A stretch of DNA of 63,273 nucleotides, the filler included. It is 10 parts of 10 records of this genome, joined end to end, with 100 filler letters (N's around TTAATTAATTAA, not from the genome) between each part and the next. Parts side by side here need not be neighbours in the genome. Positions count along the whole stretch, not along the records: positions 1 to 12,035 come from SRR7504441_3450; positions 12,136 to 15,274 come from SRR7504441_3455; positions 15,375 to 22,317 come from SRR7504441_3456; positions 22,418 to 27,174 come from SRR7504441_3458; positions 27,275 to 33,448 come from SRR7504441_3459; positions 33,549 to 37,272 come from SRR7504441_3460; 4 more parts are not named here. One strand, given 5' to 3'. This document shows positions 1 through 63,273 of the stretch, in pieces; position 1 is the first letter of the stretch; every line of letters starts with the position of its first letter. The position numbers were made by a program, and so were the translations under genes. Below the pieces are notes generated by a model. It was not told the DNA's origin, searched no databases, and was given only the letters and a program-made list of their open reading frames with translations.

Positions 1-138
1 AATCTTTGATTTCTAACGTGCTCACTCACACTGGTATTATTGTGCAGACAATAGCTTACGTGCTTTACTTCGATATTGTCATTGTATGCTGAGCTAGGAC
101 GGGTTCCCAGGTGGTGCTCGTGATTGTACTCGTACGTT

Positions 139-1204
139 TCAAAGCTTCTCAAACACGTTGAACGCCGCCCCTGCGTCGCCTGCGTACGGCACCTGGTTCG
201 GGTGGATGGTGGGGTCGGCATCCATCTTAAAGGTGCGCGTCTTGGCAAACGTGTCCATCGTGAGCGCCCCGAACATGCCCGTAGCATTCACTTGGTTGAT
301 TGAGGGGATCTGGGTTAGGCTTAGAGTTAGGGTTAAGCTTTAAAAACCTGGATCTTGGGCTCCTCGCTGAACAGCCCCCAGTCGTTCACCGCCTGCACCG
401 CCGGCAGCGCGCCACACGCTTCGATCAGCGTCTTGGTCGCTGGGTACTGGTCGATCGCTTCCGAGTGCCTCCATGGCAACCGATCAGCCCCCTCCATGTT
501 GCACACCCAGTTGTTCCCCAGCCAGAGCGAGTACATGCACAGGTCGTCCAGACTGAGCTCCGGCCCGAAAAAGCTGCTCGGGCTGGCCTTGGCCCACGCC
601 TCGATCGTGTCCAGCGCAAAGTCTCGCTTGCAGGCGTCGTACTGACACCTGCCGGCCGATCGGGCCAGGCCCAGGGCATGCGGATTTACTCAGTCATCAG
701 TCCCAGGGCCGGGTAGGTGTACTGGTACATGGTGGCTCGGTAGGCCACGTTCATCACGAAGGCCACCCGCTGGTTCACCTGGGCCGCGGCCAGCGGCTCG
801 GCAGGCATGAAGCTCTCGGGGATCAGGTCCCTGTACTTCGCGATTAGATATGGCAGAATGGCCTCGCTGCCGTTGATCCCGGTCGGGGGCGCGTCGTCCC
901 GGTAGCTGAGCACGAACGGGATCGAGTGGACCGGGTTGAGCGCGAGCAGCTCGGGCGAGTAAAGCTGGGTGGCGAAGTCGATCCCGCACAAATCCACCGG
1001 CAGATCGAACAGCTTGACCAGGTACATGCAGACCCGGCAGGGCAGCGATACTCCCGACACGCACAACACGTCGGCTGCGTGCCCCTCTGGCGGCGGGTAG
1101 ATGTACGAGGTCGGAGGAGCCTGTGGAGGCTCGGGCGCCGCAGGCTCGGCGCTCATGGTGGCAGCAGGCTTCTTTTCCACGGCCTTGCGGCGCTTCGCGG
1201 GCAT
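139..1204 (-). CDS. Glutathione S-transferase (theta-like), 3 exons
   Basis: SLPCRVC..LLALNPVHSIP..INGSEAILPYL GST N-domain. GT-AG introns at 649-689 and 310-347 restore one frame through SLDDLCMY to a TGA at 139-141. Confidence 0.8.
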
Positions 1205-1386
1205 GCTGCCGGCAGCGCTGACAGTAACGGAACGAATAGCCGGTTGCCTGTCACGCCTGGCAATTCGGCAATGGCGGGGGGGGAGCAGAGTGAGACTAAG
1301 AAACTTTAGTACATGGGTTGATGGCTATAGTAAAGTCCTTGGTGAGCTTACAGTTACAGTAGTATGGGTTGTGCTCCCATAGTACC

Positions 1387-1431
1387 GGTAACATTTAGGT
1401 GACATTATGATCCGTATTGATACCGTATTGA
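1387..1431. repeat. Two X9-TA-X9 scars
   Basis: ggtaacatt-TA-ggtgacatt (1387-1406, 1 mismatch); ccgtattga-TA-ccgtattga (1412-1431). Confidence 0.85.
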
Positions 1432-1553
1432 GTTTTCTCCTTTTTTGCAAACGCGGGAGTTGGTCCAAATGCAGGCTTCTCCCAGCCGGGTCCATACCGT
1501 CCATCGCGCAGGGCTGGCTATTAACACTATTAACAAGTACTCTGTGAGCTCCG

Positions 1554-2510
1554 TCACATCAAAATTGCTCGATCAAACTTCCGGTCACTCGGCACTCCCC
1601 CGTCTGTGTGAAAGACGCTCCACCATATGAAAGCCTGCACAGTCGACTCGTGGCACATCGGATTCTGCAAGAACCGCTCCGCGCTCTCACGGTCAACTAG
1701 CAAGCTGCAACACTTGTGCGAATCGATGATCAGAAATTTCTGGTCATCCATCGGGCACACCAGCGCTGTCTCAGAGTCGCGGTGCACGATTAGCACACAG
1801 TTGGGCTCATGCAGCCGGTCCAATGCCGCTACCAGCTCCGTATACGGGCTCCGCTCCAGCTCCTCCATCCGAGCAAAGCACGGCGCGGCCCTCGTGTCGC
1901 AATACCGCGCATCTGTGCTGCTCTGGGCGTCGGCCGCGTAGCTATGCGGCTCGCCGTCCAGCGCCGTGTTGACGCTCAGCCGCCAGTCCTCCAGCCCGTC
2001 CAAGATCTCCGGCAGGGCCTGCCCAATCCAGCTTGACAGTATCTTCTGACTCCATGGTCGCTCCGGTGCGTTCTCTTCCTGGTCTTTCTTGGCGGCCAGC
2101 CTTCGGGCAGTGGCCTCATCCAACAGCTCATGATACTCGGCCCGGTACGCCTCGGCCGCCTCTTCGCTGAGTACCGCCGGTCCGAACAGCTCAGCGAGCC
2201 GTTGCCACCTCCCCAACCCGAGCATCCCGAACCAAGTGCACTGATTCTGGCACTCGTGCCGGCGGTCCGCGTCCGGCCAGCCTGGGCGTGCCTGGGTGGG
2301 TGGCTGCTCCAGCGAAGCCCTTGCCGGGGAAGAGAGGTATTGGTGCTGGGCAACCAGCCCGTCGACTGTCACGGGGCGGGACGGCGGCGGGGGCGGAGGC
2401 TGGAGGGCGGGGCGCTGGTCTGCGGGGAGCTGGTCGTAGTGCCGCTGGCAGCTGGAGCACAGCCCGAGCGGGCTGCCGCCGTGGAACTGATGACACAGCT
2501 GACAGGACAT
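1554..2510 (-). CDS. A20-like zinc finger plus putative papain-fold (tegument-like, C76-type) deubiquitinase
   Basis: N-terminal CQLCHQFHGGSPLGLCSSC, Pro linker, then QNQCTWFG ... FLIIDSH. First plausible ATG at 2510. Confidence 0.5.
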   Translation of the reverse strand: MSCQLCHQFHGGSPLGLCSSCQRHYDQLPADQRPALQPPPPPPSRPVTVDGLVAQHQYLSSPARASLEQPPTQARPGWPDADRRHECQNQCTWFGMLGLGRWQRLAELFGPAVLSEEAAEAYRAEYHELLDEATARRLAAKKDQEENAPERPWSQKILSSWIGQALPEILDGLEDWRLSVNTALDGEPHSYAADAQSSTDARYCDTRAAPCFARMEELERSPYTELVAALDRLHEPNCVLIVHRDSETALVCPMDDQKFLIIDSHKCCSLLVDRESAERFLQNPMCHESTVQAFIWWSVFHTDGGVPSDRKFDRAILM

Positions 2511-2783
2511 GCGCGAACAGCCGTGGCAACGATGCCTTAAATTCAGCGCAAGGGGAGGGGGGGGAGGGGAGGAGGCGGAGACAAGGGCGGGAAGAACCAT
2601 GGGCAAAACCTGACCTGAACAATAAACCTCGAGGTCGCGGTCAAAATCTCCGCTACTCGTTTGCAATTAGGTCCACCACGCAAATAATTACTATAATCAA
2701 TCAGTTACCTATCAATCTTTTGTGCGCGTGCAATCCTAATGAGGCTCTCACTAAATGCGCTATCATGTGTGCCATGATCGGCT

Positions 2784-3806
2784 CTAGATAGCCAAAGACA
2801 GTTGTCGCTGCGGGGCGTTCCGATGCACTTGCCAATGCCTGTCCTGTGGTGGCTCTCCATGTTGTTCTAAGTACGCCTTCGCCACTACCAGCGCCGCCTC
2901 CTCGGCCGTTGCTTTGCAACCATATTTGATACGCTTCCCATCGATCCACAGACTCGCTTGGTACTTGCCATTGGCCTGCATCAGACTCACTCCGAAGTAG
3001 CCAGAATTGCTCTGAGACGACTCAAAGTCACGCAAATCAGCCACAGACAACTCGGCAATCCGCTTCCTCTGGCCCGGCCGCTTGGCCTGGGCCGGCCGCT
3101 TGGTCGGCGCTGGCCGATTGCTCGTGCCCTGATCAAGTGCCATAGCGCCGCTGACAGCCTGCCGCCGTTGGGCGCACGCCTGGGCCGCCTCCAGAGCAGT
3201 CTCATACTGCCCTATGTAGACTCGCTCCCCGTCGATAGATATCTGGGCCTGATACCGGCCGGCCAGCGTCCTGGTCACCCCTCGGTAGCCCGAATTGCTC
3301 CTCTCGGACGCAAACCTGGACACGTCGATCGCCCCGGAGCGCTCCGGCCTAGGTTTGGGGGTCAACGGCTCGCTGCCGGCTGCCGGCCGATTGGGGGTGG
3401 ATCTGCTATCGGGCGGCTGGCCCGGCGCCGGGACCGCCCCGGACTTGACCTCAAAGCCATCCACCAGATCTACCTCCACCTCGCCGGCCCGCTTGGACAG
3501 CACCACCGGGCTGGTCGGCAGCTGGAAGATCAGGGCATCCAGGTAGAGCGCATGACCCATCAGCAAGCCCATCTCAATCATGTGCTGCGGCCGCAACGCC
3601 TGCAGCGTCTCGGCCTGCACAAAGCCGTGCCGCTGGAGCTTGGCGAAGGCCCCGGCGCCCTCGAGCGGGCCTGAGCCACACAGCGCCTCTAGCTCGTGCG
3701 TGAACCGACCGGCGGCGCTCCGGGCGAGCCGCGGGCACAGCTGGCGACAGACGGTGTACGCCTCCGGCTGGCTGGAGACAGGCAGGAGCCGGGCTCCGCT
3801 GAGCAT
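2784..3806 (-). CDS. Double AP2-domain DNA-binding protein with SAM-like N-terminal domain
   Basis: SGYRGVT..GRYQAQI..YIGQYETALEAA and SGYFGVS..GKYQASL..TAEEAA; LQALRPQHMIEMGLLMGH is SAM-like. Confidence 0.75.
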   Translation of the reverse strand: MLSGARLLPVSSQPEAYTVCRQLCPRLARSAAGRFTHELEALCGSGPLEGAGAFAKLQRHGFVQAETLQALRPQHMIEMGLLMGHALYLDALIFQLPTSPVVLSKRAGEVEVDLVDGFEVKSGAVPAPGQPPDSRSTPNRPAAGSEPLTPKPRPERSGAIDVSRFASERSNSGYRGVTRTLAGRYQAQISIDGERVYIGQYETALEAAQACAQRRQAVSGAMALDQGTSNRPAPTKRPAQAKRPGQRKRIAELSVADLRDFESSQSNSGYFGVSLMQANGKYQASLWIDGKRIKYGCKATAEEAALVVAKAYLEQHGEPPQDRHWQVHRNAPQRQLSLAI

Positions 3807-3884
3807 GCTGTTGGTCTGGCTCCGCCGGGGGCCGAGTGGATGACAGTTAAGATCGAGTAACGGAACTTACAGTTGGCGCTCCCG

Positions 3885-5084
3885 ATGGGGAACTGCATCT
3901 TGGGCTCGTGCGTCTCGCCCGATGGGATCAAGAACTGCTGCTGCGCCGGTCGGCCGGGCGAGTGCTGCAAGTGCTGCTACTGCTGCCTGGAGGAGGAGCA
4001 TCGCGTAGCCCGCGTGCTGCAACACATGCCGCCAGTCCAGCTCATCGCGGCCCAGGAGCGGGCCGGCGAGCTGATGAAGCTGGTTGGCCGGGTGACCCTC
4101 CCCCCGTTCGAGGCCTCGCAAGCCTGGGCCCAAGTGATGTACAGCCCGGGCTCCAACCGGCCGTGCGTATACTGGCGAGTGGTTGTCGAGGAGCAGCACA
4201 TTCACTTCCAGGAGGTAATCGAGCGGGATAAGGACGGGCGCGAGACCGGACGCCACTGGACCGAGAGCCACTCCTGGCGGACTGTCTGCGATCACGAGAA
4301 TTATGTCGACTTTTACCTGCAGGACGGCCCGATCAAGCTGTTTGTCAACGGCCGGTGCCGCGACCAGTGCAAGATCCAGAGCATCTGGGACGCCGGCGGT
4401 GGCGGTTACACCAACTTCTTCCACAGCGACTTGGAGCCCTCAATCCGTTGGCTGATGCACTGCCACGGCCGCAACTTTGGCGGGTGGCACCGAAACTGGA
4501 GCCGGAGTGGATGCCGCGTGGACGGCCCGACAGGACATTTCCGGTGGAGCGAGTGCATCTTTGAAGTGAACGAGAAGATCGCGGCGCTGGGGGTGGCGTC
4601 GACTGGCACCCAGGATCCGTACACTCAGACAGTAACGCTCTCTCTGATCCCTTTCTATGAAGGGATCATCAGCGAGGACGCGATGGATGAGAAGGGCTGG
4701 TCCACCTGGGACCAATGGAGCTGGTCCGACCTGCTCCACCACAACCCGGCGGTCATGCTCTCCGACTCCAAAGAGTTCACTGGCTGCATCGACGTTAACC
4801 CGGCCTCTGATCTGCCCCGGTGGCAGCAGCAGTATGTCCCCTCCTACGCGCCGTGGGGCAGCCAGCCAGAGGCTCAGTGGCAAGCGGTTCCACCGCCGCC
4901 CCCGCCGCCACCCCCGCCGATGAACGTGCCGGGAATGGGGCCCCCGGGAGCAATGCAGCCGCCACCGCCGGCCTACAACCCCGCCGCCACCACGACCACC
5001 ACCACGACCACGACGACGACCACCACCACCACCACACAAGCCACCACACAAGGAGCCCAGCCCAACCACGTTTATCAAGCCTAG
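3885..5084 (+). CDS. Lipid-anchored protein with GIDE-like domain and Pro/Thr-rich tail
   Basis: MGNC start and Cys cluster; SPGSNRPCVYWRVVVEE...WRTV...DFYLQDG resembles GIDE; poly-Thr encoded by (ACC/ACG)n at about 4988-5038. Confidence 0.55.
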   Translation: MGNCILGSCVSPDGIKNCCCAGRPGECCKCCYCCLEEEHRVARVLQHMPPVQLIAAQERAGELMKLVGRVTLPPFEASQAWAQVMYSPGSNRPCVYWRVVVEEQHIHFQEVIERDKDGRETGRHWTESHSWRTVCDHENYVDFYLQDGPIKLFVNGRCRDQCKIQSIWDAGGGGYTNFFHSDLEPSIRWLMHCHGRNFGGWHRNWSRSGCRVDGPTGHFRWSECIFEVNEKIAALGVASTGTQDPYTQTVTLSLIPFYEGIISEDAMDEKGWSTWDQWSWSDLLHHNPAVMLSDSKEFTGCIDVNPASDLPRWQQQYVPSYAPWGSQPEAQWQAVPPPPPPPPPPMNVPGMGPPGAMQPPPPAYNPAATTTTTTTTTTTTTTTTQATTQGAQPNHVYQA

Positions 5085-5942
5085 AGCGCTCCACGCATCC
5101 AGTGCTCGAGTGCTGGGCCATGTTGGTACGAGTCATGCAGAGTCCGATACGAGTATGCCTGAGCACATCTTCTCACCGCGTTGATCAGAGCTCTCAAATA
5201 AAATCCGAGTATACGCACGATTATATGTAGAATATATGAAAGTAGTTGCCAATGGATGGTACTTGCTACGTACGAGAACCACCCGCCAACAAGGGCGGTG
5301 GGGCTTGCGCTACTGCGTACACTGGCGGTGACCCAGCTTCTCGTTGGCACTATGCTATGATTGCTCCGTGGGGCTTACTATACACACGGGTGTCTGCCCG
5401 TTGCTCTGGGTACGGACGCTACAGCACCCCGGGCACGTTCACCGGGAATCCAAGCACAAGCACGCTCGCAGCCGCCAGCGCCAGTGAAGCTGCCACCCCT
5501 CCCGCGACCGCCATCCCGGGCCCGCTCAAACTGTCGGCTTGCTTTGCCTCCCTGCGGCCGTCTTGGCGGGGCAGCGCCGTCGGGGGACCTGCGTGGGGAT
5601 ATCCGCTCGAGCAGACGGTCTTCCATGGCCTGGGTTGATTCGCGGTCGAGCCCGCCCTTGCGCGGAGGCTGGATCACCATACTGGGTTTGAGAGGCTGAC
5701 GGAGCTGCGCACACACACAGGAGGTCAGCGCGCGGTCGGGGGCAGGCCCGGCAGGTGGGGGCGGCAGGCCACCAGCTATACGAAGCCTCGACGGTTATTC
5801 GCGTTGCCGGTATTTAACCGTTGCCACGGAGCTCGTGTGGCTACGATTATTGTAAGAAGCCTGTGGCTACGATTACTGTAAGAAGGTTATGTGGATTTTA
5901 AGGCTCCGACTTTCTAATAAATGTACCTATACACTATCTATA

Positions 5943-6984
5943 TCAGCTCGGTTGGCTGTCACTGGCGTGTCCCTCCCCTCCTCTCGTCCGGTCGCCTTGC
6001 TCCTCCTCCTCCCCAGCTCCGGCCAGCCTCAGCCAGCCCCCGATCGTCTGCACCACTGATGACCAGTCATTCCCGGCCGGCTCCCGATCCTCTCGATCGG
6101 CACCTGGCAGCTCTCCCCCATCACGGCTCTCCTCCGAACGCCACCGGTCATTCAGCAGCGTCACTGCGAGCACCGCCAGAGCAAACGGTAGCAGCTGCAT
6201 CCCAAGCGTGCCCAGCTCGCGCAGCCGCGATCGGGCATACTCCCGCCGCTCCTCGCCCTCGTGCTCCGCGTCCAACAGCAGCGGGTACCCGACCCCGTCG
6301 ATTTCGATCAGCGCGTCTGGCCCGGGTCGCGGCTTGAGTCCCAGCCAGCTCATGTACCGCCGGATAGTCTGCCGCCTCCGGAGCGCCGTCCGAAGCGCTG
6401 CCAGGTTGAGCGGCTGGCTGCCGTCGATTAGCCGGCACTCGACGCAGCTGGCTTCGCCGGGCCAGATCCAGCGGACCCATTCCGCCAGCTGGGAGAAGCG
6501 AGTATCCACCGGCAGCCGAATCTCCGGCAGCCCGGCCCACACCCAGCGGCGAGGGGCCTCGAACCGAGCGCCCCAGTCAGCCTGCCGCTCCCGTTAACAT
6601 TCAGGGTTGGGGTGAGCCTGCCTGCTGGTCGGACGCCAGGTAGTCTAGCAGCACCGTCTGGCTGTCCTCTCCCAAACGGACCACCCGGCAGGCCCCTTCG
6701 GGCAGCCCTCCGCCCCGGACCAGCACCACTGCCCCCGGGATCAGCCTGTGCTCGTACAGCCCCTGCAGCTGGCCGGCCTCCTCCGCCGCTCGGGTGACCG
6801 GGTGCCAGCGCAGCTTGAGCTCGAGGTCGTCGGCCCGCCAGCCCTGCGCGTTCTCGGCCATCGCCCCCAGCACGTGCCGCGGGTTCTCGAAGTCGTACGT
6901 GGGCACCAGCGACACCAGAAACGACGGCGGCCGCCCCACGGCGCAGAAGGCACGCCGCAACACCACCCCACAGCGCTGCCTCAT
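5943..6984 (-). CDS. Hypothetical membrane protein, possible mitochondrial presequence
   Basis: Two ORFs joined by a 40-nt GC-AG intron (6582-6621); Arg-rich N-terminus; one C-terminal hydrophobic helix. Confidence 0.55.
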
Positions 6985-7042
6985 ACCTGATGGGCTGACT
7001 GGCGCGAGTTGCCGTTATTCTTCGCGCCGCTGCGAGCCCAGC

Positions 7043-7478
7043 ATGCCGCGTAAGGGGGTGCGCCCAGCGCTCCTGGCGGCGGACGGTGGGCTGAGCCCGC
7101 GGCTGGAGGCGGCGCTGTCCGAGTTGTTCAAGCGGTTCGATCGGGACGGCGACGGGCTGCTGAGCAAGCTTGAGCTGGGCGAGTACAGCACGGCGGTGGC
7201 CCGGCGCCAGGAGCTGGCCAGAGCGGGGGGTTAGGCCAACCCTGAAGGGCGGGCGTTCGACGAGGGCGAGCTGGCGCAGATCGAGGAGTTTTTCGAGTGG
7301 AGAGAGGGCGGGCTCACGCTGGATGGCTGGCTGAACATGTACCACACCCAGACCAGCGCGGACGAGGCGCGGCTGCCGGCCGGTCTGGGGCTGAGCCGGT
7401 GGGCAGGACGAGACTTGGCGGGACCTGCAGCAGCTCGGGTACAATGACAGCCTCGAGCTCGGGGACAGCACCAAGTAG
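7043..7478 (+). CDS. Small EF-hand protein with Miro-type EF-associated motif
   Basis: DRDGDGLLSKLE loop. Introns 7196-7234 (GT-AG) and 7367-7406 (GC-AG) give GLTLDGW..ETWRDLQQLGYNDSL. Confidence 0.75.
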
Positions 7479-7622
7479 CGCCGATTCTGTACTAGTACTA
7501 AGCCCCACAATGTCATGCTCGTACATTTAGTGGTGATCATCATCAGAGGGATTCATTTAATATTGGGGCAGTCGGTGCGCCTTAGGAGCGTCTTGAGCGG
7601 GACTACATGGCCGCGTAACGGA

Positions 7623-8576
7623 TCACAGAGCATTTGCTATGATATAATCTAGCCCGCCCACAATCACCGCAACCTGAGCCCGATCGCAATCCTCTGCTGA
7701 CACCGGTCGCTCCTTGGAATCCGGATAAACCTCGGTCGTGGTCGCAAACAGCGCATTGGTGGCCCCTTTGCCTTTGCCCACAGGGTCCGAATTGATTACC
7801 CCCGGCTGGGCCAGTGGCAGCCCCATAATCATGCCGTGCTCGTCCGCGGGAGCAATGTGCGTCACTTGCCTGACCGCATCGATCATGGCCCGGTGCCACT
7901 CCGGCTGTGGCTTGCTCAGGCAGCCCATCAAGTAAAACCCGTCAGGGATGACCTCGTCAGCGAGCGGCAGCCCGTCCCGCGAGGCCTTGGCCGGCCTAAA
8001 CTCGGTGAAATCAGTGTCGGTGGTCTCGTGCAGGTCTAGATGCACTGTCCACTGCTCCACGCCCAGGCTCGCCACCAGCCCCAGCAGGGCGGCGCACTCC
8101 TCAGCCGCGCTCTCGGGCACGTAACACCGGTTGGGGTCGAGCGCCTGCGGGTTCCACCGCTGGATGCATTCGTACCCCCAGGGACATACGCAGGGCACCA
8201 CTGCCACGTTGAATACACCAGAGTACCGCTCCGCCTCTGTTTGGAGAAACCTGATCGCCCCGCGGACTCCGCTAGTCTCGTACCCGTGCGTCCCGCCGGT
8301 TATTAGCAGCGACGGCTTGGTAGGCTCCCAGCCGCGCGACTTGACGCAGACCAACGGATACCGGGCCGGGTCTATGGCAAGCTCGCCGTACCGGTGGAGC
8401 TCGAACCTGCCGGCCAGCGCCTCGACCGGCCGCAGCACGTCGTCCTTGTACGAGCGCTTGGGCTGACCAGCCAGCTCGAGCCACTCGGCCCGCTCGGCCT
8501 CGCCCCAGGCCACGCCCGGCTGGCCCACCGGGTAAAAGTGCTTGGCCTCTTCCTCGGCCTTCGCCTCCTCCACCAT
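7623..8576 (-). CDS. M14-family zinc peptidase (succinylglutamate desuccinylase/aspartoacylase-like), intronless
   Basis: GGTHGYE, DPNR, DLHE and TTTEVYPD motifs. Confidence 0.85.
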   Translation of the reverse strand: MVEEAKAEEEAKHFYPVGQPGVAWGEAERAEWLELAGQPKRSYKDDVLRPVEALAGRFELHRYGELAIDPARYPLVCVKSRGWEPTKPSLLITGGTHGYETSGVRGAIRFLQTEAERYSGVFNVAVVPCVCPWGYECIQRWNPQALDPNRCYVPESAAEECAALLGLVASLGVEQWTVHLDLHETTDTDFTEFRPAKASRDGLPLADEVIPDGFYLMGCLSKPQPEWHRAMIDAVRQVTHIAPADEHGMIMGLPLAQPGVINSDPVGKGKGATNALFATTTEVYPDSKERPVSAEDCDRAQVAVIVGGLDYIIANAL

Positions 8577-8617
8577 GATCTCCAACGGAAACCGAATCCG
8601 TTAGATGCAATCCGTAG

Positions 8618-9994
8618 ATGCAAGCCACGAAGGACGAGAGCCAGCCGCCGGCCGCTAAGCGGGCCAAGCCGCCGTCGACCGCCGAGGCGGTGCTGGGCTG
8701 GATCCGCGCCGCGGGTGGCACCGTCGGGCCGCTCGACCCGCGGCCCAGTCCCACCTGCGCAGGTGAAGGGCTGTTCGCCCGGGCTGCGCTCGCTCCAGGG
8801 GGGCTGCTCGGGTCGGTGCCCCGCCAGTGCGTGCTCACCGCCGAGACCGCGCTGGCCAGTCCGTTAGGCCAGGCGTGCGCCGCCGGCCCCCAGCCGGTAC
8901 GCCCGGAGATGGTGCTGCTGCTGTGGATCGCCGCCGGGCGCGGTGGGGCTGGCCGGGAAGGTGGCCGCTGAGGGCATCGGCAGCGGACGCGGGGCACCCT
9001 TTCCATCTGTACCTGTCGAGCCTGCCACCAGGGGGCTGCGGTAGCCCGTGGTGGCCGGAGTCTGCCCGGACTATGCTGGCTGGCACACCGCTGGGCCATT
9101 CTACCGAGAAAGTGCGGGCAGACCACATCGCCGAGTGCGACCAGGCAGCGGCCGGGGGGCGGCCTGGCACAGCCAGGGGTGCAGGTGCTCGCGCTGCTAT
9201 CAGAGCGCGCCCCGGAGCTGTCAGCTGGGCTGGACAGTGAGACGGTCTGGTGGGCTCACGATGTGTATCACTCGAGACGGTTCCCTCGGAAGCTGTGCGG
9301 CTGGCTGTGTGCGGAGGCGGCTGGGCTAGCCGAGACGGGGGTGATGCTCCCGCTGTTCGACATGCTCAACCACCGGCCGATGGGCAAGATCGAGTGGCGA
9401 CCGGGGCAAGAATCGATCAGCTTTGTTATCGAAGAGCCGGTGGAGGCTGGCTGCGAGGTGGGGCTGCTCAATGTGCCGATTGATCCAGCTGCAGGTCTTT
9501 AACAATTACGGCCCAAAGCCCAACGACCAGCTGCTGCTCCAGCACGGATTCGCGCTCGAGGATTCTCGGTTTGATACTTTCCCGCTGCAGATGGCCGTGG
9601 GGAGTCGAGAGGGAGAGACCACGGTCAAGCTGGGTCCTTTCATCATTCGGCGGGCGGACGAGGCCTGGCCTCAGTTCCCTGATGAGCTTTGGCGTGCGCT
9701 TGCCGACCCGCTGGGTCATGGCAATATGAGTGAGCCGGAGGGCGACCAAGCGGTCGAGGTGCGCCAGCAGGTGGGCTTACCAGCAAGGCGGAGCAGGTGG
9801 CTCCGGAGGACGTCGAGCTGTTGCGCGACACCCTAAACGGCAAACTGAGTGCTTTCATCGCCCCTGAGGAGGTGCGATCGGAGCAAGAGAGGTTTGTGGC
9901 CATATATATCAACGGTCAGAGGGCGCTTTTAGAAGAGGCGATCGAGACGTTGGATGAGATGCTGGAAGCCTTCGGCGGCGGCTGCAATGAATAG
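8618..9994 (+). CDS. SET-domain protein lysine methyltransferase (Rubisco LSMT/SETD3-like), 5 exons
   Basis: GEGLFA, PLFDMLNH, EVFNNYGPKPNDQLLLQHGF after removing four 37-41 nt introns (one GC-AG at 9145-9184). Confidence 0.85.
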
Positions 9995-10043
9995 AGCTAT
10001 GAGCTTAATTGTGATCATGTATAGTGATCACGCAAGAATGACT

Positions 10044-10128
10044 AACGTTCTATAAACGTTCTATTCGGTTCATTATAAACTTAGGTTCATCTAACAATGA
10101 TTGATTACACGCATAGGTAACGCATAGG
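10044..10128. repeat. Two X9-TA-X9 scars
   Basis: aacgttcta-TA-aacgttcta (10044-10063); acgcatagg-TA-acgcatagg (10109-10128). Confidence 0.9.
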
Positions 10129-10233
10129 CGGTGACACAATCTTAGATTAGCCATAATTTGCATCGGTAATTATAAGAAACTGAACCCCGTGAGGAGGTGT
10201 GCGATGCTTTAGCGGTCCCTGGTCAATACTTGG

Positions 10234-11901
10234 TCAAGACCAAAATCGCAGCACTTCGTCAACACCCGCAGTTACGATTCGGCCATCAGGAAGCACCCCG
10301 ATGCACTGGGTTGAAGCAACAAGATAGTTTTCATATTCATCTTTGCTCAGTGTACCCTTCAAGCTTGAAGGAGGCAAGGCACGAATGGTGTGCATGTAAC
10401 CAGTGGAATAATCCTCGCATGCATCAAACACGCGCATGTAATCGCTGGTGCACCCGTCATTGGCTGTGCACCAGTCCAGATTTTTTTCGATGCCACAAAG
10501 CACTTGGCCATTTGGCAACGCAACCAACGCCGAGATCCGGGCTGTGCCGAGTTCCATTGAATAAGCGTGGTATGCCCTCCGTTCCTCATTTGTGAGGTCA
10601 GTCACCAGCAACAAGACAGCGGACGCATCAGCAGAATTGTCTATGGCTAGAGCGACAGAGCAGGTACTACCATCACCAGAGCCTGAGACCAAGACTAATT
10701 GACTTATCTGAGACCAAGACTGTATGCATTCTAAGCTCGACGTGTCAACAACTAAGATGCATTCTAAGCTCGAAAGCTGCCACAACCTGAGCGTGCCGTC
10801 CGCGCTTGCACTCACAACCATTTGGTCAGCTGTCTCTGCGGCGCACGTCACAGCGCTGGTATGCCCGACAAGTTCTTGCATTTGGAGACCCCCACTAGAG
10901 CCGTCGCTCTGGCACCCTGCAAAAATCCTGACTGTGCAGTCACGGCAGCAGCACAGGAAGTTGCCGTGCTGACTCGGAGTAGACAAGCGCAAGATGTACC
11001 GTACAGCCATCTCAGCTGCGGGCAACTCGGCCAATGCAGTGTTGTGAGTCCCCATGCGATCTTGAAGGCAATACAGCAGATTGTGTGCATGTTCTGAATC
11101 TTGAGGCGATTCGACATCCCACACCAACAGTTCGGTGGAGTCAGCACTGACGACCATGCCAGCACCAATCGCCGCGACACATGTCACTGGATCATAGTGT
11201 CCAAATTGACCCTGGTGGGTGTCTCCATGCTCGTCGACCTCCCCAAAGTCACCGAGAACACGCAAACATTCGCCTGTCACGCAATCCCAAACACGAAGTG
11301 ACGTGTCGATGCTGCCAGTGACGATGCGCCCATTCGGAAGCACGTCCAGGCACGTAACAGGACCACGGTGATCGGCATCCTGACCATACCCAGCATCCAG
11401 TTCACACGAGCAGGCCTGGGGGTAGTGCATATGGCTGAGCACCCGTCTCCAGCTCCGGTCAGGGTGCATCCGCATCCGCTGCATCCTGCTACAGCGAGAT
11501 TGGGCTTCACCTTCCACAGTAGCGAGGAACGCACTGCAGGCGGCAGCTGCGTGGCACATCTGAATGCCCGGCTGTAGGTGCGAGAGGCACAGCCGCAGGA
11601 TATCGTGATGGGCCGTGAGTTGCCCCAAGCTCGTCCTACACCGAGATCGTGTGTTAGGCATTGTTACTTGAGCGGCCTCCGCAGACACACTGCACTCCGC
11701 AGGCACACACTCGCCGGCAGCAGCAGCGGGGCTTGGCGCGTGCGATGGCGAGTGCGATGTGCGATCGGCGTCTTTTGTAGCGTCCCCGGTCAGGGAGGCT
11801 TCCAAGGAGTCCACCCGGGCCGCTTTGGCTGGGCTATGTGGCTCAACCAGGGTGGCTGGTTCAGAGGGGCTGCGGCTCACTGAGTCGGGCCGGGATCCCA
11901 A
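10234..11901 (-). CDS. WD40-repeat protein with degenerate F-box-like segment; start uncertain
   Basis: HRGPVTCL..IVTGSIDTSLRVWD and GHTSAVTC..VVSASADGTLRLW. The ORF opens at TTG 11901; first in-frame ATG is about 11664. Confidence 0.75.
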   Translation of the reverse strand: MGSRPDSVSRSPSEPATLVEPHSPAKAARVDSLEASLTGDATKDADRTSHSPSHAPSPAAAAGECVPAECSVSAEAAQVTMPNTRSRCRTSLGQLTAHHDILRLCLSHLQPGIQMCHAAAACSAFLATVEGEAQSRCSRMQRMRMHPDRSWRRVLSHMHYPQACSCELDAGYGQDADHRGPVTCLDVLPNGRIVTGSIDTSLRVWDCVTGECLRVLGDFGEVDEHGDTHQGQFGHYDPVTCVAAIGAGMVVSADSTELLVWDVESPQDSEHAHNLLYCLQDRMGTHNTALAELPAAEMAVRYILRLSTPSQHGNFLCCCRDCTVRIFAGCQSDGSSGGLQMQELVGHTSAVTCAAETADQMVVSASADGTLRLWQLSSLECILVVDTSSLECIQSWSQISQLVLVSGSGDGSTCSVALAIDNSADASAVLLLVTDLTNEERRAYHAYSMELGTARISALVALPNGQVLCGIEKNLDWCTANDGCTSDYMRVFDACEDYSTGYMHTIRALPPSSLKGTLSKDEYENYLVASTQCIGVLPDGRIVTAGVDEVLRFWS

Positions 11902-12035
11902 CGGACAAACGCCCGGAGTTGATCATCCAGCGGACGGAGCAGAGAGCGGGCGGGAACGCGGATGGCGCTGGAGCGGTGGCTCAGCACGGCCGCCCCTTGC
12001 ACTTCTGCGGGCAGCGCGCCCGGGCTGTTCGAGGC

Positions 12036-12135
12036 NNNNNNNNNNNNNNNNNNNNNNNNNNNNNNNNNNNNNNNNNNNNTTAATTAATTAANNNNNNNNN
12101 NNNNNNNNNNNNNNNNNNNNNNNNNNNNNNNNNNN
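12036..12135. other. Artificial contig spacer (first of nine)
   Basis: N44-TTAATTAATTAA-N44 with stops in all frames. Also at 15275-15374, 22318-22417, 27175-27274, 33449-33548, 37273-37372, 46026-46125, 52070-52169 and 57215-57314. Confidence 0.99.
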
Positions 12136-12182
12136 CGTGGCAGAAGGATGCGCCATTGCGCCAAAAAAAAGACCCGAACCAA

Positions 12183-12202
12183 AAACATGTATAAAACATG
12201 TA
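12183..12202. repeat. X9-TA-X9 scar
   Basis: aaacatgta-TA-aaacatgta, downstream of the ORC5 stop. Confidence 0.85.
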
Positions 12203-12273
12203 CGATGTCCGGAGATCGGGAGATGGGATTCATTGAGACGAAGTGATATCACGTTTTAGACACCTCGGTAATA

Positions 12274-14212
12274 CTACCCGAGGTCGACTTGTTGCATCCA
12301 ATCCTTGAGCGGCTTGAGCGGGTGGTTCGGGTCCTCGACATCCTGGCCGCCCCGGCTCAATCTCAGGCTACCAGTGCGCCTAGGTGCCTGCAGCCCTGTC
12401 ACGCGCTCTATCAGCTGCCGGTCCGCCATGCATCGGAACTTCATCCCAAGTGGCTTACTCCCCACCCGCGCAAACAGCCCGAGCGTCGATAGCGAGCCTG
12501 GCCACACGCTGTGAGCGCTGGAGAGTGGACGGCGCACCGAGCGCGGGGCCCATTTGTCGGAGCGAGCTGGGGATCTCGACAGGGCTCTGGTCCATGAGTC
12601 GGTGGCAGATGGCCAGCAGCCTCTGGGCCTGGCCTGCCGGTCAGCTGTGGCCGCACTCGGCTCACATGGAATGGGTGGCTGCTCCCCGCGCTGCCCTGCT
12701 CGTCTGTGGCTTTGGGCTTGGTCCGTCGCTTGCCTGACCACACCGGCTCAACTGGCCAGCAGGGCGGGTCGCACGTTTCCGGCTCTTGCTGTCCAAGGCA
12801 GTGAACACGTTGAGGTCGTCCTTGGGGTTCACCCGGGCCGCAAGGTATCCAGACACGAGCAAGTACCGGTGGTGGACGGGAAGCGGCTCCATCTGGTCGA
12901 CCGGGCCACTCCTAAGGAAAAGCTGGTTGAAGATCTTCTTGAGCGTCGGTTCGAAAAGCGTGTACAGCTTGTCGGTCAGGTCGGCGCCCTCGAGCCCACC
13001 CTCGGTCACCTGCAGCGAATGGCCCCGGCCTGGCCCAGCACGGCACCGGCCGGACATACTCGCCAAACCAGCTGCCTGTCACCGGGGGCTCGGCCCAGCG
13101 TTGACTAAGCCAGCTCGCCTGCGAGGTACTGCAGCTCGCCGAGATCTCGGCAGGCACTGGCACAGGTCAGCCCAGCCGTGCGGGGGGCACCTGTAGCAGA
13201 TGTCTATGAGCAAATTGACGAAGCCTGTGGACGGTCGGTCTGCCCGGCCTGCAAGGGGCACCAGGCCAGAGCTGGGCAGTCTGAGGCTGGACAGCGAGCT
13301 TTGGCCTGAGACGCTTCAGGATCAGCTTGAGCTGCTCGTCCGAATAGCTGCTGAAGTGCAGTTGAAGCGGTGGGGCCATCTGGAGGTCGAGCTGCGCACA
13401 GGAGCTCAGCCAGACCCGTGCCAGAGGCCGCGCCTGCACGACCGGCGGCAGTTGGAACCACCCGACAGTGCTCACCAGCACGATCAGCACCCGGCACCTG
13501 ACTCGGGCTGAGCAGCCGCCCGCCTGGGGGATGCCCTGCGTTCCACAGCCTCGGGAGCACCTGCGGTTGGTCAGACAGACCCGATGACTCGTCACCCGGA
13601 ACACGCCGCCTTGCTCTATCGCGTGCAGCCGCTCGGCCTGCTCGACCACCTGCCCGGACTCATCGCTACCCACCTAGCTCGCCCACCAAGTACACTAGCC
13701 GCTCGGCGGTCAGCCGCCTGCCCCCCGCCCTCCGCCCCGCCGGCCAGCCTTTTTTCACCTCAGCTCGGTGCAAAACCCGGCCGGTCCGTCGCACCCGGCC
13801 GGCTCGGACGGGGGCCCGTGCAGCTGATCCAGAATGTTGTTATACAACCTGGTCCGGCTGGCCCAGGCACAGGCCCGGGGCCACCCGCGCGCCGGATGAT
13901 CGCTCCACTCCACCGCGCTCACCGTAGCCACCCGGTGTCCCCGCCCGACCTGCACCGCCGGATCGGCCGCGGCACGGTCCAGCTGCGGCTGCCGTGTCCA
14001 GCGCGTGTCGCACCGCCATTGTCTTGCCGCACCCGCCCGGGCCGTACACATACACCAGCTGCCGCCCCGCTCGCCCCGCAGCTGGCAGGAAGCACCGAGC
14101 CACGGGCTGAATCTGGGTGCATCAGTCGCCCCAGCTGCGCCAACTCGGCCTCCCGGCACAACACCGGCGATGCCAGCCCGACGGCGTCGCCGGCCTCGTC
14201 AGCCTCTGGCAT
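12274..14212 (-). CDS. ORC5: Origin recognition complex subunit 5, multi-exon
   Basis: CREAELAQL, VYVYGPGGCGKT (Walker A), LYNNILDQL, LHFSSYSDEQLKLIL, LPVHHRYLLVSGYLAA..NP..D, KFRC across frames linked by ~40-nt introns. Confidence 0.85.
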
Positions 14213-14424
14213 AGCGAGATGAGTTCAAGCCGCAGGAAAAAACCCGCGGCTGGCAACTGGTGTACTACGACTGTATGTGGCATGGTGCCTTGGAAGAGGC
14301 CGACGAGGCGCGAGGCCAGCAGCGGCCCATGAACTCGAGTATTTCACAGCCGGAGCCGAGTGGGACGGCCACGGGGCCACTGTCCCTTAGAGACTCCCGG
14401 TCCCACGCCGAACACAAGGGCGCG

Positions 14425-14508
14425 CTGAGCGATATGAACTTTGACAACTTTATATCGCTCAGTGACCATGAAGTTTGACAGGGTCCCTGCTCAGCGATAT
14501 GAACTTCA
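14425..14508. repeat. Inverted repeat CTGAGCGATAT/ATATCGCTCAG plus a third direct copy
   Basis: 11-bp arms spanning about 14425-14463; CTCAGCGATATGAACT recurs at 14490. Confidence 0.7.
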
Positions 14509-15104
14509 TGTGGGGCTGAGCTAGGTAGGGGCCCCGCACCCCGACTTTATGGGAGTTTGAACAGTTACGGCATGCACACGATCGCTCCATGCATTGACCG
14601 AGTGGCTTGTTGTGGAGTCGTAAACGACAGGACACGCTTTCCTTTCTGATAGATCGGGATCTGCCCCTTCCCACAGCTGCGACTACCAATTCAGCTGTGG
14701 GTGTTCCGAGCCATACAAGATCACAAGCATGAGCAGCAGCACCGGCAAAGGAGATAAAAGCTGTTCCTCTTTCTTTGACGGCGAGGAAAAGGCTGCCGCA
14801 CATCAGCCTTCCGCTTCTGGAAAATAACACCGACTCAGTTGAAGGGGCGAGGGTGTGGCTGGCACCTCGTGGGACGGAAGGGCAAATACAAGTGAGCCGA
14901 AGCTCGATGCGAAGCCGCCACCGCCTTCCTTGTCAACCCCTTTGAGGTAAGAAGTCTCGACTGTCACGAACCCCCAAAGCAGACACGGCCGCAGACAAGG
15001 TGACCGGAGTCATGGCCCGTCAGTCGAGACGGGGTATCTTGGCCCCTGTGATCAATGGCTGCAGTCACCATGTAGCTTGTGCCACGAATCAAGATCGACT
15101 CCCC

Positions 15105-15124
15105 TAGCTGGAATATAGCTGGAA
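15105..15124. repeat. X9-TA-X9 scar
   Basis: tagctggaa-TA-tagctggaa. Confidence 0.9.
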
Positions 15125-15422
15125 CTTGCATTGATTCTTGACCAAATAATTAATTATCATTGGGCAGGCGTGAGAGACCACAATTCGCGCCACTGGACGA
15201 TCCACGGCGCCGCCTCGTGCTTCTCACCTGAGGCCATGCACTGGCGAGTGTTGGCCGCCGTCCTGGCGCTGCCTNNNNNNNNNNNNNNNNNNNNNNNNNN
15301 NNNNNNNNNNNNNNNNNNTTAATTAATTAANNNNNNNNNNNNNNNNNNNNNNNNNNNNNNNNNNNNNNNNNNNNCTCACCACGCGTTGGAGCGACGAATT
15401 CACTGAGAGTCAGTTCGAGCCA

Positions 15423-16139
15423 ATGTACGAGAAATTCGAGGCTCACGTCAAGGCCTGCGATGCCGGTGTGGACGATCAGTGGGACAAGTTCCGTACAGCG
15501 CGCGATGCAATGCTCGGTGAGCTCTACGGGACTCTGCGTGACAGGTGTGACCAGTTGGAGCCGGAATTCAGCAAGTGGAAAGCAGAGATGGCGAGCGTGG
15601 AGTGCACGGACCAACGAGTTTTTTCCAACCCTAAACATTCTGAGCACAAGCGCGATCGTTGTATTCCCGGTACCGCTGCATCATGGTTCACCCAAGAGGC
15701 TGACGGAGAGAAATACTTTGTGACGTGGGATGAGCATTGCATGGCTGAATTCGACAAGCTATGTGCACATGTGAGGGCCAAGATTAGTCAACTATACCTA
15801 CAGCATTACGGCGCACTCGAAGAATCGGATCAAATGGACTCGATTTGCTACGTCCACCTCTCGCCTACTCTCAATTTCGGTGAGATTTCAGAGGAGCGCA
15901 CAGAAGTGAGAGAGGCAGATAAGTTTGTTGAACTGACACCCGATGAGCTCCGCAAGCACGACGGACCTACAGTTGCGCTCAAAACTGGTGGCCGTAGCTA
16001 TCAGCGGGTGATGACAAAAGTCTCGGCAAAGACTTTACCCGTAAAGGGATTGTACAGGCGATCAAGTGAACATGGCTACAATGGTCTGAACTTCCTCGTA
16101 TTTCCGGGAGGAAGCTGCCTAGACGGTTTAGACATATAA
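15423..16139 (+). CDS. Hypothetical protein, possibly 5'-truncated by the contig edge
   Basis: 238-aa ORF with natural composition, followed by an AT-rich 3' region. Confidence 0.55.
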   Translation: MYEKFEAHVKACDAGVDDQWDKFRTARDAMLGELYGTLRDRCDQLEPEFSKWKAEMASVECTDQRVFSNPKHSEHKRDRCIPGTAASWFTQEADGEKYFVTWDEHCMAEFDKLCAHVRAKISQLYLQHYGALEESDQMDSICYVHLSPTLNFGEISEERTEVREADKFVELTPDELRKHDGPTVALKTGGRSYQRVMTKVSAKTLPVKGLYRRSSEHGYNGLNFLVFPGGSCLDGLDI

Positions 16140-16210
16140 TGATCTCCTCGTTAGAGGGATAACGAATTCCTGGACATCTGTGATGAAGGAGGGGCAAGGA
16201 TTCATATCCA

Positions 16211-16287
16211 AAGTACTAGTAAAGTACTGGAAGAGTGCCGAGTAATTTTGAAATGGTAATGAATTGATCGATCACATATCGATCACA
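16211..16287. repeat. Two X9-TA-X9 scars
   Basis: aagtactag-TA-aagtactgg (16211-16230, 1 mismatch); tcgatcaca-TA-tcgatcaca (16268-16287). Confidence 0.85.
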
Positions 16288-16370
16288 ATTGCCATAGGTT
16301 AGGTGAGCCTTAGGCCCTAACTTTCTAATAAATGCACTTGTATATACATAATTGATTGATCACGATTATG

Positions 16371-19300
16371 CTACTCGTTGATCACAATCGCTTGAAAGAT
16401 TTGCTTGAATGTGGTTGCAAGCATGTCCGTATTCGGGCACAACAAAACCTGACCCTAGTGTCAAGCCACGCCTCGCACCGGTCTCGCACCCGGCCAGGTT
16501 GCATCGCCTGCTTGATTCGCTCTCCTTCTTGGTTCGTGTTGGCCATGAGGATCGCGAGAGCGTGCACCTCTGGGTCGGCGGCCAGCGACCGACTCCATTC
16601 CTCGGGTTGGATGCCATACCGCTCTAGGTCAGCGTCGCTTAGCACAAACACAAAGTACTCATCGGCAGGCTTGGACTTGACCTCCTTTACCGCCAGTACT
16701 GTGCCCTCCAAGGTGTGATCCCCCGGGCTGCAATACTGTGCATGAGCTGCCATCTTTTGCACAGTCTGCAGCCGCTCCTGTGGGCTACGTGGAGGGCAAC
16801 CCCACTCAACAAAGGTGACGGCCTCTGGGCCAGTGCCGGAGTGCCCGACCATAGAGTAGTCGTATTTGTGCTCCAAGCCCTCAAAGGCCTCAAATATGAA
16901 CATGCTGGCCTGCATCAGCCGGTCAAGCCTCTGGTCCAATCTATTGAACGTGTACATAGATCCGCTCACATCCAGCACAAACCTGATTCGCTTGGGCACC
17001 TCTGGGCGAGAGCCAGCCATCGAGCTGCTCTGATTTGCTTCAGCTCGTCGCTTGTAAATCTTGGTGGCGCCTGTGATCCCATCCACTAATCTGTGCTCGT
17101 CAATCTCGCCCTGCTCTGCTCGCACCCAGGTCCGTTCCTTCTGCTTATTCCTGTGCCCGAGCAGCACCAGCCTCATCTGCGATACCTCATTGGCCACAGC
17201 CTGGTGCAGCTGCTCATACTGCTCCGCATCATGCTTGTTCAGCTCGATCTCGGCCAGCCGCTCCTGATAAGCTGCAGCGCCCATTCGCTTGGCTGCTTCA
17301 CGAGACTCATCCGAGATCCCTTCCTGCTTCTGCTGCTCGTTGAGCATCACAAGCCGCTGCCCCACGTCCAGTCTGTATGGACCCGCCCGGCCTCCCAGCC
17401 CAGCTGTGCCAGTACCGCCTGACCCACCTGCCCACTTGTTGCCCCCAATATGCTCAGAACCATCCCACTCGCCATGGGTCGGCCCCTTGTCCGAAATCGG
17501 CGGCGGGGCATCCTTGCGGCTCATTGCGTCCTCCCCCGGTGAGGAGGCGTCGACATCCTTCGACTTGTCACGGTCCTGATCCAACTTGAGGCTCATGTCC
17601 CCTCGTGCAGGTCCCTGATGACTTATCTCTAGCGTCAGACTGTCAGTGCCCGGACCACACACAAACAACTCTCCTGGTGCAAACCCGTGCCTAGCCAGCA
17701 CCTGCTCCAGAGTGGCGCGGGCAGCAGGGTCAAGCGTGTCAAACGCAAGCACGTTGCGCAATGCAGTCTCAATCCCGTCCGATCCCCACATGTGCAGGTG
17801 CCGTGCCACTTGAACCAGCTCTCGGGTGGAGTAGGGATACACCAGCACATCTCGCTCGTGAAGTTCACGCAACTCTACAAAAAGCACCACCAGCCGGATC
17901 AATGCCTCCCGGCTCACTGATGGCGCGTGCGAAGTCAGCAGCTGGATCTCATCAGCAGGCAGCGGGTTGGGCACCGCGTGGCAGCCAAACACGTCCCCGC
18001 ACTCAGCAAAAAAGTCGTTGCCCAGGAAAGGATACCCCGGCCGGTTAGCCAGGACAATCATGCGAAACTCTGGGTGGATCACCAGGGCGTTCTCATACCA
18101 GTCAGCCTGGCTGTGTGGCACAAGATGTCTGCCATCCGGCAACTGGATCGCTCCACGCTCTGCCAGCGCTTTGAGTACACAGACCACCTCCAGCGGCGCC
18201 TTGTCCGCCTCATCTACAACGAGCACCCTGCCCATGTACACGGCCCGGAGCAGCGCCGAGTCCTGCCACTCGAGGACTCCATTGTTGAGCGTGGGCACCA
18301 TCGTGAGCGAGGCCACTGTGACATCCCGATGCAGCTGCACATACTCGCGCTCGGCATCGAGCAGTTGCAGAAAGTGGTCAGTGAGCTTGTTCTTGCCGAC
18401 GCCTTGGTTGCCCATGAGCACCAGTTCATGTCCTAGCAGCCAGTCTCTTAGCAGCTCACGCAAGAGCAAGCTCTGTTGCTCCACCTGGACAAAGTAAACA
18501 TTTGGGACAAGCAACTGTTCAGCTGGTGGCGCCCGCTGTGGTGCACTCACGCCGCCTATTGACAACACCCTGTTTTCCACCGTGATCGAAAGCCCAGCTG
18601 CCCGTGCTGGCGGGGTCTCGAGGTCCGCCTTGAGCTGGTTTCGGCGAGTCTCCGCCTGCTTCTTGTCAGCGGCCTGTCGCTCTGCTAGCTGGCTATTGAT
18701 TTGAGCATCGAGCTGCTGGTTGGGCGATCCTGCAAAGTCTCGGGCCATCCTGGCCGATATTGTCATATCTTCTAGTCTCTTCCGCTCAGTCCGTGCTTTC
18801 GTCACCTCTGCACGCTGCTGCTGGCTATCAGCTGCAGTTGGCTCGGCGCTAAAAGCTGCGTCCAACATCGCGCGCACCATTTGGCGCGTGGTACTAGGCA
18901 TGAAATCCAGTCTAGCTGCAAAGACGCGCTCTATTGCCTGCATTGCCTGGCTCAGCCTGTCCTCAGCAGCTGGCTCGAGCCGACACCCGATCCGGTGCAT
19001 CGCACGCATCGAAAGTCGCAAGCACCCGAGCCTGTGGTTCTCCAGAGCTGCGTCTTCCATCGCTTGGGCGTACTTGAGAATCGCTTGGACAACTTCCTGT
19101 GCCACCTCAGGACAACCAGCCCGCAGCACGGCCGCAATCTCTCCAGGGTCTGCAGCAGCGATCGAGTGCACATGCAGTATCGCCAGCACCTCGTGGTCAC
19201 ACCAGTGTGCCTTCCCGGCATGATCCAGCGAGCCGGTGGCAATCACACGAAACGCTGGATGCACCACCCGCATAGCTGGCCCGTCTGCGCCAGTCCCACC

Positions 19301-21360
19301 CAGCGCGTGGAACTGCTCTGGTGATACCAGCAAAGAGCCATCCGGCAGCTGCATCTGCCCATCGAGCAGCAGCCGCCCGAGCGCCGAGTAGAGCAATCCA
19401 GGATGCAGCCGATCCACCCCTTCCAACAGGATCACGTCTCCTGCCACTGCAGCGGCAACCACGGCAGAATCCCGCCAGCTGGTGTCCCCATTGAGCTCAG
19501 TGGCCCGCGCCATGGTCAAATCAGCGCTGGACATATCCTTGAAGCACAGCACCGATACAACCCTACCGTACCCCAATGCCCTGGCCGCCTGGTGGGCCAC
19601 AGTGCTCTTGCCGCTACCAGGGGCTCCCACCACACAGGCCACTCCGCCTGCCTGGGCCGCCCACTGCCTGACCACGCCCGCCACCGCGCTCGCCTGCCCC
19701 CAGCTGGCAGTGACAAGCTGGCAGGGTCTACCTGTGAGACAGTCAGCCGCCAAGCTCGTCCCCACTTGGCTCCGTCAAACGGCCAACAGGCGAGCGCCTC
19801 AGTCTGCTGGCTCGCGCTTGCCACTCTCTGTCCCCGACTCAGCACGGGGGCCTAACGGCAGCTGCCTGCACGAGCTCAGCCTTCTCCCGGCAGTCGCCAA
19901 ACTCGACCTGGTGCTCCCGTAGCCAGCCCTTGAGAGCAGACACCGACATCCCCGCTGCATCTAGCCCGGCAGCCCCGCTAGCACATGCCAGCTCGCCCGG
20001 CCCACACACGCACTCGAGTGGCACTGGTCGCACGCTCGGTCCGAATTCTATTTCACATCTGTTGGGCGCAAGCCTGCTTATCTTACTAGGCCAGCCCTCT
20101 GCATCTTGCCCGAGCCCATGCAGCCCGTACTGGGCCATCAAGCTCGCCAGACCCGCGTGGGCAGGCAGCAGCTGGTGTGCAGTCGCTGAACCGAACTCGA
20201 GAGTGAGCGGCAAGCCCGGGAGCGCGGCCAGCACTGTAGCCAGGCAGCGCAGCCGCTCCTGATTCAGCACGATTGGCGCGCCTTGCAAGCCGTTGTTAGC
20301 ATTGTACTCCTCAACCGCACCCGCCACCGCGCTGAGCGTGTGCGCAGCCCCAATAGATAGGTCCGGCTGGTTGATCGCTTCAGCCCAATCGGTGGGAACA
20401 TGACAGCACGCGAACCGGGAGCGGAGCGGTGGGTCGAGAGCGTTGCTCCCGGCGCTGCGGGCAGTCAGTGGCCGATAGGCTGGAGGAGCAGTCACCTTGG
20501 GTGTGCAGTGGTGGGCTGGCCGATCGCGACCACGGTGAAGCCAGGGTGCACCCTTCGCCAGCCGGGCGGAAGCGTGGATGGATCGCAGCTAGGGTTGGCC
20601 AGGAAGCTACCTGTCTCCGGGGTCAGCAGCAGCTCGCCTGACGTGGCTGCCGTCTTCCAGGGCCATCTCACGGTTCTCAAGCAGGTTGTTGATCACAGGC
20701 AGCACGTTCCTCTCAGCCTTGTCTATTCCATCCAGCAGCAGCACCTGACCTGGGTAAGAGCACGCAGCGCAGCCAACCCACCCTCCCCGCCACAGCCGCC
20801 CTCACCACCGGGCTGTCGGTCCAGCTCACCTGGCCTGCCCTGATCTGGCGCCGCTGCTTGAGGTCGGCCTCGTTGGTGTCCCGTGTGACTGGCACGTGCT
20901 CCAGCTCCATCCCGAGCAGCTGGCAACAGAGCATGGCGCACCGCCGGCAGTCCGGCCCGGGCGCCCCAGCCAGGAACACGTCCTGGCCCAGCAGCAGCTT
21001 CTGGAACATCCAGCGCACTACCTGGAGGTCCCGCTGGCTCCCGCCCGGACGGGCCAGCCACGGCAGCCAGCCGGGCCGCCCGCCGGCCCGGGCCCGGACA
21101 GCCAGCCCCCCGAGCCGCACCACGCGCTCCCCGGCGCCATCGTCCCCCGGCAGCAGCAGCGGCTCCTCCCCTGCCGGCTGGCTCGACTCTCCGGCTGGCT
21201 CGTCCTCGGCATCCCGGCTTATCAGTGACTGGGCCGGGCGGGTCTGCCCGTCGGACTCGAAGTACTCAACCAGCTCGTCCCGGCTCCAGGCAGCCGAGTC
21301 AGACGGCAGCTCCACCCACGGGTAGTCCGTCTCGAACTCCTCCAGCCGCTGGTCCGCCAT
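16371..21360 (-). CDS. VWA8: VWA8-like triple AAA+ ATPase with C-terminal vWA domain
   Basis: GQDVFL.G.PG..RR, GAPGSGKS, GNQGVGKNKL, VDEADKAP, GGNKWAGGSGGTGTAGLGGRAGPYRLD, DVSGSMY MIDAS. The last intron gives a TFKQIF..NE* ending. Confidence 0.9.
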
Positions 21361-21542
21361 CTCCGACCAGTTGCCGATAAGTCTCAAGTGATAACTCTGC
21401 ATGTAGATCTAGACGATGTGCAGCTGGACAGCAGCAGCAGCAGCTGTACTGCTAGAGTCTACTAATTAACTACGAGTAGGAACTATACCGGTACCTACAT
21501 ATATATAGGCTGTACCGGGGCCGGTCTCGGCTCGTCCGTGCG

Positions 21543-21562
21543 AGAGCGACTTAAGAGCGACT
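21543..21562. repeat. X9-TA-X9 scar
   Basis: agagcgact-TA-agagcgact. Confidence 0.9.
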
Positions 21563-21779
21563 TGTGTCCCTAGGTCTACCGCTGGTGCACTCAATCTATG
21601 AAAGGCGTGCAAGGGATCGTGTTTCTACTTGTGCAATAAAGATGATGTTATTTAGATCTTGCATGCCATTTGAATTCGGATTAGATATTGCATTGTGCTT
21701 GGATCCTACATTCCAACATGTTCGGGATTTCGAAGGGGTCGTCATATTCAGTCAGATCTGAGTCTTGGTCGCTCCAATT

Positions 21780-22317
21780 TTAATAATAGCCATGTTTACA
21801 CCACATGTTGAGCTGAAACTCTCTCCGGGCAGACGCTCCCTCTTCCGGCATTGCCATCTGGAACTCTCCGCGGACAGGGTCTACAAACACAGTGATCACC
21901 TCAGCATCTCCATCTGCGAGCAAATGTTCCTCCCAGGGAGAATCGGCATTGAAGTCCTCAACATGACTACTGCTCTCAATGAGACTGCTCAGCCCACGCT
22001 GAAGGGCTGTCGGAGCACGGTTCATGCTTTGGACTATTCTCATGGCCAGTGCCTGTGTATGAAAGGAAGGCAACGCATTCTTGCACACCCAACCTACATC
22101 AGCAACTGCCCCATTCCCAGTGGAATAGACATTCACATCTGGCTGAAAGCCCACCCCAAACTTGCCACGTGGCTGGAGCTGTTCCTCGAGAAGCTTGAAC
22201 CTCCTCTGTTCCCTCACATCAAGATCAGCAAGTTCGCTTTGTTCTGGCGTGTTGAGCGGCACTCGCTGGTCAATCAGGAAAAAGGCGAGGAAATCCCTCG
22301 AGCCATCTCCCTCCTCG
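21780..22317 (-). CDS. Hypothetical protein, 3' part
   Basis: ORF running from near the contig edge to a stop followed by AT-rich sequence. Confidence 0.45.
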
Positions 22318-22417
22318 NNNNNNNNNNNNNNNNNNNNNNNNNNNNNNNNNNNNNNNNNNNNTTAATTAATTAANNNNNNNNNNNNNNNNNNNNNNNNNNN
22401 NNNNNNNNNNNNNNNNN

Positions 22418-22524
22418 TGCAGAATCGGGGTGGCAGGACTGCGCTCATGTTGGCAGCTCAGCAGGGCCACAACGATATCGTAGCAGCGCTCACCAATGCA
22501 CCTGCACTGTTCGGGTCTTCATAG
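22418..22524 (+). CDS. Ankyrin-repeat protein, 3' end
   Basis: QNRGGRTALMLAAQQGHNDIVAAL..*. Confidence 0.8.
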
Positions 22525-22638
22525 ATCTGTTACACTGCTACAGCTCCTACTCGTATGCAGCTCTCCCGACTGAAACGCTAGTTCGCTAGATGCGTCATGC
22601 GCGTAAGAATGAATCAATGGCTACACTCTAATGTGGCC

Positions 22639-22658
22639 CTATTTAGATACTATTTAGA
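22639..22658. repeat. X9-TA-X9 scar
   Basis: ctatttaga-TA-ctatttaga between the convergent ankyrin and NRPS genes. Confidence 0.9.
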
Positions 22659-22749
22659 CCTGACCGGTCTCCTCAATAGATTGAATCAAATTAATCAATT
22701 GCACATCTATGTCCAGATATACTTCTATCTGTCACTCTAGTCCGTTGGC

Positions 22750-25700
22750 TCACTCAAGTATGCGCCTGATGATAGCCTCGACGAGCGGAGCGCCCTCGTG
22801 CTCATCAGTTAGCATGGTATAGTGATTTCCCGGCATCATCTCTACTTCTATCCCCGGTGCAAGTAGACTCCACCCCAAGCACCCGAGCCCCGCGTGGCTG
22901 TAGACCGACTCAAACCCCTCAACCGCCGGCTCGGTCGCCCGCAGCAGCACTGGCTTGAAGCACGCGTCCTCCGGGAGCGGCTCAGGCGCATAGCCCATCA
23001 ACGTCTGGGCGTTCACTGAATAGCTGCTGTAGATCTGACTCAGTTCACTCGCCCGCATTCCGCTCGGACAGCTCCCGTTCACCTGCACGTGCCGCAGGCT
23101 GCACTCTATTACCGCCTCCGGCTCATCGCTGGGCCAGCTCGCTCGAGACAGCACCGGCGCCGCGAACCGTGCACAAAGGTCTCGGACGAACCCTTGGAGC
23201 AGCTCTTCCGGCCCGGCCGACCGAGCGAAGAGCGCGGCGAACGTGTCGAGCATGATCACAGCTCCGAGCTCGCTGGGACTCGACAGCCGTCCGATCTCGT
23301 AGCACAGGTGCCCCCCAAACGACCAGCCAACCAAGTGGAGCGGACCTGCCGGCTGCACCAGCCGGGCCTGCGCCTTGTACGTCTGAGCAAGCTCTTGCAT
23401 GCTCGGAGGGCCGGCGCCCGGGCTGTGATTGGACTGCAACCCGAGCAGTCTAAAGTTGAGGTGTGTGGAGCCCCGCAGCCGGGCCGCCAGCCGGTTAAAG
23501 CTGGTCACTTCGCCACCAATCCCGTGGATCATAAACAAGTTGGTGGCCGGCCCTCCCGTCGAGCCGGTCGGGAATCGCACGATGTTCGGAGTCAAGTCAG
23601 CCGCGCTCGCCTGCCCGATCAAGCCGGCCATCTGCCGGGGTGTGCTCCGCTCGAGCAGCGCTGACACGCGCAGCTCGAGCCCGAACCGCTTGTTGATCAG
23701 ATTAGTGAGCCGAATCGCCGCCACCGAGTTGAGTCCGTACGCCCACACATCGCCGTCGATCGGGACTGGCCTGTTGAGCTGTTGGCTGACCAAGCTCCGC
23801 ATCTGCTCCTCGTGCGCGCTCAGCCGCGCCGCAGACTCCTCCGGCTCGGGCACAGCTGGCGGTGCTAGTTGGCTCCTGTCCAGCTTGCCGTTGGCGCTCC
23901 TCGGGAGCTCTGCGATCAGGAGCACCGCCGAAGGGATCATATATGCCGGCAGTGCCGCTTCGCACGCCGCCTGCACCGAGCTGCACACGAGGTCCGGTAT
24001 GCTGGCCGGCTCTGGCACACAGTAGCACACGAGCACGCCATCCAGCACTGCGGCTACCGCCCTGCGGACCAGCTGGCAGCGGGCCGCGCATAGCTCGACC
24101 TCGGCGAGCTCCACCCGAAACCCGTGCAGCTTCACCTGGGTGTCCAGCCGGCCAAGGAACTCGATCTGGCCGTTTGATCGCCACCGGCCCAGGTCGCCTG
24201 TCAGGTAAGATCGCTCGCTCGAGTCTGGGAGTGTCACAAAGCGCGAGGCGGTCTCCGCTGGGCTGCCCCAGTAGCCACGTGCAACGCCGACTCCGCCGAT
24301 GGCGATCTGGCCGGGCACGCACAGTGGGCTGGGCCTGGTGCTGTCATCAAAGACATACATTGCTTGATTGGCCATGGCGCGGCCGTACGGGACAGTTGGC
24401 CAGCTCGGGAGCTCGGCAGGGTCGCCGATCTCGTATATAACGGACCAGATCGAGCCCTCAGTGGCGCCTCCCATCGAGACCAGCCTGAGCCCGGGCAGCT
24501 GGATGGCTAGCTGCCCCGGGAGCTCTAGTGGTATATAGTCCCCCGACATCATCATCACCCGCAGGCTGCCCAGCTCCCACCGCCCGCCCGCACCCAGCTG
24601 ATCGCTCAACATCACCCCAAACTGCGGCACAGAGTTCCAGTGGGTCACCCTATACTCGGCCACCAGCTCCGCCAGCACAGCCGGGTCGCGTGTGCAGCCA
24701 TGCGCTGGGAGCACCAGCGTGCCCCCTGCAGCGAGCGTCCCAAACACGTCCCACACAGACAGGTCGAAGGTGAGCTCCGATATCCCGAGCACCACCGACT
24801 CACCCGAGAGCCCGAACCTGTGGTTGCAGTCGAGGATCGTGTTGAGCGGCCCAGTGTGCCCGAGCATCACGCCCTTGGGCTGGCCGGTCGACCCCGAAGT
24901 GAAGATCACATACGCCAGGTCCGCGCTGCCTGGAGCGCGCCCAGGGTTGAACTCGACCGGTGGCCAGCTTTCGCCCTTGAGCGTAACCGGGAGCACACTG
25001 AGCGCTTCGGGCCATCTCAGCTGGCGCAGGAGGTCGGGTTGGGTGAGCGCCACGCTGCACCGGCCAAGGTCGATCACCCGCGCTATCCGAGCCATCGGGT
25101 ACGCGCCGCTGACCGGCAGGTAGGCGCACCCGGCAAGCAGCACACCCACGGCCGCTGCGGCCTGCTCCCAGCCTTTCAGCATCACAATGGCTACGAGTGT
25201 GTTGTCCTCGCACCGGGCTGACTCGGCCCAGCGCCCACTGGCCTGCAGCGCCCGCCCGAGCTCGCTTGCCACCCTTGCAGAGACCTGCCCTAGCTGGGCA
25301 TACGTGAGCGACACCTCTGAGCAGACGACGCCCCGCTCAGGCGAAGTGCATCCGCTCACCAGCGCGAGCCGGTCTGGATGGCAGTGCATGGACCGGACTG
25401 CGGGCTCGACGAGCCATTCGGAGGGCACGGGCATGTGCGGGACTGGGTCGGCCGGACAGAACCCAGAGCGGGTGTCCACTGTCGATGACCACTTGCCAGG
25501 GAGGCCGATTAGGTCGCTCAGGCAGGCAACATGCGATTCCAAGATCTGCTCGGCCACTGCGCTCTCGACCAGGCTAGCCACTGCGTACGATACTTCCAGG
25601 TCGGAGCAGAACGCGTCCAAGAGCACGTGAGTCAGTTGGCCATCGTGGTGTCGTTCGTTCACCCCAGACGAGTCGAGGCCCTGGTCCGCACTGGTCGTGT

Positions 25701-27174
25701 GCTGCTCGAGCACACCCGGGCTCTGGATCCCGAGGACAAAGCTGCTGCTCCGGTGCTGCCTCATCCGGCGGACTAGCAGCAGGGGGTCGAAGTGCAGGTG
25801 CTGCAGGTCTTGAAAGAGCTGGCGCTGGACTCGTTCCAGGAAGCTCTGCCAGCTGTCTGAGGGAAGCAACTCGATCTCTAGGATGATCTCAGTCCGGGCG
25901 TCCAGCTCAGCTGCATGGCCGGGGGCGCACATCGAGAGCATCCCGATGCAGAAATGGTTTGATCCGCAGAAGGCGGCGATCACGGCGGCCAAGGTTCCCA
26001 CAAACAGGACACTCGGGCTGAGGCTGTGTGCCTGGGCAGTCTGTCGAATGTCTGCAATCGGTGGGCCGGCCTGGTGAATCGTCCGAACTCGATACTGCTC
26101 GTCGGTGCTTGTCAGCGGGATCACTGCAGGTTCGGGCAGGGAATGCAGCCGAGACATCCAGTATGCTTCGGATTTGATGTACTGGGCAGTGCCCTTGAGC
26201 ATCGACTTGTAGAGCGCATATTCAGCGGGGCTGACTGTGGCATGCGACTGAATGGCCTTTGGCCTACTTGTTGCAGTAGCTACCATGATATCGGCGAACA
26301 GTGGACGCGTCAGCGTTGGGGAAGCGAAAGCGTGTGGCAAGTTTACAGACACCACTGCTCTCCCTTTCGATTCATCCAAAAGGTGGACAGTGAGCAGGAA
26401 GGCGGGGAACGGCCTGCCCACGATTCGGGCCTCCATGCTTGCTTGCCTGAATTCAGTCCAGTGGGCTGCTTGCTCGCATTCGCTCTTCGACCTAAGGTCG
26501 ATCACGTTAGGCTGGAAGCTCTGTACGGTGCTCGAGGATGCTGGCAGTGTGCACCACATCCAGGTGTCCTCTGGCGCTTGTGTGAGGAACGTGCGCAGTG
26601 CAGGATATTCGGAAAGGGCCTGATGGAGCACGCTGTTGAACATGGACAGCTCGAAACCGTGGCTGAACTCGTACTCCATGTAATTGTGTGCACACAAGCC
26701 ATCCCAGCCAGTGATTGAGAACTCTCCAAGCACATACGAAAGCTGTGTTGGGCTGAGGGGCCAGCAGAGCTCGTTGGCGCACCCAACCATGTGTAGCAAC
26801 TCAGGCTCAGGCTTTCCGACTGACTTCTCTACAGGCATCTTGGCTTGACTGCTAGCCTGCCCTTCTCTTGCATCTGCTACGAGCTTGCCTAGCCCAGCAA
26901 CAGTGGCGTGCTGAAGCACAGCTGCCGCGGAGGGAACCCCGGACACACCGCTCCGAATCAACTCTCGGTGCAGGACCGCAGCCTGGAGGGAACTGAGCCC
27001 GAGCTGGATCAAACTGCGGTCGGGGTGCAGCTCGGAGGCTGGTAGCATGAGAACGCGTGCACAGACCTCTGCCACCATCGCCTCTGAGGAGGTGTGTGCC
27101 AGAGTGGCGTCGCCGTTTGCGCTACTTGACAATGATTTGAGGGGCTCGGGCAGTGCCTTCCGGTCCACCTTGCC
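22750..27174 (-). CDS. Nonribosomal peptide synthetase, 5'-truncated: [A]-PCP-Cy-A(Cys)-PCP-TE
   Basis: KVDRKALP (A10 of upstream A domain); LGLSSL (PCP); WPLSPTQLSY..CAHNYMEY and AYWMSRLHSLP (Cy); YVIFTSGSTGQPKG, FDLSVWD, YLTGDLG, NGKLDR (A); YGLNSV (PCP); GWSFGG..NHYTML (TE). Confidence 0.93.
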   Translation of the reverse strand, partial: GKVDRKALPEPLKSLSSSANGDATLAHTSSEAMVAEVCARVLMLPASELHPDRSLIQLGLSSLQAAVLHRELIRSGVSGVPSAAAVLQHATVAGLGKLVADAREGQASSQAKMPVEKSVGKPEPELLHMVGCANELCWPLSPTQLSYVLGEFSITGWDGLCAHNYMEYEFSHGFELSMFNSVLHQALSEYPALRTFLTQAPEDTWMWCTLPASSSTVQSFQPNVIDLRSKSECEQAAHWTEFRQASMEARIVGRPFPAFLLTVHLLDESKGRAVVSVNLPHAFASPTLTRPLFADIMVATATSRPKAIQSHATVSPAEYALYKSMLKGTAQYIKSEAYWMSRLHSLPEPAVIPLTSTDEQYRVRTIHQAGPPIADIRQTAQAHSLSPSVLFVGTLAAVIAAFCGSNHFCIGMLSMCAPGHAAELDARTEIILEIELLPSDSWQSFLERVQRQLFQDLQHLHFDPLLLVRRMRQHRSSSFVLGIQSPGVLEQHTTSADQGLDSSGVNERHHDGQLTHVLLDAFCSDLEVSYAVASLVESAVAEQILESHVACLSDLIGLPGKWSSTVDTRSGFCPADPVPHMPVPSEWLVEPAVRSMHCHPDRLALVSGCTSPERGVVCSEVSLTYAQLGQVSARVASELGRALQASGRWAESARCEDNTLVAIVMLKGWEQAAAAVGVLLAGCAYLPVSGAYPMARIARVIDLGRCSVALTQPDLLRQLRWPEALSVLPVTLKGESWPPVEFNPGRAPGSADLAYVIFTSGSTGQPKGVMLGHTGPLNTILDCNHRFGLSGESVVLGISELTFDLSVWDVFGTLAAGGTLVLPAHGCTRDPAVLAELVAEYRVTHWNSVPQFGVMLSDQLGAGGRWELGSLRVMMMSGDYIPLELPGQLAIQLPGLRLVSMGGATEGSIWSVIYEIGDPAELPSWPTVPYGRAMANQAMYVFDDSTRPSPLCVPGQIAIGGVGVARGYWGSPAETASRFVTLPDSSERSYLTGDLGRWRSNGQIEFLGRLDTQVKLHGFRVELAEVELCAARCQLVRRAVAAVLDGVLVCYCVPEPASIPDLVCSSVQAACEAALPAYMIPSAVLLIAELPRSANGKLDRSQLAPPAVPEPEESAARLSAHEEQMRSLVSQQLNRPVPIDGDVWAYGLNSVAAIRLTNLINKRFGLELRVSALLERSTPRQMAGLIGQASAADLTPNIVRFPTGSTGGPATNLFMIHGIGGEVTSFNRLAARLRGSTHLNFRLLGLQSNHSPGAGPPSMQELAQTYKAQARLVQPAGPLHLVGWSFGGHLCYEIGRLSSPSELGAVIMLDTFAALFARSAGPEELLQGFVRDLCARFAAPVLSRASWPSDEPEAVIECSLRHVQVNGSCPSGMRASELSQIYSSYSVNAQTLMGYAPEPLPEDACFKPVLLRATEPAVEGFESVYSHAGLGCLGWSLLAPGIEVEMMPGNHYTMLTDEHEGAPLVEAIIRRILE

Positions 27175-27952
27175 NNNNNNNNNNNNNNNNNNNNNNNNNN
27201 NNNNNNNNNNNNNNNNNNTTAATTAATTAANNNNNNNNNNNNNNNNNNNNNNNNNNNNNNNNNNNNNNNNNNNNCATTGGGCTGCGAGCACAGGGTGAGC
27301 CGAGGGGAAGGGGCCGGTCAGAGGGGGGGTCGGCTCGACTGGCAGGCAGGAGGGGGTGTTCTTACCGTGGCCTCACGGTCTCAGCATCTCCTCCTCTTTA
27401 TGAAATGGCGCCCGCTATCCTGGCGATGAGTCTGTCTGTCAGTCTGTCCCTACAGACTTCGTAACCGACGCAGTAACAGACGCATGTCTACGTGTACACG
27501 TAGCAACGGCACATTGATTCGTCCGGTGTGACGGCTAATTGTAGCTAAGTGAAATTGATTGCGTCTACGCCGCTACGCTCAAGGAATGTGAAAGTGAAAT
27601 TGCGTCTGTAGCCGTACTTCTCCTTCGGTGGGACCAAGTGATTGGTACCCATATCTTCCGCATATTGGCGCTTGGCCACCCCGGCACCCTCCGATCCGTA
27701 ACTCTCCGCCCGCCGATCGCGATACCGGTTTGCCGCATGTAGCTGCGCAGCTGCGCATGCATCTCTACAACGAGGTCTCCCGCCTAATCGGACATTAGTG
27801 TGGCGTGCCGACATGACGCCAACGCTCGTCCATTACGAATTCGAGGCGGCAACGCGTGACTTGTCCCTCTTGCAGCAGTTGCGGGCTGTTGTACATGTTG
27901 GCCTTTATGAATGATCGATTTTTTTTTTCAGTCGGTTGCGGATTCGCCACAC

Positions 27953-28811
27953 ATGGCGGCAATGGACGTCTCAGGGCTGTCCATGTATAGCGTGGACGCA
28001 GATGCGGACTTCGGCGACTTCAAAGTACGCCACTAGGGTGCTGGCGAGGTCGAGCTGGCATACAGGTGATCACCGCGCGGGGTGTTCGGTACCGGGAGGG
28101 CCCGAGCTATGACGCAGTAGCTCAGGGAGTCGGCCCATCACTGGGGGAGATCGTTCACGGCCGACTGGTCCAAGGAGAGGATGCGGACGAGCGGCAGTAC
28201 CTCCAGTCGGACAAGAATCAGCTGTACCTCCCCTGTGTGAGTGAGGACATGGTGAGGCCCTCCCTTGCATTCGCATCGCTTGTGTGTCCCGTAGCCCGGC
28301 CCGCAGTCCCGGAGCGGCTCGGCGTCCGGAGCATCTGGCCGGCACCGGGGTAGTAAGCCGTGTGGCCAGATGTGCGAGCTACTCGTGAACATCGATGAAC
28401 CGACTGAGACATACGAGGTAGGCGGCTGGCGGGGCACTAGCGCCAGCGGCGGCAGGTTCTGGTGCCCAACGGGGTGGGCTGGCGGAGCCTTCCAGTATTC
28501 GATTCGACGGTGCCGGGTACGGGACCAGCATGCGGCACAAAGATTAGGTGTCTGGCCTGAATCAATTGAATTAATTAGTCCGTGCGTGCTGTGCTCATGA
28601 GTTGCTCATCAGGGGGAAGATTGTATGGGGAGGAGTGGACGGGCTCAAGTATCTGCACGTGCACGAGACAGGAATGTACATCCCTCTGACCAGCAAAGAC
28701 AAGTCTGTCAAAGTGCTATCTCTGGTGGACGGGGTGGACATAGGCGTTTCCCCACAAAAAGCTGCGCCGGCGCCTGATCAGATCTGGGGAAGTCCTTCAC
28801 CGAGTCCTTAA
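27953..28811 (+). CDS. Hypothetical multi-exon protein with repeated small beta domain
   Basis: Exons joined by ~40-nt introns; similar segments IVHG..QYLQ..LYLP and IVWG..KYLH..MYIP. Confidence 0.5.
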
Positions 28812-29149
28812 GTCGCATTCGGCGGCTTAACTCCGCTTCAACTGCAAACATGGATTCATCGGTGCGAGCGAAAAAGGGTACACGGTTCAGCTCATGAATT
28901 AAGCCTCGATACTTTAGGATGTGTCCCCTGGCATTCACGAAATTGTGGAGTGTTTTTAGTGACATACAAGATAGAAGTAAATATAAATTAGATTTAACCT
29001 CTATAGGCACATTGGCGCGCACGTGCCGGGGATCTAGCCGTGCATATGGAGGTTGAGCTATGCCTCTCGTTGCCTCTCGCTGACGGCAACAGTGCAAGAA
29101 GGGTTGGTCGGCTATGCTTCGTTGAGCTATGAACGGAACCCCACTGTTT

Positions 29150-30140
29150 GTGCAGAGTTCTGCAAGCAGAGCTGGCCGGCGCTCGCAAACGCCAGCTGCA
29201 CCGCGAGTGCTGTGCAACCATTCTGTGGACCCTGCACGCTGGCGCTCCACCGACCCTCTCACAACCAAGGCATGCCTTTCACATGCTCAAACTTGGCGCC
29301 TAGTGTGTCGTGCACCGCCCTTGCGTACAGGGCATGGCAGCAACCCGGAGGCAGGCAAGCGTAGTAGGGGATGTCGGGCTTTGACCAGCAGCAGGACACG
29401 AGCGGGAAGCAGTTGTACCTCTTTCCCACATGGTACCCTGTGCCCGAGGGATTCTGCCCTATAGAGGCGGTGTAGAGGCATCCGGTCACTCCGCAGGAGA
29501 GTAAGCAAGCGAGGTACTCCCTCCCGGACAGCTCCTGCCCGCCTTCGCGCGACTGCTGCATATCCTCGCCAATCGCGTGCCGTTAGTTTCCGAGATGGAC
29601 TCGGGGACCCCGAGGGCGTACGATTCGGGAGGCCAGCTGCGCGTGCTGTGCCGGGTGCTGGAACTGCTCACCATGCAGGTCAGGGACAGGATGGGAATGC
29701 TAGCCTCCAACGCCCAGGTGCCAAGCCATCGGGTGGCCGGGCCGAGCCAGCGCAGCACCAGATCCCGCTGGCATATTTTCATATCGTGAGCCTGGCTATG
29801 AGCATGTTTTGCCTCTCTTATGGTGCACCTGCCTGATTGGCACGGCTATTGACGGTGATTGGATGCAGCGTATGCTGCGGTGCACATGGACACGGACCTG
29901 TCGTGGGTTCCAGTGCTGGTGTACACAATTGTCATAATCGGGACCGAGGAGGTGGCGCAGTGCCTGTCTGATCCGTTCGGAAGCGACATGACCGACTTGC
30001 CTATCTATAGCTATTGGAAGCAGACTAAGACCGCGGTAGACGCTCTATCTGTGCCCAAGGAGAGTCTAGAATCGGTCGTAGAGATGGAGAGCAATAATCA
30101 GCTCGCTAGTGAGGCCGATGCTTTGCTTATAGGTCAATGA
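29150..30140 (+). CDS. Bestrophin/UPF0187-like channel, 3' exons (5' end unresolved)
   Basis: MGML..QIPLAYFHIV and GTEEVAQCLSDPFGSDMTDLP motifs. Confidence 0.7.
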
Positions 30141-30221
30141 TCTTAGCTAAAGCTATGTGTCAAAGATGTGGAATGCAGGTTGTTAGGGCATCGATAACGG
30201 CAATCTGGCCAGGTGAACGCG

Positions 30222-30800
30222 ATGGGAGGGAGTTGTGCCTCGCGGGAGGCGACCGAGCTGGCAGGCAGCGTCAGCGCTGCGGGGAACGGGGGGCAGTGGT
30301 GCTGTGCACGGAATCCGCGCCACCAGCGGGACCAGAACATGGAGAGGATGGTTCGCGTGGTCCTGCTGGCTCCCGAGGGCGAGCCTGCGAGTAACCGGGC
30401 CCGACTGGCATGCCGGAACAGCTACTCGAGCTTGATGTCGGTCTCGCCGGATCACCGGCACCTAGACCGCGAGTACACTGGCCGCTGGCACAAGGTTGGG
30501 TCGACGTACTGGTTGATACTCGCTCATAAGGTGGACTACGCTGCGTGCTCCGGCAAACCGGGGGAGCTCACAGCACTCGCCCAGGCTTGTCTGGTCAAAC
30601 TAGAGACCCGGGACCACAAGCTGCGGATAGACCTAGCGCCCAGTCTTCCAGAGGGGGAGCCGGCGTTTGCTGTGGATCCTGGGCCGTTTGACAACGAGGT
30701 TCTGCGCACAGACTTAGGAGAAGCTGCGAGAGAATACGATGCGAACGACAAGCCCATCCCCTTTGCGCTTCCAATGGACTTAGAGAGAGAAGCCGTGTAG
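30222..30800 (+). CDS. Hypothetical N-myristoylated protein
   Basis: MGGSCAS start; ORF ends at an AT-rich region; TAACGG just upstream. Confidence 0.5.
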   Translation: MGGSCASREATELAGSVSAAGNGGQWCCARNPRHQRDQNMERMVRVVLLAPEGEPASNRARLACRNSYSSLMSVSPDHRHLDREYTGRWHKVGSTYWLILAHKVDYAACSGKPGELTALAQACLVKLETRDHKLRIDLAPSLPEGEPAFAVDPGPFDNEVLRTDLGEAAREYDANDKPIPFALPMDLEREAV

Positions 30801-30840
30801 CGCTTTCAACGGTGCAGTCATTCCTATTAAAATTATTTAC

Positions 30841-32047
30841 CTAGTGCCGCACCCGCTTAGCCACAACTTTCATTGCCTCCTGCATGTACATACGAAGTGT
30901 CAACGGTCACACACAACTATAGCGCACACACCCGGCGGAGCGCTTGCTCGAGAGTGGCGCTGTTTCGGACCACAAGCTGGTCGCTCGCGTCCAGATCATC
31001 CATCACGTCTTCAATCATGGCCTGCAGCAGCATCCGACAGCGTGGCTTATCCTGCTCAGCACCGCGTCAGCAACTACTCGACAAGGCCGCCACTACCTGA
31101 GGCTCCACCCGGCCCATCTTGGACATCACCGCATCCACCCGCTGCGGGGTCACCCGCGCAAGCACCTCATACTCGGCCAGCTGTTCTCGGTCTGGCTGCC
31201 ACTGGGTGCGCCCGCCGGCTCTCACCTCCCGCCAGTTGGCACTCTGGTACCTCGTCTCACTGAACTGCTCTATCTTGCGCTTAAACATCGCCCGCGAACT
31301 GACACTCCGCACCACCACTCCCTCGGCGAGATTGGGCCCATCCAGCAGCGGCAGCCCGAGCCGCGCAGGGACGGTAGAGTCGAACTCGCATCCATGCTCG
31401 AGGCAGGCAGCTAGGGAGCCACGACAGAGCGGCTCCACAAACAGCAGCCCGGCCGCAGCGCACAGATCGCGGGCCTGGTCGAACTGCAGGTACCGCCTGC
31501 TGTCCGGAGGCCCGATGCACAGGTCGAAGCCGATGAACTCGATCCGAGGCGCGTACCATACCCCGCGCTGCACTGGGGACAGGCCGGGCTCCACCGGCAC
31601 CTCGGGATGTGGGTACCCCCCTCCGAAAAGCTCGCCGTACACTGTCACGGCCTGCTCCCCCGGCAACTTCTCCAGCAGCCCCCGGCCAGCCCGCTCAAGC
31701 CGGTCGGCCAGGCCGGCAGATCGGAACGAGTAGAAATCGTCGGTGGGGTCGAGCAGCCGGGTGCGGCACCCAAATCCGACTTCCCAGCGAGTAGCGATCA
31801 GGCAGAAGTTGGCCCCGTGCACTTTCTCCGTCACGACCCAGCTCCCGCCGGCCGGGCCTGCCGACTGCGGGATCTTTTCATACTTGCGGAACAGCCCAGC
31901 AAGGCCGGCCGGCTGGGCGTCCTCGAGGTGCTCACGGACACAACTGCGGAGCCGCCGGCGGCTGGCGGCCAGCAGCACCAGTTCAGCCCGCCCGCAGTGC
32001 CCCAGGATCCGAGACAGCACAGGTTCCGGGAGCTGACCAAGCCGCAT
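30841..32047 (-). CDS. Rnl2-family RNA ligase with N-terminal F-box-like motif
   Basis: LGQLPEPVLSRIL (F-box); FRKYEKI, EKVHGANF (motif I), YGELFGG, FIGFDL, AEGVVV, FKRK. Two 3' introns give the VMSKMG..MIEDVMDD C-domain. Confidence 0.88.
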
Positions 32048-32153
32048 GTTCCGTAATTTCCGTTACTCTGCAGCTGCAGCGACCCGTGGTCGCTCGTTGG
32101 CAAGTGTGCACGCACCGCACAGCGCCCCGCAGCCCTCTCGCGGCAACAGGGAG

Positions 32154-32487
32154 ATGGACGGGGGTAGCACTACCACAGCCAACACAGCTAGCACGCCCGG
32201 CAAGGGGTGCGGACCCAAGCTGGGCAAATCGGGCAAGAAGATCTGCTGCTCCTGCCCCGAGGTGCGGCCCGGCGCGGAGGACGCTCACCTGGTCTCGCAG
32301 ACCCGCAAGGCACGCGACGAGTGCCTGGTTCGGAACGGGGAGGACGGGTGTCAGGCTGGCAGGTCCCGCGGGCCCGGCTGAGCCGGACGGCAGGCTTTCA
32401 TAGAGGCGCACAAGGCTTGCCTGCGGCTGGAGGGCTTCGACGTGCCGACCGCTGGCTCGGCTCGGCCGACCTCGGGGGCAGGTGTAG
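32154..32487 (+). CDS. COX17: Cytochrome c oxidase copper chaperone
   Basis: KICCSCPE|TRKARDEC..CQ|AFIEAHKACLRLEGFD|V* after three 39-40 nt introns (one GC-AG). Confidence 0.93.
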
Positions 32488-32632
32488 TGGGCCGTCGGGC
32501 GGCAGCCCGCGTGGCTCGCCGCTGTGCACACCGATAGCACGCACTAGGACGAGCGGTGTGCGACTAATACATGTGATTGTCACCCGATATACTCAACTAT
32601 GCGTACTTACACTAGCTGTACTAGTACTGCAT

Positions 32633-33448
32633 TCAGCCGGGGTCGCGCCTATCTACAGTCGCCGCTGGCTTGGCGCTACTGATCGACTGCTTAAACATCG
32701 CCCTAATCGATCCTTGGCGCGGCTTGCGCTTGGCTGCTCGTTCACTTCCCGATGGGCCTGACCTTTTGGCTCGGGCACACCCCTCCAAGACCTGCATCCG
32801 GCTTAGGCTGTGTGTATACTCGCGCGCACCTCCTGCTGCAGCTCCGGCGGGAGCGCTGCCAGGAACTCCGGGTCCACGGCTGGGCGAGTCGAGCTGCTCC
32901 GCTGGCCTGCCGGCTCTCCTGTCTGGAAGAAACTATCTATCGCCCTCGTTTCGCTCGGTGGTGGCTCGGCGACCGGGCGGCTGGGCAGCCAGGCCGCGTT
33001 CAGGCAGAGGTCGATGTGCGCGTTCAGCTCGAGGTTTGACAGCTTGAGGGCCTGGCCGCATATGGGGCACCGAGTCTCCTCCAGGGAGCCGTTCAGCTCC
33101 TCGGCTGCAGACTGGTCGGGCTGGCTCATCGCTTGAGAGAGGTCATACGCGAGCATCTCCTCCGTGCAGCCTTGCTCCTCCAGCCCGACCTCCACCTCCT
33201 CCTCCGGCTGCGCGGCCGGCTTAAAGAATCGGTCTATCGTGCCCGACTGCTGCACCCAGCGAAACACTGACAGCCTGATCCCCATGAGCCTCAGCTCGAC
33301 TTTCTCATGCGCCAGCTCCAGCCCGAGCAGCTTCCGTGCTGCGGCTCCGATCGACTCGGCGTCCGAGATAAACCTCGGGAGCGTGGCGCACCGAGTGAGC
33401 ACCCGGAAGCTGCGGCAGAACAGTCAGGACAGCCTCGGCCGGGCTGCA
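32633..33448 (-). CDS. POLK: Y-family DNA polymerase kappa-like, 3' part
   Basis: Little finger LRLMGIRLS; UBZ CPIC..LNAHIDLCL; UBM VDPEFLAALPPELQQEV; PIP-like QGSIRAMF. Confidence 0.8.
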
Positions 33449-33643
33449 NNNNNNNNNNNNNNNNNNNNNNNNNNNNNNNNNNNNNNNNNNNNTTAATTAA
33501 TTAANNNNNNNNNNNNNNNNNNNNNNNNNNNNNNNNNNNNNNNNNNNNGCCCGCCATAGCTCTCGGTCCTCCGCAGCCTCCACAAAGCTCTTCCACTGAC
33601 GAAAGTACTCATAAATACTTGTAATTATGACTACCTGTAATCG

Positions 33644-33787
33644 AGTACAATCTAAGTACAATCATGATATTGCATTAACATTGCATGATCGTACTGTGTA
33701 CGGGCCGCTCAGTTCCTACAAGTCTACATGATTGTATGTTTAAAATCAGCTGGTCTAGCCATAGGTTTCGCTACAATACCGCTACAA
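33644..33787. repeat. Three X9-TA-X9 scars
   Basis: agtacaatc-TA-agtacaatc (33644-33663); atattgcat-TA-acattgcat (33667-33686); tcgctacaa-TA-ccgctacaa (33768-33787). Confidence 0.85.
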
Positions 33788-33870
33788 GATCCCATTACTT
33801 GTTCAATTGATCATTAAGTACGAGTCGGCCAGCCTAGGCTCCGGAGTCCGCGTGCTCACACATGCACCGC

Positions 33871-36800
33871 TCAGACCAGCTCGACGATTTCACTCGGCTC
33901 GCCATCGGGTCCCGGCCCTAGTGCGTTGCTCGCCCGCGCCCTGAACCTGTAGCTCCCGGCTCCGGCCACCGACCCCTCGCGGGCCAGCCGGCACTGGGGC
34001 CCGGGCAGCTTGTCTGCCACTTCGAGCCAGACTCCGCTGTCGTTCTTCTCGCAGCTTAGTCCATACCCAGTCAGACCGTCAGGGTGGTGCGACGGCCCCG
34101 CCGGCCAGACAATGGAGACCGCCAGCACGCCCTCCGGCTCGCACTCTGGACGGCCTGGGGGGCCAGGGACGGCAGTGCTGGTCTGGACCGCGGCAGACGA
34201 GGCTGAGTGCGCGCCCAGCCCGACTGCGTTGATGGCTGCCACTTTGAACCGATATCCAGTGCACGGGAGGAGCCCAGTTAGCTTGTGCTGCGGCTTGGCG
34301 CTCGCCGTGTCCTCGCAGGCCAGCTGCCACTCTTCCTGCCCGGTCTGCTGCACCCACACCCGGAACCCGCTGATAGGCCGGCCGTTCGGCTCCGGCGGTG
34401 GCCAAGAGAGCTGCACAGTCTTCTGCAGGGCGCCGGTCGCTGTGTGCTGCACTGACGGGGCTGCGGCCGGTCCCGGGACGGCCTCGGGCGTGCTGTACAC
34501 CTCGGAAGGATCGGACGGGTCGGCGGTGCCGACGCTGTTGATGGCCGCCACTTGAAATCGCAGCTCGGTGGCCGGTCGGAGCCCTGGCAGCCTGGCGCGA
34601 CAGTCTGCTGAGCCTGTGTTGCCGACTCTTTCGTCGAAAGGTCCTGAGCCGCCCGCTTGCATCAGCACTCTGTAGCCAGTGATCCGGGATCCGTTGGCTG
34701 GCGGCGCCGTCCAGCTGAGAGCCACCGCGTGCGTGCACGGCTCGTCCTGCTCCATGTCCTCCTGCGCAGTGGGCGGGGCAGCGAGCGGGTCAGGCCGGGC
34801 TGGCAGCGTGCTGGCCGGCTCAGAGGAGGCCGAGGCCGGGCCGGGGCCTGCGGAGCTGATCGGCTGCACCTTGAACTGGTGCGGGCTGTTGGGCTTGAGC
34901 CCCGAGATCTCCACAAACCCGCGGCCAGTTAGCTGCTCCGACCCGAACATCAGTTGGGCGCCGCTGATCTCAGGCCACGAGTCGTCGGCCTCGTGCCGCG
35001 TGACAACGTATCGAAGGATCTCGGACCCATTGGCGTCCGGAGTATCCCATGAGAGCACCAGCGACCGAGCGGCCAGGCCGGAGGTGCGCAGGTCGGTGGG
35101 CGGGTCGGGAGGGGCCGGGACGACCACAGGGCGCGACAGCTCAGTCGGCATCGACATCCCGTGCTCTGATATGGCGGCGACGGCAAACTCGTACTTGACT
35201 CCCGGACTGAGCCCGTCCACCAGGTGAGAGCACTCCAGGCTGTTGGTGTCCGCCACAACGATCGCCGACTCGCCTGCCCTGAGCTCAGCCCGGCCCCGGC
35301 CCCGCGCGACCGGTCAGCCCTGTCCTCTGAAGCACTTGGTACCCCACAAGCGTCCCGCCGTTCGGCTCAGCAGCCTCCCAACTCACCTCCGCCGCCGCCT
35401 CACCGCGCAGCGCTGCCAGCGGGGCGGCCGCCGGGGGGGAGGGCGCGCTCGGCTTGGTGGTGACGGGCTCACTAGGTGGCGAGGGCTGCCCCCGGCCTAC
35501 ACTTGAGACAGCCTCGACCACAAACCGGTAGCTGCCACTGGATCAGCCCAGCCCCAGGGCCCGGCGCACCTGCGGCCCGGCCGGAGCGGCCCAACTTCGG
35601 CCGAGCTCTCGCCGCCGCCCGCCCATGCCAGCTCGGCGAAGGCCTCCGCCCCGTCGCAGCTAGCTGAGATTCTATACCTGCGGCAGGCCGTGAGCAAGCC
35701 TCGGGGGGCTCAAGCGCCACCGGGTGATCCGCTCGGGGTCGGTGGCCGTGTCCGGAGGGGTCCAGTGCAGCAGGGCGGTGGTAGCCTCGGCCACTGAGAC
35801 TGACGGCTGCCCGGGCGCCGGCGGTGGCTCGACAGTCCGGATAGGGTCCGACGCTGGAGACTCGTCTGACTGGTGCCCGACTGAAGTCAGCGCGAGCACT
35901 TTGAACGCATACTCGGCCCCCATCACCAGCCCTGCCCCCGCTCACCGCCCCCCAACGGTAACGGACACCGTCCATCCTGTACAACGGCTCCGGGCTCTGC
36001 GTGTCGGAGCAGCGGAGTCTGAACTCCCGGACCGGCTGGTCTCCTCGCATCAGAGGCTCGCCTGCGCTCGATTTGTCGGTTGCCGGGACGCTCAGGTCGG
36101 CCCGCAGGATCTGGTACCCGACCAGTGTGCTCCTGCCCCGCCGTGATCGCCTGTCTATCCCAGCGGCCACCCGTTCAGTTCAGGGGGCTCCCAACGGATC
36201 CCAACCCATGCCGTCCCTGTCAGCGAGGAGCCGCCCAGCGAAGAGACGCTCGGGGCCCCGGGCGGGCCGGGCGGGGCGGCCAGCGTGCGCACGGCCGGCC
36301 CGAGTGCAGAGGGGAATCCGTTGCCGTGTCGGTTGGTGCCGGCGACTGTGAATTCATAGGCTCTGCCGGGCTCGAGGTCTGAGACTTGGAACTTGGGGGA
36401 GGGGTCGTCCGATCGGGCCGTCGCCCAGACCCGCCCGACCTCCCGCTGCCGGATCACCCATCCGGTCACCGGCCCGCCCCCCTGCGGCCCTGCCCCCGGC
36501 ATGAGCGCCGCCGCCCCGGCACGCACCGGGTGTCCAGCCCAGCCACAGCCCGCGAGGTCCAATCATGGTGGCCACCAGCTGGGTGGGCGGCCCGGGCACC
36601 GCCAGCTGCTCCCGGTACTCCCGCCGGTTGGCCAGCACCCCCCGCCGGTTGGTCAGGTCGGCCCGGGCGTGTCCTCGCCTGAGCCGAGCCGCCGCCCGCC
36701 GAAGCGCCACAATCTCCGGCTCAAGCTCGGCCGTCCGTTGAGCCAGCAGCAGCTCCTCGGCCTGCAGCGCCTCCCGCTCGGCCGCCAGCCCCGCCCGCGC

Positions 36801-37160
36801 CTCTTCCACCGGCCGCCAGAGCTCTGCAGCCGCCTGCGCGGCGCTAGCCTCTAGGGAGGCCGCCCCGTCCGGCCCTCTCCAGGCCTTGATGGCAGACAGC
36901 TTGGCCTCGAGCGCCCGCTCGGCTCGGGCCATGGCGGCCTGCTCGGTGGCCAGAGTGGCCTGCCAGAGCCGTTGCTCGGCAACAAACTGCTCGGCCTGGG
37001 CGGCCAGGGTGGCCTCCATCCCTGCCGGCGAGGCGTCCGGGGGTAGCGTGAGCACCCAGGGTGAGCTGGGCGGGGCGGGCCGGACCAGCTGGGCGTGCAG
37101 GCGGTCCGGCGAGCCGGAGCTCTCCCGGGCCTCCAGCCAGCTCGCCCGGGCGTCCCCCAT
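33871..37160 (-). CDS. Coiled-coil plus multiple fibronectin type III repeat protein
   Basis: Repeated LSW..P..NGS.I.GY...GL.P...Y.F.V.A.N..G motifs over several exons; no signal peptide seen. Confidence 0.85.
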
Positions 37161-37210
37161 GACACCCCGTGTGGAGCCCCGATCAAATCCACCCGATCGA
37201 ATCGTGCACG

Positions 37211-37272
37211 ATGGCGAAGAAGCGAAACAACAAGAAGTCCAGGAAGCAGCAGCCCACCGCGGAGGCCGCCGG
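37211..37272 (+). CDS. 5' end of a gene truncated by the contig edge
   Basis: ATG 50 bp from the divergent FN3 start; MAKKRNNKKSRKQQ open to the edge. Confidence 0.45.
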
Positions 37273-37372
37273 NNNNNNNNNNNNNNNNNNNNNNNNNNNN
37301 NNNNNNNNNNNNNNNNTTAATTAATTAANNNNNNNNNNNNNNNNNNNNNNNNNNNNNNNNNNNNNNNNNNNN

Positions 37373-40300
37373 CAGCTTGTCGTCAAGCTCATGCGAATAC
37401 TTGTAATGTGGAAACCGAACTTTCAGATTCATGATGCACTGATCAGAAGCGCTAAGAAAGCCATCGAAAGACTCTCGGATGAAACGCACATTGTTTGCTA
37501 GCATTGATAGAGCTGCGTGTGTCCTAGGACGGGTTTTGTACCGCAATACCTCCCATTCAGATCTATTGCGTTGGTTAAGTCGCCCACTCATCCATCCTGA
37601 GCTAGACGAGCGAGAAAGGATAGCTGCCTTTACGTCGTCTAGTGTACCCGCCGCGAGCTTATTAATGTCGCTGACCCCAAGTGTTTGCATTACCTGAAAC
37701 CTACCTCTGAATTGTGGCGTATTGGCCAACTCCAGAAGCGTGGAGATGTATCCCACATGCCTGAAGCACTGCAAAAAGAAACAGTTTAGGCAATCAATGT
37801 AGCAAGTATTAAATTATGCATGTGGTGGTACCTGGGCTGGCTTTTCGTCACTATACCATCGTTCTCCTTGCTGCCAAGCTTTCACCTGTAGGCAATCCTA
37901 CCAATCAGGAAACAGCCAGCGAGCGGCTTAGGAGGCGCTACCGAAGCGCAGCTGCCAAGGAGTGGCGTCCGTACGCAGTTTATGTACATGTTCATAAACT
38001 CAGTCTCTTTCAGACACTGTGGAACTCCAAAGTTCTGGAATGAGCAAATTCTTTTGACCATGGCATCCATGAATTGTGTCGCAGAACTCGAGTGGTGACC
38101 CTCGCTATCAGAGCGGTTTGCTCGTTTCTGTGTTGCCTGTGGGGTCATAGTCATGTCTACATCAGTGCTGAAAGCAAGAGCACTCAGCTCGTCGTCCATA
38201 GCTATCATGATTGCAGCAGCACGATGGGCCTCTCTCTGTTCCCTCTGCATCCACTGCATGCGTACACTATCGGTCCACAGCGATGCTTTCTCCTGGTACC
38301 CAACGCCGTGCACATAGCATTCAAGACATCGTGTGTAGTGTTCAAAGGCTTCACTCATTATCGAATTCCTGTAGCTCTGACTCCCACAGCACCGTTTAAG
38401 CCACTGCTTAGTTTCATCGATCAGTGGTAGCCCTTCAAGAATTCTCTGAACACTTTCACAGGCATCAAATTTTCGAAATTCACTGGATGCAAATGGGTCT
38501 ACACCTCTGAGCTTGTCACCCAGTCGAGGGTTCAACCTGCAGAACAGTGCCAGCAAATCAGAACGAGGACCATCTATCAGCCCAGGCACTTGTATACATG
38601 CGTGTTCATCTAAGTATTGATCTTATTAGGCAGCAAGACTTACGATCGCTGGTTGCTGTCAAATGCTTGGACAGCACAAGCAAAGGCGATAGTAAAACCC
38701 ATCCATCTCTGAGATAGCACGTCCGCCTGCGTCTTCAGCTGTTGCCTAGTGGTGGACAGGCTTGCATAGGAGCCGCTAAGCGACAAGCCCCTGCGGGAGT
38801 CAAGAAACATTTCCATTAGGTATTCCGTCAATCCACCGGTCTCCACCAAGTTGAAACGGTCAAGGTTCTGAGCCATGGCCAAGCGGTTACCTAACTTGGT
38901 ACAAGCCTGGCCAAGATTCGCAAGCTTGATAGCATACTCTAAACACTCGTAGTTCAAGCCTCCGTAAGTCCCAACACAGCTGATTCTGAACCACTCTTTG
39001 AACACATTGGACGGATGGTGACGGCACTTCTTGTTCGCATCGATATTTCTGTTTGCCATGATCGTCTCTGCGATCACACAGAGACGATCTGCAGCTTGCT
39101 GCATAAAGTCATTCGAGGGTACCTCCACACCTCCCACTTTCGTTGGCACGCTAAATGCTGTGACATAATCAATTGGCTGAAGGAACTCGCGAATTGGCTG
39201 GACTATACCACTAGGTTGAAAGTACTCTTCTGGGTCATCTTGTTGAACGCGATCATCGCCTTGAACATCGCCTTCGACAAAAACAATGTGCTCCAGCGCC
39301 TTTCCAATCTCATCGAGAACACTGTCGATCTTTTTCAGGACATCGCCAAGGTGCTGGTGGCTGCAATAGTGCCCGACAAGTTCTTGGTTTTTTGCCATCC
39401 ACGCGTGTAGGCGATCGATTAAAAGACTTGTATTGATCTTTGCTCGTGAAATCGGCTCGCTGATATCTATCTGTAAGTTTTTCCTCAAGATTGTTTCTAG
39501 CTGACTTCTCGTCATGGAGTTCCTTTTGAATCTATGGTCTCGATCAAGATACTCCCCGTGCTGTTCCCATAGTACATAGTCGAGAATACTATTTAGTTTG
39601 ACAGACCATCGGCACATTCTGCCTATTGGAAACTCGTGGCTTTCGACGCCCTCTCTCTTGTCGTTCTCGTAGCAGAACAAGAATAGGTCAATGAGTCCCA
39701 GGCCATGTTTTGCCTCACTGTTTGGTACTCCTTGCCAAAGAAGAAGCACAACCTCCTTAAAGAGATCGTCGTCATACCAACCATCAACTATTTCTTTGAT
39801 GTCTCTTAGGCTGTATTCGCTTTTTGGAAAGTCTGCCTTGACCACTGGGTCAATCGCCTCAGGAATGTAGATTGTGTGCAAAAATCTGTTAAGCAAAGAG
39901 GCCTCCTCTTGTACATCTGCTTCCATTTTTTCGTGCAAGGCTTCCATGTTTTGGCACTGGGTGTACATTTCCATCCTGACGTGCATAAGCGCCGAAGGCA
40001 ATCCAACAATTTTGCTGAGAACTTCCACTACTTCTTCAGTCAAATCCACAATCTTGTCCTTGAACTTGTCCAGAGTAGACTGCAACTCTGCTCTAGCATC
40101 CAGCATGGAGGACCCAAGGATGTGAGATCCATACTCTTGTATCTCTTCGGTATTTTTGCGTCCCTCGCTTGTCTCTTTGTGAAACGTCACTACATCTGTC
40201 AAATAAGCTCGTACGTCGGCTCTTGACGCCTTTTCATTGAGGATAGCGCTGTTGAGATTATCCAGTGTGTCTCCAAAATCCTGAATATGCTCCCAGGACG

Positions 40301-43300
40301 AACTGGTCGTACTTTCAGCAGCAAGCCTACTGATGGCATCTGGCGTGATTGGCATTGGCAGTCCGACGCGACAAAACCTGGTTCCTTTGTCGTTCTCTAC
40401 GATCGTTTCCATGTCCTTCAGGATTTCTTCCATAGCAAAGCTGCCTTTCTTTGGATTTCGGCAGACGTGCCAAAGAGACATGTCGACTTGGCAGACTGCA
40501 GCCAACATGAAATGAGCGGGTGCGACCTCTTGACCAGACAGCTGCTCCCGCAGGACATCGACATGATCGAAGTTTCTATTTGTGAACCTTGTAATGAGCT
40601 CTTTGGCTGCCTTTGAGACCTGGTTTGGCGATGGCTTCTCGGTGTTGGAGTCACTTATCCGTCTTGAGGAACGCATAGTGCTAGCACGCTGTAGAACAGT
40701 ACCCTTAGACACGCTTTCGACCGCCTGTAAGACAGTCTGACAGCACGCTACTGCGCAGGTCCCAGGACTGCTGTTAGTTGCTTTGTCCCTGACTTGCATT
40801 TCGAGTAGCTGGCGCTCCAGTTCGGCCATGCCGACCCTTGCATTTTCAGGTTGCTGCCAGGCTATCTGGATGCTCTCGCTCATCTCAGTAATGGTACGAA
40901 TCTTGAACTGTTGAAGAGAGAGCACATAATACAAGAGCCTCGGGCACCACCCATCAGAATGCAACAGATTTGGATTGGTTACGCGGTCCCAACTGTCAGT
41001 GGACGACCACCAAGATTCGGGCTGCTGGGAGTGCTCGTATTTGCGTTCAGTGAGCAGCTGGGCGAGCTGCTCCATATCGATTGCACTATCCGAAAAGAGT
41101 TCCTCAACTCCAGTGTGATTCCTTGGGTACTTGTGGCCACCAACCCGATCGTCTCCTTTGTCGTTTGCCATTGGTGATTCTAGTGCGACAACGCTGTCGA
41201 GAAGGAGTCTTTCGATGCGCTCCTTTGGCCAATCGATGCTGCACATGTCCTCATCCGCCTTTGCCTGGTCTTTGGATATCACTTCGTCATCAATGTGAAG
41301 CGGCTCCTCCGTAGCTCCAAGATGTGCCTCCCTCTCAGGTCTGAACTTCCACAGAGAAACAAGGAACACCAGCCTGATCATCAAGAGCTGAACTAACACT
41401 CGGTAAGCAAGCTGAGTAGGCTCAGCCCGCAGCGAACAGTGGCCATCCCGATGATTGGTGAATGAGTGTACCAAATGATAGCATTCTCGGAAAATGGCAA
41501 TGTCATCCTGGTCCACTTGGTCACCAGGCTTGATGAACCGTGGTGGATCATCCTCGGACAGCAGCTGCAGCCGGTTCACATCTCCCAGAAGCTGTTTGAC
41601 CATTTCATTCGTCCACTCAGACACTACCGAGCGATGAAGGTGTTCCTCCAGACGAATGAACGGCAAGTGTTTATAAAGGAACCCATCGTCCTTATCTAAG
41701 TGCCCATGCATGCCGTTGATCACGAGCAGCATTTGCTGAATATTTGTATTCGAGCTTCGAAATGCAGAATCCTTCAGAGAGTGGTACATCTTTTTCGCGG
41801 ACTGCCGCAGCAAGAAGCGTAGAGCGTCGGTGCTCGAAGTGATGTCTTCATTTACATACTGGGTCGAAATGGCACCATGGAGCAGAAGATCGGGATCAAC
41901 AAACATCTGTGCCACCTGTGAGGCCACACAGCAGCAGTTAGGCGTGACTCTGAGCAAGTGAACATACTTTTGACATGACTTTGGCAATGAGAACGCGATG
42001 TTGAGGCCCACCGCGCTGATGCTGGGGAACACAAAGCGCAGGGTCAAACTTGATGATCAAGTCGACAAGTCGAGCCCTGAGATCCAAAATTTGCGCCTTC
42101 AAGTGCACATCTGCGAAGTCTTGGGTTCCAAGATTGTAGTTTTGGAGCGAGTCCACCTTTGTGCCATCTTGCTGTATCATTATTATCTGGCACACAGGTG
42201 AGACACGGCTCACAAGCAGTCACCTGGTCGCTGTCTGGCTCGACCTGTAGTTCGATGCCGTTGCGCTCCCTGATCCTGGACCAAACGCTCCGATTCATCA
42301 ATTCAAGCACTGAGGTTAAGGTTTTGAGCAAGAATTCTTGGTGCATCCAATCCTCCCAGTCCATATCCTCCTTTGCATAGGACTGCATAAAATGAAAATA
42401 CCGGTACGCCAATCCAAATGCAGAATAGATTTCATGCAAGTATGGATATGCTTTGCACATATGCATTGACTCTCGAAAGCAGTTGAGCATGGATCCCGGA
42501 TCCAATATTGTGTTTCGGTGTCCACAACTACACATGTACAGATTCCTGACCCCTTGGATGCTCTCTGAGAACTCGTTTTCCTTGTCGAAAATTTGTACAA
42601 ATAGCTCATTGCTCAGACCTGGTGTCCAGCGCACTGTAGCTGGGAAAGTGGATAGCACGAGGTACTGGTACAATTTCTGCCTGAAAAACGCGCCCACGTA
42701 CCATTCCACCTTTGTTGCTCTGGCAATTGCCACCTCGACATCATTGATAAGCCCTTCCACCTTGCCCTTGCCATCCGGGTGCAGGAAGAGTGCGGTCAGA
42801 CCCCGCGTATAAGAGGTATTCTGGCTGCTGAATTGGTTGCTGAGCAGCTTGCGCAACTTTTGGATATCTCGCTGTTCGGCTGCGTCGCGCCCAGCATTTA
42901 CCCACTCACGCACATGATGAAGCGAGCAGCCAGTACCAGCCGATTTGATCTGGGCGAACCTATCGGGGTCTACATCATTGTATGGATCTATGTAGTCAGA
43001 AGCTGGCATGAGTTGATCATCTGGACCCTCTGCGACAGTTTGCCAGCGATGAGACTGGAATATTGGTCGGAGATAATCGTCCTTGAGCTGATTGAGCGCC
43101 TGCTCGATGGTGCGCGAAACTTCAGCTGCTCGCCTGTGCCACTGAAACAAGAATCTGGAGCTCCATCTAACTTCAGACCCTCGCTTGTCCTTGAGCTTGT
43201 TGATCAAAACAAACAGGCCATCCATTGCAGTTACAATATGCTGGTGGTTGAATGTGGATACACTCACCTTGACCTCACCCTGTCGGTAATCTTGTTGCTC

Positions 43301-45823
43301 AAACTCTCCAGCTCTATAGCAGAGAACTGTATTGTATATATATATGCGCTGACGTTCAGCCCAGTCCACGTAGTAACGAAGGAGAGTGGACGCCTTTGGA
43401 TTGTTTTCGAGTCCTTCTGGATCGCCTGGGCTGAACCAGAGAGCATTCAGAGCATCTAATGGAGAGAAACTACAGAGCCGATTGATTCTATGCTGTGGCT
43501 TGGTCACATCAGCCGGATATGCTTTGCCTTCATGTTTCTTGATGCGGCCACCTTCGTCGACACACAGACCGAGCGCCTTTGCTGTGAAGATGTGCTCCTC
43601 AAAGCTGATCATTGGGAAGTAGTGCTCAAGCTTATCCCAGAACTCATCCTTCTGCAGCGCATCCATAGTCTGCCAGGCATTGGTCCGCGGATTAACGGCC
43701 TCCCAAGACTCGCAAGGTTTCGAGAAAGCTGCAATACCAAGAATCAAACACTCATACGCCATTCGCTGCTTGACTGGGGTGTCAAGCTCACGCCATTTAG
43801 TCTCTTTGGGGATCTGTGAAGCCCCAGTCAGATCCACATATTTGTTAAGCCAGCTGTCTTCATGCAATAGCTTGCTGGCAGAGGCACGCAATTCTGGCCT
43901 GCGGTGGTGACTGCCCGTATCCCCAAGTGTGCAGCTGTGGAATAGCATGCTAGCCTCGCCGAGGTCTCGCACAAACGTGTTGACGATGTCTGGGTCTGAG
44001 TGCAGCTGTCGGATCTTCTCTGCAAACTGAGGGATCCCTGGCTCTAGAACAGGTTTGCCTCTGAGTACGAAGTGCGTCAGGATCCCAAGCTGCCACATGT
44101 CTGCTTTTTGGCGACCAACAATATCGTCCCCCGGCAGAGGCACTGCCATTGTGGTGAGATTGGTGGCGTTCGGATCAATATTCTCTGGTGCCATCCATGC
44201 AAGCAAGTTTAAGTTGGCTTCTCTGTTTGCAAGCAGGGGCCACAGAGGAGGAAGTAGCTTGACGCCCTTTAATCCATACTGCGACGAGTGCTGTACAAAC
44301 ACCGAGTCTGGATTCACAGCGCAGTGTGCCATTCCTAGCTGATGCAGCACTGCCAGGGCATACGTCACTATAAAGATGACTTCCGCCTTCTCAGCCTCTG
44401 TCAGCACCCCTCTCTCGACCTGCCACTAAGTGACTCTAACGCCAGCAGCCAATGTCACCTGATACCGCAGCGTAGTCCTAGGGCAGCTCTCTGAGCTCAG
44501 TGAATCCAGTACAATCGACAGCCTTTGCTCCCTCCCAGGTCCAGCTGGTGAGAGATAGACTTTAGTTGCCACTACAAACGGCAGCTTGTCGGCGCCTTGC
44601 ATCAGTGTGGTGGTGTTCTCGAGCATGTGGTCAAGCCGGCTGCTCTCGGAGCCAGCATCCAGGTTTTGGTGCTGCAGATATCGCTGTATCTTGAGCTGCC
44701 AAGCCCAATACTCAACCGGATTCACATGAAACCCACACCTTTTGTTCTAATAGCGCCAAGCACTGCAGCCCAAGCTCGCTCTCCCCCTTCACGTCAAAAA
44801 GCGGCCCGGGTACAAACGCTGTCCGGGGCAGGGAGAGCACCAGCTGTGGCTTGTCATGCCGCTGTGAGTTGCACATGGCCTCGCTTAGCTCTAATTGGAC
44901 CCTGTCGATCCGGAGGAAGGCCGGCCGCACATCGTAGTGCTCGCTCACCCCAAACTGGTCAAACAGCGAGAAGATGTGAGGGTTGAGCCGCACCCGCACC
45001 TGCCCCCCGCTGGCACTCGGACAGCGAGCGGCAGCACCTCGGCCCTGAAGCTCTCCGGGTCCCGAGGCACGTCAAACAGCTCCTCCCACTCGAGGTGCGC
45101 CGAGTCCTGCCCGACGTCCTCGTCGTTCATCATCTGGAACGCCACCTCCGCAAATTCGATCGTGTCAAATCCGAACCTTAGCACGTTGTCCCGTCTGAGC
45201 ACTTCCATGTACCGGCTCATGATTGCCTGCTCCTTGAACAGGTCGCGCTGCCCGAGTTCGTCCGGCTGCTGCTGCTGCTGCTCAGCCTCAGCCTCCCGGA
45301 GCAAATAGTGCAGGTTGACGTACCACAGCTGCAGCTCCTCCTGCGCGTGCGAGAGCGGTGCCATCTCGAACCGGTCAGACGGGCCAGACACGGTCAGCCG
45401 GGACTCGGTGAGCTGGATGGTGGCGCCCCGGCGGAGGCTGAGCACCCGGGCCGGCTTGGGGTCCTTGGGGCCGAGCATCAGCTTGAGCTCCTTCTGGTTC
45501 CGGTCGAGCAGCACGTACCGCTTCGGCCAGCCCTGCAGGTGCAGCGTGTTGACCTTGAACCACGAGCCCAGCCGGTGGCGGGCGCCTGACATGGCCTGCC
45601 GGCTCAGACTGAGGATGTCGTTGAACAGGTTCCGGGCCTCAGCCTGGGTGATCGGCCGCGGTTTGGAGGTGTTGGCGCCCAGCGTGTGGTCGTACTTTTT
45701 CCAGAGGGCTTTGAGCTCGACCAGCGAGATGTTGGCGAAGTCGCGGCCCGGGATCTGGTCCAGGATGATGTCGATCTTGCACGCGCCACGCTGCTCCTCC
45801 TTGGACGAGAGAACACCGCCCAT
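37373..45823 (-). CDS. Giant (>2500 aa) myristoylated PH-domain/pseudokinase protein, 3'-truncated
   Basis: MGGVLSS; GWPKRYVLL..ELQLW (PH); LAVLHQLGMAHCAVNPDSV, WMAPE, KADMWQLG, RASASKLL (kinase C-lobe). Consecutive minus-strand ORFs can be joined by short introns. Confidence 0.7.
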
Positions 45824-46127
45824 CCTGCTGTCTCCTCCTCACCGGATCGGCAGCAGCGGCCTCCTCCTCCTCACCGGCCTCGCAGCTGCTGCCTCCTCCT
45901 CATCGCACCCGGCTCGGTGGCACCACTGACTGGACGCTGTCCGGGATTATTCCGTTGGCATCAGGTCCGTCGCTTCGACCGCTGGTACTGTTGCATGCTG
46001 TTGCGGCTGTTGTAACAGCAGTACGNNNNNNNNNNNNNNNNNNNNNNNNNNNNNNNNNNNNNNNNNNNNTTAATTAATTAANNNNNNNNNNNNNNNNNNN
46101 NNNNNNNNNNNNNNNNNNNNNNNNNCT

Positions 46128-49100
46128 TTACACATTCGAAGTGGCAACGCAGGTGTAAATGATGGCTGTGATCCAACGAACGATGGTACAGACGGTTTCC
46201 CAGGCGGTTCCTCAGGCGGTTCAAACCTGCGTACTTTGACCCCCGGCCAAACTACGCATGTTGAGGTGGTAGTTCGGTGCGGCAAGATGACCGTGCTTTA
46301 CGACCACCTCACAGTCTGCACCAACAATGGCTTCACCCAGCCAGCCGATCCAGACGGGGCGAGTGTCGAGGTGTACGCCTCAACCCCTTGGAACGTGGCC
46401 GCTGATGCACAGATCAGCAACCTGAGGTACACAGCTGCCGAACCTTGCGACGCGTGTCCGGTCGTGCCGACCAGTGCACCAACCACCAGCGCCCCAACCA
46501 ACGCGCCAACCTGCATGCTGCCTGGAGAGCTCGCAGCGCTGATGGCTCTGTACAACGCGACCAATGGCAGCAACTGGAAGAACAACTCAGGATGGGGCAG
46601 TGGTAGCTACTGTGATGGATGGCACGGGGTTCAATGCGATCCACAAAACCCAGCTGCACTACCTCAGAGCAGCTGCAGCGTGGCGAGCCTCCAGCTCGAG
46701 GACAATTCACTGCAAGGGACTCTGCCTCACACGCTGAGCGATCTAGACGGGCTAATGTACCTGAAACTGGGGCTGAACAAACTCTCGGGCACTCTACCGA
46801 GCTCAATCACCAGCATGTTCAACTCTCGCAGTCACGGTGCAACACAAGAGTTGAATTTGTATGGCAACTCCCTCTCAGGCAGCTTGCCTAATGCAATTGG
46901 GAGTATGGCTGGGCTAGACAACTTGAATTGCTCACTAAACGCTCTCTCGGGCACCCTGCCTCGCACGATGGGCGCGATGAAGTTTCTGCAGCGGCTTGCA
47001 CTCGAGGGACGGGACCGGACTTTCACCTTTAGCACTCGACAACGCTCGGGACCTGCACTGGAATACGCAGAGCGAAGGCTCTCTGGAACACTGCCTCACA
47101 CGCTGAGCAGCATGAACGGTCTGTTTATGCTGGCTTTAGACCACAACATGCTATCGGGTAGCCTCTCTGCTACATTTGGAGCAGCCTACAACACAATTAC
47201 CCAGCGCTATGTGGGTAATTGGTCGGGTTGGGGCTCTATCTGGGGTATGGCCTCTCTCTCAGCATCGTACAACGCCTTCTCCGGTACCATTCCTGACCAG
47301 CTTTTTACCTATTACGGCATGAAACTGTTGCAGCTAAACTGCAACGCCCTCTCGGGCACCATACCCAGCTCATCCTTCGTTCCAGGATATATAGGGTTCA
47401 ACGGGCTCAGTGTCCTCAGCTTGCTCAACAACTTCCTCTCAGGGACCATCCCTGCCAGAATGGGAAATCTTTACCTCGCAACCATGATAGCGCTTGGGCA
47501 GAATGATTTCAGCGGCACAATACCATCGACGCTTGGAAAGATGAGGGTCCTCAAGGCTCTGGATCTGAGTGAGACCTGCTACAGGGGAGGGGGGCTACCG
47601 GAGGGATGCTCCGGCGGAATATCCGGCACTATTCCCAGATCACTTGAGCTGACTGGCTGTAACACATTTGGTACCTATTCCGCTGTCCTCAAGTATAACA
47701 GTACATACGGCAGGATATACGGCGGGCCCTACTGTGATTGGGATCAGTTCGATGCGGAGGGCAAGACGTGGGAACAGTTTATGCAGACCAGGCAACAGGG
47801 AACAGGCTCTGCCAATCTAGGCATACTCTCGCTGCATCAGAACAGGCTCAGTGGGACTTTGTCAGATAAGATCAGCATAAATTACATGGGATCCTTGACT
47901 GCGCACAGGAACAAACTCTCTGGCACGATGCCTGCACTCATGCCTTGCCCGTCCATGTACCAGAACCAGACTTATGATGTAGGGGGGCGACCTTTTAAAA
48001 AAACAATCCCTTCTAACTGTACAGGTCTCCGAGACTCTGTTCTGTTGAAACTCAACAATAACCAAATCAGTGGTACGCTACCCGACATTGGAAACTTCAC
48101 ATACCTGGCTTATCTCATATTGTCTAACAACTTGATCTCGGGAAGCATACCTCACAGCATTGGACGCCTGGGCGGAGCACTGAATCCATGCCGGAACGTG
48201 GTGAATGGAGAGCTGTTGCCGTTTCAGTGGTTTTTATCTGAGAATAAGTTGTCAGGCAGTATTCCAAGTTCTCTGGGCAGTACGACTCAGCTCGTGTCAT
48301 TGAGCCTGGCGGAGAACTCGCTCTCTGGCAGCTTGCCTCGCACCTTAAGCAGTCTAAGGAACATCTCGGTGTTGCATCTGTACCAAAACCTTCTGTCTGG
48401 CCCCATTCCGAGCGAGTTTGGAAGCCTGACGCAATTGAAGAGCCTCTTTATGCATGATAACTCGCTTGAAGGAAGCATCCCAGATTCGCTCGGGAGCTTG
48501 ACCGCTCTCCAGCACCTGGTTGCCCACATGAACAGATTGGACGGGTCCAACTCTGGACTCTATGAGCAGTGGCGGAACCTGACTGTGCTTTCACTGTGGG
48601 GCAATGCCCTTGATTTGGGTCTCGAGATGCTGTCGCACTGTCCGTCCCTCCGGATTGCGCTTCTCCAAGGGTGCGGCGTGAAGGGTACACTGCCTGGCCA
48701 CCTTGGGAGCTTGACCGATCTGGAAACGCTCCTGCTGGATAGCAATTCTCTCTCTGGAACGATCAGTGAAGCCTTTGGGGACAGTATGCCGCACCTTAAG
48801 GCACTTTCACTTTCAAACAATCCCAGTATTTCAGGCACGCTGCCGAAGTCGCTGTTCCTGCTTAGGAATCTGACGGCGCTCCTCGTCAACGGGCTCCAGC
48901 TGTCTGGTAGCCTGCCACACAGTTTGGCAACCAGGCGTGCTGCTGAGATGCAGTGGCCTCTCGAGGTCTTGTCGCTCTCCAGAAATTACTTCGACGGCCC
49001 AACTGATATGCTCGAAGGCGCAAACAATCTCAAGACTCTTTTGTTGTCTAGCAACAGGTTCTCGTGCAATGCGGTAGCTCTTGAGGGTGCCACCGAGTTA

Positions 49101-51842
49101 GGCACAGGCGAATTCACCGAGCCTGGGCAACAAGCAATGAAACGCGCAGCCGTTGCATACCAGGACGAGTTTACCTTTGTGATTTGGAACGAGACTTTGA
49201 CACTCTCCTCCAACGGCATTTCTATAGATGTGTACAAGATTGTAATACACACGGTGGATCCGTTCAAGAAGATCATCCCCAAGACCTTCACCAATGTAGC
49301 ACTTGTGTTCAGTGGGAACCAAGAGCTGACGACAAACGCCTCCTCTCTACCAGCGATTGAAATCAGCAATCTCGTCCGAGTCGACCGCATCCAACAGGTG
49401 TGCCATACCCGCTGGAGCGCAGCTAACCAGCGGCAGGGGCGCCATGGTCTCTTCTCGGATTATCCTCAGCTAAAGCAGTTGCTGCTGATCATGCTCCCTG
49501 TTCTGGTCCTGGGGTACAGTGTGGCATTGTGGTGCATTGTGGGAGCGCGGGGGTGTGAGGCAGTTCGGGCTCGACTGAAGTCTTATCTGTGTCCCTGGGT
49601 TTCTATACGTGCTGAAGATAAGGGTGGGATGTACAGGTTTCTGGGGTTAGGGCCGAGTAGCATTAGAATTCTCTAGTAGAGTTTAGTCTGGCCTTGTTCG
49701 CCTTCCTGCTCGCCCTCTAACCCGGATGTGCAGGCTCGGGATGCCAGTGTACCTACTGCATGAATTTATGAGTGTGAGTCCTTGGCTACTTCTCGCGGGC
49801 ATGGGGCTCCTCCTTCTGAACCGGTTGAGTGAGAGTCTGTACGATCGGAACAGTGGTTGTGTAGATCCGCTCATGCGATTCACGACGGCCCCCATTGACG
49901 CTGACCGAACTTATGGTTACTGTTGGGTGGTCTTGGCAGCCGCGGTTGTGACTGCCATGGCAGCGCTCATGGAGAAGCTGCTCGCTGATGATAGGACTTC
50001 CGCCGCCAAATCGCTCCTTCAGACAGTCTCTGAGATCAGTTCTGCAGACCAGCAGTCGCCGGCGTTTGTGTTGGCGGCCTGGCGGCACAATATGAAGAAG
50101 CCGAGCCAAGTGCTTGCTCTGACTCGGCGGGTGCTATACCAACTAGCACACATCCCGGTGCTGGTTGTGCTCTCGCTGCCGATTTGCCTCTTCGTGCTCG
50201 TGACAAACGTGGCAAAGGGACAACTTCCGGCAATCGTGGAAATTCTGTTTGGCAACGCCCTCTCTGTAGCTGTCATGGGCACTCTGCTTGAATCAGTGCT
50301 AGTTCCTGTCGCTACTACCTGGCTCGCTAATCTCAAATATGGAACAGTGGCTGCCTGCTCGCCGGAAGTGATTCATTACTTCAAGGCCCAGGTATCTAGC
50401 TCACAGAGTGAGCGAACTTGCACGAGCCGTTAGCACCACCCTGTGCTAAGCTGCTCTTGCCTGAGCTTCATCGTCAGGTGAACACTGCTCTCATCTTTCG
50501 CGGGGTAGCGGTGGTGCTCGCTCCCATGGTAGCCACAGTCGTGGTTGATGAATGTAAGTAGCCCTATTCGCGCGAGCTATAGAGGCTGATCTGGTGGTCT
50601 GGTGTGCTAAAGCGTGCCTTCGATATTACTTGCACTACGATCTCGACCTGCGCAGTTTGCTCGAAGAGTGGAATCTTGGTATGGTTGGCTTCAGCGCGTA
50701 TCGACAAGGGTCAGTCTGGCCAATGATATTGCTGACTGTGATCTCCAGGTTTTGTTCCCGGCAGCTCCTCACGAGCTTTGCATATATTTGGATTAATACA
50801 GTGTTGCTTGCGACGGTGTTGCGGGCCGCTCAGGACCTGTTCCTTCATCTGCCAGCGATCCGCAGGGTGCTGCACGGCATGAAACAAATGGGCAACAAAG
50901 CCACGTCCTTTCTTTTTGGGGACAAAGATGAAGAGGCCACGGATCCATTCACTCAAACTTGCGCAGAGGCAGCGAATAGTCAACAAGAGCTAGTAAACTG
51001 CATGTCAGTAATGACGATCACAGGCGTTTTCGGTAGCTGGCAGCCACGGGCAGAGCTCACGTGTGGCTGGGGCAGGCCCGGTAGTGCCGTGGCTTCTGCT
51101 GGTGGTGCCCTTTGGGCTGTGGCAACTCTTCTGTGCATCCTGCTGGTTGAATAAGCACTCGGAAAGGGAGTTTGGTCAGATTCTAGCGGCCCAGGTGCTG
51201 GTCCAGATCCCTTTGCGTGCCTTTCAAGTGGCCTCCATGATGATGAGCTGGACTGTGAGTGTCTATGTACTGTGGGACATTGGAATCGACCATAGCGTCT
51301 TGGTGCTGTTCGGCTGTCTCTGCACCGTCCAAGTAGCGTTTCTGATCTACCTGCAGAGGAGATTTGCTCACGCTATTGCCTTGTCTAGGAACTGCCGGCA
51401 GGCACCCGAAGCTGTGGAATTCCATCCATCGCAGGCACCCGATACTGTGGAATTCTTTTTGGATTCACTCGAGGCACGCGACGAGCCCGTAATCATCGGG
51501 ATGGATGGAGGTGCTACCGTTGAGTTCAATCCAGCTAGATCTCGTTCACCCGTACACAATGAATCGCGAGCACGCAACTCCAAAGAATCTGACAGGTTGA
51601 TGGAAATTTCCAATGTGCAGTCAAGAGACTCGGAGCAGGGAGTTCAGGCCTGTGAGGTGGAGGCCAATGAGCAGTTGTCCAGGCTCCGGTGGCGCCGTGA
51701 CGAGGGGGAGATTACAAAAAGGGAATATAAGAAGCTGAAAAAAGAGATATATCGAAGGAAGAAGGCTGAAAGAACCATTGATCACAACTCACAAAGGGGG
51801 ATCCAGGGCTCCTCGACATATATTTATCTTATTTATAACTAA
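46128..51842 (+). CDS. LRR receptor-like protein with multi-pass membrane C-terminus, 5'-truncated
   Basis: LRRNT ALMALYNATNGSNW..CDGWHGVQC; about 20 plant-type LxLxxNxLSGTIP repeats; several hydrophobic exons at 49480-51350. Confidence 0.85.
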
Positions 51843-52460
51843 ACTTGACCCTCTCTCTCCATCGTGCATGATTGTGTACATGCATGCAGCAGAAAATGGA
51901 ATAAATCTCTACGTGCATGATATGGTTGTATCACTGCCCTACAGCTCTAGTCGGATTCTGCATTCTCCTATTTGGACCTTTGCCAGCGATCACCAGCAAT
52001 ACCACTGCACAGTTAACCGCTTCTGCTTGTATGGGCAGCCATCTGGTTGCCCGGGGCGCAAGGCGCCAGNNNNNNNNNNNNNNNNNNNNNNNNNNNNNNN
52101 NNNNNNNNNNNNNTTAATTAATTAANNNNNNNNNNNNNNNNNNNNNNNNNNNNNNNNNNNNNNNNNNNNTGAGGCGGGAGTGAGGGGTCTAGGCTCAAAG
52201 CAAGTCGAGCCTAGGCTGGACCCATCAAACTTAAATTAAATTTGTCCCCCCCGGAGATGGTTTACTAACCTAGGTAGCTTTTGAGCATAATCGTTTCAGT
52301 GTATGTACGAGTAATCACACGATCAAAACGCCCCCGCCCGCTGGGACGACTGACCTGTCACTTTCCCGACAGCCTACGTCTGCGGACCTGATCGAGTCAC
52401 AAGTCCTCCGACTCAATAAGATTAACACACGCACCGCGGAGTGCAAAGGTCGTCGTCAAA

Positions 52461-55400
52461 ATGGCCACGCCGCGCAGGGACCTGCGTTTCGGGCTCAACG
52501 GGCAGCTACGGGTGGAGGACACGGTCTCCCCTCAGCGCACCTTGCTCGACTACCTCCGGACCGTCGGGCTTACGGGCACCAAGTACGGCTGCGGGGAGGG
52601 CGGCTGTGGAGCTTGGTGCGCGCCCGCTGCCTGCCCGCCGACAAGCGGGGCAGTACTGTGGTTGTCCAATCGCCGGAGGGGCCGCCGCGAGCGGTCAACG
52701 CGTGCCTGGCTCCGCTCTGCTCAGTCGATGGCTGCGCGGTGCGCTCTCAGAAGCCAAGAGGTCGAGGGCGGGTAGGTGACCACAGTAGAAGGCATCGGCG
52801 GCCCGCGGTCAATGCACCCAATCCAGCGGGCAGTCTGCGACTCGCACGGCTCGCAGTGCGGGTGCGCGCTCTTTGCGGCTCGGTCAGTCGGGCTGACAGG
52901 TTCTGCACCCCGGGGATTGTTATGTCCATGTACGCACTTCTCGGGGCGGCCGACCGGCTGCCCTCTGCGGAGCAGGTTGAGCACGCGCTGGACGGGAATC
53001 TGTGCCGATGCACGGGTCAGCCGCCGCCTGTTAGGCTCGGAGCCGGGTGGACAGGGTACAGACCGCTGCTGCAGGCATTCAGAGAGTTTGTGGGCGATGA
53101 CTCCAAGCCTGGTGCCCGCGCAACCAGCTGCTCGGCTCAGGCCGGGCCAGTGCCTCCAGAGCTGCTCCAGCGCACCATGCCAGCTGGACTGGCTGCACAG
53201 CTGTCTGGGCTGGTTGCTGAGCCGCTCGAGATTGTGGGCGCAAGCTGCAGCTGGTTCCGGTACATGCGAGGCTGGGCGCCCCTGACATAGGTCAGGCCGG
53301 CGAGCCTAGACCAGCTGCTCCAGCTCAAGCAACGGCACCCAGCCGCCAGGCTGGTGGTGGGCAACACCGAGGTAGCCGCCGTTGGCTGGGCTCAGCTCGG
53401 TGGCAGGTTGGAATTGAAGTAGAATTCTCCAATGCCAAGTACCCTGTGCTGATATCCACGGCGGCGGTGCCCGAGCTCAACCGGTTGGACTGCTGGCGAC
53501 CGGAGGCTCATCATCGGGCGGGCAGGTGCTCGGGCTCGTGTGACGCAGTGCAGCTCGGGGGCGCTGTGCCGCTCACTCAAGTGCTCGAGCAGCTCAAGGC
53601 GGCGAGTGCAGATGTAGCGGGAGACCACCGGGCAAGGATATGGCAAGCGGTGATCGCGGTTAGTCGGCGGCTGGCGAGCTGGTTGCAGGTGGAGCGGCAG
53701 CTGCACTGGTTTGCCTCGACGCCAATCCGGAATACAGCATGCATTGGTGGCAACCTTGCGACTGCTAGCCCGATTTCGGACCTGAATCCACTTCTGATGG
53801 CCTCCAAGGCCACGGTGTGAAGATAGAATCCGGCTGTGATTTTATCTTCGGGCTGTGGCAGGCGGTACTGGCATCTGCTGCAAGAGGCGAGCGGACAGTG
53901 CTCGTGCGAGAGTTTTTCACAGGCTACCGCGCCACTGTGGTCAAGCCAGATGAGGTAATTGTGTCGGTTGCCATCCCGGCTGCCGCCCCTGGAGAGTGGT
54001 TCATGGAGTTCAAGCAGTGTAGGCGGCGGGATGATGACATCGCAATCGTGAATGCAGGGATGCGTGTGCTGCTTGATCTATCTCACGTAGTGCAGGATGC
54101 CTCGCTCGCATTTGGTGGGATGGCAGCCAAGAGTGTTAATGCGATGCGGACAGAGCAATATCTAATCGGAAAGAAATGGGACCAGGCTCTGCTTGAAGGT
54201 GCACTGGCTCTGCTTTCAGAGGGTGGTGGCGGGGCTGTCCTGACTGATGAGTCAGAAGGATACTCGAGGACCGCAGTGCTGGCTGCACAGCTGGCCACTG
54301 CGCAACCAGCGGCGCAGTCAGAGAGTATCCCCGCGTCCAGCGCTATGACGAAGCCGATCCCAGACCTTCCGATGCCTATGGGCGCCCCTGGGGGCATGGA
54401 GCAATACCGGTCAGTGCTTGCGCTGTCGTTCTTCTACAAGTTCTTTGTTCACGTGGCAAATCAGACAGGCTGTGTTGCTATGTCCACAAAGCAGCTCTCT
54501 GCGTGCACCGCGTTCAAACGACCCGCTGCACAAGGGCTCCAGCACCTCGACTACACTGCCGATGAGCTCACTGCCGCTGGCTCAAAAATCGGAGTCCCTG
54601 TTAAGCATTGCGCTGGCCACCTTCATGTCACAGGCACTGCAGAATACACGGGCGACATACCGGTTGCACCCGATCACACGTTTGCCCATCCGGTCCTCTC
54701 GCAGCGGCCACATGCCCGGATTGTTGCTGTGGACTCCACAGCAGCACTCGCTGTACCTGGTGTTTTGGGCTGGGTAGACAGTTCTAGCATCCCAGAAAAT
54801 GGGACAAACAGCTATGGAGTTGCTGCACTGATGGATGAGGTGGTATTTGCTCAGCAGACTGTCCACTGCGTTGGTCAGCTGATTGGGCTGATAGTCGCCT
54901 GTGATGCTGCGACTGCCAAGGCTGCGGCTCTGCTTGTCCAAGTCGAGTACCAGGATCTACCGGGAGCGGTGCTCAGCATTGAGGAGGCAATAGCAGCTCA
55001 GTCCTTCCTGCCGCCAGTTGCAGGCAAACAGCTTCACTGTGGGATGCCAATCGACGAGGCACTCGGCCAGTCGGAATTGGTGCTCGAAGGCCAGATGCGC
55101 ATCGGGGGTCAGGAGCATTTTTATCTTGAGACTCAGGCAACACTGGCAGTGCCCTGTGATGGCGGGGAGTCTCTTGAGGTGGTTTCGTCCACGCAGAATC
55201 CGACCAAGACACAGATGTGTGTTGCCCGCATCTTAGGGCTCCCTGCTGCACGTGTCCAGTGCAGTGTCCGCAGGCTTGGAGGCGGGTTCGGGGGTAAAGA
55301 GACTCGGAACATCTTCCTCAGCACAGCAGTAGCTGTGGCTGCTCTGGCGCTTGACAGGCCTGTTCGTATTGCACTTTCTCGTGAGGATGACATGTGTAGC

Positions 55401-57094
55401 TCAGGAACGAGGCATCCCTACATGGGCCAATACCGAGTTGGATGTTCGTCTTCTGGAATGATCCAGGCGATCGATTATGAAATCTTCTCGAATGGGGGGC
55501 ACACAGCGGACCTGAGCTGGCCTTCGCTCGAGCGGGCCATGTTCCATGTTGATAATGCGTACAAGATCCCCAACATGCGAGTCATGGCACGAGCATGCAA
55601 GACAAATCTACCTTCCAACACTGCATTCCGCGGGTTTGGGGGTCCGCAGGGCATGATGATGATGGAGACGGTAATTGAGCATGTTGCAAGACACTGTGGC
55701 ATCTCACCACTGCAAGTGCGGCAGCAGAATCTGTACCGTGCAGGGCAGCCGACACACTACAACATGATACCGCAAGATCCTAGTCGACTGGACCTTTGCC
55801 TGAGCCAAGTGGTCTCACAGTTTGGTCAAGATGGATATGACACTGCTGTTGCTCGTGTTGCTGAATTCAATGCAGCTCATAGACATCGCAAGCGTGGGCT
55901 AGCAGCAATCCCAACCAAATTTGGAATGAGCTTCACAGCAACTTTCATGAACCAGGCCTCTGCGCTGGTGCATGTCTACGCCGACGGCACTGTACTGGTC
56001 AACCATGGCGGCACAGAAATGGGGCAGGGCTTGCACACAAAAATGTGCCAGATTGCTGCCACCGCATTCCAAATACCACTTGCGCAAGTGTATGTAGCTG
56101 ACACTTCAACAGCCAAGTGTGCCAACACATCGCCCACCGCAGCCTCAGTGTCTGCTGATATGAACGGTGCTGCGGTCCTTGCAGCCTGTGATGCGATCAA
56201 CACCCGGCTGAAGCCGATTCGGGCTAATTTGCCAGACGATGTCAGCTTCGCCCAGCTGTGCTCTGCAGCATTCTTCCAACGAGTAGACCTCTCCGCACAT
56301 GGTCACTATAAGACTCCCATGCCAGGCTTTGACTTTGAGAAAGGTGTGCCCATGTCTATGGCCTGCGCATGCGACGCGCTGGTTGTAGGAACTGGCCGGC
56401 CGTTCCATTACTTCTCGTATGGAGCTGCAGTTTCTGAGGTCGAGGTAGATACACTCACAGGCGACCACCAGATACTGCGGTGCGCTGTTATGGCTGAATG
56501 GCTGAACAAGTATTTCATTACCGAACATTGTATTTTCAGGTCATTTATTGTCCATGATTGTGGGAAGAGCCTCAACCCCGCAATTGATATTGGACAAGTG
56601 GAAGGTGCTTTTGTCCAGGGCATGGGTTACTTCACAGTTGAAGAGTCAGTCTGGGCCACCAGTGGACCCAGAGCAGGTAGGATGGTGACACGCGGCCCTG
56701 GTGCTTACAAGCTGCCCTCGTTCAATGATATTCCAATTGATTTCTCGGTCAAGCTCTTGGAGCACAGCTCTGAGCACACCGCGACCCCTGTGGTCCACTC
56801 CTCGAAGGGGGTCATTCGCAACTTCGGCCGTTGCTGACCCAACGGCAGGTGGGTGAACCGCCCCTGTTCCTAGGAGCCTCCGTCTTCTTTGCTATTCGTG
56901 ACGCGATCTCTGCTGCTCGAGAGGAGGCACCTGCCCAAATATATGCTTGATCTCAGTGTGTGATTAAGGTGGGACTGAGCGGTTTCTTCCAGCTGAATGC
57001 TCCTGCTAGTGCTGAACGAATCCGGATGGCGTGTAGCGACAGAGTCACCCGTCGGTTCGTAGGAGATGACTTTCAACCAAATATCTGCTGCTAG
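52461..57094 (+). CDS. XDH: Xanthine dehydrogenase
   Basis: [62 protein letters not shown] after removing 35-42 nt introns (e.g. 52616-52653, 52739-52775, 52862-52899, 53016-53054, 53260-53295, 53372-53406, 56927-56968). Confidence 0.97.
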
Positions 57095-57314
57095 CAAGCT
57101 ACTGCATTCGAGCAGCCGGAGCAATGATAGGGAGCAATGCATTGATGCAATGCATTGAAGTAGCTTGTTGAGCGCACCTTTGGACGCACGTGCTTCATAC
57201 AAAACTTCACAATTNNNNNNNNNNNNNNNNNNNNNNNNNNNNNNNNNNNNNNNNNNNNTTAATTAATTAANNNNNNNNNNNNNNNNNNNNNNNNNNNNNN
57301 NNNNNNNNNNNNNN

Positions 57315-60300
57315 CACTGTGTCGCCCAAATAATTCACTCTCTTGTTACCATCTGCATCTACTATTTCTTGCCCCTGTTCGTCCCTGTCATACTGGGTAG
57401 GCACAAATGCTGCGCGGATGCCACAAATGTCAGCGAGGTTGCCTGTGACAAACAGCTTGCGCATTACTGGGTTGAGTGGCTCCTTGACAAGACGTGGTGC
57501 AAGCACGTCACGGCGTATGATTGGGGCATTGACCACAGCCTTAATTTCCTTGAACTCCTCAAATCCAACATAACCGGACCCGTCTGTATCCATCATGTCA
57601 AACCTGCATGCAGAAGTCAACCTACATTACCTGGCCAGGCACACACCAAACACGGATGAGCTCATCATCACTGCCCTTGCCGTCTCCATAAGCTGATGCA
57701 ATCTCTGACCAGGTCTCAAAGTCCATCCCTTCATCTTCTTCATTATCAGGGTCCTTCTCCTTGGCCAGGTCGAATGCTGTGTACAGAATAATCTGCTCCA
57801 TTTTCTTCTCCCGCGAGATTGCTGAACCGTAAATCTCCCTGTATGCATTGAACACAACACCAAGAAGAAGACTGAGAAGAAAGAAGAAGGTGATAAGCAT
57901 GAATGAGATCAGGACAAACATTGTGACCTGATATTTGCTGTACAGCTGGAGCAGAATATCTGGGTGGTTGGCAGTGGTGAGCAGAATTAAGAAGTTCCAG
58001 ATCCCATCTGCTCGGTTGCCAACAATTGGGGGGTATGCCTCAAGGTTCTGGTCCATCTGATTTTGATTCATGATTGCCAGGTAAAAGAAATAGTACATAA
58101 AGAATGAGACCACAATCAGTGATATCACGCTCGGCAGCTTCATAAACACTTTGAATGCAGACAAGCAGGCGGATCGCATGGATGGGGAGAAGAAGAGGAA
58201 CATGTAGCAACGGGAGATCTTGAGGCCCATTGCCCACCGGTCAATGTAGATGTTTCCCAATACAGTGTTGATCTCAATCTGCTGCCACTTGCTGATGTCT
58301 TGCACAATGCTGATCGTGCACATCGGAAGAGCAAACAGCATCAGGCCAATCAGCCAGTACTCCTCGCGTGAGCCCCGGAACCAGAATTGTCGGCACGGCC
58401 ACATGCATTGAAGGTAGATAAAGCCCACAGCCCAGATGATAATGGTGCACGTGGCTGACATGGCCAGCCCAATGGCATCTGAGGTGCTCCAAGTCTGGGG
58501 GGACTCAAAGAGCGAAGCAAGCATGAGCACTGCGCAGATTGTACGGAACAAACGGCAGAAGAACTGAGAACGCAGTGTGCGCCCCCACCCAACAGCACTA
58601 GGTGAGTCAGACCAAACTGTGCCAGCACAGATCTTATCCTTTGCACCGTATCCACTTGAGTCACCAGCCTCACTCAGGTAGTAGATGTCCGTCAGGTTGT
58701 GAGTAGCATCACGCACCATTACAGCTGCTTGCTTCTTCTTGTACCAAATGAGATCATTGAATGGATTCTTGAGCGATCCTACCTTGTACCGAGGGATCTT
58801 CCAAAGCAGCGACATATTGAGGTTCTGATCTGGCTGCAGACCAAAGTACGGCCACAGGTTGGCTTCTGCCAGCATCCGAGCAAATTCTGAGAAAAAGAGG
58901 TAGCCAGGTCGGGTCACCCCAAATGTGTCAACAAGGTCCTCGCACATGTCCACGCTATCCTCAAGAGTATCCATATCAGTGTCTGAGAAGTGTGAAATGT
59001 GGTTCTCAAACACCTGGTGCAGCTCATGCACACTGATCATATTGTCATCATTGTCGTCCACCAGGTCGAACAGCCTTGTGACCTCCCACTTGAGCTCCTG
59101 CATGGACAGTGCACCGTGCTGGTACGCCAGCTCTGGTTTATTGTTGACCATGTCCACGAGCACAGCCCAGAAGTCGTGCTGCTCAATCATGTTGTGGAAC
59201 TGATCAAAGTCCAGCAGCCCGTCTTCACCAAACTCCTCGACCATGGCAGCAGTGAGCGCCTCAGGGGCGTGCTCAGAAGAGTCTCCCTCAATTGCAGATG
59301 GGTCAGTCACAAAGTGCATGAAGATCTCAAGCAGCTCGACGTGATCAATTGTGCCGCTCTTGTTTTCGTCCACACGATCAAAGAGAGTTTCAAGCCACAT
59401 TCTGCCAAAGTTGTCCATGTCCTGTAGCTCAACCACACCGACTTTATCCAAGATCCGGTCAAACTCAAGCTCATGGTACTGCCCAAACTTTGCCAACCAC
59501 TCATCACGCGACACCTCCCTGTGATCGCCATAGTACATGTCATTCCCAAGCATTGGCTGCTCCTCACCAGTGCCAGAGCCTTTACCAAATACTGAGCTGG
59601 TGCCAGAGCCACGTCCAGGCCCTGGCCGGCTCCGATTGCCTTGGCGGTCACTTTGAATCTGATCCCACTCTTGGCGGTCAACAAACCCGTCTCTATTGGT
59701 GTCATACTGATCAAAACCCCTGTCACCTTTGCCAAACACAGCCTCCCACTCTGCGCGATCGATCTTGGCATTCTTGTCGGAGTCCATCTTCAGAAACTGG
59801 AGTGCCTTGCTCTGGCCATTCCCAGACTCCATCAGGTACACTAGTACTCCATACCCGTTGGGTGGGGTGGTCTCATCCAGAAGCTTGACTGGGCGCATGA
59901 CAGCGTCATACAGCACCCCACCATGCTCTTCCTCATGCTCCAGCTCATGATCCTGAGTTAGCACCATATGGATGTGCTCTAGTCGCTTTAGGCAAGCCTC
60001 ATCCTCCCATCCCAAGTCAGAGTCAAACTTGCGCTCCACTTCAACATGCTCGACTGTTGCAGGCACTGATCCACCAGCCTTAGTTGCTGCCTTCTGGATC
60101 TCAGTAAAGCTGCCCTCAGTGATGACAGCCTCCTTGTACGTCTTATTAGCCCAGGTGTACTTGCCCTGAGCATCTTGTATGCACATAGCAATTGGCAGGT
60201 CGTCCAGCATCTCCCGATCTTGATTGAGACTCTCAAGCTTGCTTGTCTTGTTCTCCATTGCCTGCATTAGGTCGTTGTCTGTGTCTGCTGCCATAATGTC

Positions 60301-63090
60301 ATCATCATCCTCGAGCTTGGGCTTGATGTACCACTTCTCTGAATGAGTTGTGTTGTCAAGCATGCTGACTAGCTCAGCAAGTGCCTGCTTGCCAACCTCA
60401 CCACCAGTAGTCTCATTCTTGTAGATCTCCTCATAGTACTTGATGATTGTGGCAATAAAGATGTTAACCATGACAATCACAATGAATATATGCATGATGA
60501 AAAAGTACCAGCGCGCATTCCTGTCTGTTACAGTCACAAATCCATCCACTGTGACTTGCCAGTTGTTCACCACAGTCTGTGTGTAGATCAGAAAGAATGC
60601 CCGCCCAATGTTGTCAAAGTTGATTGCAGTGTAGTAAGCAGTTGATCCATAAGAGCTTGAACTGTATGGTTCTGTTGTCCAGTGACCAGGCCCACCCTCT
60701 TCAATCACTTTGGTGGTGGAGCCAGCAAACAAGCCCATGCCCATTGAAGCAAAGCCAAAGTAAACGATCACAAATACAGTCAGCTGTGGAATCAGCAGAG
60801 TCATGGTCTTGCGGCTGGCTTTGCACATCTGTGCAAGGGCTGGGATGGTGTTGGTCAGCCTCGCGCACCTCAGAATCCGGCTAACTGCGAGAACAACGCG
60901 AAGCCCACCTGCACCTTGGGCAGATCTGCTACCGCCACAGATGATGAGCCCGACCACAAAAAGGATAGTGGAGACAAGGTCGTTCCAGTTGTACAACTTC
61001 GTGAAGAATGAGAGTGGGTTCTTTGCAGTTGTCTCAGCAGGGATACGGAGGACAATGTCAAGCAAGAACATCCAGGTCCAGAAATACTCCAGCCCAGCTC
61101 CAGGGGCAACACATGTGTCTGTCACATCTGCACAAAGCAGGTAGATTACTGACATCACTGTGAGTAAATCAATGAAGTGCTTCCACGAGACATAATAGCA
61201 CCAGTGGTCATCAGGAATCAGGAGCGCTTCCTCAGGTCGGGACGAACCGAGAGTGCCAGTACAGAAAATATGATTTAACATTGGGAATCGCGGTGCCTCC
61301 CCAGCCGCCGCCTCTGCAGCCTCCTCCTCCGTCTCTTTTTCCTTGAGTGGAGCGTTGCGGACAGATTCAAAGTTCTGGAACTCTGAGACTTCGACATAGC
61401 CGGAGCCATCAATATCTAACATATCGAACCAGACTTGCACTTTCTCCTGCGAGGGAGTTGGTCTTGCCCGGGCAATCACTTCAGAGAATATGTCAAATGT
61501 GATCCCTTTCTCCTCTGGGTCCTCTGGGTTAGTCACTTCAAGCATTTTGTAGCATGAGTTGAGCACAGCCTCGCGCAGCTTCCGGCGCTCCTTGATGCTC
61601 GCAATGTAGTGCTTTTCATAGAAGTTGTACACAATTGCAAGCACTACGTTCATCAAGAAGTAGAATACCAACACCATGAACGACACCAGAATCAACGCAC
61701 TACCTGGATTGTAGGCATAAAACTGCATCACGATATCAGGGTGGTTGGCTGTGGTCAGCAGCACGAACTGGTTCCAAAGCGAATCCTGTCCGGGCTCACA
61801 CACAGCCGGCGGCTGGCCAGTGAACCTTCGCGAGTCCGGATGAGCTCCCCAGATTGAGCTTGTACTGTGTGGTCCAATATGATGTCTGGGTCATATAGTC
61901 TGTGAAGTAGAATGGCTCGTGGCTCAGTGCGGCAAACCAGATGAAGTAATAGCACAGGAACACCACGATGATGAGACCAAACACAGCTGCCAGGTCCTTG
62001 ATAAGATAGAAAGTTGTCACAATAGCATCACGCATCCTAGGCGAGAAGTAGGCCATGAAGTAGCAACGCGTGAGCCGGAGCCAACACGCAGCTCGGCTGA
62101 ACTCGATGTTGCCATCGATGGTGGTGACTTTCTTGTTGTCGACTTCTGCGATTTCAATGATTTCACCAACAAAGCTGCATGCTTGTCAGTATCAGCCAGG
62201 AGGGCGGAGCGATACCCGGCGAGAAGCATCACGCCGAGCATCATCGTCCAGACATCCTCCTCGGCACCACTATACCAGCGGCCTTTGGCAGGGAACATGC
62301 ACCAGAGCTTCAGAAAGAAGACAACGGTGAAGATGACAAGGATCACGAGCACAACGATCTCACCCACCTGACCGACCTGTGAATAGCCAGCTGGGCGGGT
62401 AGCGGGGTACGTAGTACGGGATCTGACCCCAGATTCTTGGTCGTTCAAACATGGCCATTGCCATGCACAAGAATGCGAGCCACTGGAACACACGCACTCA
62501 GCGGAGGTTTGGTCGTCACACAAGCACAGCACCCGATGGGATTCGTCGGGGAGGGGCGGGCGCGGGGGGAGGGCTGAGGTCGCATGCGTGGAAGGGCAGA
62601 GGGGTCGGTTGCCTTGAGTAGTAGCCGGCAGTACTGCCCTCGGAGCCACGATGCTACCCACAGCCTGGTGCTATCATCGCCCCAGACTGCCTCAACCTCA
62701 CCATAGCCTGCCACAATCGACGATAAAGTCAGGCCGTGTTGTCGGCAGCCACCGTCCTTGTCTTTATCCGGCGGCACGCTGATATAATACGAGCCCAGAA
62801 TGCCGTCCACCGCGTCCCGAGCCATGAGCAGGGCCCTCTCGTCGCACTGGAGACCGCTGGTGGGACGCTCCTGGCCCAGCGGTCTGCCCCGCAAACGCAG
62901 ATCTGCGCACCTTGGCCGGCGGCACCTCCTCGAGAGGCACTTCAGCGTGCCCCATCTCAGGGTCGACCGTCAGTACTTCATCAGTCTGTGCCGGCGGCTG
63001 GCCATCGGGGTCGTCGACCAGAGAAGGATCCCGGACCGGATTGTCCTCGACGCTGGTATCAGGGTGTGGCGCCACGTCCGCCTGGCTCAT
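57315..63090 (-). CDS. Tandem two-pore-channel-like protein with EF-hands and PAS-like linker, 3'-truncated
   Basis: LLTTANHPD twice, TVVNNWQV once, FERP/FESP S1 motifs, multiple DxDxSG EF loops. Confidence 0.85.
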
Positions 63091-63273
63091 CAGGGTTGGA
63101 GCGGGCCACGGCCGCGTTGCTGATGCACACAACAAGAAGCTTGAACCTGTAACAGCAATTCCGTTTTTTCGGCAAGAAATTTCGATCTCGAGGGTCGGCA
63201 ACCTATACAAGTCCACCAAGGAAATGTATTCTATCCAGGGGGTTGGAATTGGCTGAAACGACCCCCTGTCCAC

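Follow-up and report, generated by a model that had tools for sequence, protein, structure and literature searches.

A recurrent X9-TA-X9 scar in the non-coding DNA of a compact protist genome, with the form of a transposon excision footprint

Across the window analyzed here, a 63,273-nucleotide stretch of ten contigs joined by N44-TTAATTAATTAA-N44 spacers and numbered along its whole length, an arbitrary 9-mer repeatedly occurs twice around a central TA, which raises the question of what process leaves so uniform a mark. The window uses the standard genetic code and has a GC content of about 60%, with the 26 kb of contigs 7-10 lying below contigs 1-6 in this respect. Close relatives are absent for its proteins, and the named matches include dinoflagellate and Perkinsus sequences; the host is an uncultured marine protist, possibly an alveolate. 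Its genome is compact; non-coding DNA makes up roughly 10% of contigs 1-6, and the non-coding DNA surveyed for scars amounts to roughly 3.8 kb.

The X9-TA-X9 observation is real. A search of the whole window with the expression ([ACGT]{9})TA\1 returned exactly nine perfect cases (1412, 10044, 10109, 12183, 15105, 16268, 21543, 22639 and 33644) on five contigs (three on contig 1, two each on contigs 2 and 3, and one each on contigs 4 and 6), the same nine that an earlier note on this DNA had listed. The four one-mismatch cases of that note (1387, 16211, 33667 and 33768) were also recovered, together with two that it lacked (5219 and 10218). One further candidate, with two mismatches, lies in an intergenic gap at 7574. 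The individual sites are as follows.

1387..1406: one-mismatch scar, GGTAACATT-TA-GGTGACATT, A/G transition; 5 bp from the scar at 1412; intergenic, downstream of the stop of minus-strand ORF 1557-2666
1412..1431: perfect scar, CCGTATTGA-TA-CCGTATTGA
5219..5238: one-mismatch scar, GATTATATG-TA-GAATATATG, transversion; about 135 bp past the stop of plus-strand ORF 3861-5081
7574..7593: possible older scar with two mismatches, weak, GGTGCGCCT-TA-GGAGCGTCT; between ORFs 6431-7552 and 7626-8600
10044..10063: perfect scar, AACGTTCTA-TA-AACGTTCTA; within a convergent 3' intergenic region, 51 bp past the TAG at 9991-9993
10109..10128: perfect scar, ACGCATAGG-TA-ACGCATAGG
10218..10237: one-mismatch scar, CCTGGTCAA-TA-CTTGGTCAA, C/T; the second copy includes the TGA stop of a WD40 gene (10234-10236, minus strand)
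12183..12202: perfect scar, AAACATGTA-TA-AAACATGTA; 47 bp from the start of contig 2
15105..15124: perfect scar, TAGCTGGAA-TA-TAGCTGGAA; 150 bp from the end of contig 2
16211..16230: one-mismatch scar, AAGTACTAG-TA-AAGTACTGG, A/G; downstream of the stop of an AAA_5 gene (ORF 16385-19774, minus strand)
16268..16287: perfect scar, TCGATCACA-TA-TCGATCACA
21543..21562: perfect scar, AGAGCGACT-TA-AGAGCGACT; about 135 bp outside the 5' ORF end (21408) of the same AAA_5 gene
22639..22658: perfect scar, CTATTTAGA-TA-CTATTTAGA; about 117 bp past the stop of an ORF that enters from the start of contig 4
33644..33663: perfect scar, AGTACAATC-TA-AGTACAATC; 3 bp from the scar at 33667
33667..33686: one-mismatch scar, ATATTGCAT-TA-ACATTGCAT, T/C
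33768..33787: one-mismatch scar, TCGCTACAA-TA-CCGCTACAA, T/C; 86 bp past the stop of an fn3 gene (33874-35313, minus strand)

With respect to format, a repeat length of 9 and a TA spacer were observed at all 15 sites (nine perfect and six with one mismatch). When repeats were tabulated by period and run length, period 11 gave nine runs of 9-10 bases, compared with 0-2 for each of the remaining periods between 8 and 20, multiples of 3 left aside, and the spacer was TA for every period-11 repeat of at least 9 bases. A matrix of repeat length (k) by spacer likewise contained five matches at k=9 with a 2-bp spacer, TA in each, and four at k=10 with a 1-bp spacer, which are members of the X9-TA-X9 class lengthened by one chance base; k=8 with a 2-bp spacer gave none, and k=10 with a 2-bp spacer gave a single match (spacer CT). 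TA is the least common dinucleotide (1763 occurrences), yet it accounts for nine perfect matches as spacer, and the only others (AA 2, AT 2) are the same sites shifted by one base. A spike at k=9/TA, which the earlier note had predicted for the genome as a whole, is present within the window, with none at k=8, at k=10 or with other spacers. Its description of the 9-mers as arbitrary holds as well, since they and their flanks share no consensus and only AT-richness (62% A+T), as does its statement that the spacer is always TA and the outer flanks are not, a flanking TA being found on neither side of any of the nine perfect scars. Simple tandem duplication by replication slippage was rejected on this last point, as an 11-bp unit predicts X9-TA-X9-TA or TA-X9-TA-X9.

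The scars are also far in excess of chance. Specifically, 200 block-wise, dinucleotide-preserving shuffles contained a mean of 0.09 perfect matches and a maximum of 2, versus the 9 observed. In a control set of 80 eukaryotic metagenome loci (related loci, ≤56% identical, with flanks that are not orthologous), 2 perfect X9-TA-X9 repeats were found in 634,606 bp, and TA was not in excess over other spacers; contigs 1-6 hold nine in 36,772 bp, and the control density per kb is about 78-fold lower. No scars were detected in the 26 kb of contigs 7-10, which reflects either a mixed bin or a process that is not genome-wide. About 15-16 scars fall in the roughly 3.8 kb of non-coding DNA, or about one per 250 bp.

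In terms of location, none of the 15 scars overlaps a coding-like ORF, and 12-13 of them lie 50-230 bp past a stop codon, in agreement with the earlier claim that they are confined to non-coding DNA and mostly just follow stops. The scar at 21543 is the only case clearly on the 5' side of a gene, and that at 10218 is the one most likely to have arisen by chance. Many 3' regions carry no scar. An addition of 11 bp shifts the reading frame, and only scars in non-coding DNA, mainly 3' intergenic or 3' UTR stretches, would survive; the absence from coding DNA is the pattern expected if selection purges such insertions from exons. The clustering that had been reported is likewise evident in two close pairs (1387/1412, 5 bp apart, and 33644/33667, 3 bp apart) and two further clusters (10044/10109/10218 and 16211/16268), which suggests hot spots or local re-insertion. 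Duplications of other kinds were also noted, namely 9-bp duplications at 1518 and 12304, one of 13 bp at about 8597, one of 26 bp at 5836, and the arrangements X14-11-X14 and X17-16-X17 at 10683/10724.

The mismatches bear on the age of the scars. Five of the six single mismatches are transitions (probability about 0.02 if mismatches were random), a bias indicating that the two copies were identical at origin and mutated afterwards. The earlier note took the one-mismatch copies to imply long-running activity, a view that the data do not support: the classes with 0, 1, 2 and 3 mismatches stand at 9 : 6 : about 1 : about 0, and lag-11 autocorrelation in non-coding DNA is at background once the scars are masked. 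This spectrum suggests one narrow, young age class (Poisson mean about 0.5) and not steady accumulation.

Taken together, a 9-bp staggered-cut signature and a constant 2-bp remnant point most readily to the excision of an element with a 9-bp target-site duplication (TSD), and on balance we consider the scars to be probable footprints left as a single cut-and-paste DNA transposon family, or its non-autonomous derivatives, was excised. A fixed stagger length is a hallmark of strand transfer by a transposase or integrase, and the lack of consensus among the AT-rich 9-mers is expected for weakly specific target choice. From these features we infer an element, its TA termini and the geometry of its cleavage. 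Integration would begin when AT-rich non-coding DNA is cut with a 9-bp stagger, and gap repair would duplicate the 9 bp. On excision, the transposase would cleave both non-transferred strands at a point 2 nt within the element, or act through an equivalent hairpin, leaving a 3' TA on each donor flank; the element ends would accordingly read 5'-TA...TA-3', and the TA that separates the copies at 15 of 15 sites would come from the element tips. In a variant of this scheme, one nucleotide (T and A) would be retained per element end, followed by fill-in. Because self-complementary TA overhangs could anneal and be ligated without processing, each event would yield the same product, X9-TA-X9, with a net gain of 11 bp. 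To our knowledge, no eukaryotic superfamily that combines a 9-bp TSD with TA...TA termini has been described.

The element itself was sought in several ways. No 9-bp direct-repeat pair in the 63-kb window encloses terminal inverted repeats (TIRs) with TA ends, either among direct repeats separated by up to 1.5 kb and differing at one base at most, or among perfect ones separated by up to 12 kb, and no repeat common to contig ends was found. A Pfam scan of 39 ORFs returned no transposase or integrase domain and nothing PiggyBac-like. A metagenome scan for a scar-neighboring gene gave no match, in two public runs containing this organism the contigs (150-290 bp, depth 2-4) bridge none of the scars, and neither empty nor filled alleles were recovered. 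These negative results weigh against the footprint reading, as do the scar-free contigs 7-10. Of the earlier proposal that a 9-bp-TSD element is reproducibly removed, the 9-bp/TA anatomy is confirmed and excision is the best reading, while the envisaged TIR element and its transposase were not found in the window.

Several known systems resemble the scars in part. Tc1 and Tc3 leave a remnant of 2 nt. Footprints of other Tc1/mariner elements (Sleeping Beauty, Mos1) resemble the scars in consisting of a TSD, a few element-tip nucleotides and a second TSD, and they are described as owing their reproducibility to defined 3' overhangs on the donor flanks that are joined by NHEJ; in Sleeping Beauty/mariner, the non-transferred strand is nicked 3 nt inside the element and the footprint left by NHEJ is identical to those overhangs, a precedent for a constant footprint (PMC7827188). 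In contrast to the fixed TA target and 3-nt remnant of Tc1/mariner, the scars have an arbitrary 9-mer as TSD and TA as remnant, and the proposed palindromic 2-nt overhang would lead to one outcome instead of two variants. Mutator-like elements (MULEs), whose prokaryotic relatives are IS256, have TSDs of 8-10 bp, mostly 9 bp. Like the scars, they show a 9-bp target duplication without consensus and favor gene-proximal non-coding DNA (PMC5225508). For the active 9-bp-TSD MULEs Muta1 and Os3378, however, the yeast work reports precise excision in about 90% of events when TSDs are present, with one TSD copy lost and no bases added (PMC5225508), whereas the scars keep both copies plus TA; moreover, neither a MULE DDE transposase (0 of 39 ORFs) nor a pair of long TIRs was found in the window. 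The introner elements of Amoebophrya (Syndiniales), a marine alveolate of similar GC content that was invaded by short elements, are described as MITE-like, carrying inverted repeats and bounded by direct repeats (PMC7789003). These direct repeats are 3-5 nt long and the introners are introns within genes that are removed at the RNA level, unlike the scars, and 9-bp/TA scars do not figure in what that account says of introners (PMC7789003).

A parallel in form is offered by the IESs (internal eliminated sequences) of Paramecium, a ciliate, which are flanked by two TA dinucleotides and precisely excised by PiggyMac, a domesticated transposase, leaving one TA with extreme reproducibility (PMC3077386). 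In Paramecium, however, the duplicated target is the TA itself and the junction is seamless, which is tolerated in coding DNA, and IESs lie inside genes; here the 9-bp duplication stays, 11 bp are added and no site falls in a coding-like ORF. The comparison drawn in the earlier note thus extends to likeness of form only. The same parallel (PMC3077386), along with a fully uniform junction and dense scars (about 15-16 within the roughly 3.8 kb that is non-coding) beside no element copies in 63 kb, could be taken to indicate programmed elimination by the host, in which the sequence represents a somatic or processed genome and a domesticated nuclease removes all 9-bp-TSD copies at TA...TA ends; elimination of every copy would mean that scars are seen and elements never are. 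We consider this improbable, as neither nuclear dimorphism nor a germline copy is in evidence, repeats normally interrupt metagenome assemblies, which would be expected to lack the elements anyway, exclusion from coding DNA is unlike the seamless excision of ciliates, the standard genetic code and GC content of about 60% differ from those of known ciliates, and the ORFs scanned lack a PiggyBac-like domain. The broader proposal of a reproducible system that removes every 9-bp-TSD copy at TA...TA boundaries, be it an undescribed superfamily whose TA overhangs are self-complementary or a domesticated genome-wide excisase as in ciliates, is also quite doubtful.

The failure to find an element, and the presence of other short tandem duplications in the same non-coding regions, which makes duplication common here, would also suit a mutational process independent of transposons, whereby a 9-nt staggered break by a host nuclease, or repair or replication slippage, duplicates 9 bp and adds TA. 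Those other duplications, however, are plain head-to-tail copies of varied length, none in the fixed 9+2 format, and no repair pathway is known to us that would place a constant, non-templated TA between two copies of fixed length; given that a fixed stagger points to a transposase or integrase, such an origin is unlikely. Far less probable is an artefact of library or assembly. Tn5 tagmentation likewise duplicates 9 bp, unitigs can be mis-joined, and a fragmented assembly with low coverage (depth 2-4) in the public runs would suit this reading, but this caveat, raised in the earlier note, can be set aside: all 15 sites avoid coding DNA and are confined to the non-coding part of contigs 1-6, roughly 10% of the sequence, six scars have copies with point differences (5 transitions), a per-molecule error would not be fixed in a consensus contig, the 635-kb metagenome control has no comparable spike, and TA is not derivable from adapter logic. 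We give equally little credence to a selected motif, in which identical 9-mers one helical turn (11 bp) apart are kept as a 3'-region signal. While the concentration of sites 50-230 bp past stop codons, the surplus of perfect over decayed copies and the period near one DNA turn all fit, the 9-mers have no common sequence that a common factor could read, many 3' regions lack them, and mismatched copies exist.

If the scars are footprints of transposon excision, they would record a family with very high recent activity, with scar formation amounting to an estimated few percent of the substitution rate per site, and a one-product excision chemistry that is rare among eukaryotic elements and would make an attractive clean cut-and-paste tool. 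Should a system that removes every copy exist, an assembled genome with X9-TA-X9 scars only would extend programmed, or nearly programmed, DNA elimination beyond the lineages known to have it. The fixed k=9/TA format, detectable with a regular expression, provides a cheap marker with which to look for this system in further eukaryotes assembled from metagenomes and to recover the element. With scars representing about 8% of the sampled non-coding DNA, the underlying process would count as a major contributor to intergenic sequence in this compact protist genome.

A regular-expression search of the window for X9-TA-X9 scars, in which an arbitrary 9-mer is repeated around an inserted TA, returned exactly the nine perfect cases described in the earlier note, spread over five contigs. 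The four cases with one mismatch (start positions 1387, 16211, 33667 and 33768) were likewise recovered, and two further one-mismatch scars (5219 and 10218) and a two-mismatch candidate (7574) were added. None of the nine perfect scars carries TA at its outer flank, which rules out an 11-bp tandem repeat, as had been argued previously. In a matrix of repeat length k against spacer, the signal was confined to k = 9 with spacer TA. Specifically, k = 8 with a 2-nt spacer gave no match, k = 10 with a 2-nt spacer gave a single unrelated CT case, and the four matches at k = 10 with a 1-nt spacer are X9-TA-X9 sites lengthened by one chance base. In an unbiased tabulation of every direct repeat at short range, period 11 had nine runs of 9–10 bases, whereas adjacent periods, multiples of three aside, had 0–2. 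Although TA occurs less often in the window than any other dinucleotide (1763 times), no other spacer has independent perfect matches.

With respect to chance, 200 dinucleotide-preserving randomisations inside 200-bp blocks gave a mean of 0.09 perfect scars (maximum 2) against the nine observed, and as this block-swap shuffle may under-randomise, 0.09 is an overestimate if anything. As a control we used 80 eukaryotic metagenome loci (634,606 bp) found by AAA_5 protein alignment, all at ≤56% identity and none close. These held two perfect scars (L042:7493-7512 and L069:23-42), isolated in unrelated contigs and too few to tell from chance; with any spacer allowed there were 15 matches, corresponding to about eight independent events, and TA was not preferred. 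Per kilobase, perfect scars are ~78-fold more frequent in contigs 1–6 than in the control loci. Taken together, these comparisons confirm the X9-TA-X9 observation as far above chance. Two control contigs also have a one-mismatch X9-TA-X9 in common (L034:5543 and L036:5542), likewise too little to tell from chance. L042–L045 were aligned in search of an empty site orthologous to the lone L042 scar, but their flanks are not orthologous.

The 63,273 bases comprise ten contigs separated by the linker N44-TTAATTAATTAA-N44. Contigs 1–6 (window 1-37272, 36,772 bp of sequence) have a GC content of 59–69%, and contigs 7–10 one of 52–58%. The gene content is eukaryotic (a WD40 protein, a multi-AAA_5 ATPase, fn3 repeats, ORC5, an RNA ligase, xanthine dehydrogenase and an EF-hand ion channel), the closest database proteins are just 45–53% identical, and the few named protist matches include a dinoflagellate (Durusdinium), Perkinsus and Aureococcus. 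Parts of contig 1 are present in two public DNA runs labelled marine or aquatic metagenome (shares 0.07 and 0.05), with no RNA run among the matches listed. Given also a layout of GC-rich coding DNA with short AT-rich spacers between genes, the source is an uncultured marine protist with a compact genome. Neither Rfam nor tRNA searches gave a match in the window. Contigs 7–10 (window 37373-63273; GC 0.52–0.58, GC3 about 0.55–0.6 in most long ORFs) contain no X9-TA-X9 even with one mismatch allowed, and the bin may be a mixture of two organisms or of two genome compartments.

Two coding features were recorded alongside. The AAA_5 ATPase gene (16385-21408, minus strand) is broken across three reading frames, and on our reading, recovery of its conserved EDG.FL motif requires skipping a ~40-nt segment at ~20620-20660. 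This segment lacks GT-AG, is bordered by a 3-nt direct repeat (AGC), contains an inverted repeat (GTCAG/CTGAC), and resembles the non-canonical introns of Amoebophrya as described in the consulted sections of PMC7789003. A CCA/CAC-rich coding repeat at 4987-5036 showed very high summed depth in both metagenome runs, with numerous loose ends that derive from unrelated organisms; being of low complexity it acts as a magnet and has no bearing on the scars.

In terms of location, none of the 15 perfect and one-mismatch scars overlaps an ORF with coding-like GC3, and 12 or 13 sit 50–230 bp 3′ of a stop codon.

Positions of scars relative to genes
1387/1412, 5219, 10044/10109, 16211/16268, 22639, 33644/33667/33768, and probably 12183: scars 50-230 bp after a stop codon
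10218: scar overlapping the WD40 stop codon
21543: scar ~135 bp past the 5′ end of the AAA_5 gene

The scars are also clustered, with two pairs 5 bp and 3 bp apart and two more groups inside 40–110 bp, so that the non-coding, mostly post-stop and clustered distribution reported earlier holds. By a hand-drawn list, AT-rich spacers in contigs 1–6 total about 3.8 kb, giving a density of ~1 scar per 250 bp and a scar share of ~8% of spacer DNA. We attribute the restriction to non-coding DNA to selection against an 11-bp frameshift, and the 3′ bias may reflect either a target preference or stronger constraint on very short promoters. Neither a target-site logo nor a test for enriched 4-mers near the 15 sites gave a motif; the 9-mers, flanks included, share nothing beyond AT-richness, in agreement with the earlier description, and the final X9 base is A in 8 of 15 scars, a weak tendency.

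Two short sequences recur near scars. A 10-mer consisting of CCATAGGTT plus one flanking base is found at 16290-16299, 4 bp after scar 16268, and at 33758-33767, immediately before scar 33768; the recurrence may be due to chance or may reflect a local target cue. An exact 15-mer with AATAAA (ACTTTCTAATAAATG) occurs at 5909-5923 and 16320-16334, both 3′ intergenic, within a ~45-bp similar block that in each case closely follows a duplication or scar. The chance expectation for its 11-mer core is 0.04, and it may be a 3′-end signal or a small repeat.

A duplication of fixed length but arbitrary sequence marks staggered strand transfer by a transposase or integrase. On the strength of format and location, the best available reading is that the scars are excision footprints, an interpretation we consider somewhat better than even. 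In Tc1/mariner elements, according to the part of PMC7827188 consulted, the nick in the non-transferred strand falls a few nucleotides within the element, these nucleotides remain on the donor flanks as 3′ overhangs, and non-homologous end joining of the overhangs yields a canonical footprint, a constant short remnant between copies of the target-site duplication (TSD). By analogy, cleavage 2 nt in from both ends of an element with 5′-TA...TA-3′ tips would produce a pair of TA overhangs, and since these would be self-complementary and ligate directly, a single excision product would be expected. A 1-nt variant of the cut followed by fill-in would fit equally well. A hairpin or P-nucleotide (hAT-like) origin of the TA would need X9 to start with T and end with A; the first base is T in just 3 of 15 scars, and this origin was rejected because the terminal X9 bases do not co-vary with TA.

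The scar behaves like a Tc1/mariner canonical footprint but carries a Mutator-like 9-bp target duplication. The TSD-flanked MULEs assayed in yeast mostly excise precisely (PMC5225508, in the portion consulted), whereas the scar keeps both 9-mers and the TA. The suggested parallel with Paramecium stands in respect of the retained TA, common to the IES junction and the scar (PMC3077386), but goes no further: IES excision is seamless and tolerated in genes, while the scars add 11 bp and are exclusively non-coding. Introner elements of Amoebophrya are abundant and MITE-like in marine alveolates of similar GC, but their direct repeats are 3–5 nt rather than 9 bp (PMC7789003, same sections). No description of a 9-bp-duplication-plus-TA scar was found in the main text of open-access papers.

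The element and transposase that the earlier note had proposed to look for did not emerge in the window. No 9-bp repeat pair encloses an insert bearing terminal inverted repeats (TIRs) with T...A or TA...TA ends, the only matches being at chance level in GC-rich coding DNA; none of 39 scanned ORFs has a transposase domain; and the contig ends have no repeat in common. Absence of the element from 3–12-kb contigs is weak evidence, since repeats interrupt metagenome assemblies. The WD40 protein encoded beside three scars retrieved no relative from the metagenome collection searched, in which this organism is not represented. Public-run contigs matching contig 1 are 150–290 bp long at depth 2–4, and among those listed none bridges a scar to show an empty or filled allele. 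If a domesticated excisase carried out programmed elimination, scars would be expected with no elements beside them, but we consider it improbable that a protist other than a ciliate runs such programmed excision genome-wide.

It is also conceivable that an element-free repair process makes X9-TA-X9, as scar-bearing spacers contain other short tandem duplications. These, however, consist of simple head-to-tail units that vary in length and have no added dinucleotide, and they are separate from the TA class.

Plain tandem duplications in or near non-coding DNA
5836-5887: 26-bp unit, one mismatch
8597-8623: 13-bp unit
1518-1535: 9-bp unit, no spacer
12304-12321: 9-bp unit, no spacer

Other repeats were seen in different formats. 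At 10683-10773, two adjacent spaced repeats (X14-11 nt-X14 and X17-16 nt-X17) sit within an AT-rich island that interrupts the composition of the WD40 frame, elsewhere open; an intron or an insert that keeps the frame may account for it. Non-coding DNA at the 3′ end of contig 9 (57118-57158) holds two overlapping period-13 repeats (GGAGCAATG-ATAG-GGAGCAATG and a 12-mer repeated around T), a format that differs from the period-11 class. Short duplication polymorphism occurs in other protists too: L011:60-360 and L012:2250-2550, from one AT-rich (31% GC) species in two metagenomes, differ in an 8-bp tandem duplication and in a TA/AT indel of 2 bp, and both copies contain GATTACCAG-AT-GATTACCAG.

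A selected motif is contradicted by the lack of any sequence common to the sites, and a technical artefact by the avoidance of coding DNA, the clean control contigs and the transition bias of the mismatches. Transitions account for five of the six single mismatches, which indicates that the copies were once identical and have mutated since, and makes chance matches as well as artefact less likely. The mismatch classes (nine perfect, six with one mismatch, about one with two, background beyond) match a Poisson mean of about 0.5 by our own calculation and do not fit the flat distribution expected under steady production without loss. Lag-11 identity in the spacers falls from 0.289 to 0.267 once recognised scars are masked, within the background of 0.24–0.27, and a hidden layer of old scars is absent. 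These observations do not support the long-running activity proposed earlier. The alternatives are a recent burst of activity or a rapid loss of scars, for which deletion between the two 9-mers would offer a route that restores the original site.

Follow-up and report, generated by a model that had tools for sequence, protein, structure and literature searches.

A bacterial-type nonribosomal peptide synthetase module with a rewired heterocyclization-like domain, most likely from a Telonema-like protist

Bacterial modules in which a heterocyclization (Cy) domain works with a cysteine-type adenylation (A) domain in the order PCP-Cy-A-PCP yield thiazolines or thiazoles, as in BmdB, EpoB, PchE, HMWP2/Irp2 and BlmIV-type proteins. 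Cy domains are regarded as essentially bacterial. A large survey places Cyc among bacterial subtypes and gives fungi as the sole known eukaryotic NRPS producers (PMC10212144). Bacterial-type assembly-line genes that eukaryotes took up from bacteria have been described for Symbiodiniaceae (PMC6361889) and bdelloid rotifers (PMC11258130); in the former, the condensation domains were all classed as LCL and none as Cyc (PMC6361889). A literature search found no paper on nonribosomal peptide synthesis in Telonema.

Here we describe an NRPS gene within a window of 63,273 nucleotides (the whole stretch of DNA analysed, filler included). Like the bacterial Cy-A(Cys)-PCP modules, which among solved structures match it best in sequence and fold, it has the order PCP-Cy-A-PCP and a DL[YW]N[LM]S[LM]IWK-type pocket and keeps the Asp of the Cy catalytic dyad and the Cy1 Tyr. 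In contrast to them, its Cy-like domain (Cy*) is just 20-25% identical to theirs, has neither DxxxxD nor NxTxFNR and is missing the Thr of the dyad, the helper Gln and the gating Phe; there is no oxidase domain, and a eukaryotic host is most likely. It resembles the Symbiodiniaceae and rotifer cases as a bacterial-type assembly-line gene that probably sits in a eukaryotic genome, and differs from the Symbiodiniaceae NRPSs in its Cy-clade domain and its lineage. We favor, with a probability of about 0.68, the reading that this is a nuclear contig of a protist, with Telonema subtile its closest relative among those sampled, encoding a terminal NRPS module of bacterial ancestry in which Cy* would condense, with cyclodehydration weak, lost or replaced.

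Architecture of the gene and its contig

The NRPS gene is a single open frame without internal stop codons, and no intron was detected over its 1474 codons (Table 1), in keeping with the first-pass annotation, which had reported no frame-breaking intron over 4.4 kb. Profile matches return the domain order that it had proposed, (A end)-PCP-Cy-like-A-PCP-TE. The initial GKVDRKALPEP aligns weakly to the A10 region of an environmental homologue (P0397), and we take GKVDRKALP to be the A10-like end of an adenylation domain; its position at the start of the ORF therefore implies at least one further module upstream. Cy* matches the Condensation-type profile PF00668 at residues 167-476 (35.4 bits, cut-off 30.6) and is flanked by PP-binding and AMP-binding matches. 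The A domain comprises AMP-binding (residues 596-967) and AMP-binding_C (residues 1023-1095) and scores 347.5 bits with TIGR01733 over residues 624-1041 (curated cut-off 317.4), while the type I thioesterase matches PF00975 over residues 1212-1469 or so at 66.8 bits (cut-off 26.4, E 4.4e-18), with GWSFG and GNHY presumably its serine and histidine motifs.

Table 1. Features of the NRPS-bearing contig, in window coordinates
Feature	Coordinates	Strand	Residues	Details
NRPS-bearing contig piece	22418..27174			4757 bases, GC 0.622; N44-TTAATTAATTAA-N44 spacer at each side
Ankyrin-repeat gene, 3' end	22420..22524	+		34 codons (22420-22521) and TAG stop (22522-22524); convergent with NRPS
Spacer between convergent stop codons	22525..22749			225 bases, AT-richer, GC 0.32-0.48 (50-base steps)
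NRPS ORF	22750..27174	-		1474 codons and TGA stop (22750-22752); 5' end cut by contig end at 27174
Upstream adenylation domain, last residues	27142..27174	-	1-11	GKVDRKALPEP (translation)
PCP1 (PP-binding)	26881..27075	-	34-98	Ser in GLSSL; E 3.1e-7
Cy-like domain (Cy*)	25480..26799	-	126-565	Cy fold, Cy clade
Adenylation domain	23890..25389	-	596-1095	pocket code DLWNMSMIWK
PCP2 (PP-binding)	23623..23811	-	1122-1184	Ser in GLNSV
Thioesterase	22753..23541	-	about 1212-1474	GWSFG and GNHY in translation

The window is divided into 10 separate pieces by nine copies of the N44-TTAATTAATTAA-N44 spacer. The "X9-TA-X9 scar" that had been offered as an argument for a host genome is this artificial assembly or concatenation spacer, was rejected as a genomic feature and is therefore uninformative on the host. 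Because the window consists of ten unlinked contigs, only the 4757 bases of one piece are physically linked to the NRPS gene, and no gene of another piece can be counted as its neighbor. The practical lesson is that contigs joined by spacers can pass for genomic context. The ankyrin gene end reported on the NRPS contig held up, both in translation and as a Pfam Ank match (E 2.5e-5, 24.8 bits, cut-off 21.1); its 34 codons are the only eukaryote-like sequence physically linked to the NRPS gene.

Ancestry and active site of Cy*

When the PCP-C region was compared with sequences of solved structures, all five matches, namely EpoB (7e-9), HMWP2 Cy1, FmoA3, BmdB and Irp2, were to Cy domains or modules. 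A quick IQ-TREE search on 82 rows (the query, the environmental homologue P0241, and random samples of 45 of 203 bacterial Cy and 35 of 151 HHxxxDG segments) gave a branch with SH-aLRT 100 parting the HHxxxDG domains from Cy, query and P0241, with a very long query-P0241 stem (2.65) and no firm position inside the Cy side. In a Foldseek search with an AlphaFold model of Cy* (pLDDT 81), which is biased to Cy since its alignment included bacterial Cy sequences, ranks 1-18 among the matches listed were all Cy structures (TM 0.76-0.81), and ordinary C domains ranked lower (TM 0.67-0.76). On sequence, tree and modeled fold, we judge that Cy* descends from within the heterocyclization clade and is not an HHxxxDG condensation domain. 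The first-pass annotation had suggested a Cy phylogeny as a check on its reading, with a grouping among ordinary condensation domains counting against it; tree and structure matches alike place Cy* with Cy.

An exhaustive search with Cy* over 1.84 billion representatives returned two relatives that stand out among the matches listed. The environmental P0241 is 40% identical (E 3e-66), and P0248, a T. subtile EukProt transcript (EP00656_P021200), is 46-48% identical, the 48% being over 142 residues, and also matches the thioesterase; the remaining 148 listed matches are 20-36% identical. The Telonema match spans 142 and 84 residues and ends in an adapter-like tail. Its source is a culture transcriptome, in which contaminants are possible. 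A second environmental ORF, P0397 (57% identity), starts at query residue 763, where P0241 stops. This break falls inside the A3 motif, between TSGTTG and xPKG, with Pfam AMP-binding positions 3-174 on one side and 175-384 on the other; a prokaryotic gene caller would render an intron in just this way, and a frameshift could also produce such a break. Both relatives share the rewired Cy* (39-48% identity), the environmental gene also the A-domain code and the Telonema transcript the thioesterase similarity. Unlike the window gene, the environmental gene is in at least two ORFs and has an N-terminus that is not a PCP, and P0248 has a thioesterase-like end ahead of Cy* in one frame, whereas in the window gene a PCP precedes Cy* and the thioesterase comes last.

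The active site was compared with bacterial Cy domains by mapping published HMWP2 residue numbers to alignment columns by motif spacing rather than by a numbered alignment. The DxxxxD stretch, with DxxxxD itself present in 192 of 203 bacterial Cy segments, reads VSVNLPHAFASPT in the query and VSVTLPYELGQHM in P0241, with N-L-P-H-A-F at the DxxxxD site of Cy*. The dyad Asp520 is kept (D in 196/203), as is the Cy1 Tyr147, while the dyad Thr is replaced by Pro486, the helper Gln by Phe522 and the gating Phe by Met415; P0241 has Pro, Trp and Asn, respectively, at these positions. The first five bacterial Cy residues changed in both query and P0241 are R (187 of 203), N (176), T (172), F (169) and R (202), and a further six are F (199), P (200), T (182), S (184), Q (196) and Q (167). 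Cy* has also lost two near-invariant stretches, NxTxFNR and PVVFTS, and both DxxxxD aspartates with their arginine partner. New motifs common to Cy* and its two relatives are WPL[ST]xxQ, TG[LW]DG, SLPEP, PSDSWQ and HVxLDA, the last containing His516 and Asp520. A T. subtile transcript and an uncultured relative both carry this arrangement, which suggests that the rewired Cy* represents a lineage-specific subtype that has been conserved, not a product of decay.

The ten pocket residues of the A domain, with anchor positions that we take from GrsA numbering, read DLWNMSMIWK in the alignment columns, as previously called, and the code of P0397 is the same by eye. Among the 60 best bacterial A segments (the top ones 40-48% identical to the query), a hand count found the pattern DL-x-[ND]-x-S-[LM]-[IV]-W in 46, the commonest codes being DLYNLSLIWK (11) and DLYNMSLIWK (7). 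The query shares seven of ten positions with the commonest code of its nearest bacterial A domains and nine of ten with one of the 60 (P0035, DLWNMSMIWT). Such codes presumably specify cysteine. By its residues the query code appears to be one of the Cys-type codes of bacterial Cy modules, in line with the earlier comparison to cysteine codes. The position of the A domain amid bacterial Cys-type domains fits a bacterial origin; the horizontal acquisition proposed earlier is supported to that extent.

Whether this module makes a thiazoline, as the first-pass annotation held, is a separate matter. Mutation of the Asp-Thr dyad, the Gln or the gating Phe severely reduces cyclodehydration, according to one study, which also describes the DxxxxD aspartates as structural, not catalytic (PMC9547227). 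The most serious alternative leaves host and gene unchanged and takes Cy* for a working heterocyclization domain, its losses compensated elsewhere. Cy-clade descent, Cy fold, retained Asp520 and Tyr147 and the Cys-type A code all agree with it; since the aspartates are described as structural, cyclization could persist in an active site with compensating changes, and the change of the Cy1 R to E/S together with loss of the first Asp looks as if both partners of a salt bridge had changed together. However, three of the four residues whose mutation reportedly impairs cyclodehydration severely are replaced, in P0241 as well, and two near-invariant stretches are gone. Together with the absence of DxxxxD, these losses make thiazoline formation doubtful, and we consider this alternative unlikely. 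Of the earlier "thiazoline-type" label, the membership among Cy domains stands; the expected product is not supported, as DxxxxD and most cyclodehydration residues are absent. The metallophore or toxin pathway that the first-pass annotation had also suggested is speculative; the upstream modules are missing.

Source of the contig

The NRPS contig could be bacterial, from prey, a symbiont or mis-binning. It is short (4.76 kb) with an intronless ORF, its named whole-protein matches are all bacterial, ankyrin repeats occur in bacteria too, and the pieces were joined artificially, so that membership depends on the assembler or binner. Against this, the bacterial matches are distant (20-36% in Cy*, at most 51% in A), and no relative of Cy* was found in the bacterial and archaeal genomes of 185,579 species, where the best A-domain match was 40-51% identical. 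The nearest relatives are instead the Telonema transcript and the ORF-split environmental gene. The convergent ankyrin gene end on the same contig also speaks for a eukaryotic host, and in the AT-richer 225-base spacer next to it no terminator-like hairpin was found. Composition points the same way. In the NRPS piece CpG is depleted (observed/expected 0.87) and CA/TG in excess (1.28), values also spanned by the window's eukaryotic pieces (0.59-0.91 and 1.15-1.44 in the other nine). The 27 bacterial homologous NRPS loci compared, with GC of 0.55-0.70, range over 0.89-1.53 for CpG and 0.89-1.21 for CA/TG, and none of the 27 is as extreme on either measure (CpG at most 0.87 or CA/TG at least 1.28). 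Tetranucleotide correlations of the NRPS piece with the others (0.52-0.74) are low in the between-piece range (0.52-0.84). On another piece, xanthine dehydrogenase (XDH) is 65% identical to that of T. subtile over 978 residues, other matches reaching at most 53%; that piece has two introns, unlike the NRPS ORF. We regard a bacterial source as improbable. The composition, the relative in a Telonema transcript and the intron-like split in the environmental relative favor a gene native to the protist over bacterial contamination, and these sequence comparisons make a Telonema-like marine protist the most likely source. The placement in a protist genome therefore survives on this evidence, the scar argument for it being void.

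A decaying relic, with Cy* catalytically dead and the gene out of use, would account for the loss of nearly all hallmark Cy residues, but is very improbable given the open 1474-codon frame, the intact A, PCP and TE motifs, the identity and common new motifs shared with two other lineages, and the transcribed homologue in T. subtile. Least probable of all is a contig from another eukaryote or a giant virus in the sample: the pieces are unlinked, their GC ranges from 0.52 to 0.69 and giant viruses commonly carry ankyrin genes, yet among named relatives T. subtile comes out nearest for NRPS and XDH independently, and a search of 2.9 million viral contigs found no relative.

Proposed chemistry and biological meaning

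In the favored reading, that of a protist gene with a condensing Cy*, the source would be a heterotrophic marine or aquatic protist. A chain from the missing upstream module or modules would be carried on PCP1, the A domain (DLWNMSMIWK) would charge PCP2 with cysteine or a similar amino acid, Cy* would link chain and residue through an amide bond, and the thioesterase would free the product. As the active site is rewired with the dyad Asp and Cy1 Tyr remaining, Cy* is expected to have kept condensation, and canonical cyclodehydration to a thiazoline is expected to be weak, to have been lost or to have given way to other chemistry, a call made from residue identity alone. More tentatively, and at rather less than even odds, Cy* may represent a eukaryote-specific subtype of the condensation superfamily, derived from a bacterial Cy domain, with a rebuilt site that has His516 and Asp520 and neither DxxxxD nor the dyad Thr, inherited in Telonemia and related uncultured marine flagellates and performing chemistry distinct from classical thiazoline formation on a cysteine acceptor.

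If this more tentative reading is true, it would reveal a first assembly-line natural-product pathway in the deep-branching heterotrophic lineage concerned. Were a module of Cy descent conserved in a Telonema-like flagellate, the known reach of assembly-line peptide synthesis would grow to include little-known, ecologically widespread predators, and the module would be a natural experiment showing which Cy residues can be dispensed with.

Gene architecture and physical context

The NRPS frame lies on the minus strand and runs without a stop from the contig end at 27174 as far as the TGA at 22750-22752 (1474 codons; residue numbers count along this query), and the Pfam and NCBIfam domains follow the order [A]-PCP-Cy-A-PCP-TE that had been read in a first-pass annotation. 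The A, PCP and TE motifs are intact. Residues 1-11 (GKVDRKALPEP) resemble the final residues of another A domain, indicating that upstream modules are missing from the contig. Insertions of at least 15 residues relative to the closest relatives (P0241, P0397 and P0248, described below) were sought as signs of in-frame introns in the NRPS frame, and none was seen. The stop is followed by 225 AT-richer bases in which no terminator-like hairpin was found and then, on the opposite strand, by the final 34 codons of a gene with ankyrin repeats (Pfam Ank, E 2.5e-5); the ankyrin gene end noted earlier is thus real and on the same contig.

The window consists of ten pieces of 3.1-12 kb each (GC 0.52-0.69), separated by nine identical copies of the spacer N44-TTAATTAATTAA-N44, which has stops in all six frames. 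This spacer is an artificial joining device without biological information, and the pieces are unrelated contigs; arguments from neighbourhood across spacers are therefore void. The "X9-TA-X9 scar" formerly cited as host evidence is this same spacer. Physical linkage to the NRPS gene is limited to 22418-27174 (4757 bases). Among the genes on the other nine pieces are clearly eukaryotic ones, for a xanthine dehydrogenase (XDH), a dynein-related AAA protein, an EF-hand ion channel, and WD40, LRR and fn3 proteins. Two adjoining long ORFs on the piece 37373-46025 match no Pfam family at an E cut-off of 0.001. The heptamer ATTGATT, counted together with its complement, appears 16 times across the window (raw count), and several of these copies fall in non-coding, AT-richer stretches of different pieces, including positions 22612, 22693, 27513 and 27554. 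Rfam and tRNA scans of the whole window found nothing.

Coordinates of features in the window and of domains in the NRPS query
Feature	Position	Strand	Remarks
PP-binding	residues 34-98		Pfam/NCBIfam
Condensation	residues 167-476		35.4 bits, slightly over cut-off 30.6
AMP-binding	residues 596-967		TIGR01733 347.5 bits vs 317.4
AMP-binding_C	residues 1023-1095		Pfam/NCBIfam
PP-binding	residues 1122-1184		Pfam/NCBIfam
Thioesterase	residues about 1212-1469		Pfam/NCBIfam
Spacers N44-TTAATTAATTAA-N44	12036-12135, 15275-15374, 22318-22417, 27175-27274, 33449-33548, 37273-37372, 46026-46125, 52070-52169, 57215-57314		
Mini-intron in XDH ORF (inferred)	56344-56388	+	45 bases; in-frame, stop-free GT...AG
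Mini-intron in XDH ORF (inferred)	56480-56539	+	60 bases; in-frame, stop-free GT...AG
Long ORF	38640-42047	-	1135 codons
Long ORF	42044-44407	-	787 codons
Long ORF	57622-61803	-	1393 codons; ion-transport domain, many EF-hands

Descent and active site of the condensation-type domain

By descent, the C-type domain (residues 126-565) is a heterocyclization (Cy) domain. All five sequence matches of the PCP-C region among solved structures are Cy domains or Cy modules (EpoB, HMWP2 Cy1, FmoA3, BmdB Cy2 and Irp2 Cy2). The first-pass annotation had proposed an A/Cy phylogeny as a check; in its Cy part, a quick tree with 82 rows (the query and its environmental relative, plus 45 bacterial Cy segments and 35 segments with the ordinary HHxxxDG motif, drawn at random out of 203 and 151, respectively), a branch with SH-aLRT 100 separates the HHxxxDG segments from Cy domains plus query. 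The stem that carries the query pair is very long (2.65), and the tree settles no position for the pair within the Cy side. An AlphaFold model (pLDDT 81, pTM 0.79) retrieved Cy structures first in Foldseek (TM 0.76-0.81, in ranks shown down to 18) and ordinary C domains below them (TM 0.67-0.76), an outcome favoured by the bacterial Cy sequences in the model's alignment. An ESM Atlas search returned generic condensation clusters only.

The defining Cy motifs are gone. When the query was aligned to the 203 bacterial Cy segments, which were drawn from the matches of the HMMER search with Cy* described below, the DxxxxD hallmark (192/203) read N-L-P-H-A-F in the query and T-L-P-Y-E-L in the environmental relative. 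Likewise replaced in both are the Cy1 arginine (187 of the 203), the N, T, F and R of NxTxFNR (176, 172, 169 and 202), the F of DFT (199), the P, T and S of PVVFTS (200, 182 and 184), and two glutamines of QTPQVxLDxQ (196 and 167). The query retains Tyr147, Gly150, Gln513 and Asp520. Judged from these alignments, the domain is a strongly rewired derivative and not a canonical Cy, hence the name Cy*. Three lineages keep it, with 39-48% identity and a set of new motifs in common (WPL[ST]xxQ, TG[LW]DG, SLPEP, PSDSWQ and HVxLDA).

One study treats the DxxxxD aspartates as structural, and reports that mutation of an Asp-Thr dyad, a nearby Gln and a gating Phe severely reduces cyclodehydration (PMC9547227); Rausch et al., citing Keating et al., describe the aspartates as critical for both steps (PMC1894796). 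Mapped by motif spacing and not by a numbered alignment, the dyad, Gln and gating Phe positions of the query hold Asp520 (kept), Pro486, Phe522 and Met415. With three of the four cyclodehydration-tied residues replaced, classical thiazoline formation by Cy* appears unlikely. Of the earlier label "thiazoline-type", Cy descent stands on sequence, tree and fold, while the loss of DxxxxD and of these residues speaks against the rest.

Ten pocket positions of the A domain were anchored on the FDxS, WNSVP, SGD, GGxTE and GK motifs, with a numbering that we take from GrsA, and the alignment columns give DLWNMSMIWK, identical to the code first read by eye. The nearest bacterial A domains (40-48% identity) lie downstream of Cy domains. 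Among the 60 best bacterial A segments, 46 fit DL-x-[ND]-x-S-[LM]-[IV]-W; DLYNLSLIWK (11) and DLYNMSLIWK (7) are the most frequent codes, and a single segment, from Methyloversatilis, carries DLWNMSMIWT. We take this code family to mean cysteine, with which source names among the relatives (pyochelin synthetase, epothilone synthetase B, BlmIV) are consistent. In a quick A-domain tree with 43 rows (the query, P0397 and 41 segments picked by code from the 60), the query pair falls among bacterial A domains of Cys type, weakly supported at 85-86, and no donor is singled out.

Relatives and host of the gene

Whole-protein searches gave distant relatives only (25-45% local identity), mostly from bacteria and metagenomes. 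When 1.84 billion representatives were searched exhaustively with Cy* by HMMER, 1165 matches had E 0.001 or better; among those listed, two are close (P0241 and P0248) and the other 148 have 20-36% identity. P0248 (298 residues, 46-48% identity over 142 residues) is a Trinity transcript of Telonema subtile from EukProt (EP00656; EP00656_P021200). Another part of it aligns to the C-terminal portion of the query thioesterase (33% over 84 residues, E 1e-8), and this TE-like part comes before the Cy* start in the same frame, whereas the window gene has Cy* first. The transcript carries an adapter-like tail at its end and is therefore truncated or chimeric.

P0241 (772 residues, 40% identity to Cy*, E 3e-66) comes from Logan and ENA contigs, 4.4 and 11 kb long, and forms the environmental relative together with P0397 (444 residues, 57% identity to query residues 763-1195), whose pocket code, read by eye, equals that of the query. 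The two meet at query residue 763, splitting the Pfam AMP-binding profile into 3-174 and 175-384; P0241 ends in ...FTSGTT, and P0397 begins with eleven unrelated residues before GEPKGVM. From its sequence, this break looks like exons as seen by a prokaryotic gene caller; a frameshift is a possible alternative. P0241 start and P0397 end are both mid-architecture. Residues 1-30 of P0241 resemble the end of a polyketide ketoreductase domain, although Pfam assigns them no family at an E cut-off of 0.01; the environmental relative may be a PKS-NRPS hybrid.

Cy*-specific patterns found no relative in 185,579 bacterial and archaeal species (one genome each), where the best A-domain match reached 40-51%. 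JGI metagenome contigs, searched with the protein and with the Cy* alignment, and viral contigs likewise yielded no relative. Four DNA metagenome runs from three studies (aquatic, marine and estuary) held gene contigs of 97-372 bases at depth 2-8, mostly 95-100% alike, none of which spans or usefully extends the gene; no RNA run was among the sequencing runs listed with it.

Composition was assessed against the 79 bacterial loci with the closest A domains, 27 of them of GC 0.55-0.70. The NRPS piece has a CpG o/e of 0.87, CA/TG of 1.28 and AG/CT of 1.21, and the other nine pieces have 0.59-0.91 for CpG and 1.15-1.44 for CA/TG. The 27 GC-matched loci have CpG 0.89-1.53 (median 1.15) and CA/TG 0.89-1.21 (median 1.04), none reaching the NRPS piece on either measure; a single locus of the 79, of lower GC, reaches it on both. 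This test was used because RSCU correlation with the other ORFs (0.32-0.91), dropped as evidence, had no bacterial control.

The XDH on piece 52170-57214 has 65% identity over 978 residues to a T. subtile protein, and all other matches 53% or less. Hence T. subtile is the nearest named relative of both this piece and the unlinked NRPS piece. Two gaps of the XDH alignment to the T. subtile protein coincide with in-frame GT...AG stretches, implying that the organism has very short introns invisible to an ORF scan; its long ORFs may hide introns.

Composition, the Cy* relatives, the gene structure of the environmental relative and absence from prokaryote genomes are four independent lines that point away from a bacterial contaminant, and we put the probability that the contig is the protist's own at roughly 0.85-0.9. 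The earlier host assignment is thus retained on these grounds, its scar-based argument being withdrawn.

Comparison with known systems and predicted function

Among known systems, those nearest to the window gene are the bacterial Cy-A(Cys)-PCP modules of bacillamide, epothilone, pyochelin, yersiniabactin and bleomycin type. Ancestry, order and A code are common to both, but the Cy active site and the host differ. Symbiodiniaceae C domains were classed as LCL type (PMC6361889). A full-text literature search found no paper that pairs Telonema with nonribosomal synthesis, and none of the papers listed on heterocyclization and NRPS in eukaryotic microalgae concerns a protist Cy domain, judged by title or abstract.

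Cy* is taken to be functional, since it is kept in three lineages with shared new motifs and is transcribed in one. A chain from the missing upstream modules would arrive on PCP1, the A domain would load cysteine onto PCP2, Cy* would make the amide bond, and the TE would release the product, which may be a metallophore, a toxin or some other compound. Going by its sequence, "Cy-derived, probably non-cyclising" would be a better label for the domain than "thiazoline-type".

Follow-up and report, generated by a model that had tools for sequence, protein, structure and literature searches.

A predicted double two-pore channel gene in a marine protist, apparently of separate origin from animal sodium and calcium channels

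Two-pore channels (TPCs) are described in 10.1101/181578 as two-domain chains that dimerise, and further background on them is given in PMC11085791. For the classical four-domain channels, PMC5824947 reports E/E/E/E filters, and PMC6259924 presents the likeness of domains 1 and 3 and of domains 2 and 4 as what one would predict if a two-domain unit had been duplicated. CNGK is described as a four-repeat pseudo-tetramer with an origin apart from Cav/Nav, in which repeats 1 and 3 and repeats 2 and 4 are most alike (PMC7576140). In the literature, we found no description of a four-domain channel derived from a duplicated TPC. Here, we describe a gene that very probably encodes a single polypeptide of ~2430 residues with two tandem complete TPC units, which would make a single-pore four-domain channel.

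The gene was found in a window of 63,273 nucleotides (the whole stretch of DNA that was analysed), which consists of 10 unlinked contigs joined by nine 100-base N/TTAATTAATTAA spacers. The channel contig is the last of the window (57315-63273) and carries the channel gene on the minus strand; the xanthine dehydrogenase beside it is not a physical neighbour, because the spacer at 57215-57314 separates the contigs. The initial annotation stated that the contig ends before the second domain II, and this is borne out in the special sense that the contig starts at 57315, directly after the joining spacer. RNA contig 1 of run X1 extends 56 bases past this position. The gene model, guided by tblastn against DI' and P0160, is as follows.

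57215..57314, no strand: artificial spacer (N run, TTAATTAATTAA, N run) linking the channel contig to an unrelated one
57315..63090, minus strand: partial double two-pore channel gene, 8 exons, 1798 codons, without stop, truncated by the contig end at 57315
63088-63090, minus strand: proposed start ATG (predicted)
62871..62910, minus strand: intron 1, 40 bases, GT-AG (40-base skip in a run X1 RNA contig; also predicted)
62708..62752, minus strand: intron 2, 45 bases, GT-AG (prediction only; removal improves the P0160 alignment; no RNA contig spans it)
62483..62612, minus strand: intron 3, 130 bases, GC-AG (prediction only; best-scoring junction; no RNA contig spans it)
62368..62410, minus strand: intron 4, 43 bases, GT-AG (prediction only; best-scoring junction; no RNA contig spans it)
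62175..62215, minus strand: intron 5, 41 bases, GT-AG (41-base skip in run X1 and X2 RNA contigs; also predicted)
61786..61825, minus strand: intron 6, 40 bases, GT-AG (40-base skip in a run X2 RNA contig; also predicted)
57647..61785, minus strand: exon 7, 4139 bases, without stop, with the DI pore, EF-hand, DII, PAS-like domain, EF-hand-rich linker, DI' and EF-hand (translation, Pfam, gene model)
57604..57646, minus strand: intron 7, 43 bases, GT-AG (skipped in run X1 and X9 RNA contigs; spliced out in P0001)
57315..57603, minus strand: exon 8, partial, with the unit-2 EF-hand and the beginning of the DI'-DII' cytosolic linker, truncated by the contig end

Four of the seven predicted introns (sizes 40-43 bases) are skipped in marine RNA contigs from three runs of three studies. 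The start ATG is unproven because the window has no upstream in-frame stop, and intron 2 could instead be coding, since it is in frame and stop-free. Removal of intron 3 gives an S1 region equal in length to those of P0160 and DI'. The codon position of intron 6 is common to a relative (P0159/P0010 versus P0160), and P0159 reads into the intron after the equivalent residue. Intron 7 splits a Trp codon directly ahead of the unit-2 EF loop and is retained in a contig of DNA run X3 (57572-57759). The uninterrupted ORF reported earlier is real, but its end at 61803 was wrong: the stop-to-stop frame is 57622-61890, and the coding exon within it is 57647-61785, both flanking introns being spliced out in RNA contigs. 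An open frame of ~1380 codons at 52% GC is far above chance expectation.

When the long ORF was searched with Pfam, Ion_trans (E 2e-31) was detected in three stretches together with several EF-hand families. Each unit is predicted to comprise two 6TM domains (I and II) with an EF-hand in the linker, preceded by an N-terminal region and followed by a PAS-like domain. The parts in the window are as follows.

61606..62645, minus strand: domain I (S1-S6) of unit 1, broken by introns 3-6 (match to our own seed HMM at residues 121-382; hydrophobic segments)
61735..61755, minus strand: filter I motif TTANHPD, aligning with the filter-I region of zebrafish TPC3 and mouse TPC1
61381..61416, minus strand: canonical 12-residue EF-hand loop in the unit-1 DI-DII linker (Pfam EF-hand families; loop pattern at residue 446)
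60421..61197, minus strand: domain II (S1-S6) of unit 1 (best Pfam Ion_trans stretch, ORF residues 236-493; seed-HMM residues 519-777)
60856..60903, minus strand: S4 of DII with four arginines, R-x6-R-x2-R-x2-R (translation, alignment)
60559..60573, minus strand: filter II motif VVNNW, aligning with the same five residues of mouse TPC1
59812..60222, minus strand: PAS-like cytosolic domain after DII (alignment, AF2 and Foldseek)
58576..60420, minus strand: inter-unit cytosolic stretch of ~615 residues without hydrophobic segment (hydropathy; Pfam EF-hand_5 and EF-hand_7)
59668-59703, 59335-59370 and 59023-59058, minus strand: three canonical EF loops in the inter-unit stretch (loop pattern)
57826..58575, minus strand: domain I' (S1-S6) of unit 2, without introns (seed-HMM residues 1393-1642)
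57958..57978, minus strand: filter I' motif TTANHPD (translation, alignment)
57555..57590, minus strand: canonical EF-hand loop of unit 2 (Pfam EF-hand_1, E 2.2e-6; loop at residue 1707; bases checked)

The motifs quoted in the initial annotation were recovered from the minus-strand translation of the long ORF (TTANHPD twice, LRVVLAVSRILRCARL, VVNNW, FESP and LKISRCYMFLFFSPSMR); LRLTRCYFMAYFSPRMR is also present, but it is located in the exon directly upstream. The proposed match of VVNNW to animal TPCs holds at the sequence level, as the filter I and II motifs of the family both align with those of solved animal TPCs, and the 10 residues around filter I are invariant in 10/10 DI/DI' copies. 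The inter-unit stretch also contains the PAS-like domain and, ahead of S1 of unit 2, an N-terminal region that by sequence comparison is homologous to the unit-1 N-terminus; the ~300 residues that separate the first PAS-like domain from unit 2 carry the three EF loops.

The expected DII' was found in another record than the channel contig: P0001, a spliced transcript-derived protein of 979 aa with two Ion_trans stretches by Pfam, carries a second DII with S4 and an xNNW filter. P0001 has the same residue as the window model at 348 of 349 overlapping positions (253/253 aligned residues for DI'), and it continues past the window through DII', a second PAS-like domain and the C-terminus. A 6521-base ENA contig of a relative carries both DI' and DII', and gene callers split that gene at precisely the position of the last intron in the window. 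The composite model has 2428 residues with four domain matches (121-382, 519-777, 1393-1642 and 1939-2200), and no hydrophobic segment was detected between residues 771 and 1396. DI and DI' are ~35% identical, and the two units are ~34% identical over both the DI pore-EF region (359 residues) and DII (205 residues); the duplication is old and not a repeat-collapse artefact.

The domain order is also present outside the window. In four diverged relatives (2506-2671 aa, 33-54% identity to P0160), single ORFs encode the order DI-DII-DI'-DII'. By Pfam, P0160 (2671 aa), P0176 (2653), P0177 (2506) and P0178 (2179) contain four Ion_trans stretches each, and P0160, P0176, P0177 and P0208 (2509 aa, a longer isoform of P0178) read I-II-I-II by our own seed HMMs. 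Inter-unit EF loops were found in five of five family proteins. The whole four-domain architecture is kept across these four diverged relatives.

The PAS-like domains are a further feature of the family. In Foldseek searches with the AF2 model, all but two among the matches listed were PAS, LOV or PYP (E 2.8e-4 to 8.5e-3), and Pfam PAS matches near threshold were obtained in P0177 and in the two-domain relative P0017. The mean pLDDT of the region is 58.5 overall, with ten-residue blocks over ~91-140 averaging 74-87; confidence was low for both AF2 models (mean pLDDT 58.5 and 52.0), which makes statements on PAS and fold soft. KCNH (EAG/ERG) channels likewise couple a PAS domain to a 6TM voltage-gated-type channel, but their PAS domain is N-terminal, they are single-domain tetrameric K+ channels, and their sequence kinship with the family is only at the superfamily level. 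As a lead only, the nearest entries in a protein-atlas look-up were EAG-type Ion_trans + PAS clusters (scores 0.77-0.79).

Compared with TPCs (animal TPC1-3 and plant TPC1), each half of the protein likewise has an EF-hand flanked by two 6TM domains, the second of which has an arginine-rich S4. When the PDB was searched with phmmer using either half, the best 15 distinct sequences were TPCs (15/15). Unit 1 matched TPC3 (6v1q) at E 1.3e-29 in one stretch from the DI pore to DII S6, and unit 2 gave E 2.3e-24; the best Cav matches reached 6.4e-10 (unit 1) and 3.1e-6 (unit 2). In contrast to TPCs, the family has two diverged units per chain, a PAS-like domain after DII in each unit, an EF-hand-rich linker between units, and a first voltage-sensor region too diverged for a PDB sequence match (alone, from P0159, none at E <= 0.01).

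In a careful tree of 34 rows and 626 columns, made without named plant TPC1, animal TPC1 or TPC3, NALCN/Cch1 and CatSper, the eight family units form one clade (100/99). Within the TPCs, the unit-1 (93/87) and unit-2 (100/100) clades are sisters with identical internal branching order. The family units and two-domain environmental TPCs form a clade (100/100), and the Cav/Nav halves form a separate one (100/100). Using groups chosen after the tree was inspected, the AU test rejects a clade that unites the family with Cav/Nav (lnL difference 73.8, p 5.1e-5). Both analyses support the earlier proposal that the channel arose independently, and they show that a whole TPC gene was duplicated inside the TPC clade, separately from Cav/Nav. 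CNGK is a precedent for a separately arisen four-repeat channel, but it belongs to the CNBD superfamily branch, is K+-selective with a cyclic-nucleotide-binding domain per repeat, and is not TPC-derived.

A second, separate double-TPC lineage comprises Ochromonas (Chlorochromonas) danica (P0148, P0169) and P0044, all known as database gene models only. Each reads I-II-I-II by our own seed HMMs, P0044 has four Ion_trans domains by Pfam, and TPC1 is the best PDB match of P0148 and P0044. This lineage branches at another place among the TPCs, as a clade of its own (100/99), and a single origin with the window family is rejected (lnL difference 83, p 2e-7).

We propose that the four domains of one chain would fold round a single pore (DI-DII-DI'-DII'), replacing the TPC homodimer. 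DII and DII' may act as voltage sensors; in both, arginines recur at every third position of S4, the arrangement found in TPC VSD2. Cytosolic Ca2+ could act via the EF-hands of both DI-DII linkers and of the inter-unit linker, with further regulatory input possibly supplied by the PAS-like domains. The filter, to which the DI domains supply T-A-N and the DII domains x-N-N, is uncharged and would conduct Na+, and perhaps Ca2+, as in animal TPCs.

The same gene might instead give two subunits, through cleavage of a precursor or an internal start for unit 2, that assemble as an ordinary TPC-type heterodimer of unit 1 and unit 2. We consider this unlikely. Both units are complete TPCs with their own N-terminal region and PAS-like C-terminal domain, and the ~615-residue linker is long enough for a cleavage site; against this, the linker EF-hand loops are canonical in five of five family proteins and the linker remains in frame across 33-54% sequence divergence, which is the pattern expected if the linker functions as a protein part. 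Nor was a transcript break seen in the RNA contigs; transcripts that end or start within the linker had been named in the initial annotation as a possible refutation. Contigs of run X1 give depth in 25/25 199-base bins from 57315 to 62289, and no joints or loose ends were seen within exon 7 in contigs of four runs. No RNA piece is longer than 1197 bases, and in the window's organism the two units were not seen on one RNA molecule; being assembled contigs, these data cannot show transcript ends or one-molecule continuity. The full four-domain ORF is present in a Trinity transcript of a relative and in contigs of 7605-8242 bases.

It is also improbable, to a somewhat greater degree, that a single chain pairs with another chain, as a two-pore dimer or unit 1 with unit 1 and unit 2 with unit 2, without an asymmetric four-domain pore. 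TPC units dimerise by nature, as described in 10.1101/181578, but here the two units have remained joined since before the five lineages diverged, and their branching orders match. This long joint retention fits an obligate partnership, and intramolecular pairing is not thereby proven.

False joining of neighbouring TPC genes or paralogous transcripts is highly improbable. The window is made of short metagenomic contigs, and a four-domain model of Achlya hypogyna may be such a join, since its two halves fall with distinct two-domain proteins from oomycetes related to it. An assembly or annotation artefact is contradicted here by 4139 stop-free bases, by pieces of independent runs, one of DNA and three of RNA, that match the contig at >=99% (one piece at 95-99%), by the same domain order in JGI, Logan and EukProt records of the four diverged relatives, and by the ~34% identity of the halves, which makes collapse or mis-joining as repeats impossible. 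The misassembly named beforehand as a possible refutation was not found, and the channel gene is a real, expressed nuclear gene of a marine microbial eukaryote. Finally, a divergent classical member (Cav/Nav/NALCN) without new origin, to which four 6TM domains per chain and weak PDB matches to Cav3 and Nav might point, is hardly credible and is contradicted by TPC matches better by 18-20 orders of magnitude, by the tree and AU test, by uncharged filters, and by the I-II-I-II alternation of the family, whereas all detected domains of seven scanned Cav/Nav-type proteins (3-5 matches each) fit the DII-type seed only. The family shares with Cav/Nav and NALCN/Cch1 the 24 transmembrane segments per chain and the 1/3 and 2/4 resemblance. 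It differs in having no acidic or lysine filter ring, in the EF-hands of its I-II and III-IV linkers, and in the PAS-like domain that follows each of domains II and IV.

Under the preferred single-chain reading, a marine protist appears to have built a four-domain channel separately from the animal sodium and calcium channels. If the four domains of one chain form one pore, the two halves would have been freed to diverge.

The gene encoding the double two-pore channel (TPC) is located on the minus strand of the last contig of the window, at 57315-63273. The window is composed of ten contigs of 3.1-12 kb each, with a GC content of 0.52-0.69, which are joined by nine 100-base spacers, each consisting of an N run, TTAATTAATTAA and a further N run. 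Since the ten contigs are unlinked and the spacers are artificial, gene neighbourhood across any spacer is meaningless; for example, the xanthine dehydrogenase frame ending at 56837 belongs to a different contig and is uninformative on the channel gene. Two of the other contigs carry long open frames. One contains an NRPS-like single-module gene, an open frame of 1490 codons with Condensation, AMP-binding, PP-binding and Thioesterase domains in DNA that looks eukaryotic, and the other (GC 0.52) contains two frames of 1138 and 793 codons, neither of which had a Pfam match at E 1e-5 or better.

Features of the window outside the channel gene
12036-12135, artificial spacer 1
15275-15374, artificial spacer 2
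22318-22417, artificial spacer 3
27175-27274, artificial spacer 4
33449-33548, artificial spacer 5
37273-37372, artificial spacer 6
46026-46125, artificial spacer 7
52070-52169, artificial spacer 8
57215-57314, artificial spacer 9
22750-27222, minus strand, NRPS-like single-module gene
38640-42056, minus strand, open frame of 1138 codons
42044-44425, minus strand, open frame of 793 codons

The core of the channel gene is a stop-to-stop frame of 1422 codons running from 61890 to 57622 on the minus strand, in which Pfam detected three Ion_trans stretches (E 2e-31) and several EF-hand families. All of the motifs quoted in the initial annotation were found inside this frame, except the S4 motif of the first domain (DI), which belongs to the exon just upstream. 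A short frame between the long one and the contig end contains a further EF-hand (Pfam), and the remainder of DI was recovered upstream in four short frames by tblastn with the second DI (DI') and with a full-length relative. A junction search connected these pieces by GT-AG introns of 43, 41 and 40 bases and one GC-AG intron of 130 bases, and introns of 40 and 45 bases near the 5' end and of 43 bases near the 3' end were also added. The resulting model has 8 exons and 1798 codons without a stop, beginning with an ATG at 63090 and reaching the end of the contig; this ATG is only a proposed start, because upstream of it the frame meets no stop before the window ends.

Parts of the channel gene, in the direction of transcription
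62871-62910, minus strand, intron confirmed by RNA
62708-62752, minus strand, predicted intron
62483-62612, minus strand, predicted intron
62368-62410, minus strand, predicted intron
62175-62215, minus strand, intron confirmed by RNA
61786-61825, minus strand, intron confirmed by RNA
57647-61785, minus strand, exon 7, with the DI pore, EF-hand, DII, PAS-like domain, linker, DI' and most of the second EF-hand
57604-57646, minus strand, intron confirmed by RNA

Six of the seven introns fall into a narrow size class of 40-45 bases, and the seventh, a predicted one, has 130 bases and a GC donor. Only one intron lies outside the first 1300 bases of the gene, and the homologous DI' region in the second half of the protein has none. 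P0159, a relative covering the S1-S5 region of DI, reads through an intron of about 47 bases at the exact codon of the window's intron 6.

Among the listed matches, 20 sequencing runs from 10 studies in total contained all or part of the stretch, and 19 of them are recorded as RNA. Four runs were compared with the contig, namely three RNA runs from marine or seawater metatranscriptomes of three studies (X1, X2 and X9) and one aquatic run that is probably DNA (X3), and all but one of their pieces were at least 99% alike to it. Intron 1 was skipped in RNA contigs of X1, intron 5 in X1 and X2, intron 6 in X2 and intron 7 in X1 and X9, while the DNA-run contig at 57572-57759 (X3) kept intron 7; introns 2, 3 and 4 remain predictions because they are covered by none of the four runs. 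The initial annotation had named a misassembly among the events that would undo the single-chain reading, and across these runs exon 7 contained no joint and no loose end. X1 had depth in every bin of 57315-62289, and its pieces tile the part from DII through the linker to DI', with the gaps filled by pieces of X2 and X9. These run contigs, of at most 1197 bases here, are evidence of expression and of splicing but not of a single continuous molecule. A contig of X1 extends 56 bases beyond 57315, so the gene continues past the contig end.

The second DII (DII'), which had been expected beyond the contig end, is indeed present. The first protein search returned P0001, a transcript-derived protein of 979 aa on a 3172-base JGI contig, which differs from the window model at one of the 349 overlapping residues and has intron 7 removed. 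Past the overlap, P0001 has a cytosolic stretch followed by the second DII, which carries an S4 and a QNNW filter, and then by another PAS-like region. Its C-terminus ends in QM, as it does in three relatives (P0010/P0160, P0011 and P0012). Two Ion_trans stretches were detected in P0001 by Pfam. When the window model and P0001 were joined into a composite of 2428 residues, the check proposed at the outset gave the anticipated four six-transmembrane (6TM) domains, and the hydrophobic segments formed four clusters, with residues 771-1396 free of them. The AF2 model of P0001 was poor (12 aligned rows, mean pLDDT 52.0, pTM 0.38), and the Foldseek list obtained from it, whose first 12 entries were TPC chains with TM scores of only 0.2-0.3, carries little weight. 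A scan of metagenome contigs with P0001 gave 18 pattern matches, 0 of them confirmed.

The two halves of the composite, DI-EF-hand-DII (unit 1) and DI'-EF-hand-DII' (unit 2), each resemble a complete TPC. Two tandem 6TM Ion_trans domains of differing type, as expected of a TPC, occur twice over. Using 700 residues of the window frame as the unit 1 query against PDB sequences, residues 35-487 aligned with residues 239-669 of TPC3 (6v1q) without a break between the DI pore and the DII S6 (E 1.3e-29), and zebrafish TPC3 was followed by mouse TPC1, human TPC2 and Arabidopsis TPC1, with the first Cav at 6.4e-10. For unit 2, represented by P0001, the values were 2.3e-24 for a TPC versus 3.1e-6 for a Cav, and the best 15 distinct PDB sequences were all TPCs for each half. 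P0159 had no match among PDB sequences at E 0.01 or better. A canonical TPC is a two-domain chain that forms a homodimer; here four domains sit in one open frame, so the protein is TPC-derived and not a canonical TPC. Canonical TPCs reside in endolysosomes or vacuoles and are gated by PI(3,5)P2, NAADP, voltage or Ca2+. Four 6TM domains per chain are also the arrangement of Cav, Nav and NALCN channels.

The same domain order was found in relatives. An exhaustive search with P0001 gave 1067 proteins at E<=0.001 and 18 at E<=1e-30, and the best match after P0001 itself was P0010 (2379 aa). The P0010 cluster includes P0160, a protein of 2671 aa on an 8242-base contig, and a sister contig of P0160 gives P0159 plus P0010. 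Further relatives came from a word-index search with P0160, namely P0176 (2653 aa; its Logan members have 2659 and 2654 aa), P0177 (2506 aa) and P0178/P0208 (2179 and 2509 aa), the last being two isoforms of a EukProt Trinity transcript. Pfam detected four Ion_trans stretches each in P0160, P0176, P0177 and P0178, and custom seed HMMs of DI and DII type gave the order I-II-I-II in P0160, P0176, P0177 and P0208. As read from these domain matches, the four-domain architecture is kept in five lineages that have diverged to 33-54% identity. A 6521-base ENA contig encodes P0161, which covers the linker and DI' and reads into an intron, and P0218, whose start lies just past the site corresponding to the window's intron 7 and which extends across DII'. 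Residues 2577-2593 of P0176 form a CCHC zinc knuckle (Pfam zf-CCHC, E 3.7e-4) that interrupts the second PAS-like domain. This insertion of one lineage also occurs at the equivalent place in P0218, and the window protein is without it. In the protein atlas, the nearest clusters had scores of 0.77-0.79, against a mark of 0.9, and were of no taxonomic use.

The selectivity filters are of the TPC kind. The filter I decapeptide is invariant in all ten DI and DI' copies of the family, which comprises the window protein and the relatives P0160, P0176, P0177 and P0178/P0208, and the window's copy aligns with the corresponding filter motif in TPC3 and in mouse TPC1. Filter II reads x-N-N-W in all ten copies. 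At the variable position x, DII has V in the window protein and Q in the other four; at the same position of DII', the window protein and P0208 have Q, and P0160, P0176 and P0177 have M. The proposed resemblance of VVNNW to the filter of animal TPCs was borne out by its alignment with five identical residues of mouse TPC1. Cav and Nav channels have filter rings of acidic or lysine residues, such as EEEE and DEKA. A ring of that kind was rejected for the family, whose filters are T-A-N in DI and V/Q/M-N-N in DII, matching the uncharged T-A-N and x-N-N of TPCs. One survey gives the Cav/Nav-type filter as E/E/E/E (PMC5824947), and two TPC papers attribute Na+ selectivity to the two asparagines of filter II (10.1101/181578, PMC11085791).

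The S4 segments and EF-hands follow the TPC plan as well. The S4 of DII has the pattern R-x6-R-x2-R-x2-R, with a tyrosine replacing one arginine in the window's DII', and the S4 of DI and DI' has only two basic residues, three apart, to which the S4-S5 stretch that follows adds one or two. In TPCs, according to the same two papers, it is the second voltage sensor that is active, and EF-hand 2 mediates activation by Ca2+ (10.1101/181578, PMC11085791). EF-hands lie between DI and DII as in a TPC, and both of these linkers in the window protein have Pfam matches and canonical loops (composite residues 446 and 1707). Further canonical loops lie between the units at composite residues 1017, 1128 and 1232, and such inter-unit loops are present in all five family proteins. 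The strict loop pattern had no match in unit 1 of P0160 and none in unit 2 of P0176.

Each DII is followed by a domain with a conserved N-terminal hairpin and conserved C-terminal strand motifs, with variable inserts between them. Its AF2 model was weak (mean pLDDT 58.5, with ten-residue blocks over about residues 91-140 averaging 74-87) and has two N-terminal and three C-terminal strands with helices between; a PAS fold has a sheet of five strands with flanking helices. Among the PDB matches listed by Foldseek, all but two were PAS, LOV or PYP domains (E 2.8e-4 to 8.5e-3, TM 0.3-0.6). A profile of the domain against the PDB had two matches, the PAS domains of BvgS and TraJ, neither significant (E about 0.5), and Pfam matches below the curated cut-offs were PAS_8 at 16.8 bits in P0177 and PAS at 21.2 bits in P0017, a two-domain environmental relative. 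Because of the motifs, the Foldseek matches and the sub-threshold Pfam matches, we label the domain PAS-like, and it is older than the duplication. The nearest two-domain relatives (P0017, 767 aa, and P0014, P0023, P0026 and P0048) are environmental proteins that share the post-DII motif, and they may represent a PAS-bearing TPC subfamily in its own right.

The origin of the four-domain chain was examined by phylogeny of two-domain units. From 143 units detected, 52 were kept after dropping cluster duplicates and units with weak domain coverage, and a FastTree analysis of these grouped both units of the window protein with those of P0160 and P0011. A quick IQ-TREE tree of 55 hand-picked rows, with the 10 halves of five named Cav/Nav proteins as outgroup, placed 11 family units in one clade (SH-aLRT 100). 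In a more careful tree, with 21 of these 55 rows dropped (34 rows, 626 columns, six halves of three Cav/Nav proteins), the family formed a clade of eight units (100/99), divided into a unit-1 clade (93/87) and a unit-2 clade (100/100) with identical branching, (P0208, (window, (P0160, P0177))). The pattern is that of a single duplication of a whole TPC gene before the family lineages split.

Three other sets of four-domain proteins were placed in the tree. First, P0025 of Achlya hypogyna (OQR85622.1, 1378 aa) carries the annotation two pore calcium channel protein 1 but contains four Ion_trans stretches. In the tree each of its halves falls with a different set of two-domain proteins from Thraustotheca and Aphanomyces, so that annotation may have fused two adjacent genes. 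Second, P0148 (1969 aa) and P0169 (2233 aa), both of Ochromonas danica, and P0044 (1924 aa) have the order I-II-I-II by the custom seed HMMs, with Arabidopsis TPC1 as the best PDB match of P0148 and P0044. Their units form a separate clade (100/99), and a single origin of this lineage with the window's family was rejected (lnL difference 83, p 2e-7). Third, the Cav/Nav halves formed their own clade (100/100) apart from all TPC units, and the family nested with two-domain environmental TPCs (100/100). Forcing the family and Cav/Nav into one clade cost 73.8 log-likelihood units (p-AU 5.1e-5), in a test whose groups were named after the tree had been seen and in which named TPCs and four-domain channels are thinly sampled. 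The independent origin proposed in the initial annotation is supported by both the separate clades and the rejection of a joint one.

In conclusion, the gene and its single-chain architecture are very likely real and derived from a TPC, and it is fairly probable that one chain forms one pore. In such a channel, a single chain would fold into a pseudo-tetramer, DI-DII-DI'-DII', around one pore; voltage would be sensed by DII and DII', cytosolic Ca2+ would work via up to five canonical EF-hand loops, and the PAS-like domains would provide an additional input. The uncharged asparagine filter would conduct Na+, and perhaps Ca2+ too. With belief and doubt evenly balanced, we propose that protists rebuilt the 24-segment pseudo-tetrameric cation channel from TPCs at least twice, in the marine family and in the Ochromonas-type lineage. 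On the same proposal, the marine-family chain would be an asymmetric channel under voltage, Ca2+ and PAS-like control, its halves already diverging in filter II (V/Q/M before N-N), in the number of S4 charges and in EF-hand retention, and it might act in excitability as a fast Na+/Ca2+ channel.

In full-text searches covering the main texts of openly accessible papers, we found no description of a natural four-domain TPC; supplementary sequence lists, such as those of PMC5824947 and PMC11085791, may contain proteins of this kind. The terms 'TPC' and 'two-pore' are absent from the accessible part of a survey of eukaryotic four-domain channels (PMC5824947), and a channel type present in marine metatranscriptomes thus appears, as far as the accessible parts of such surveys extend, to be missing from them. 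Independent four-repeat channels have a precedent in CNGK, as described in PMC7576140, so the double TPC is not categorically new. Two rounds of duplication are considered to have given rise to Cav and Nav channels, TPCs being the two-domain stage that has survived (PMC6259924, 10.1101/181578). The second of these steps has been deduced from ancient events only, and the marine family would be a younger natural instance. Full-length transcript-derived sequences make the question experimentally tractable by expression, recording and imaging. With two-domain sister proteins surviving and five diverged members, the family would show which asymmetries arise once the halves escape two-fold symmetry. 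If our proposal is true, it is a living replicate of the second duplication that is thought to have yielded the Cav and Nav channels.
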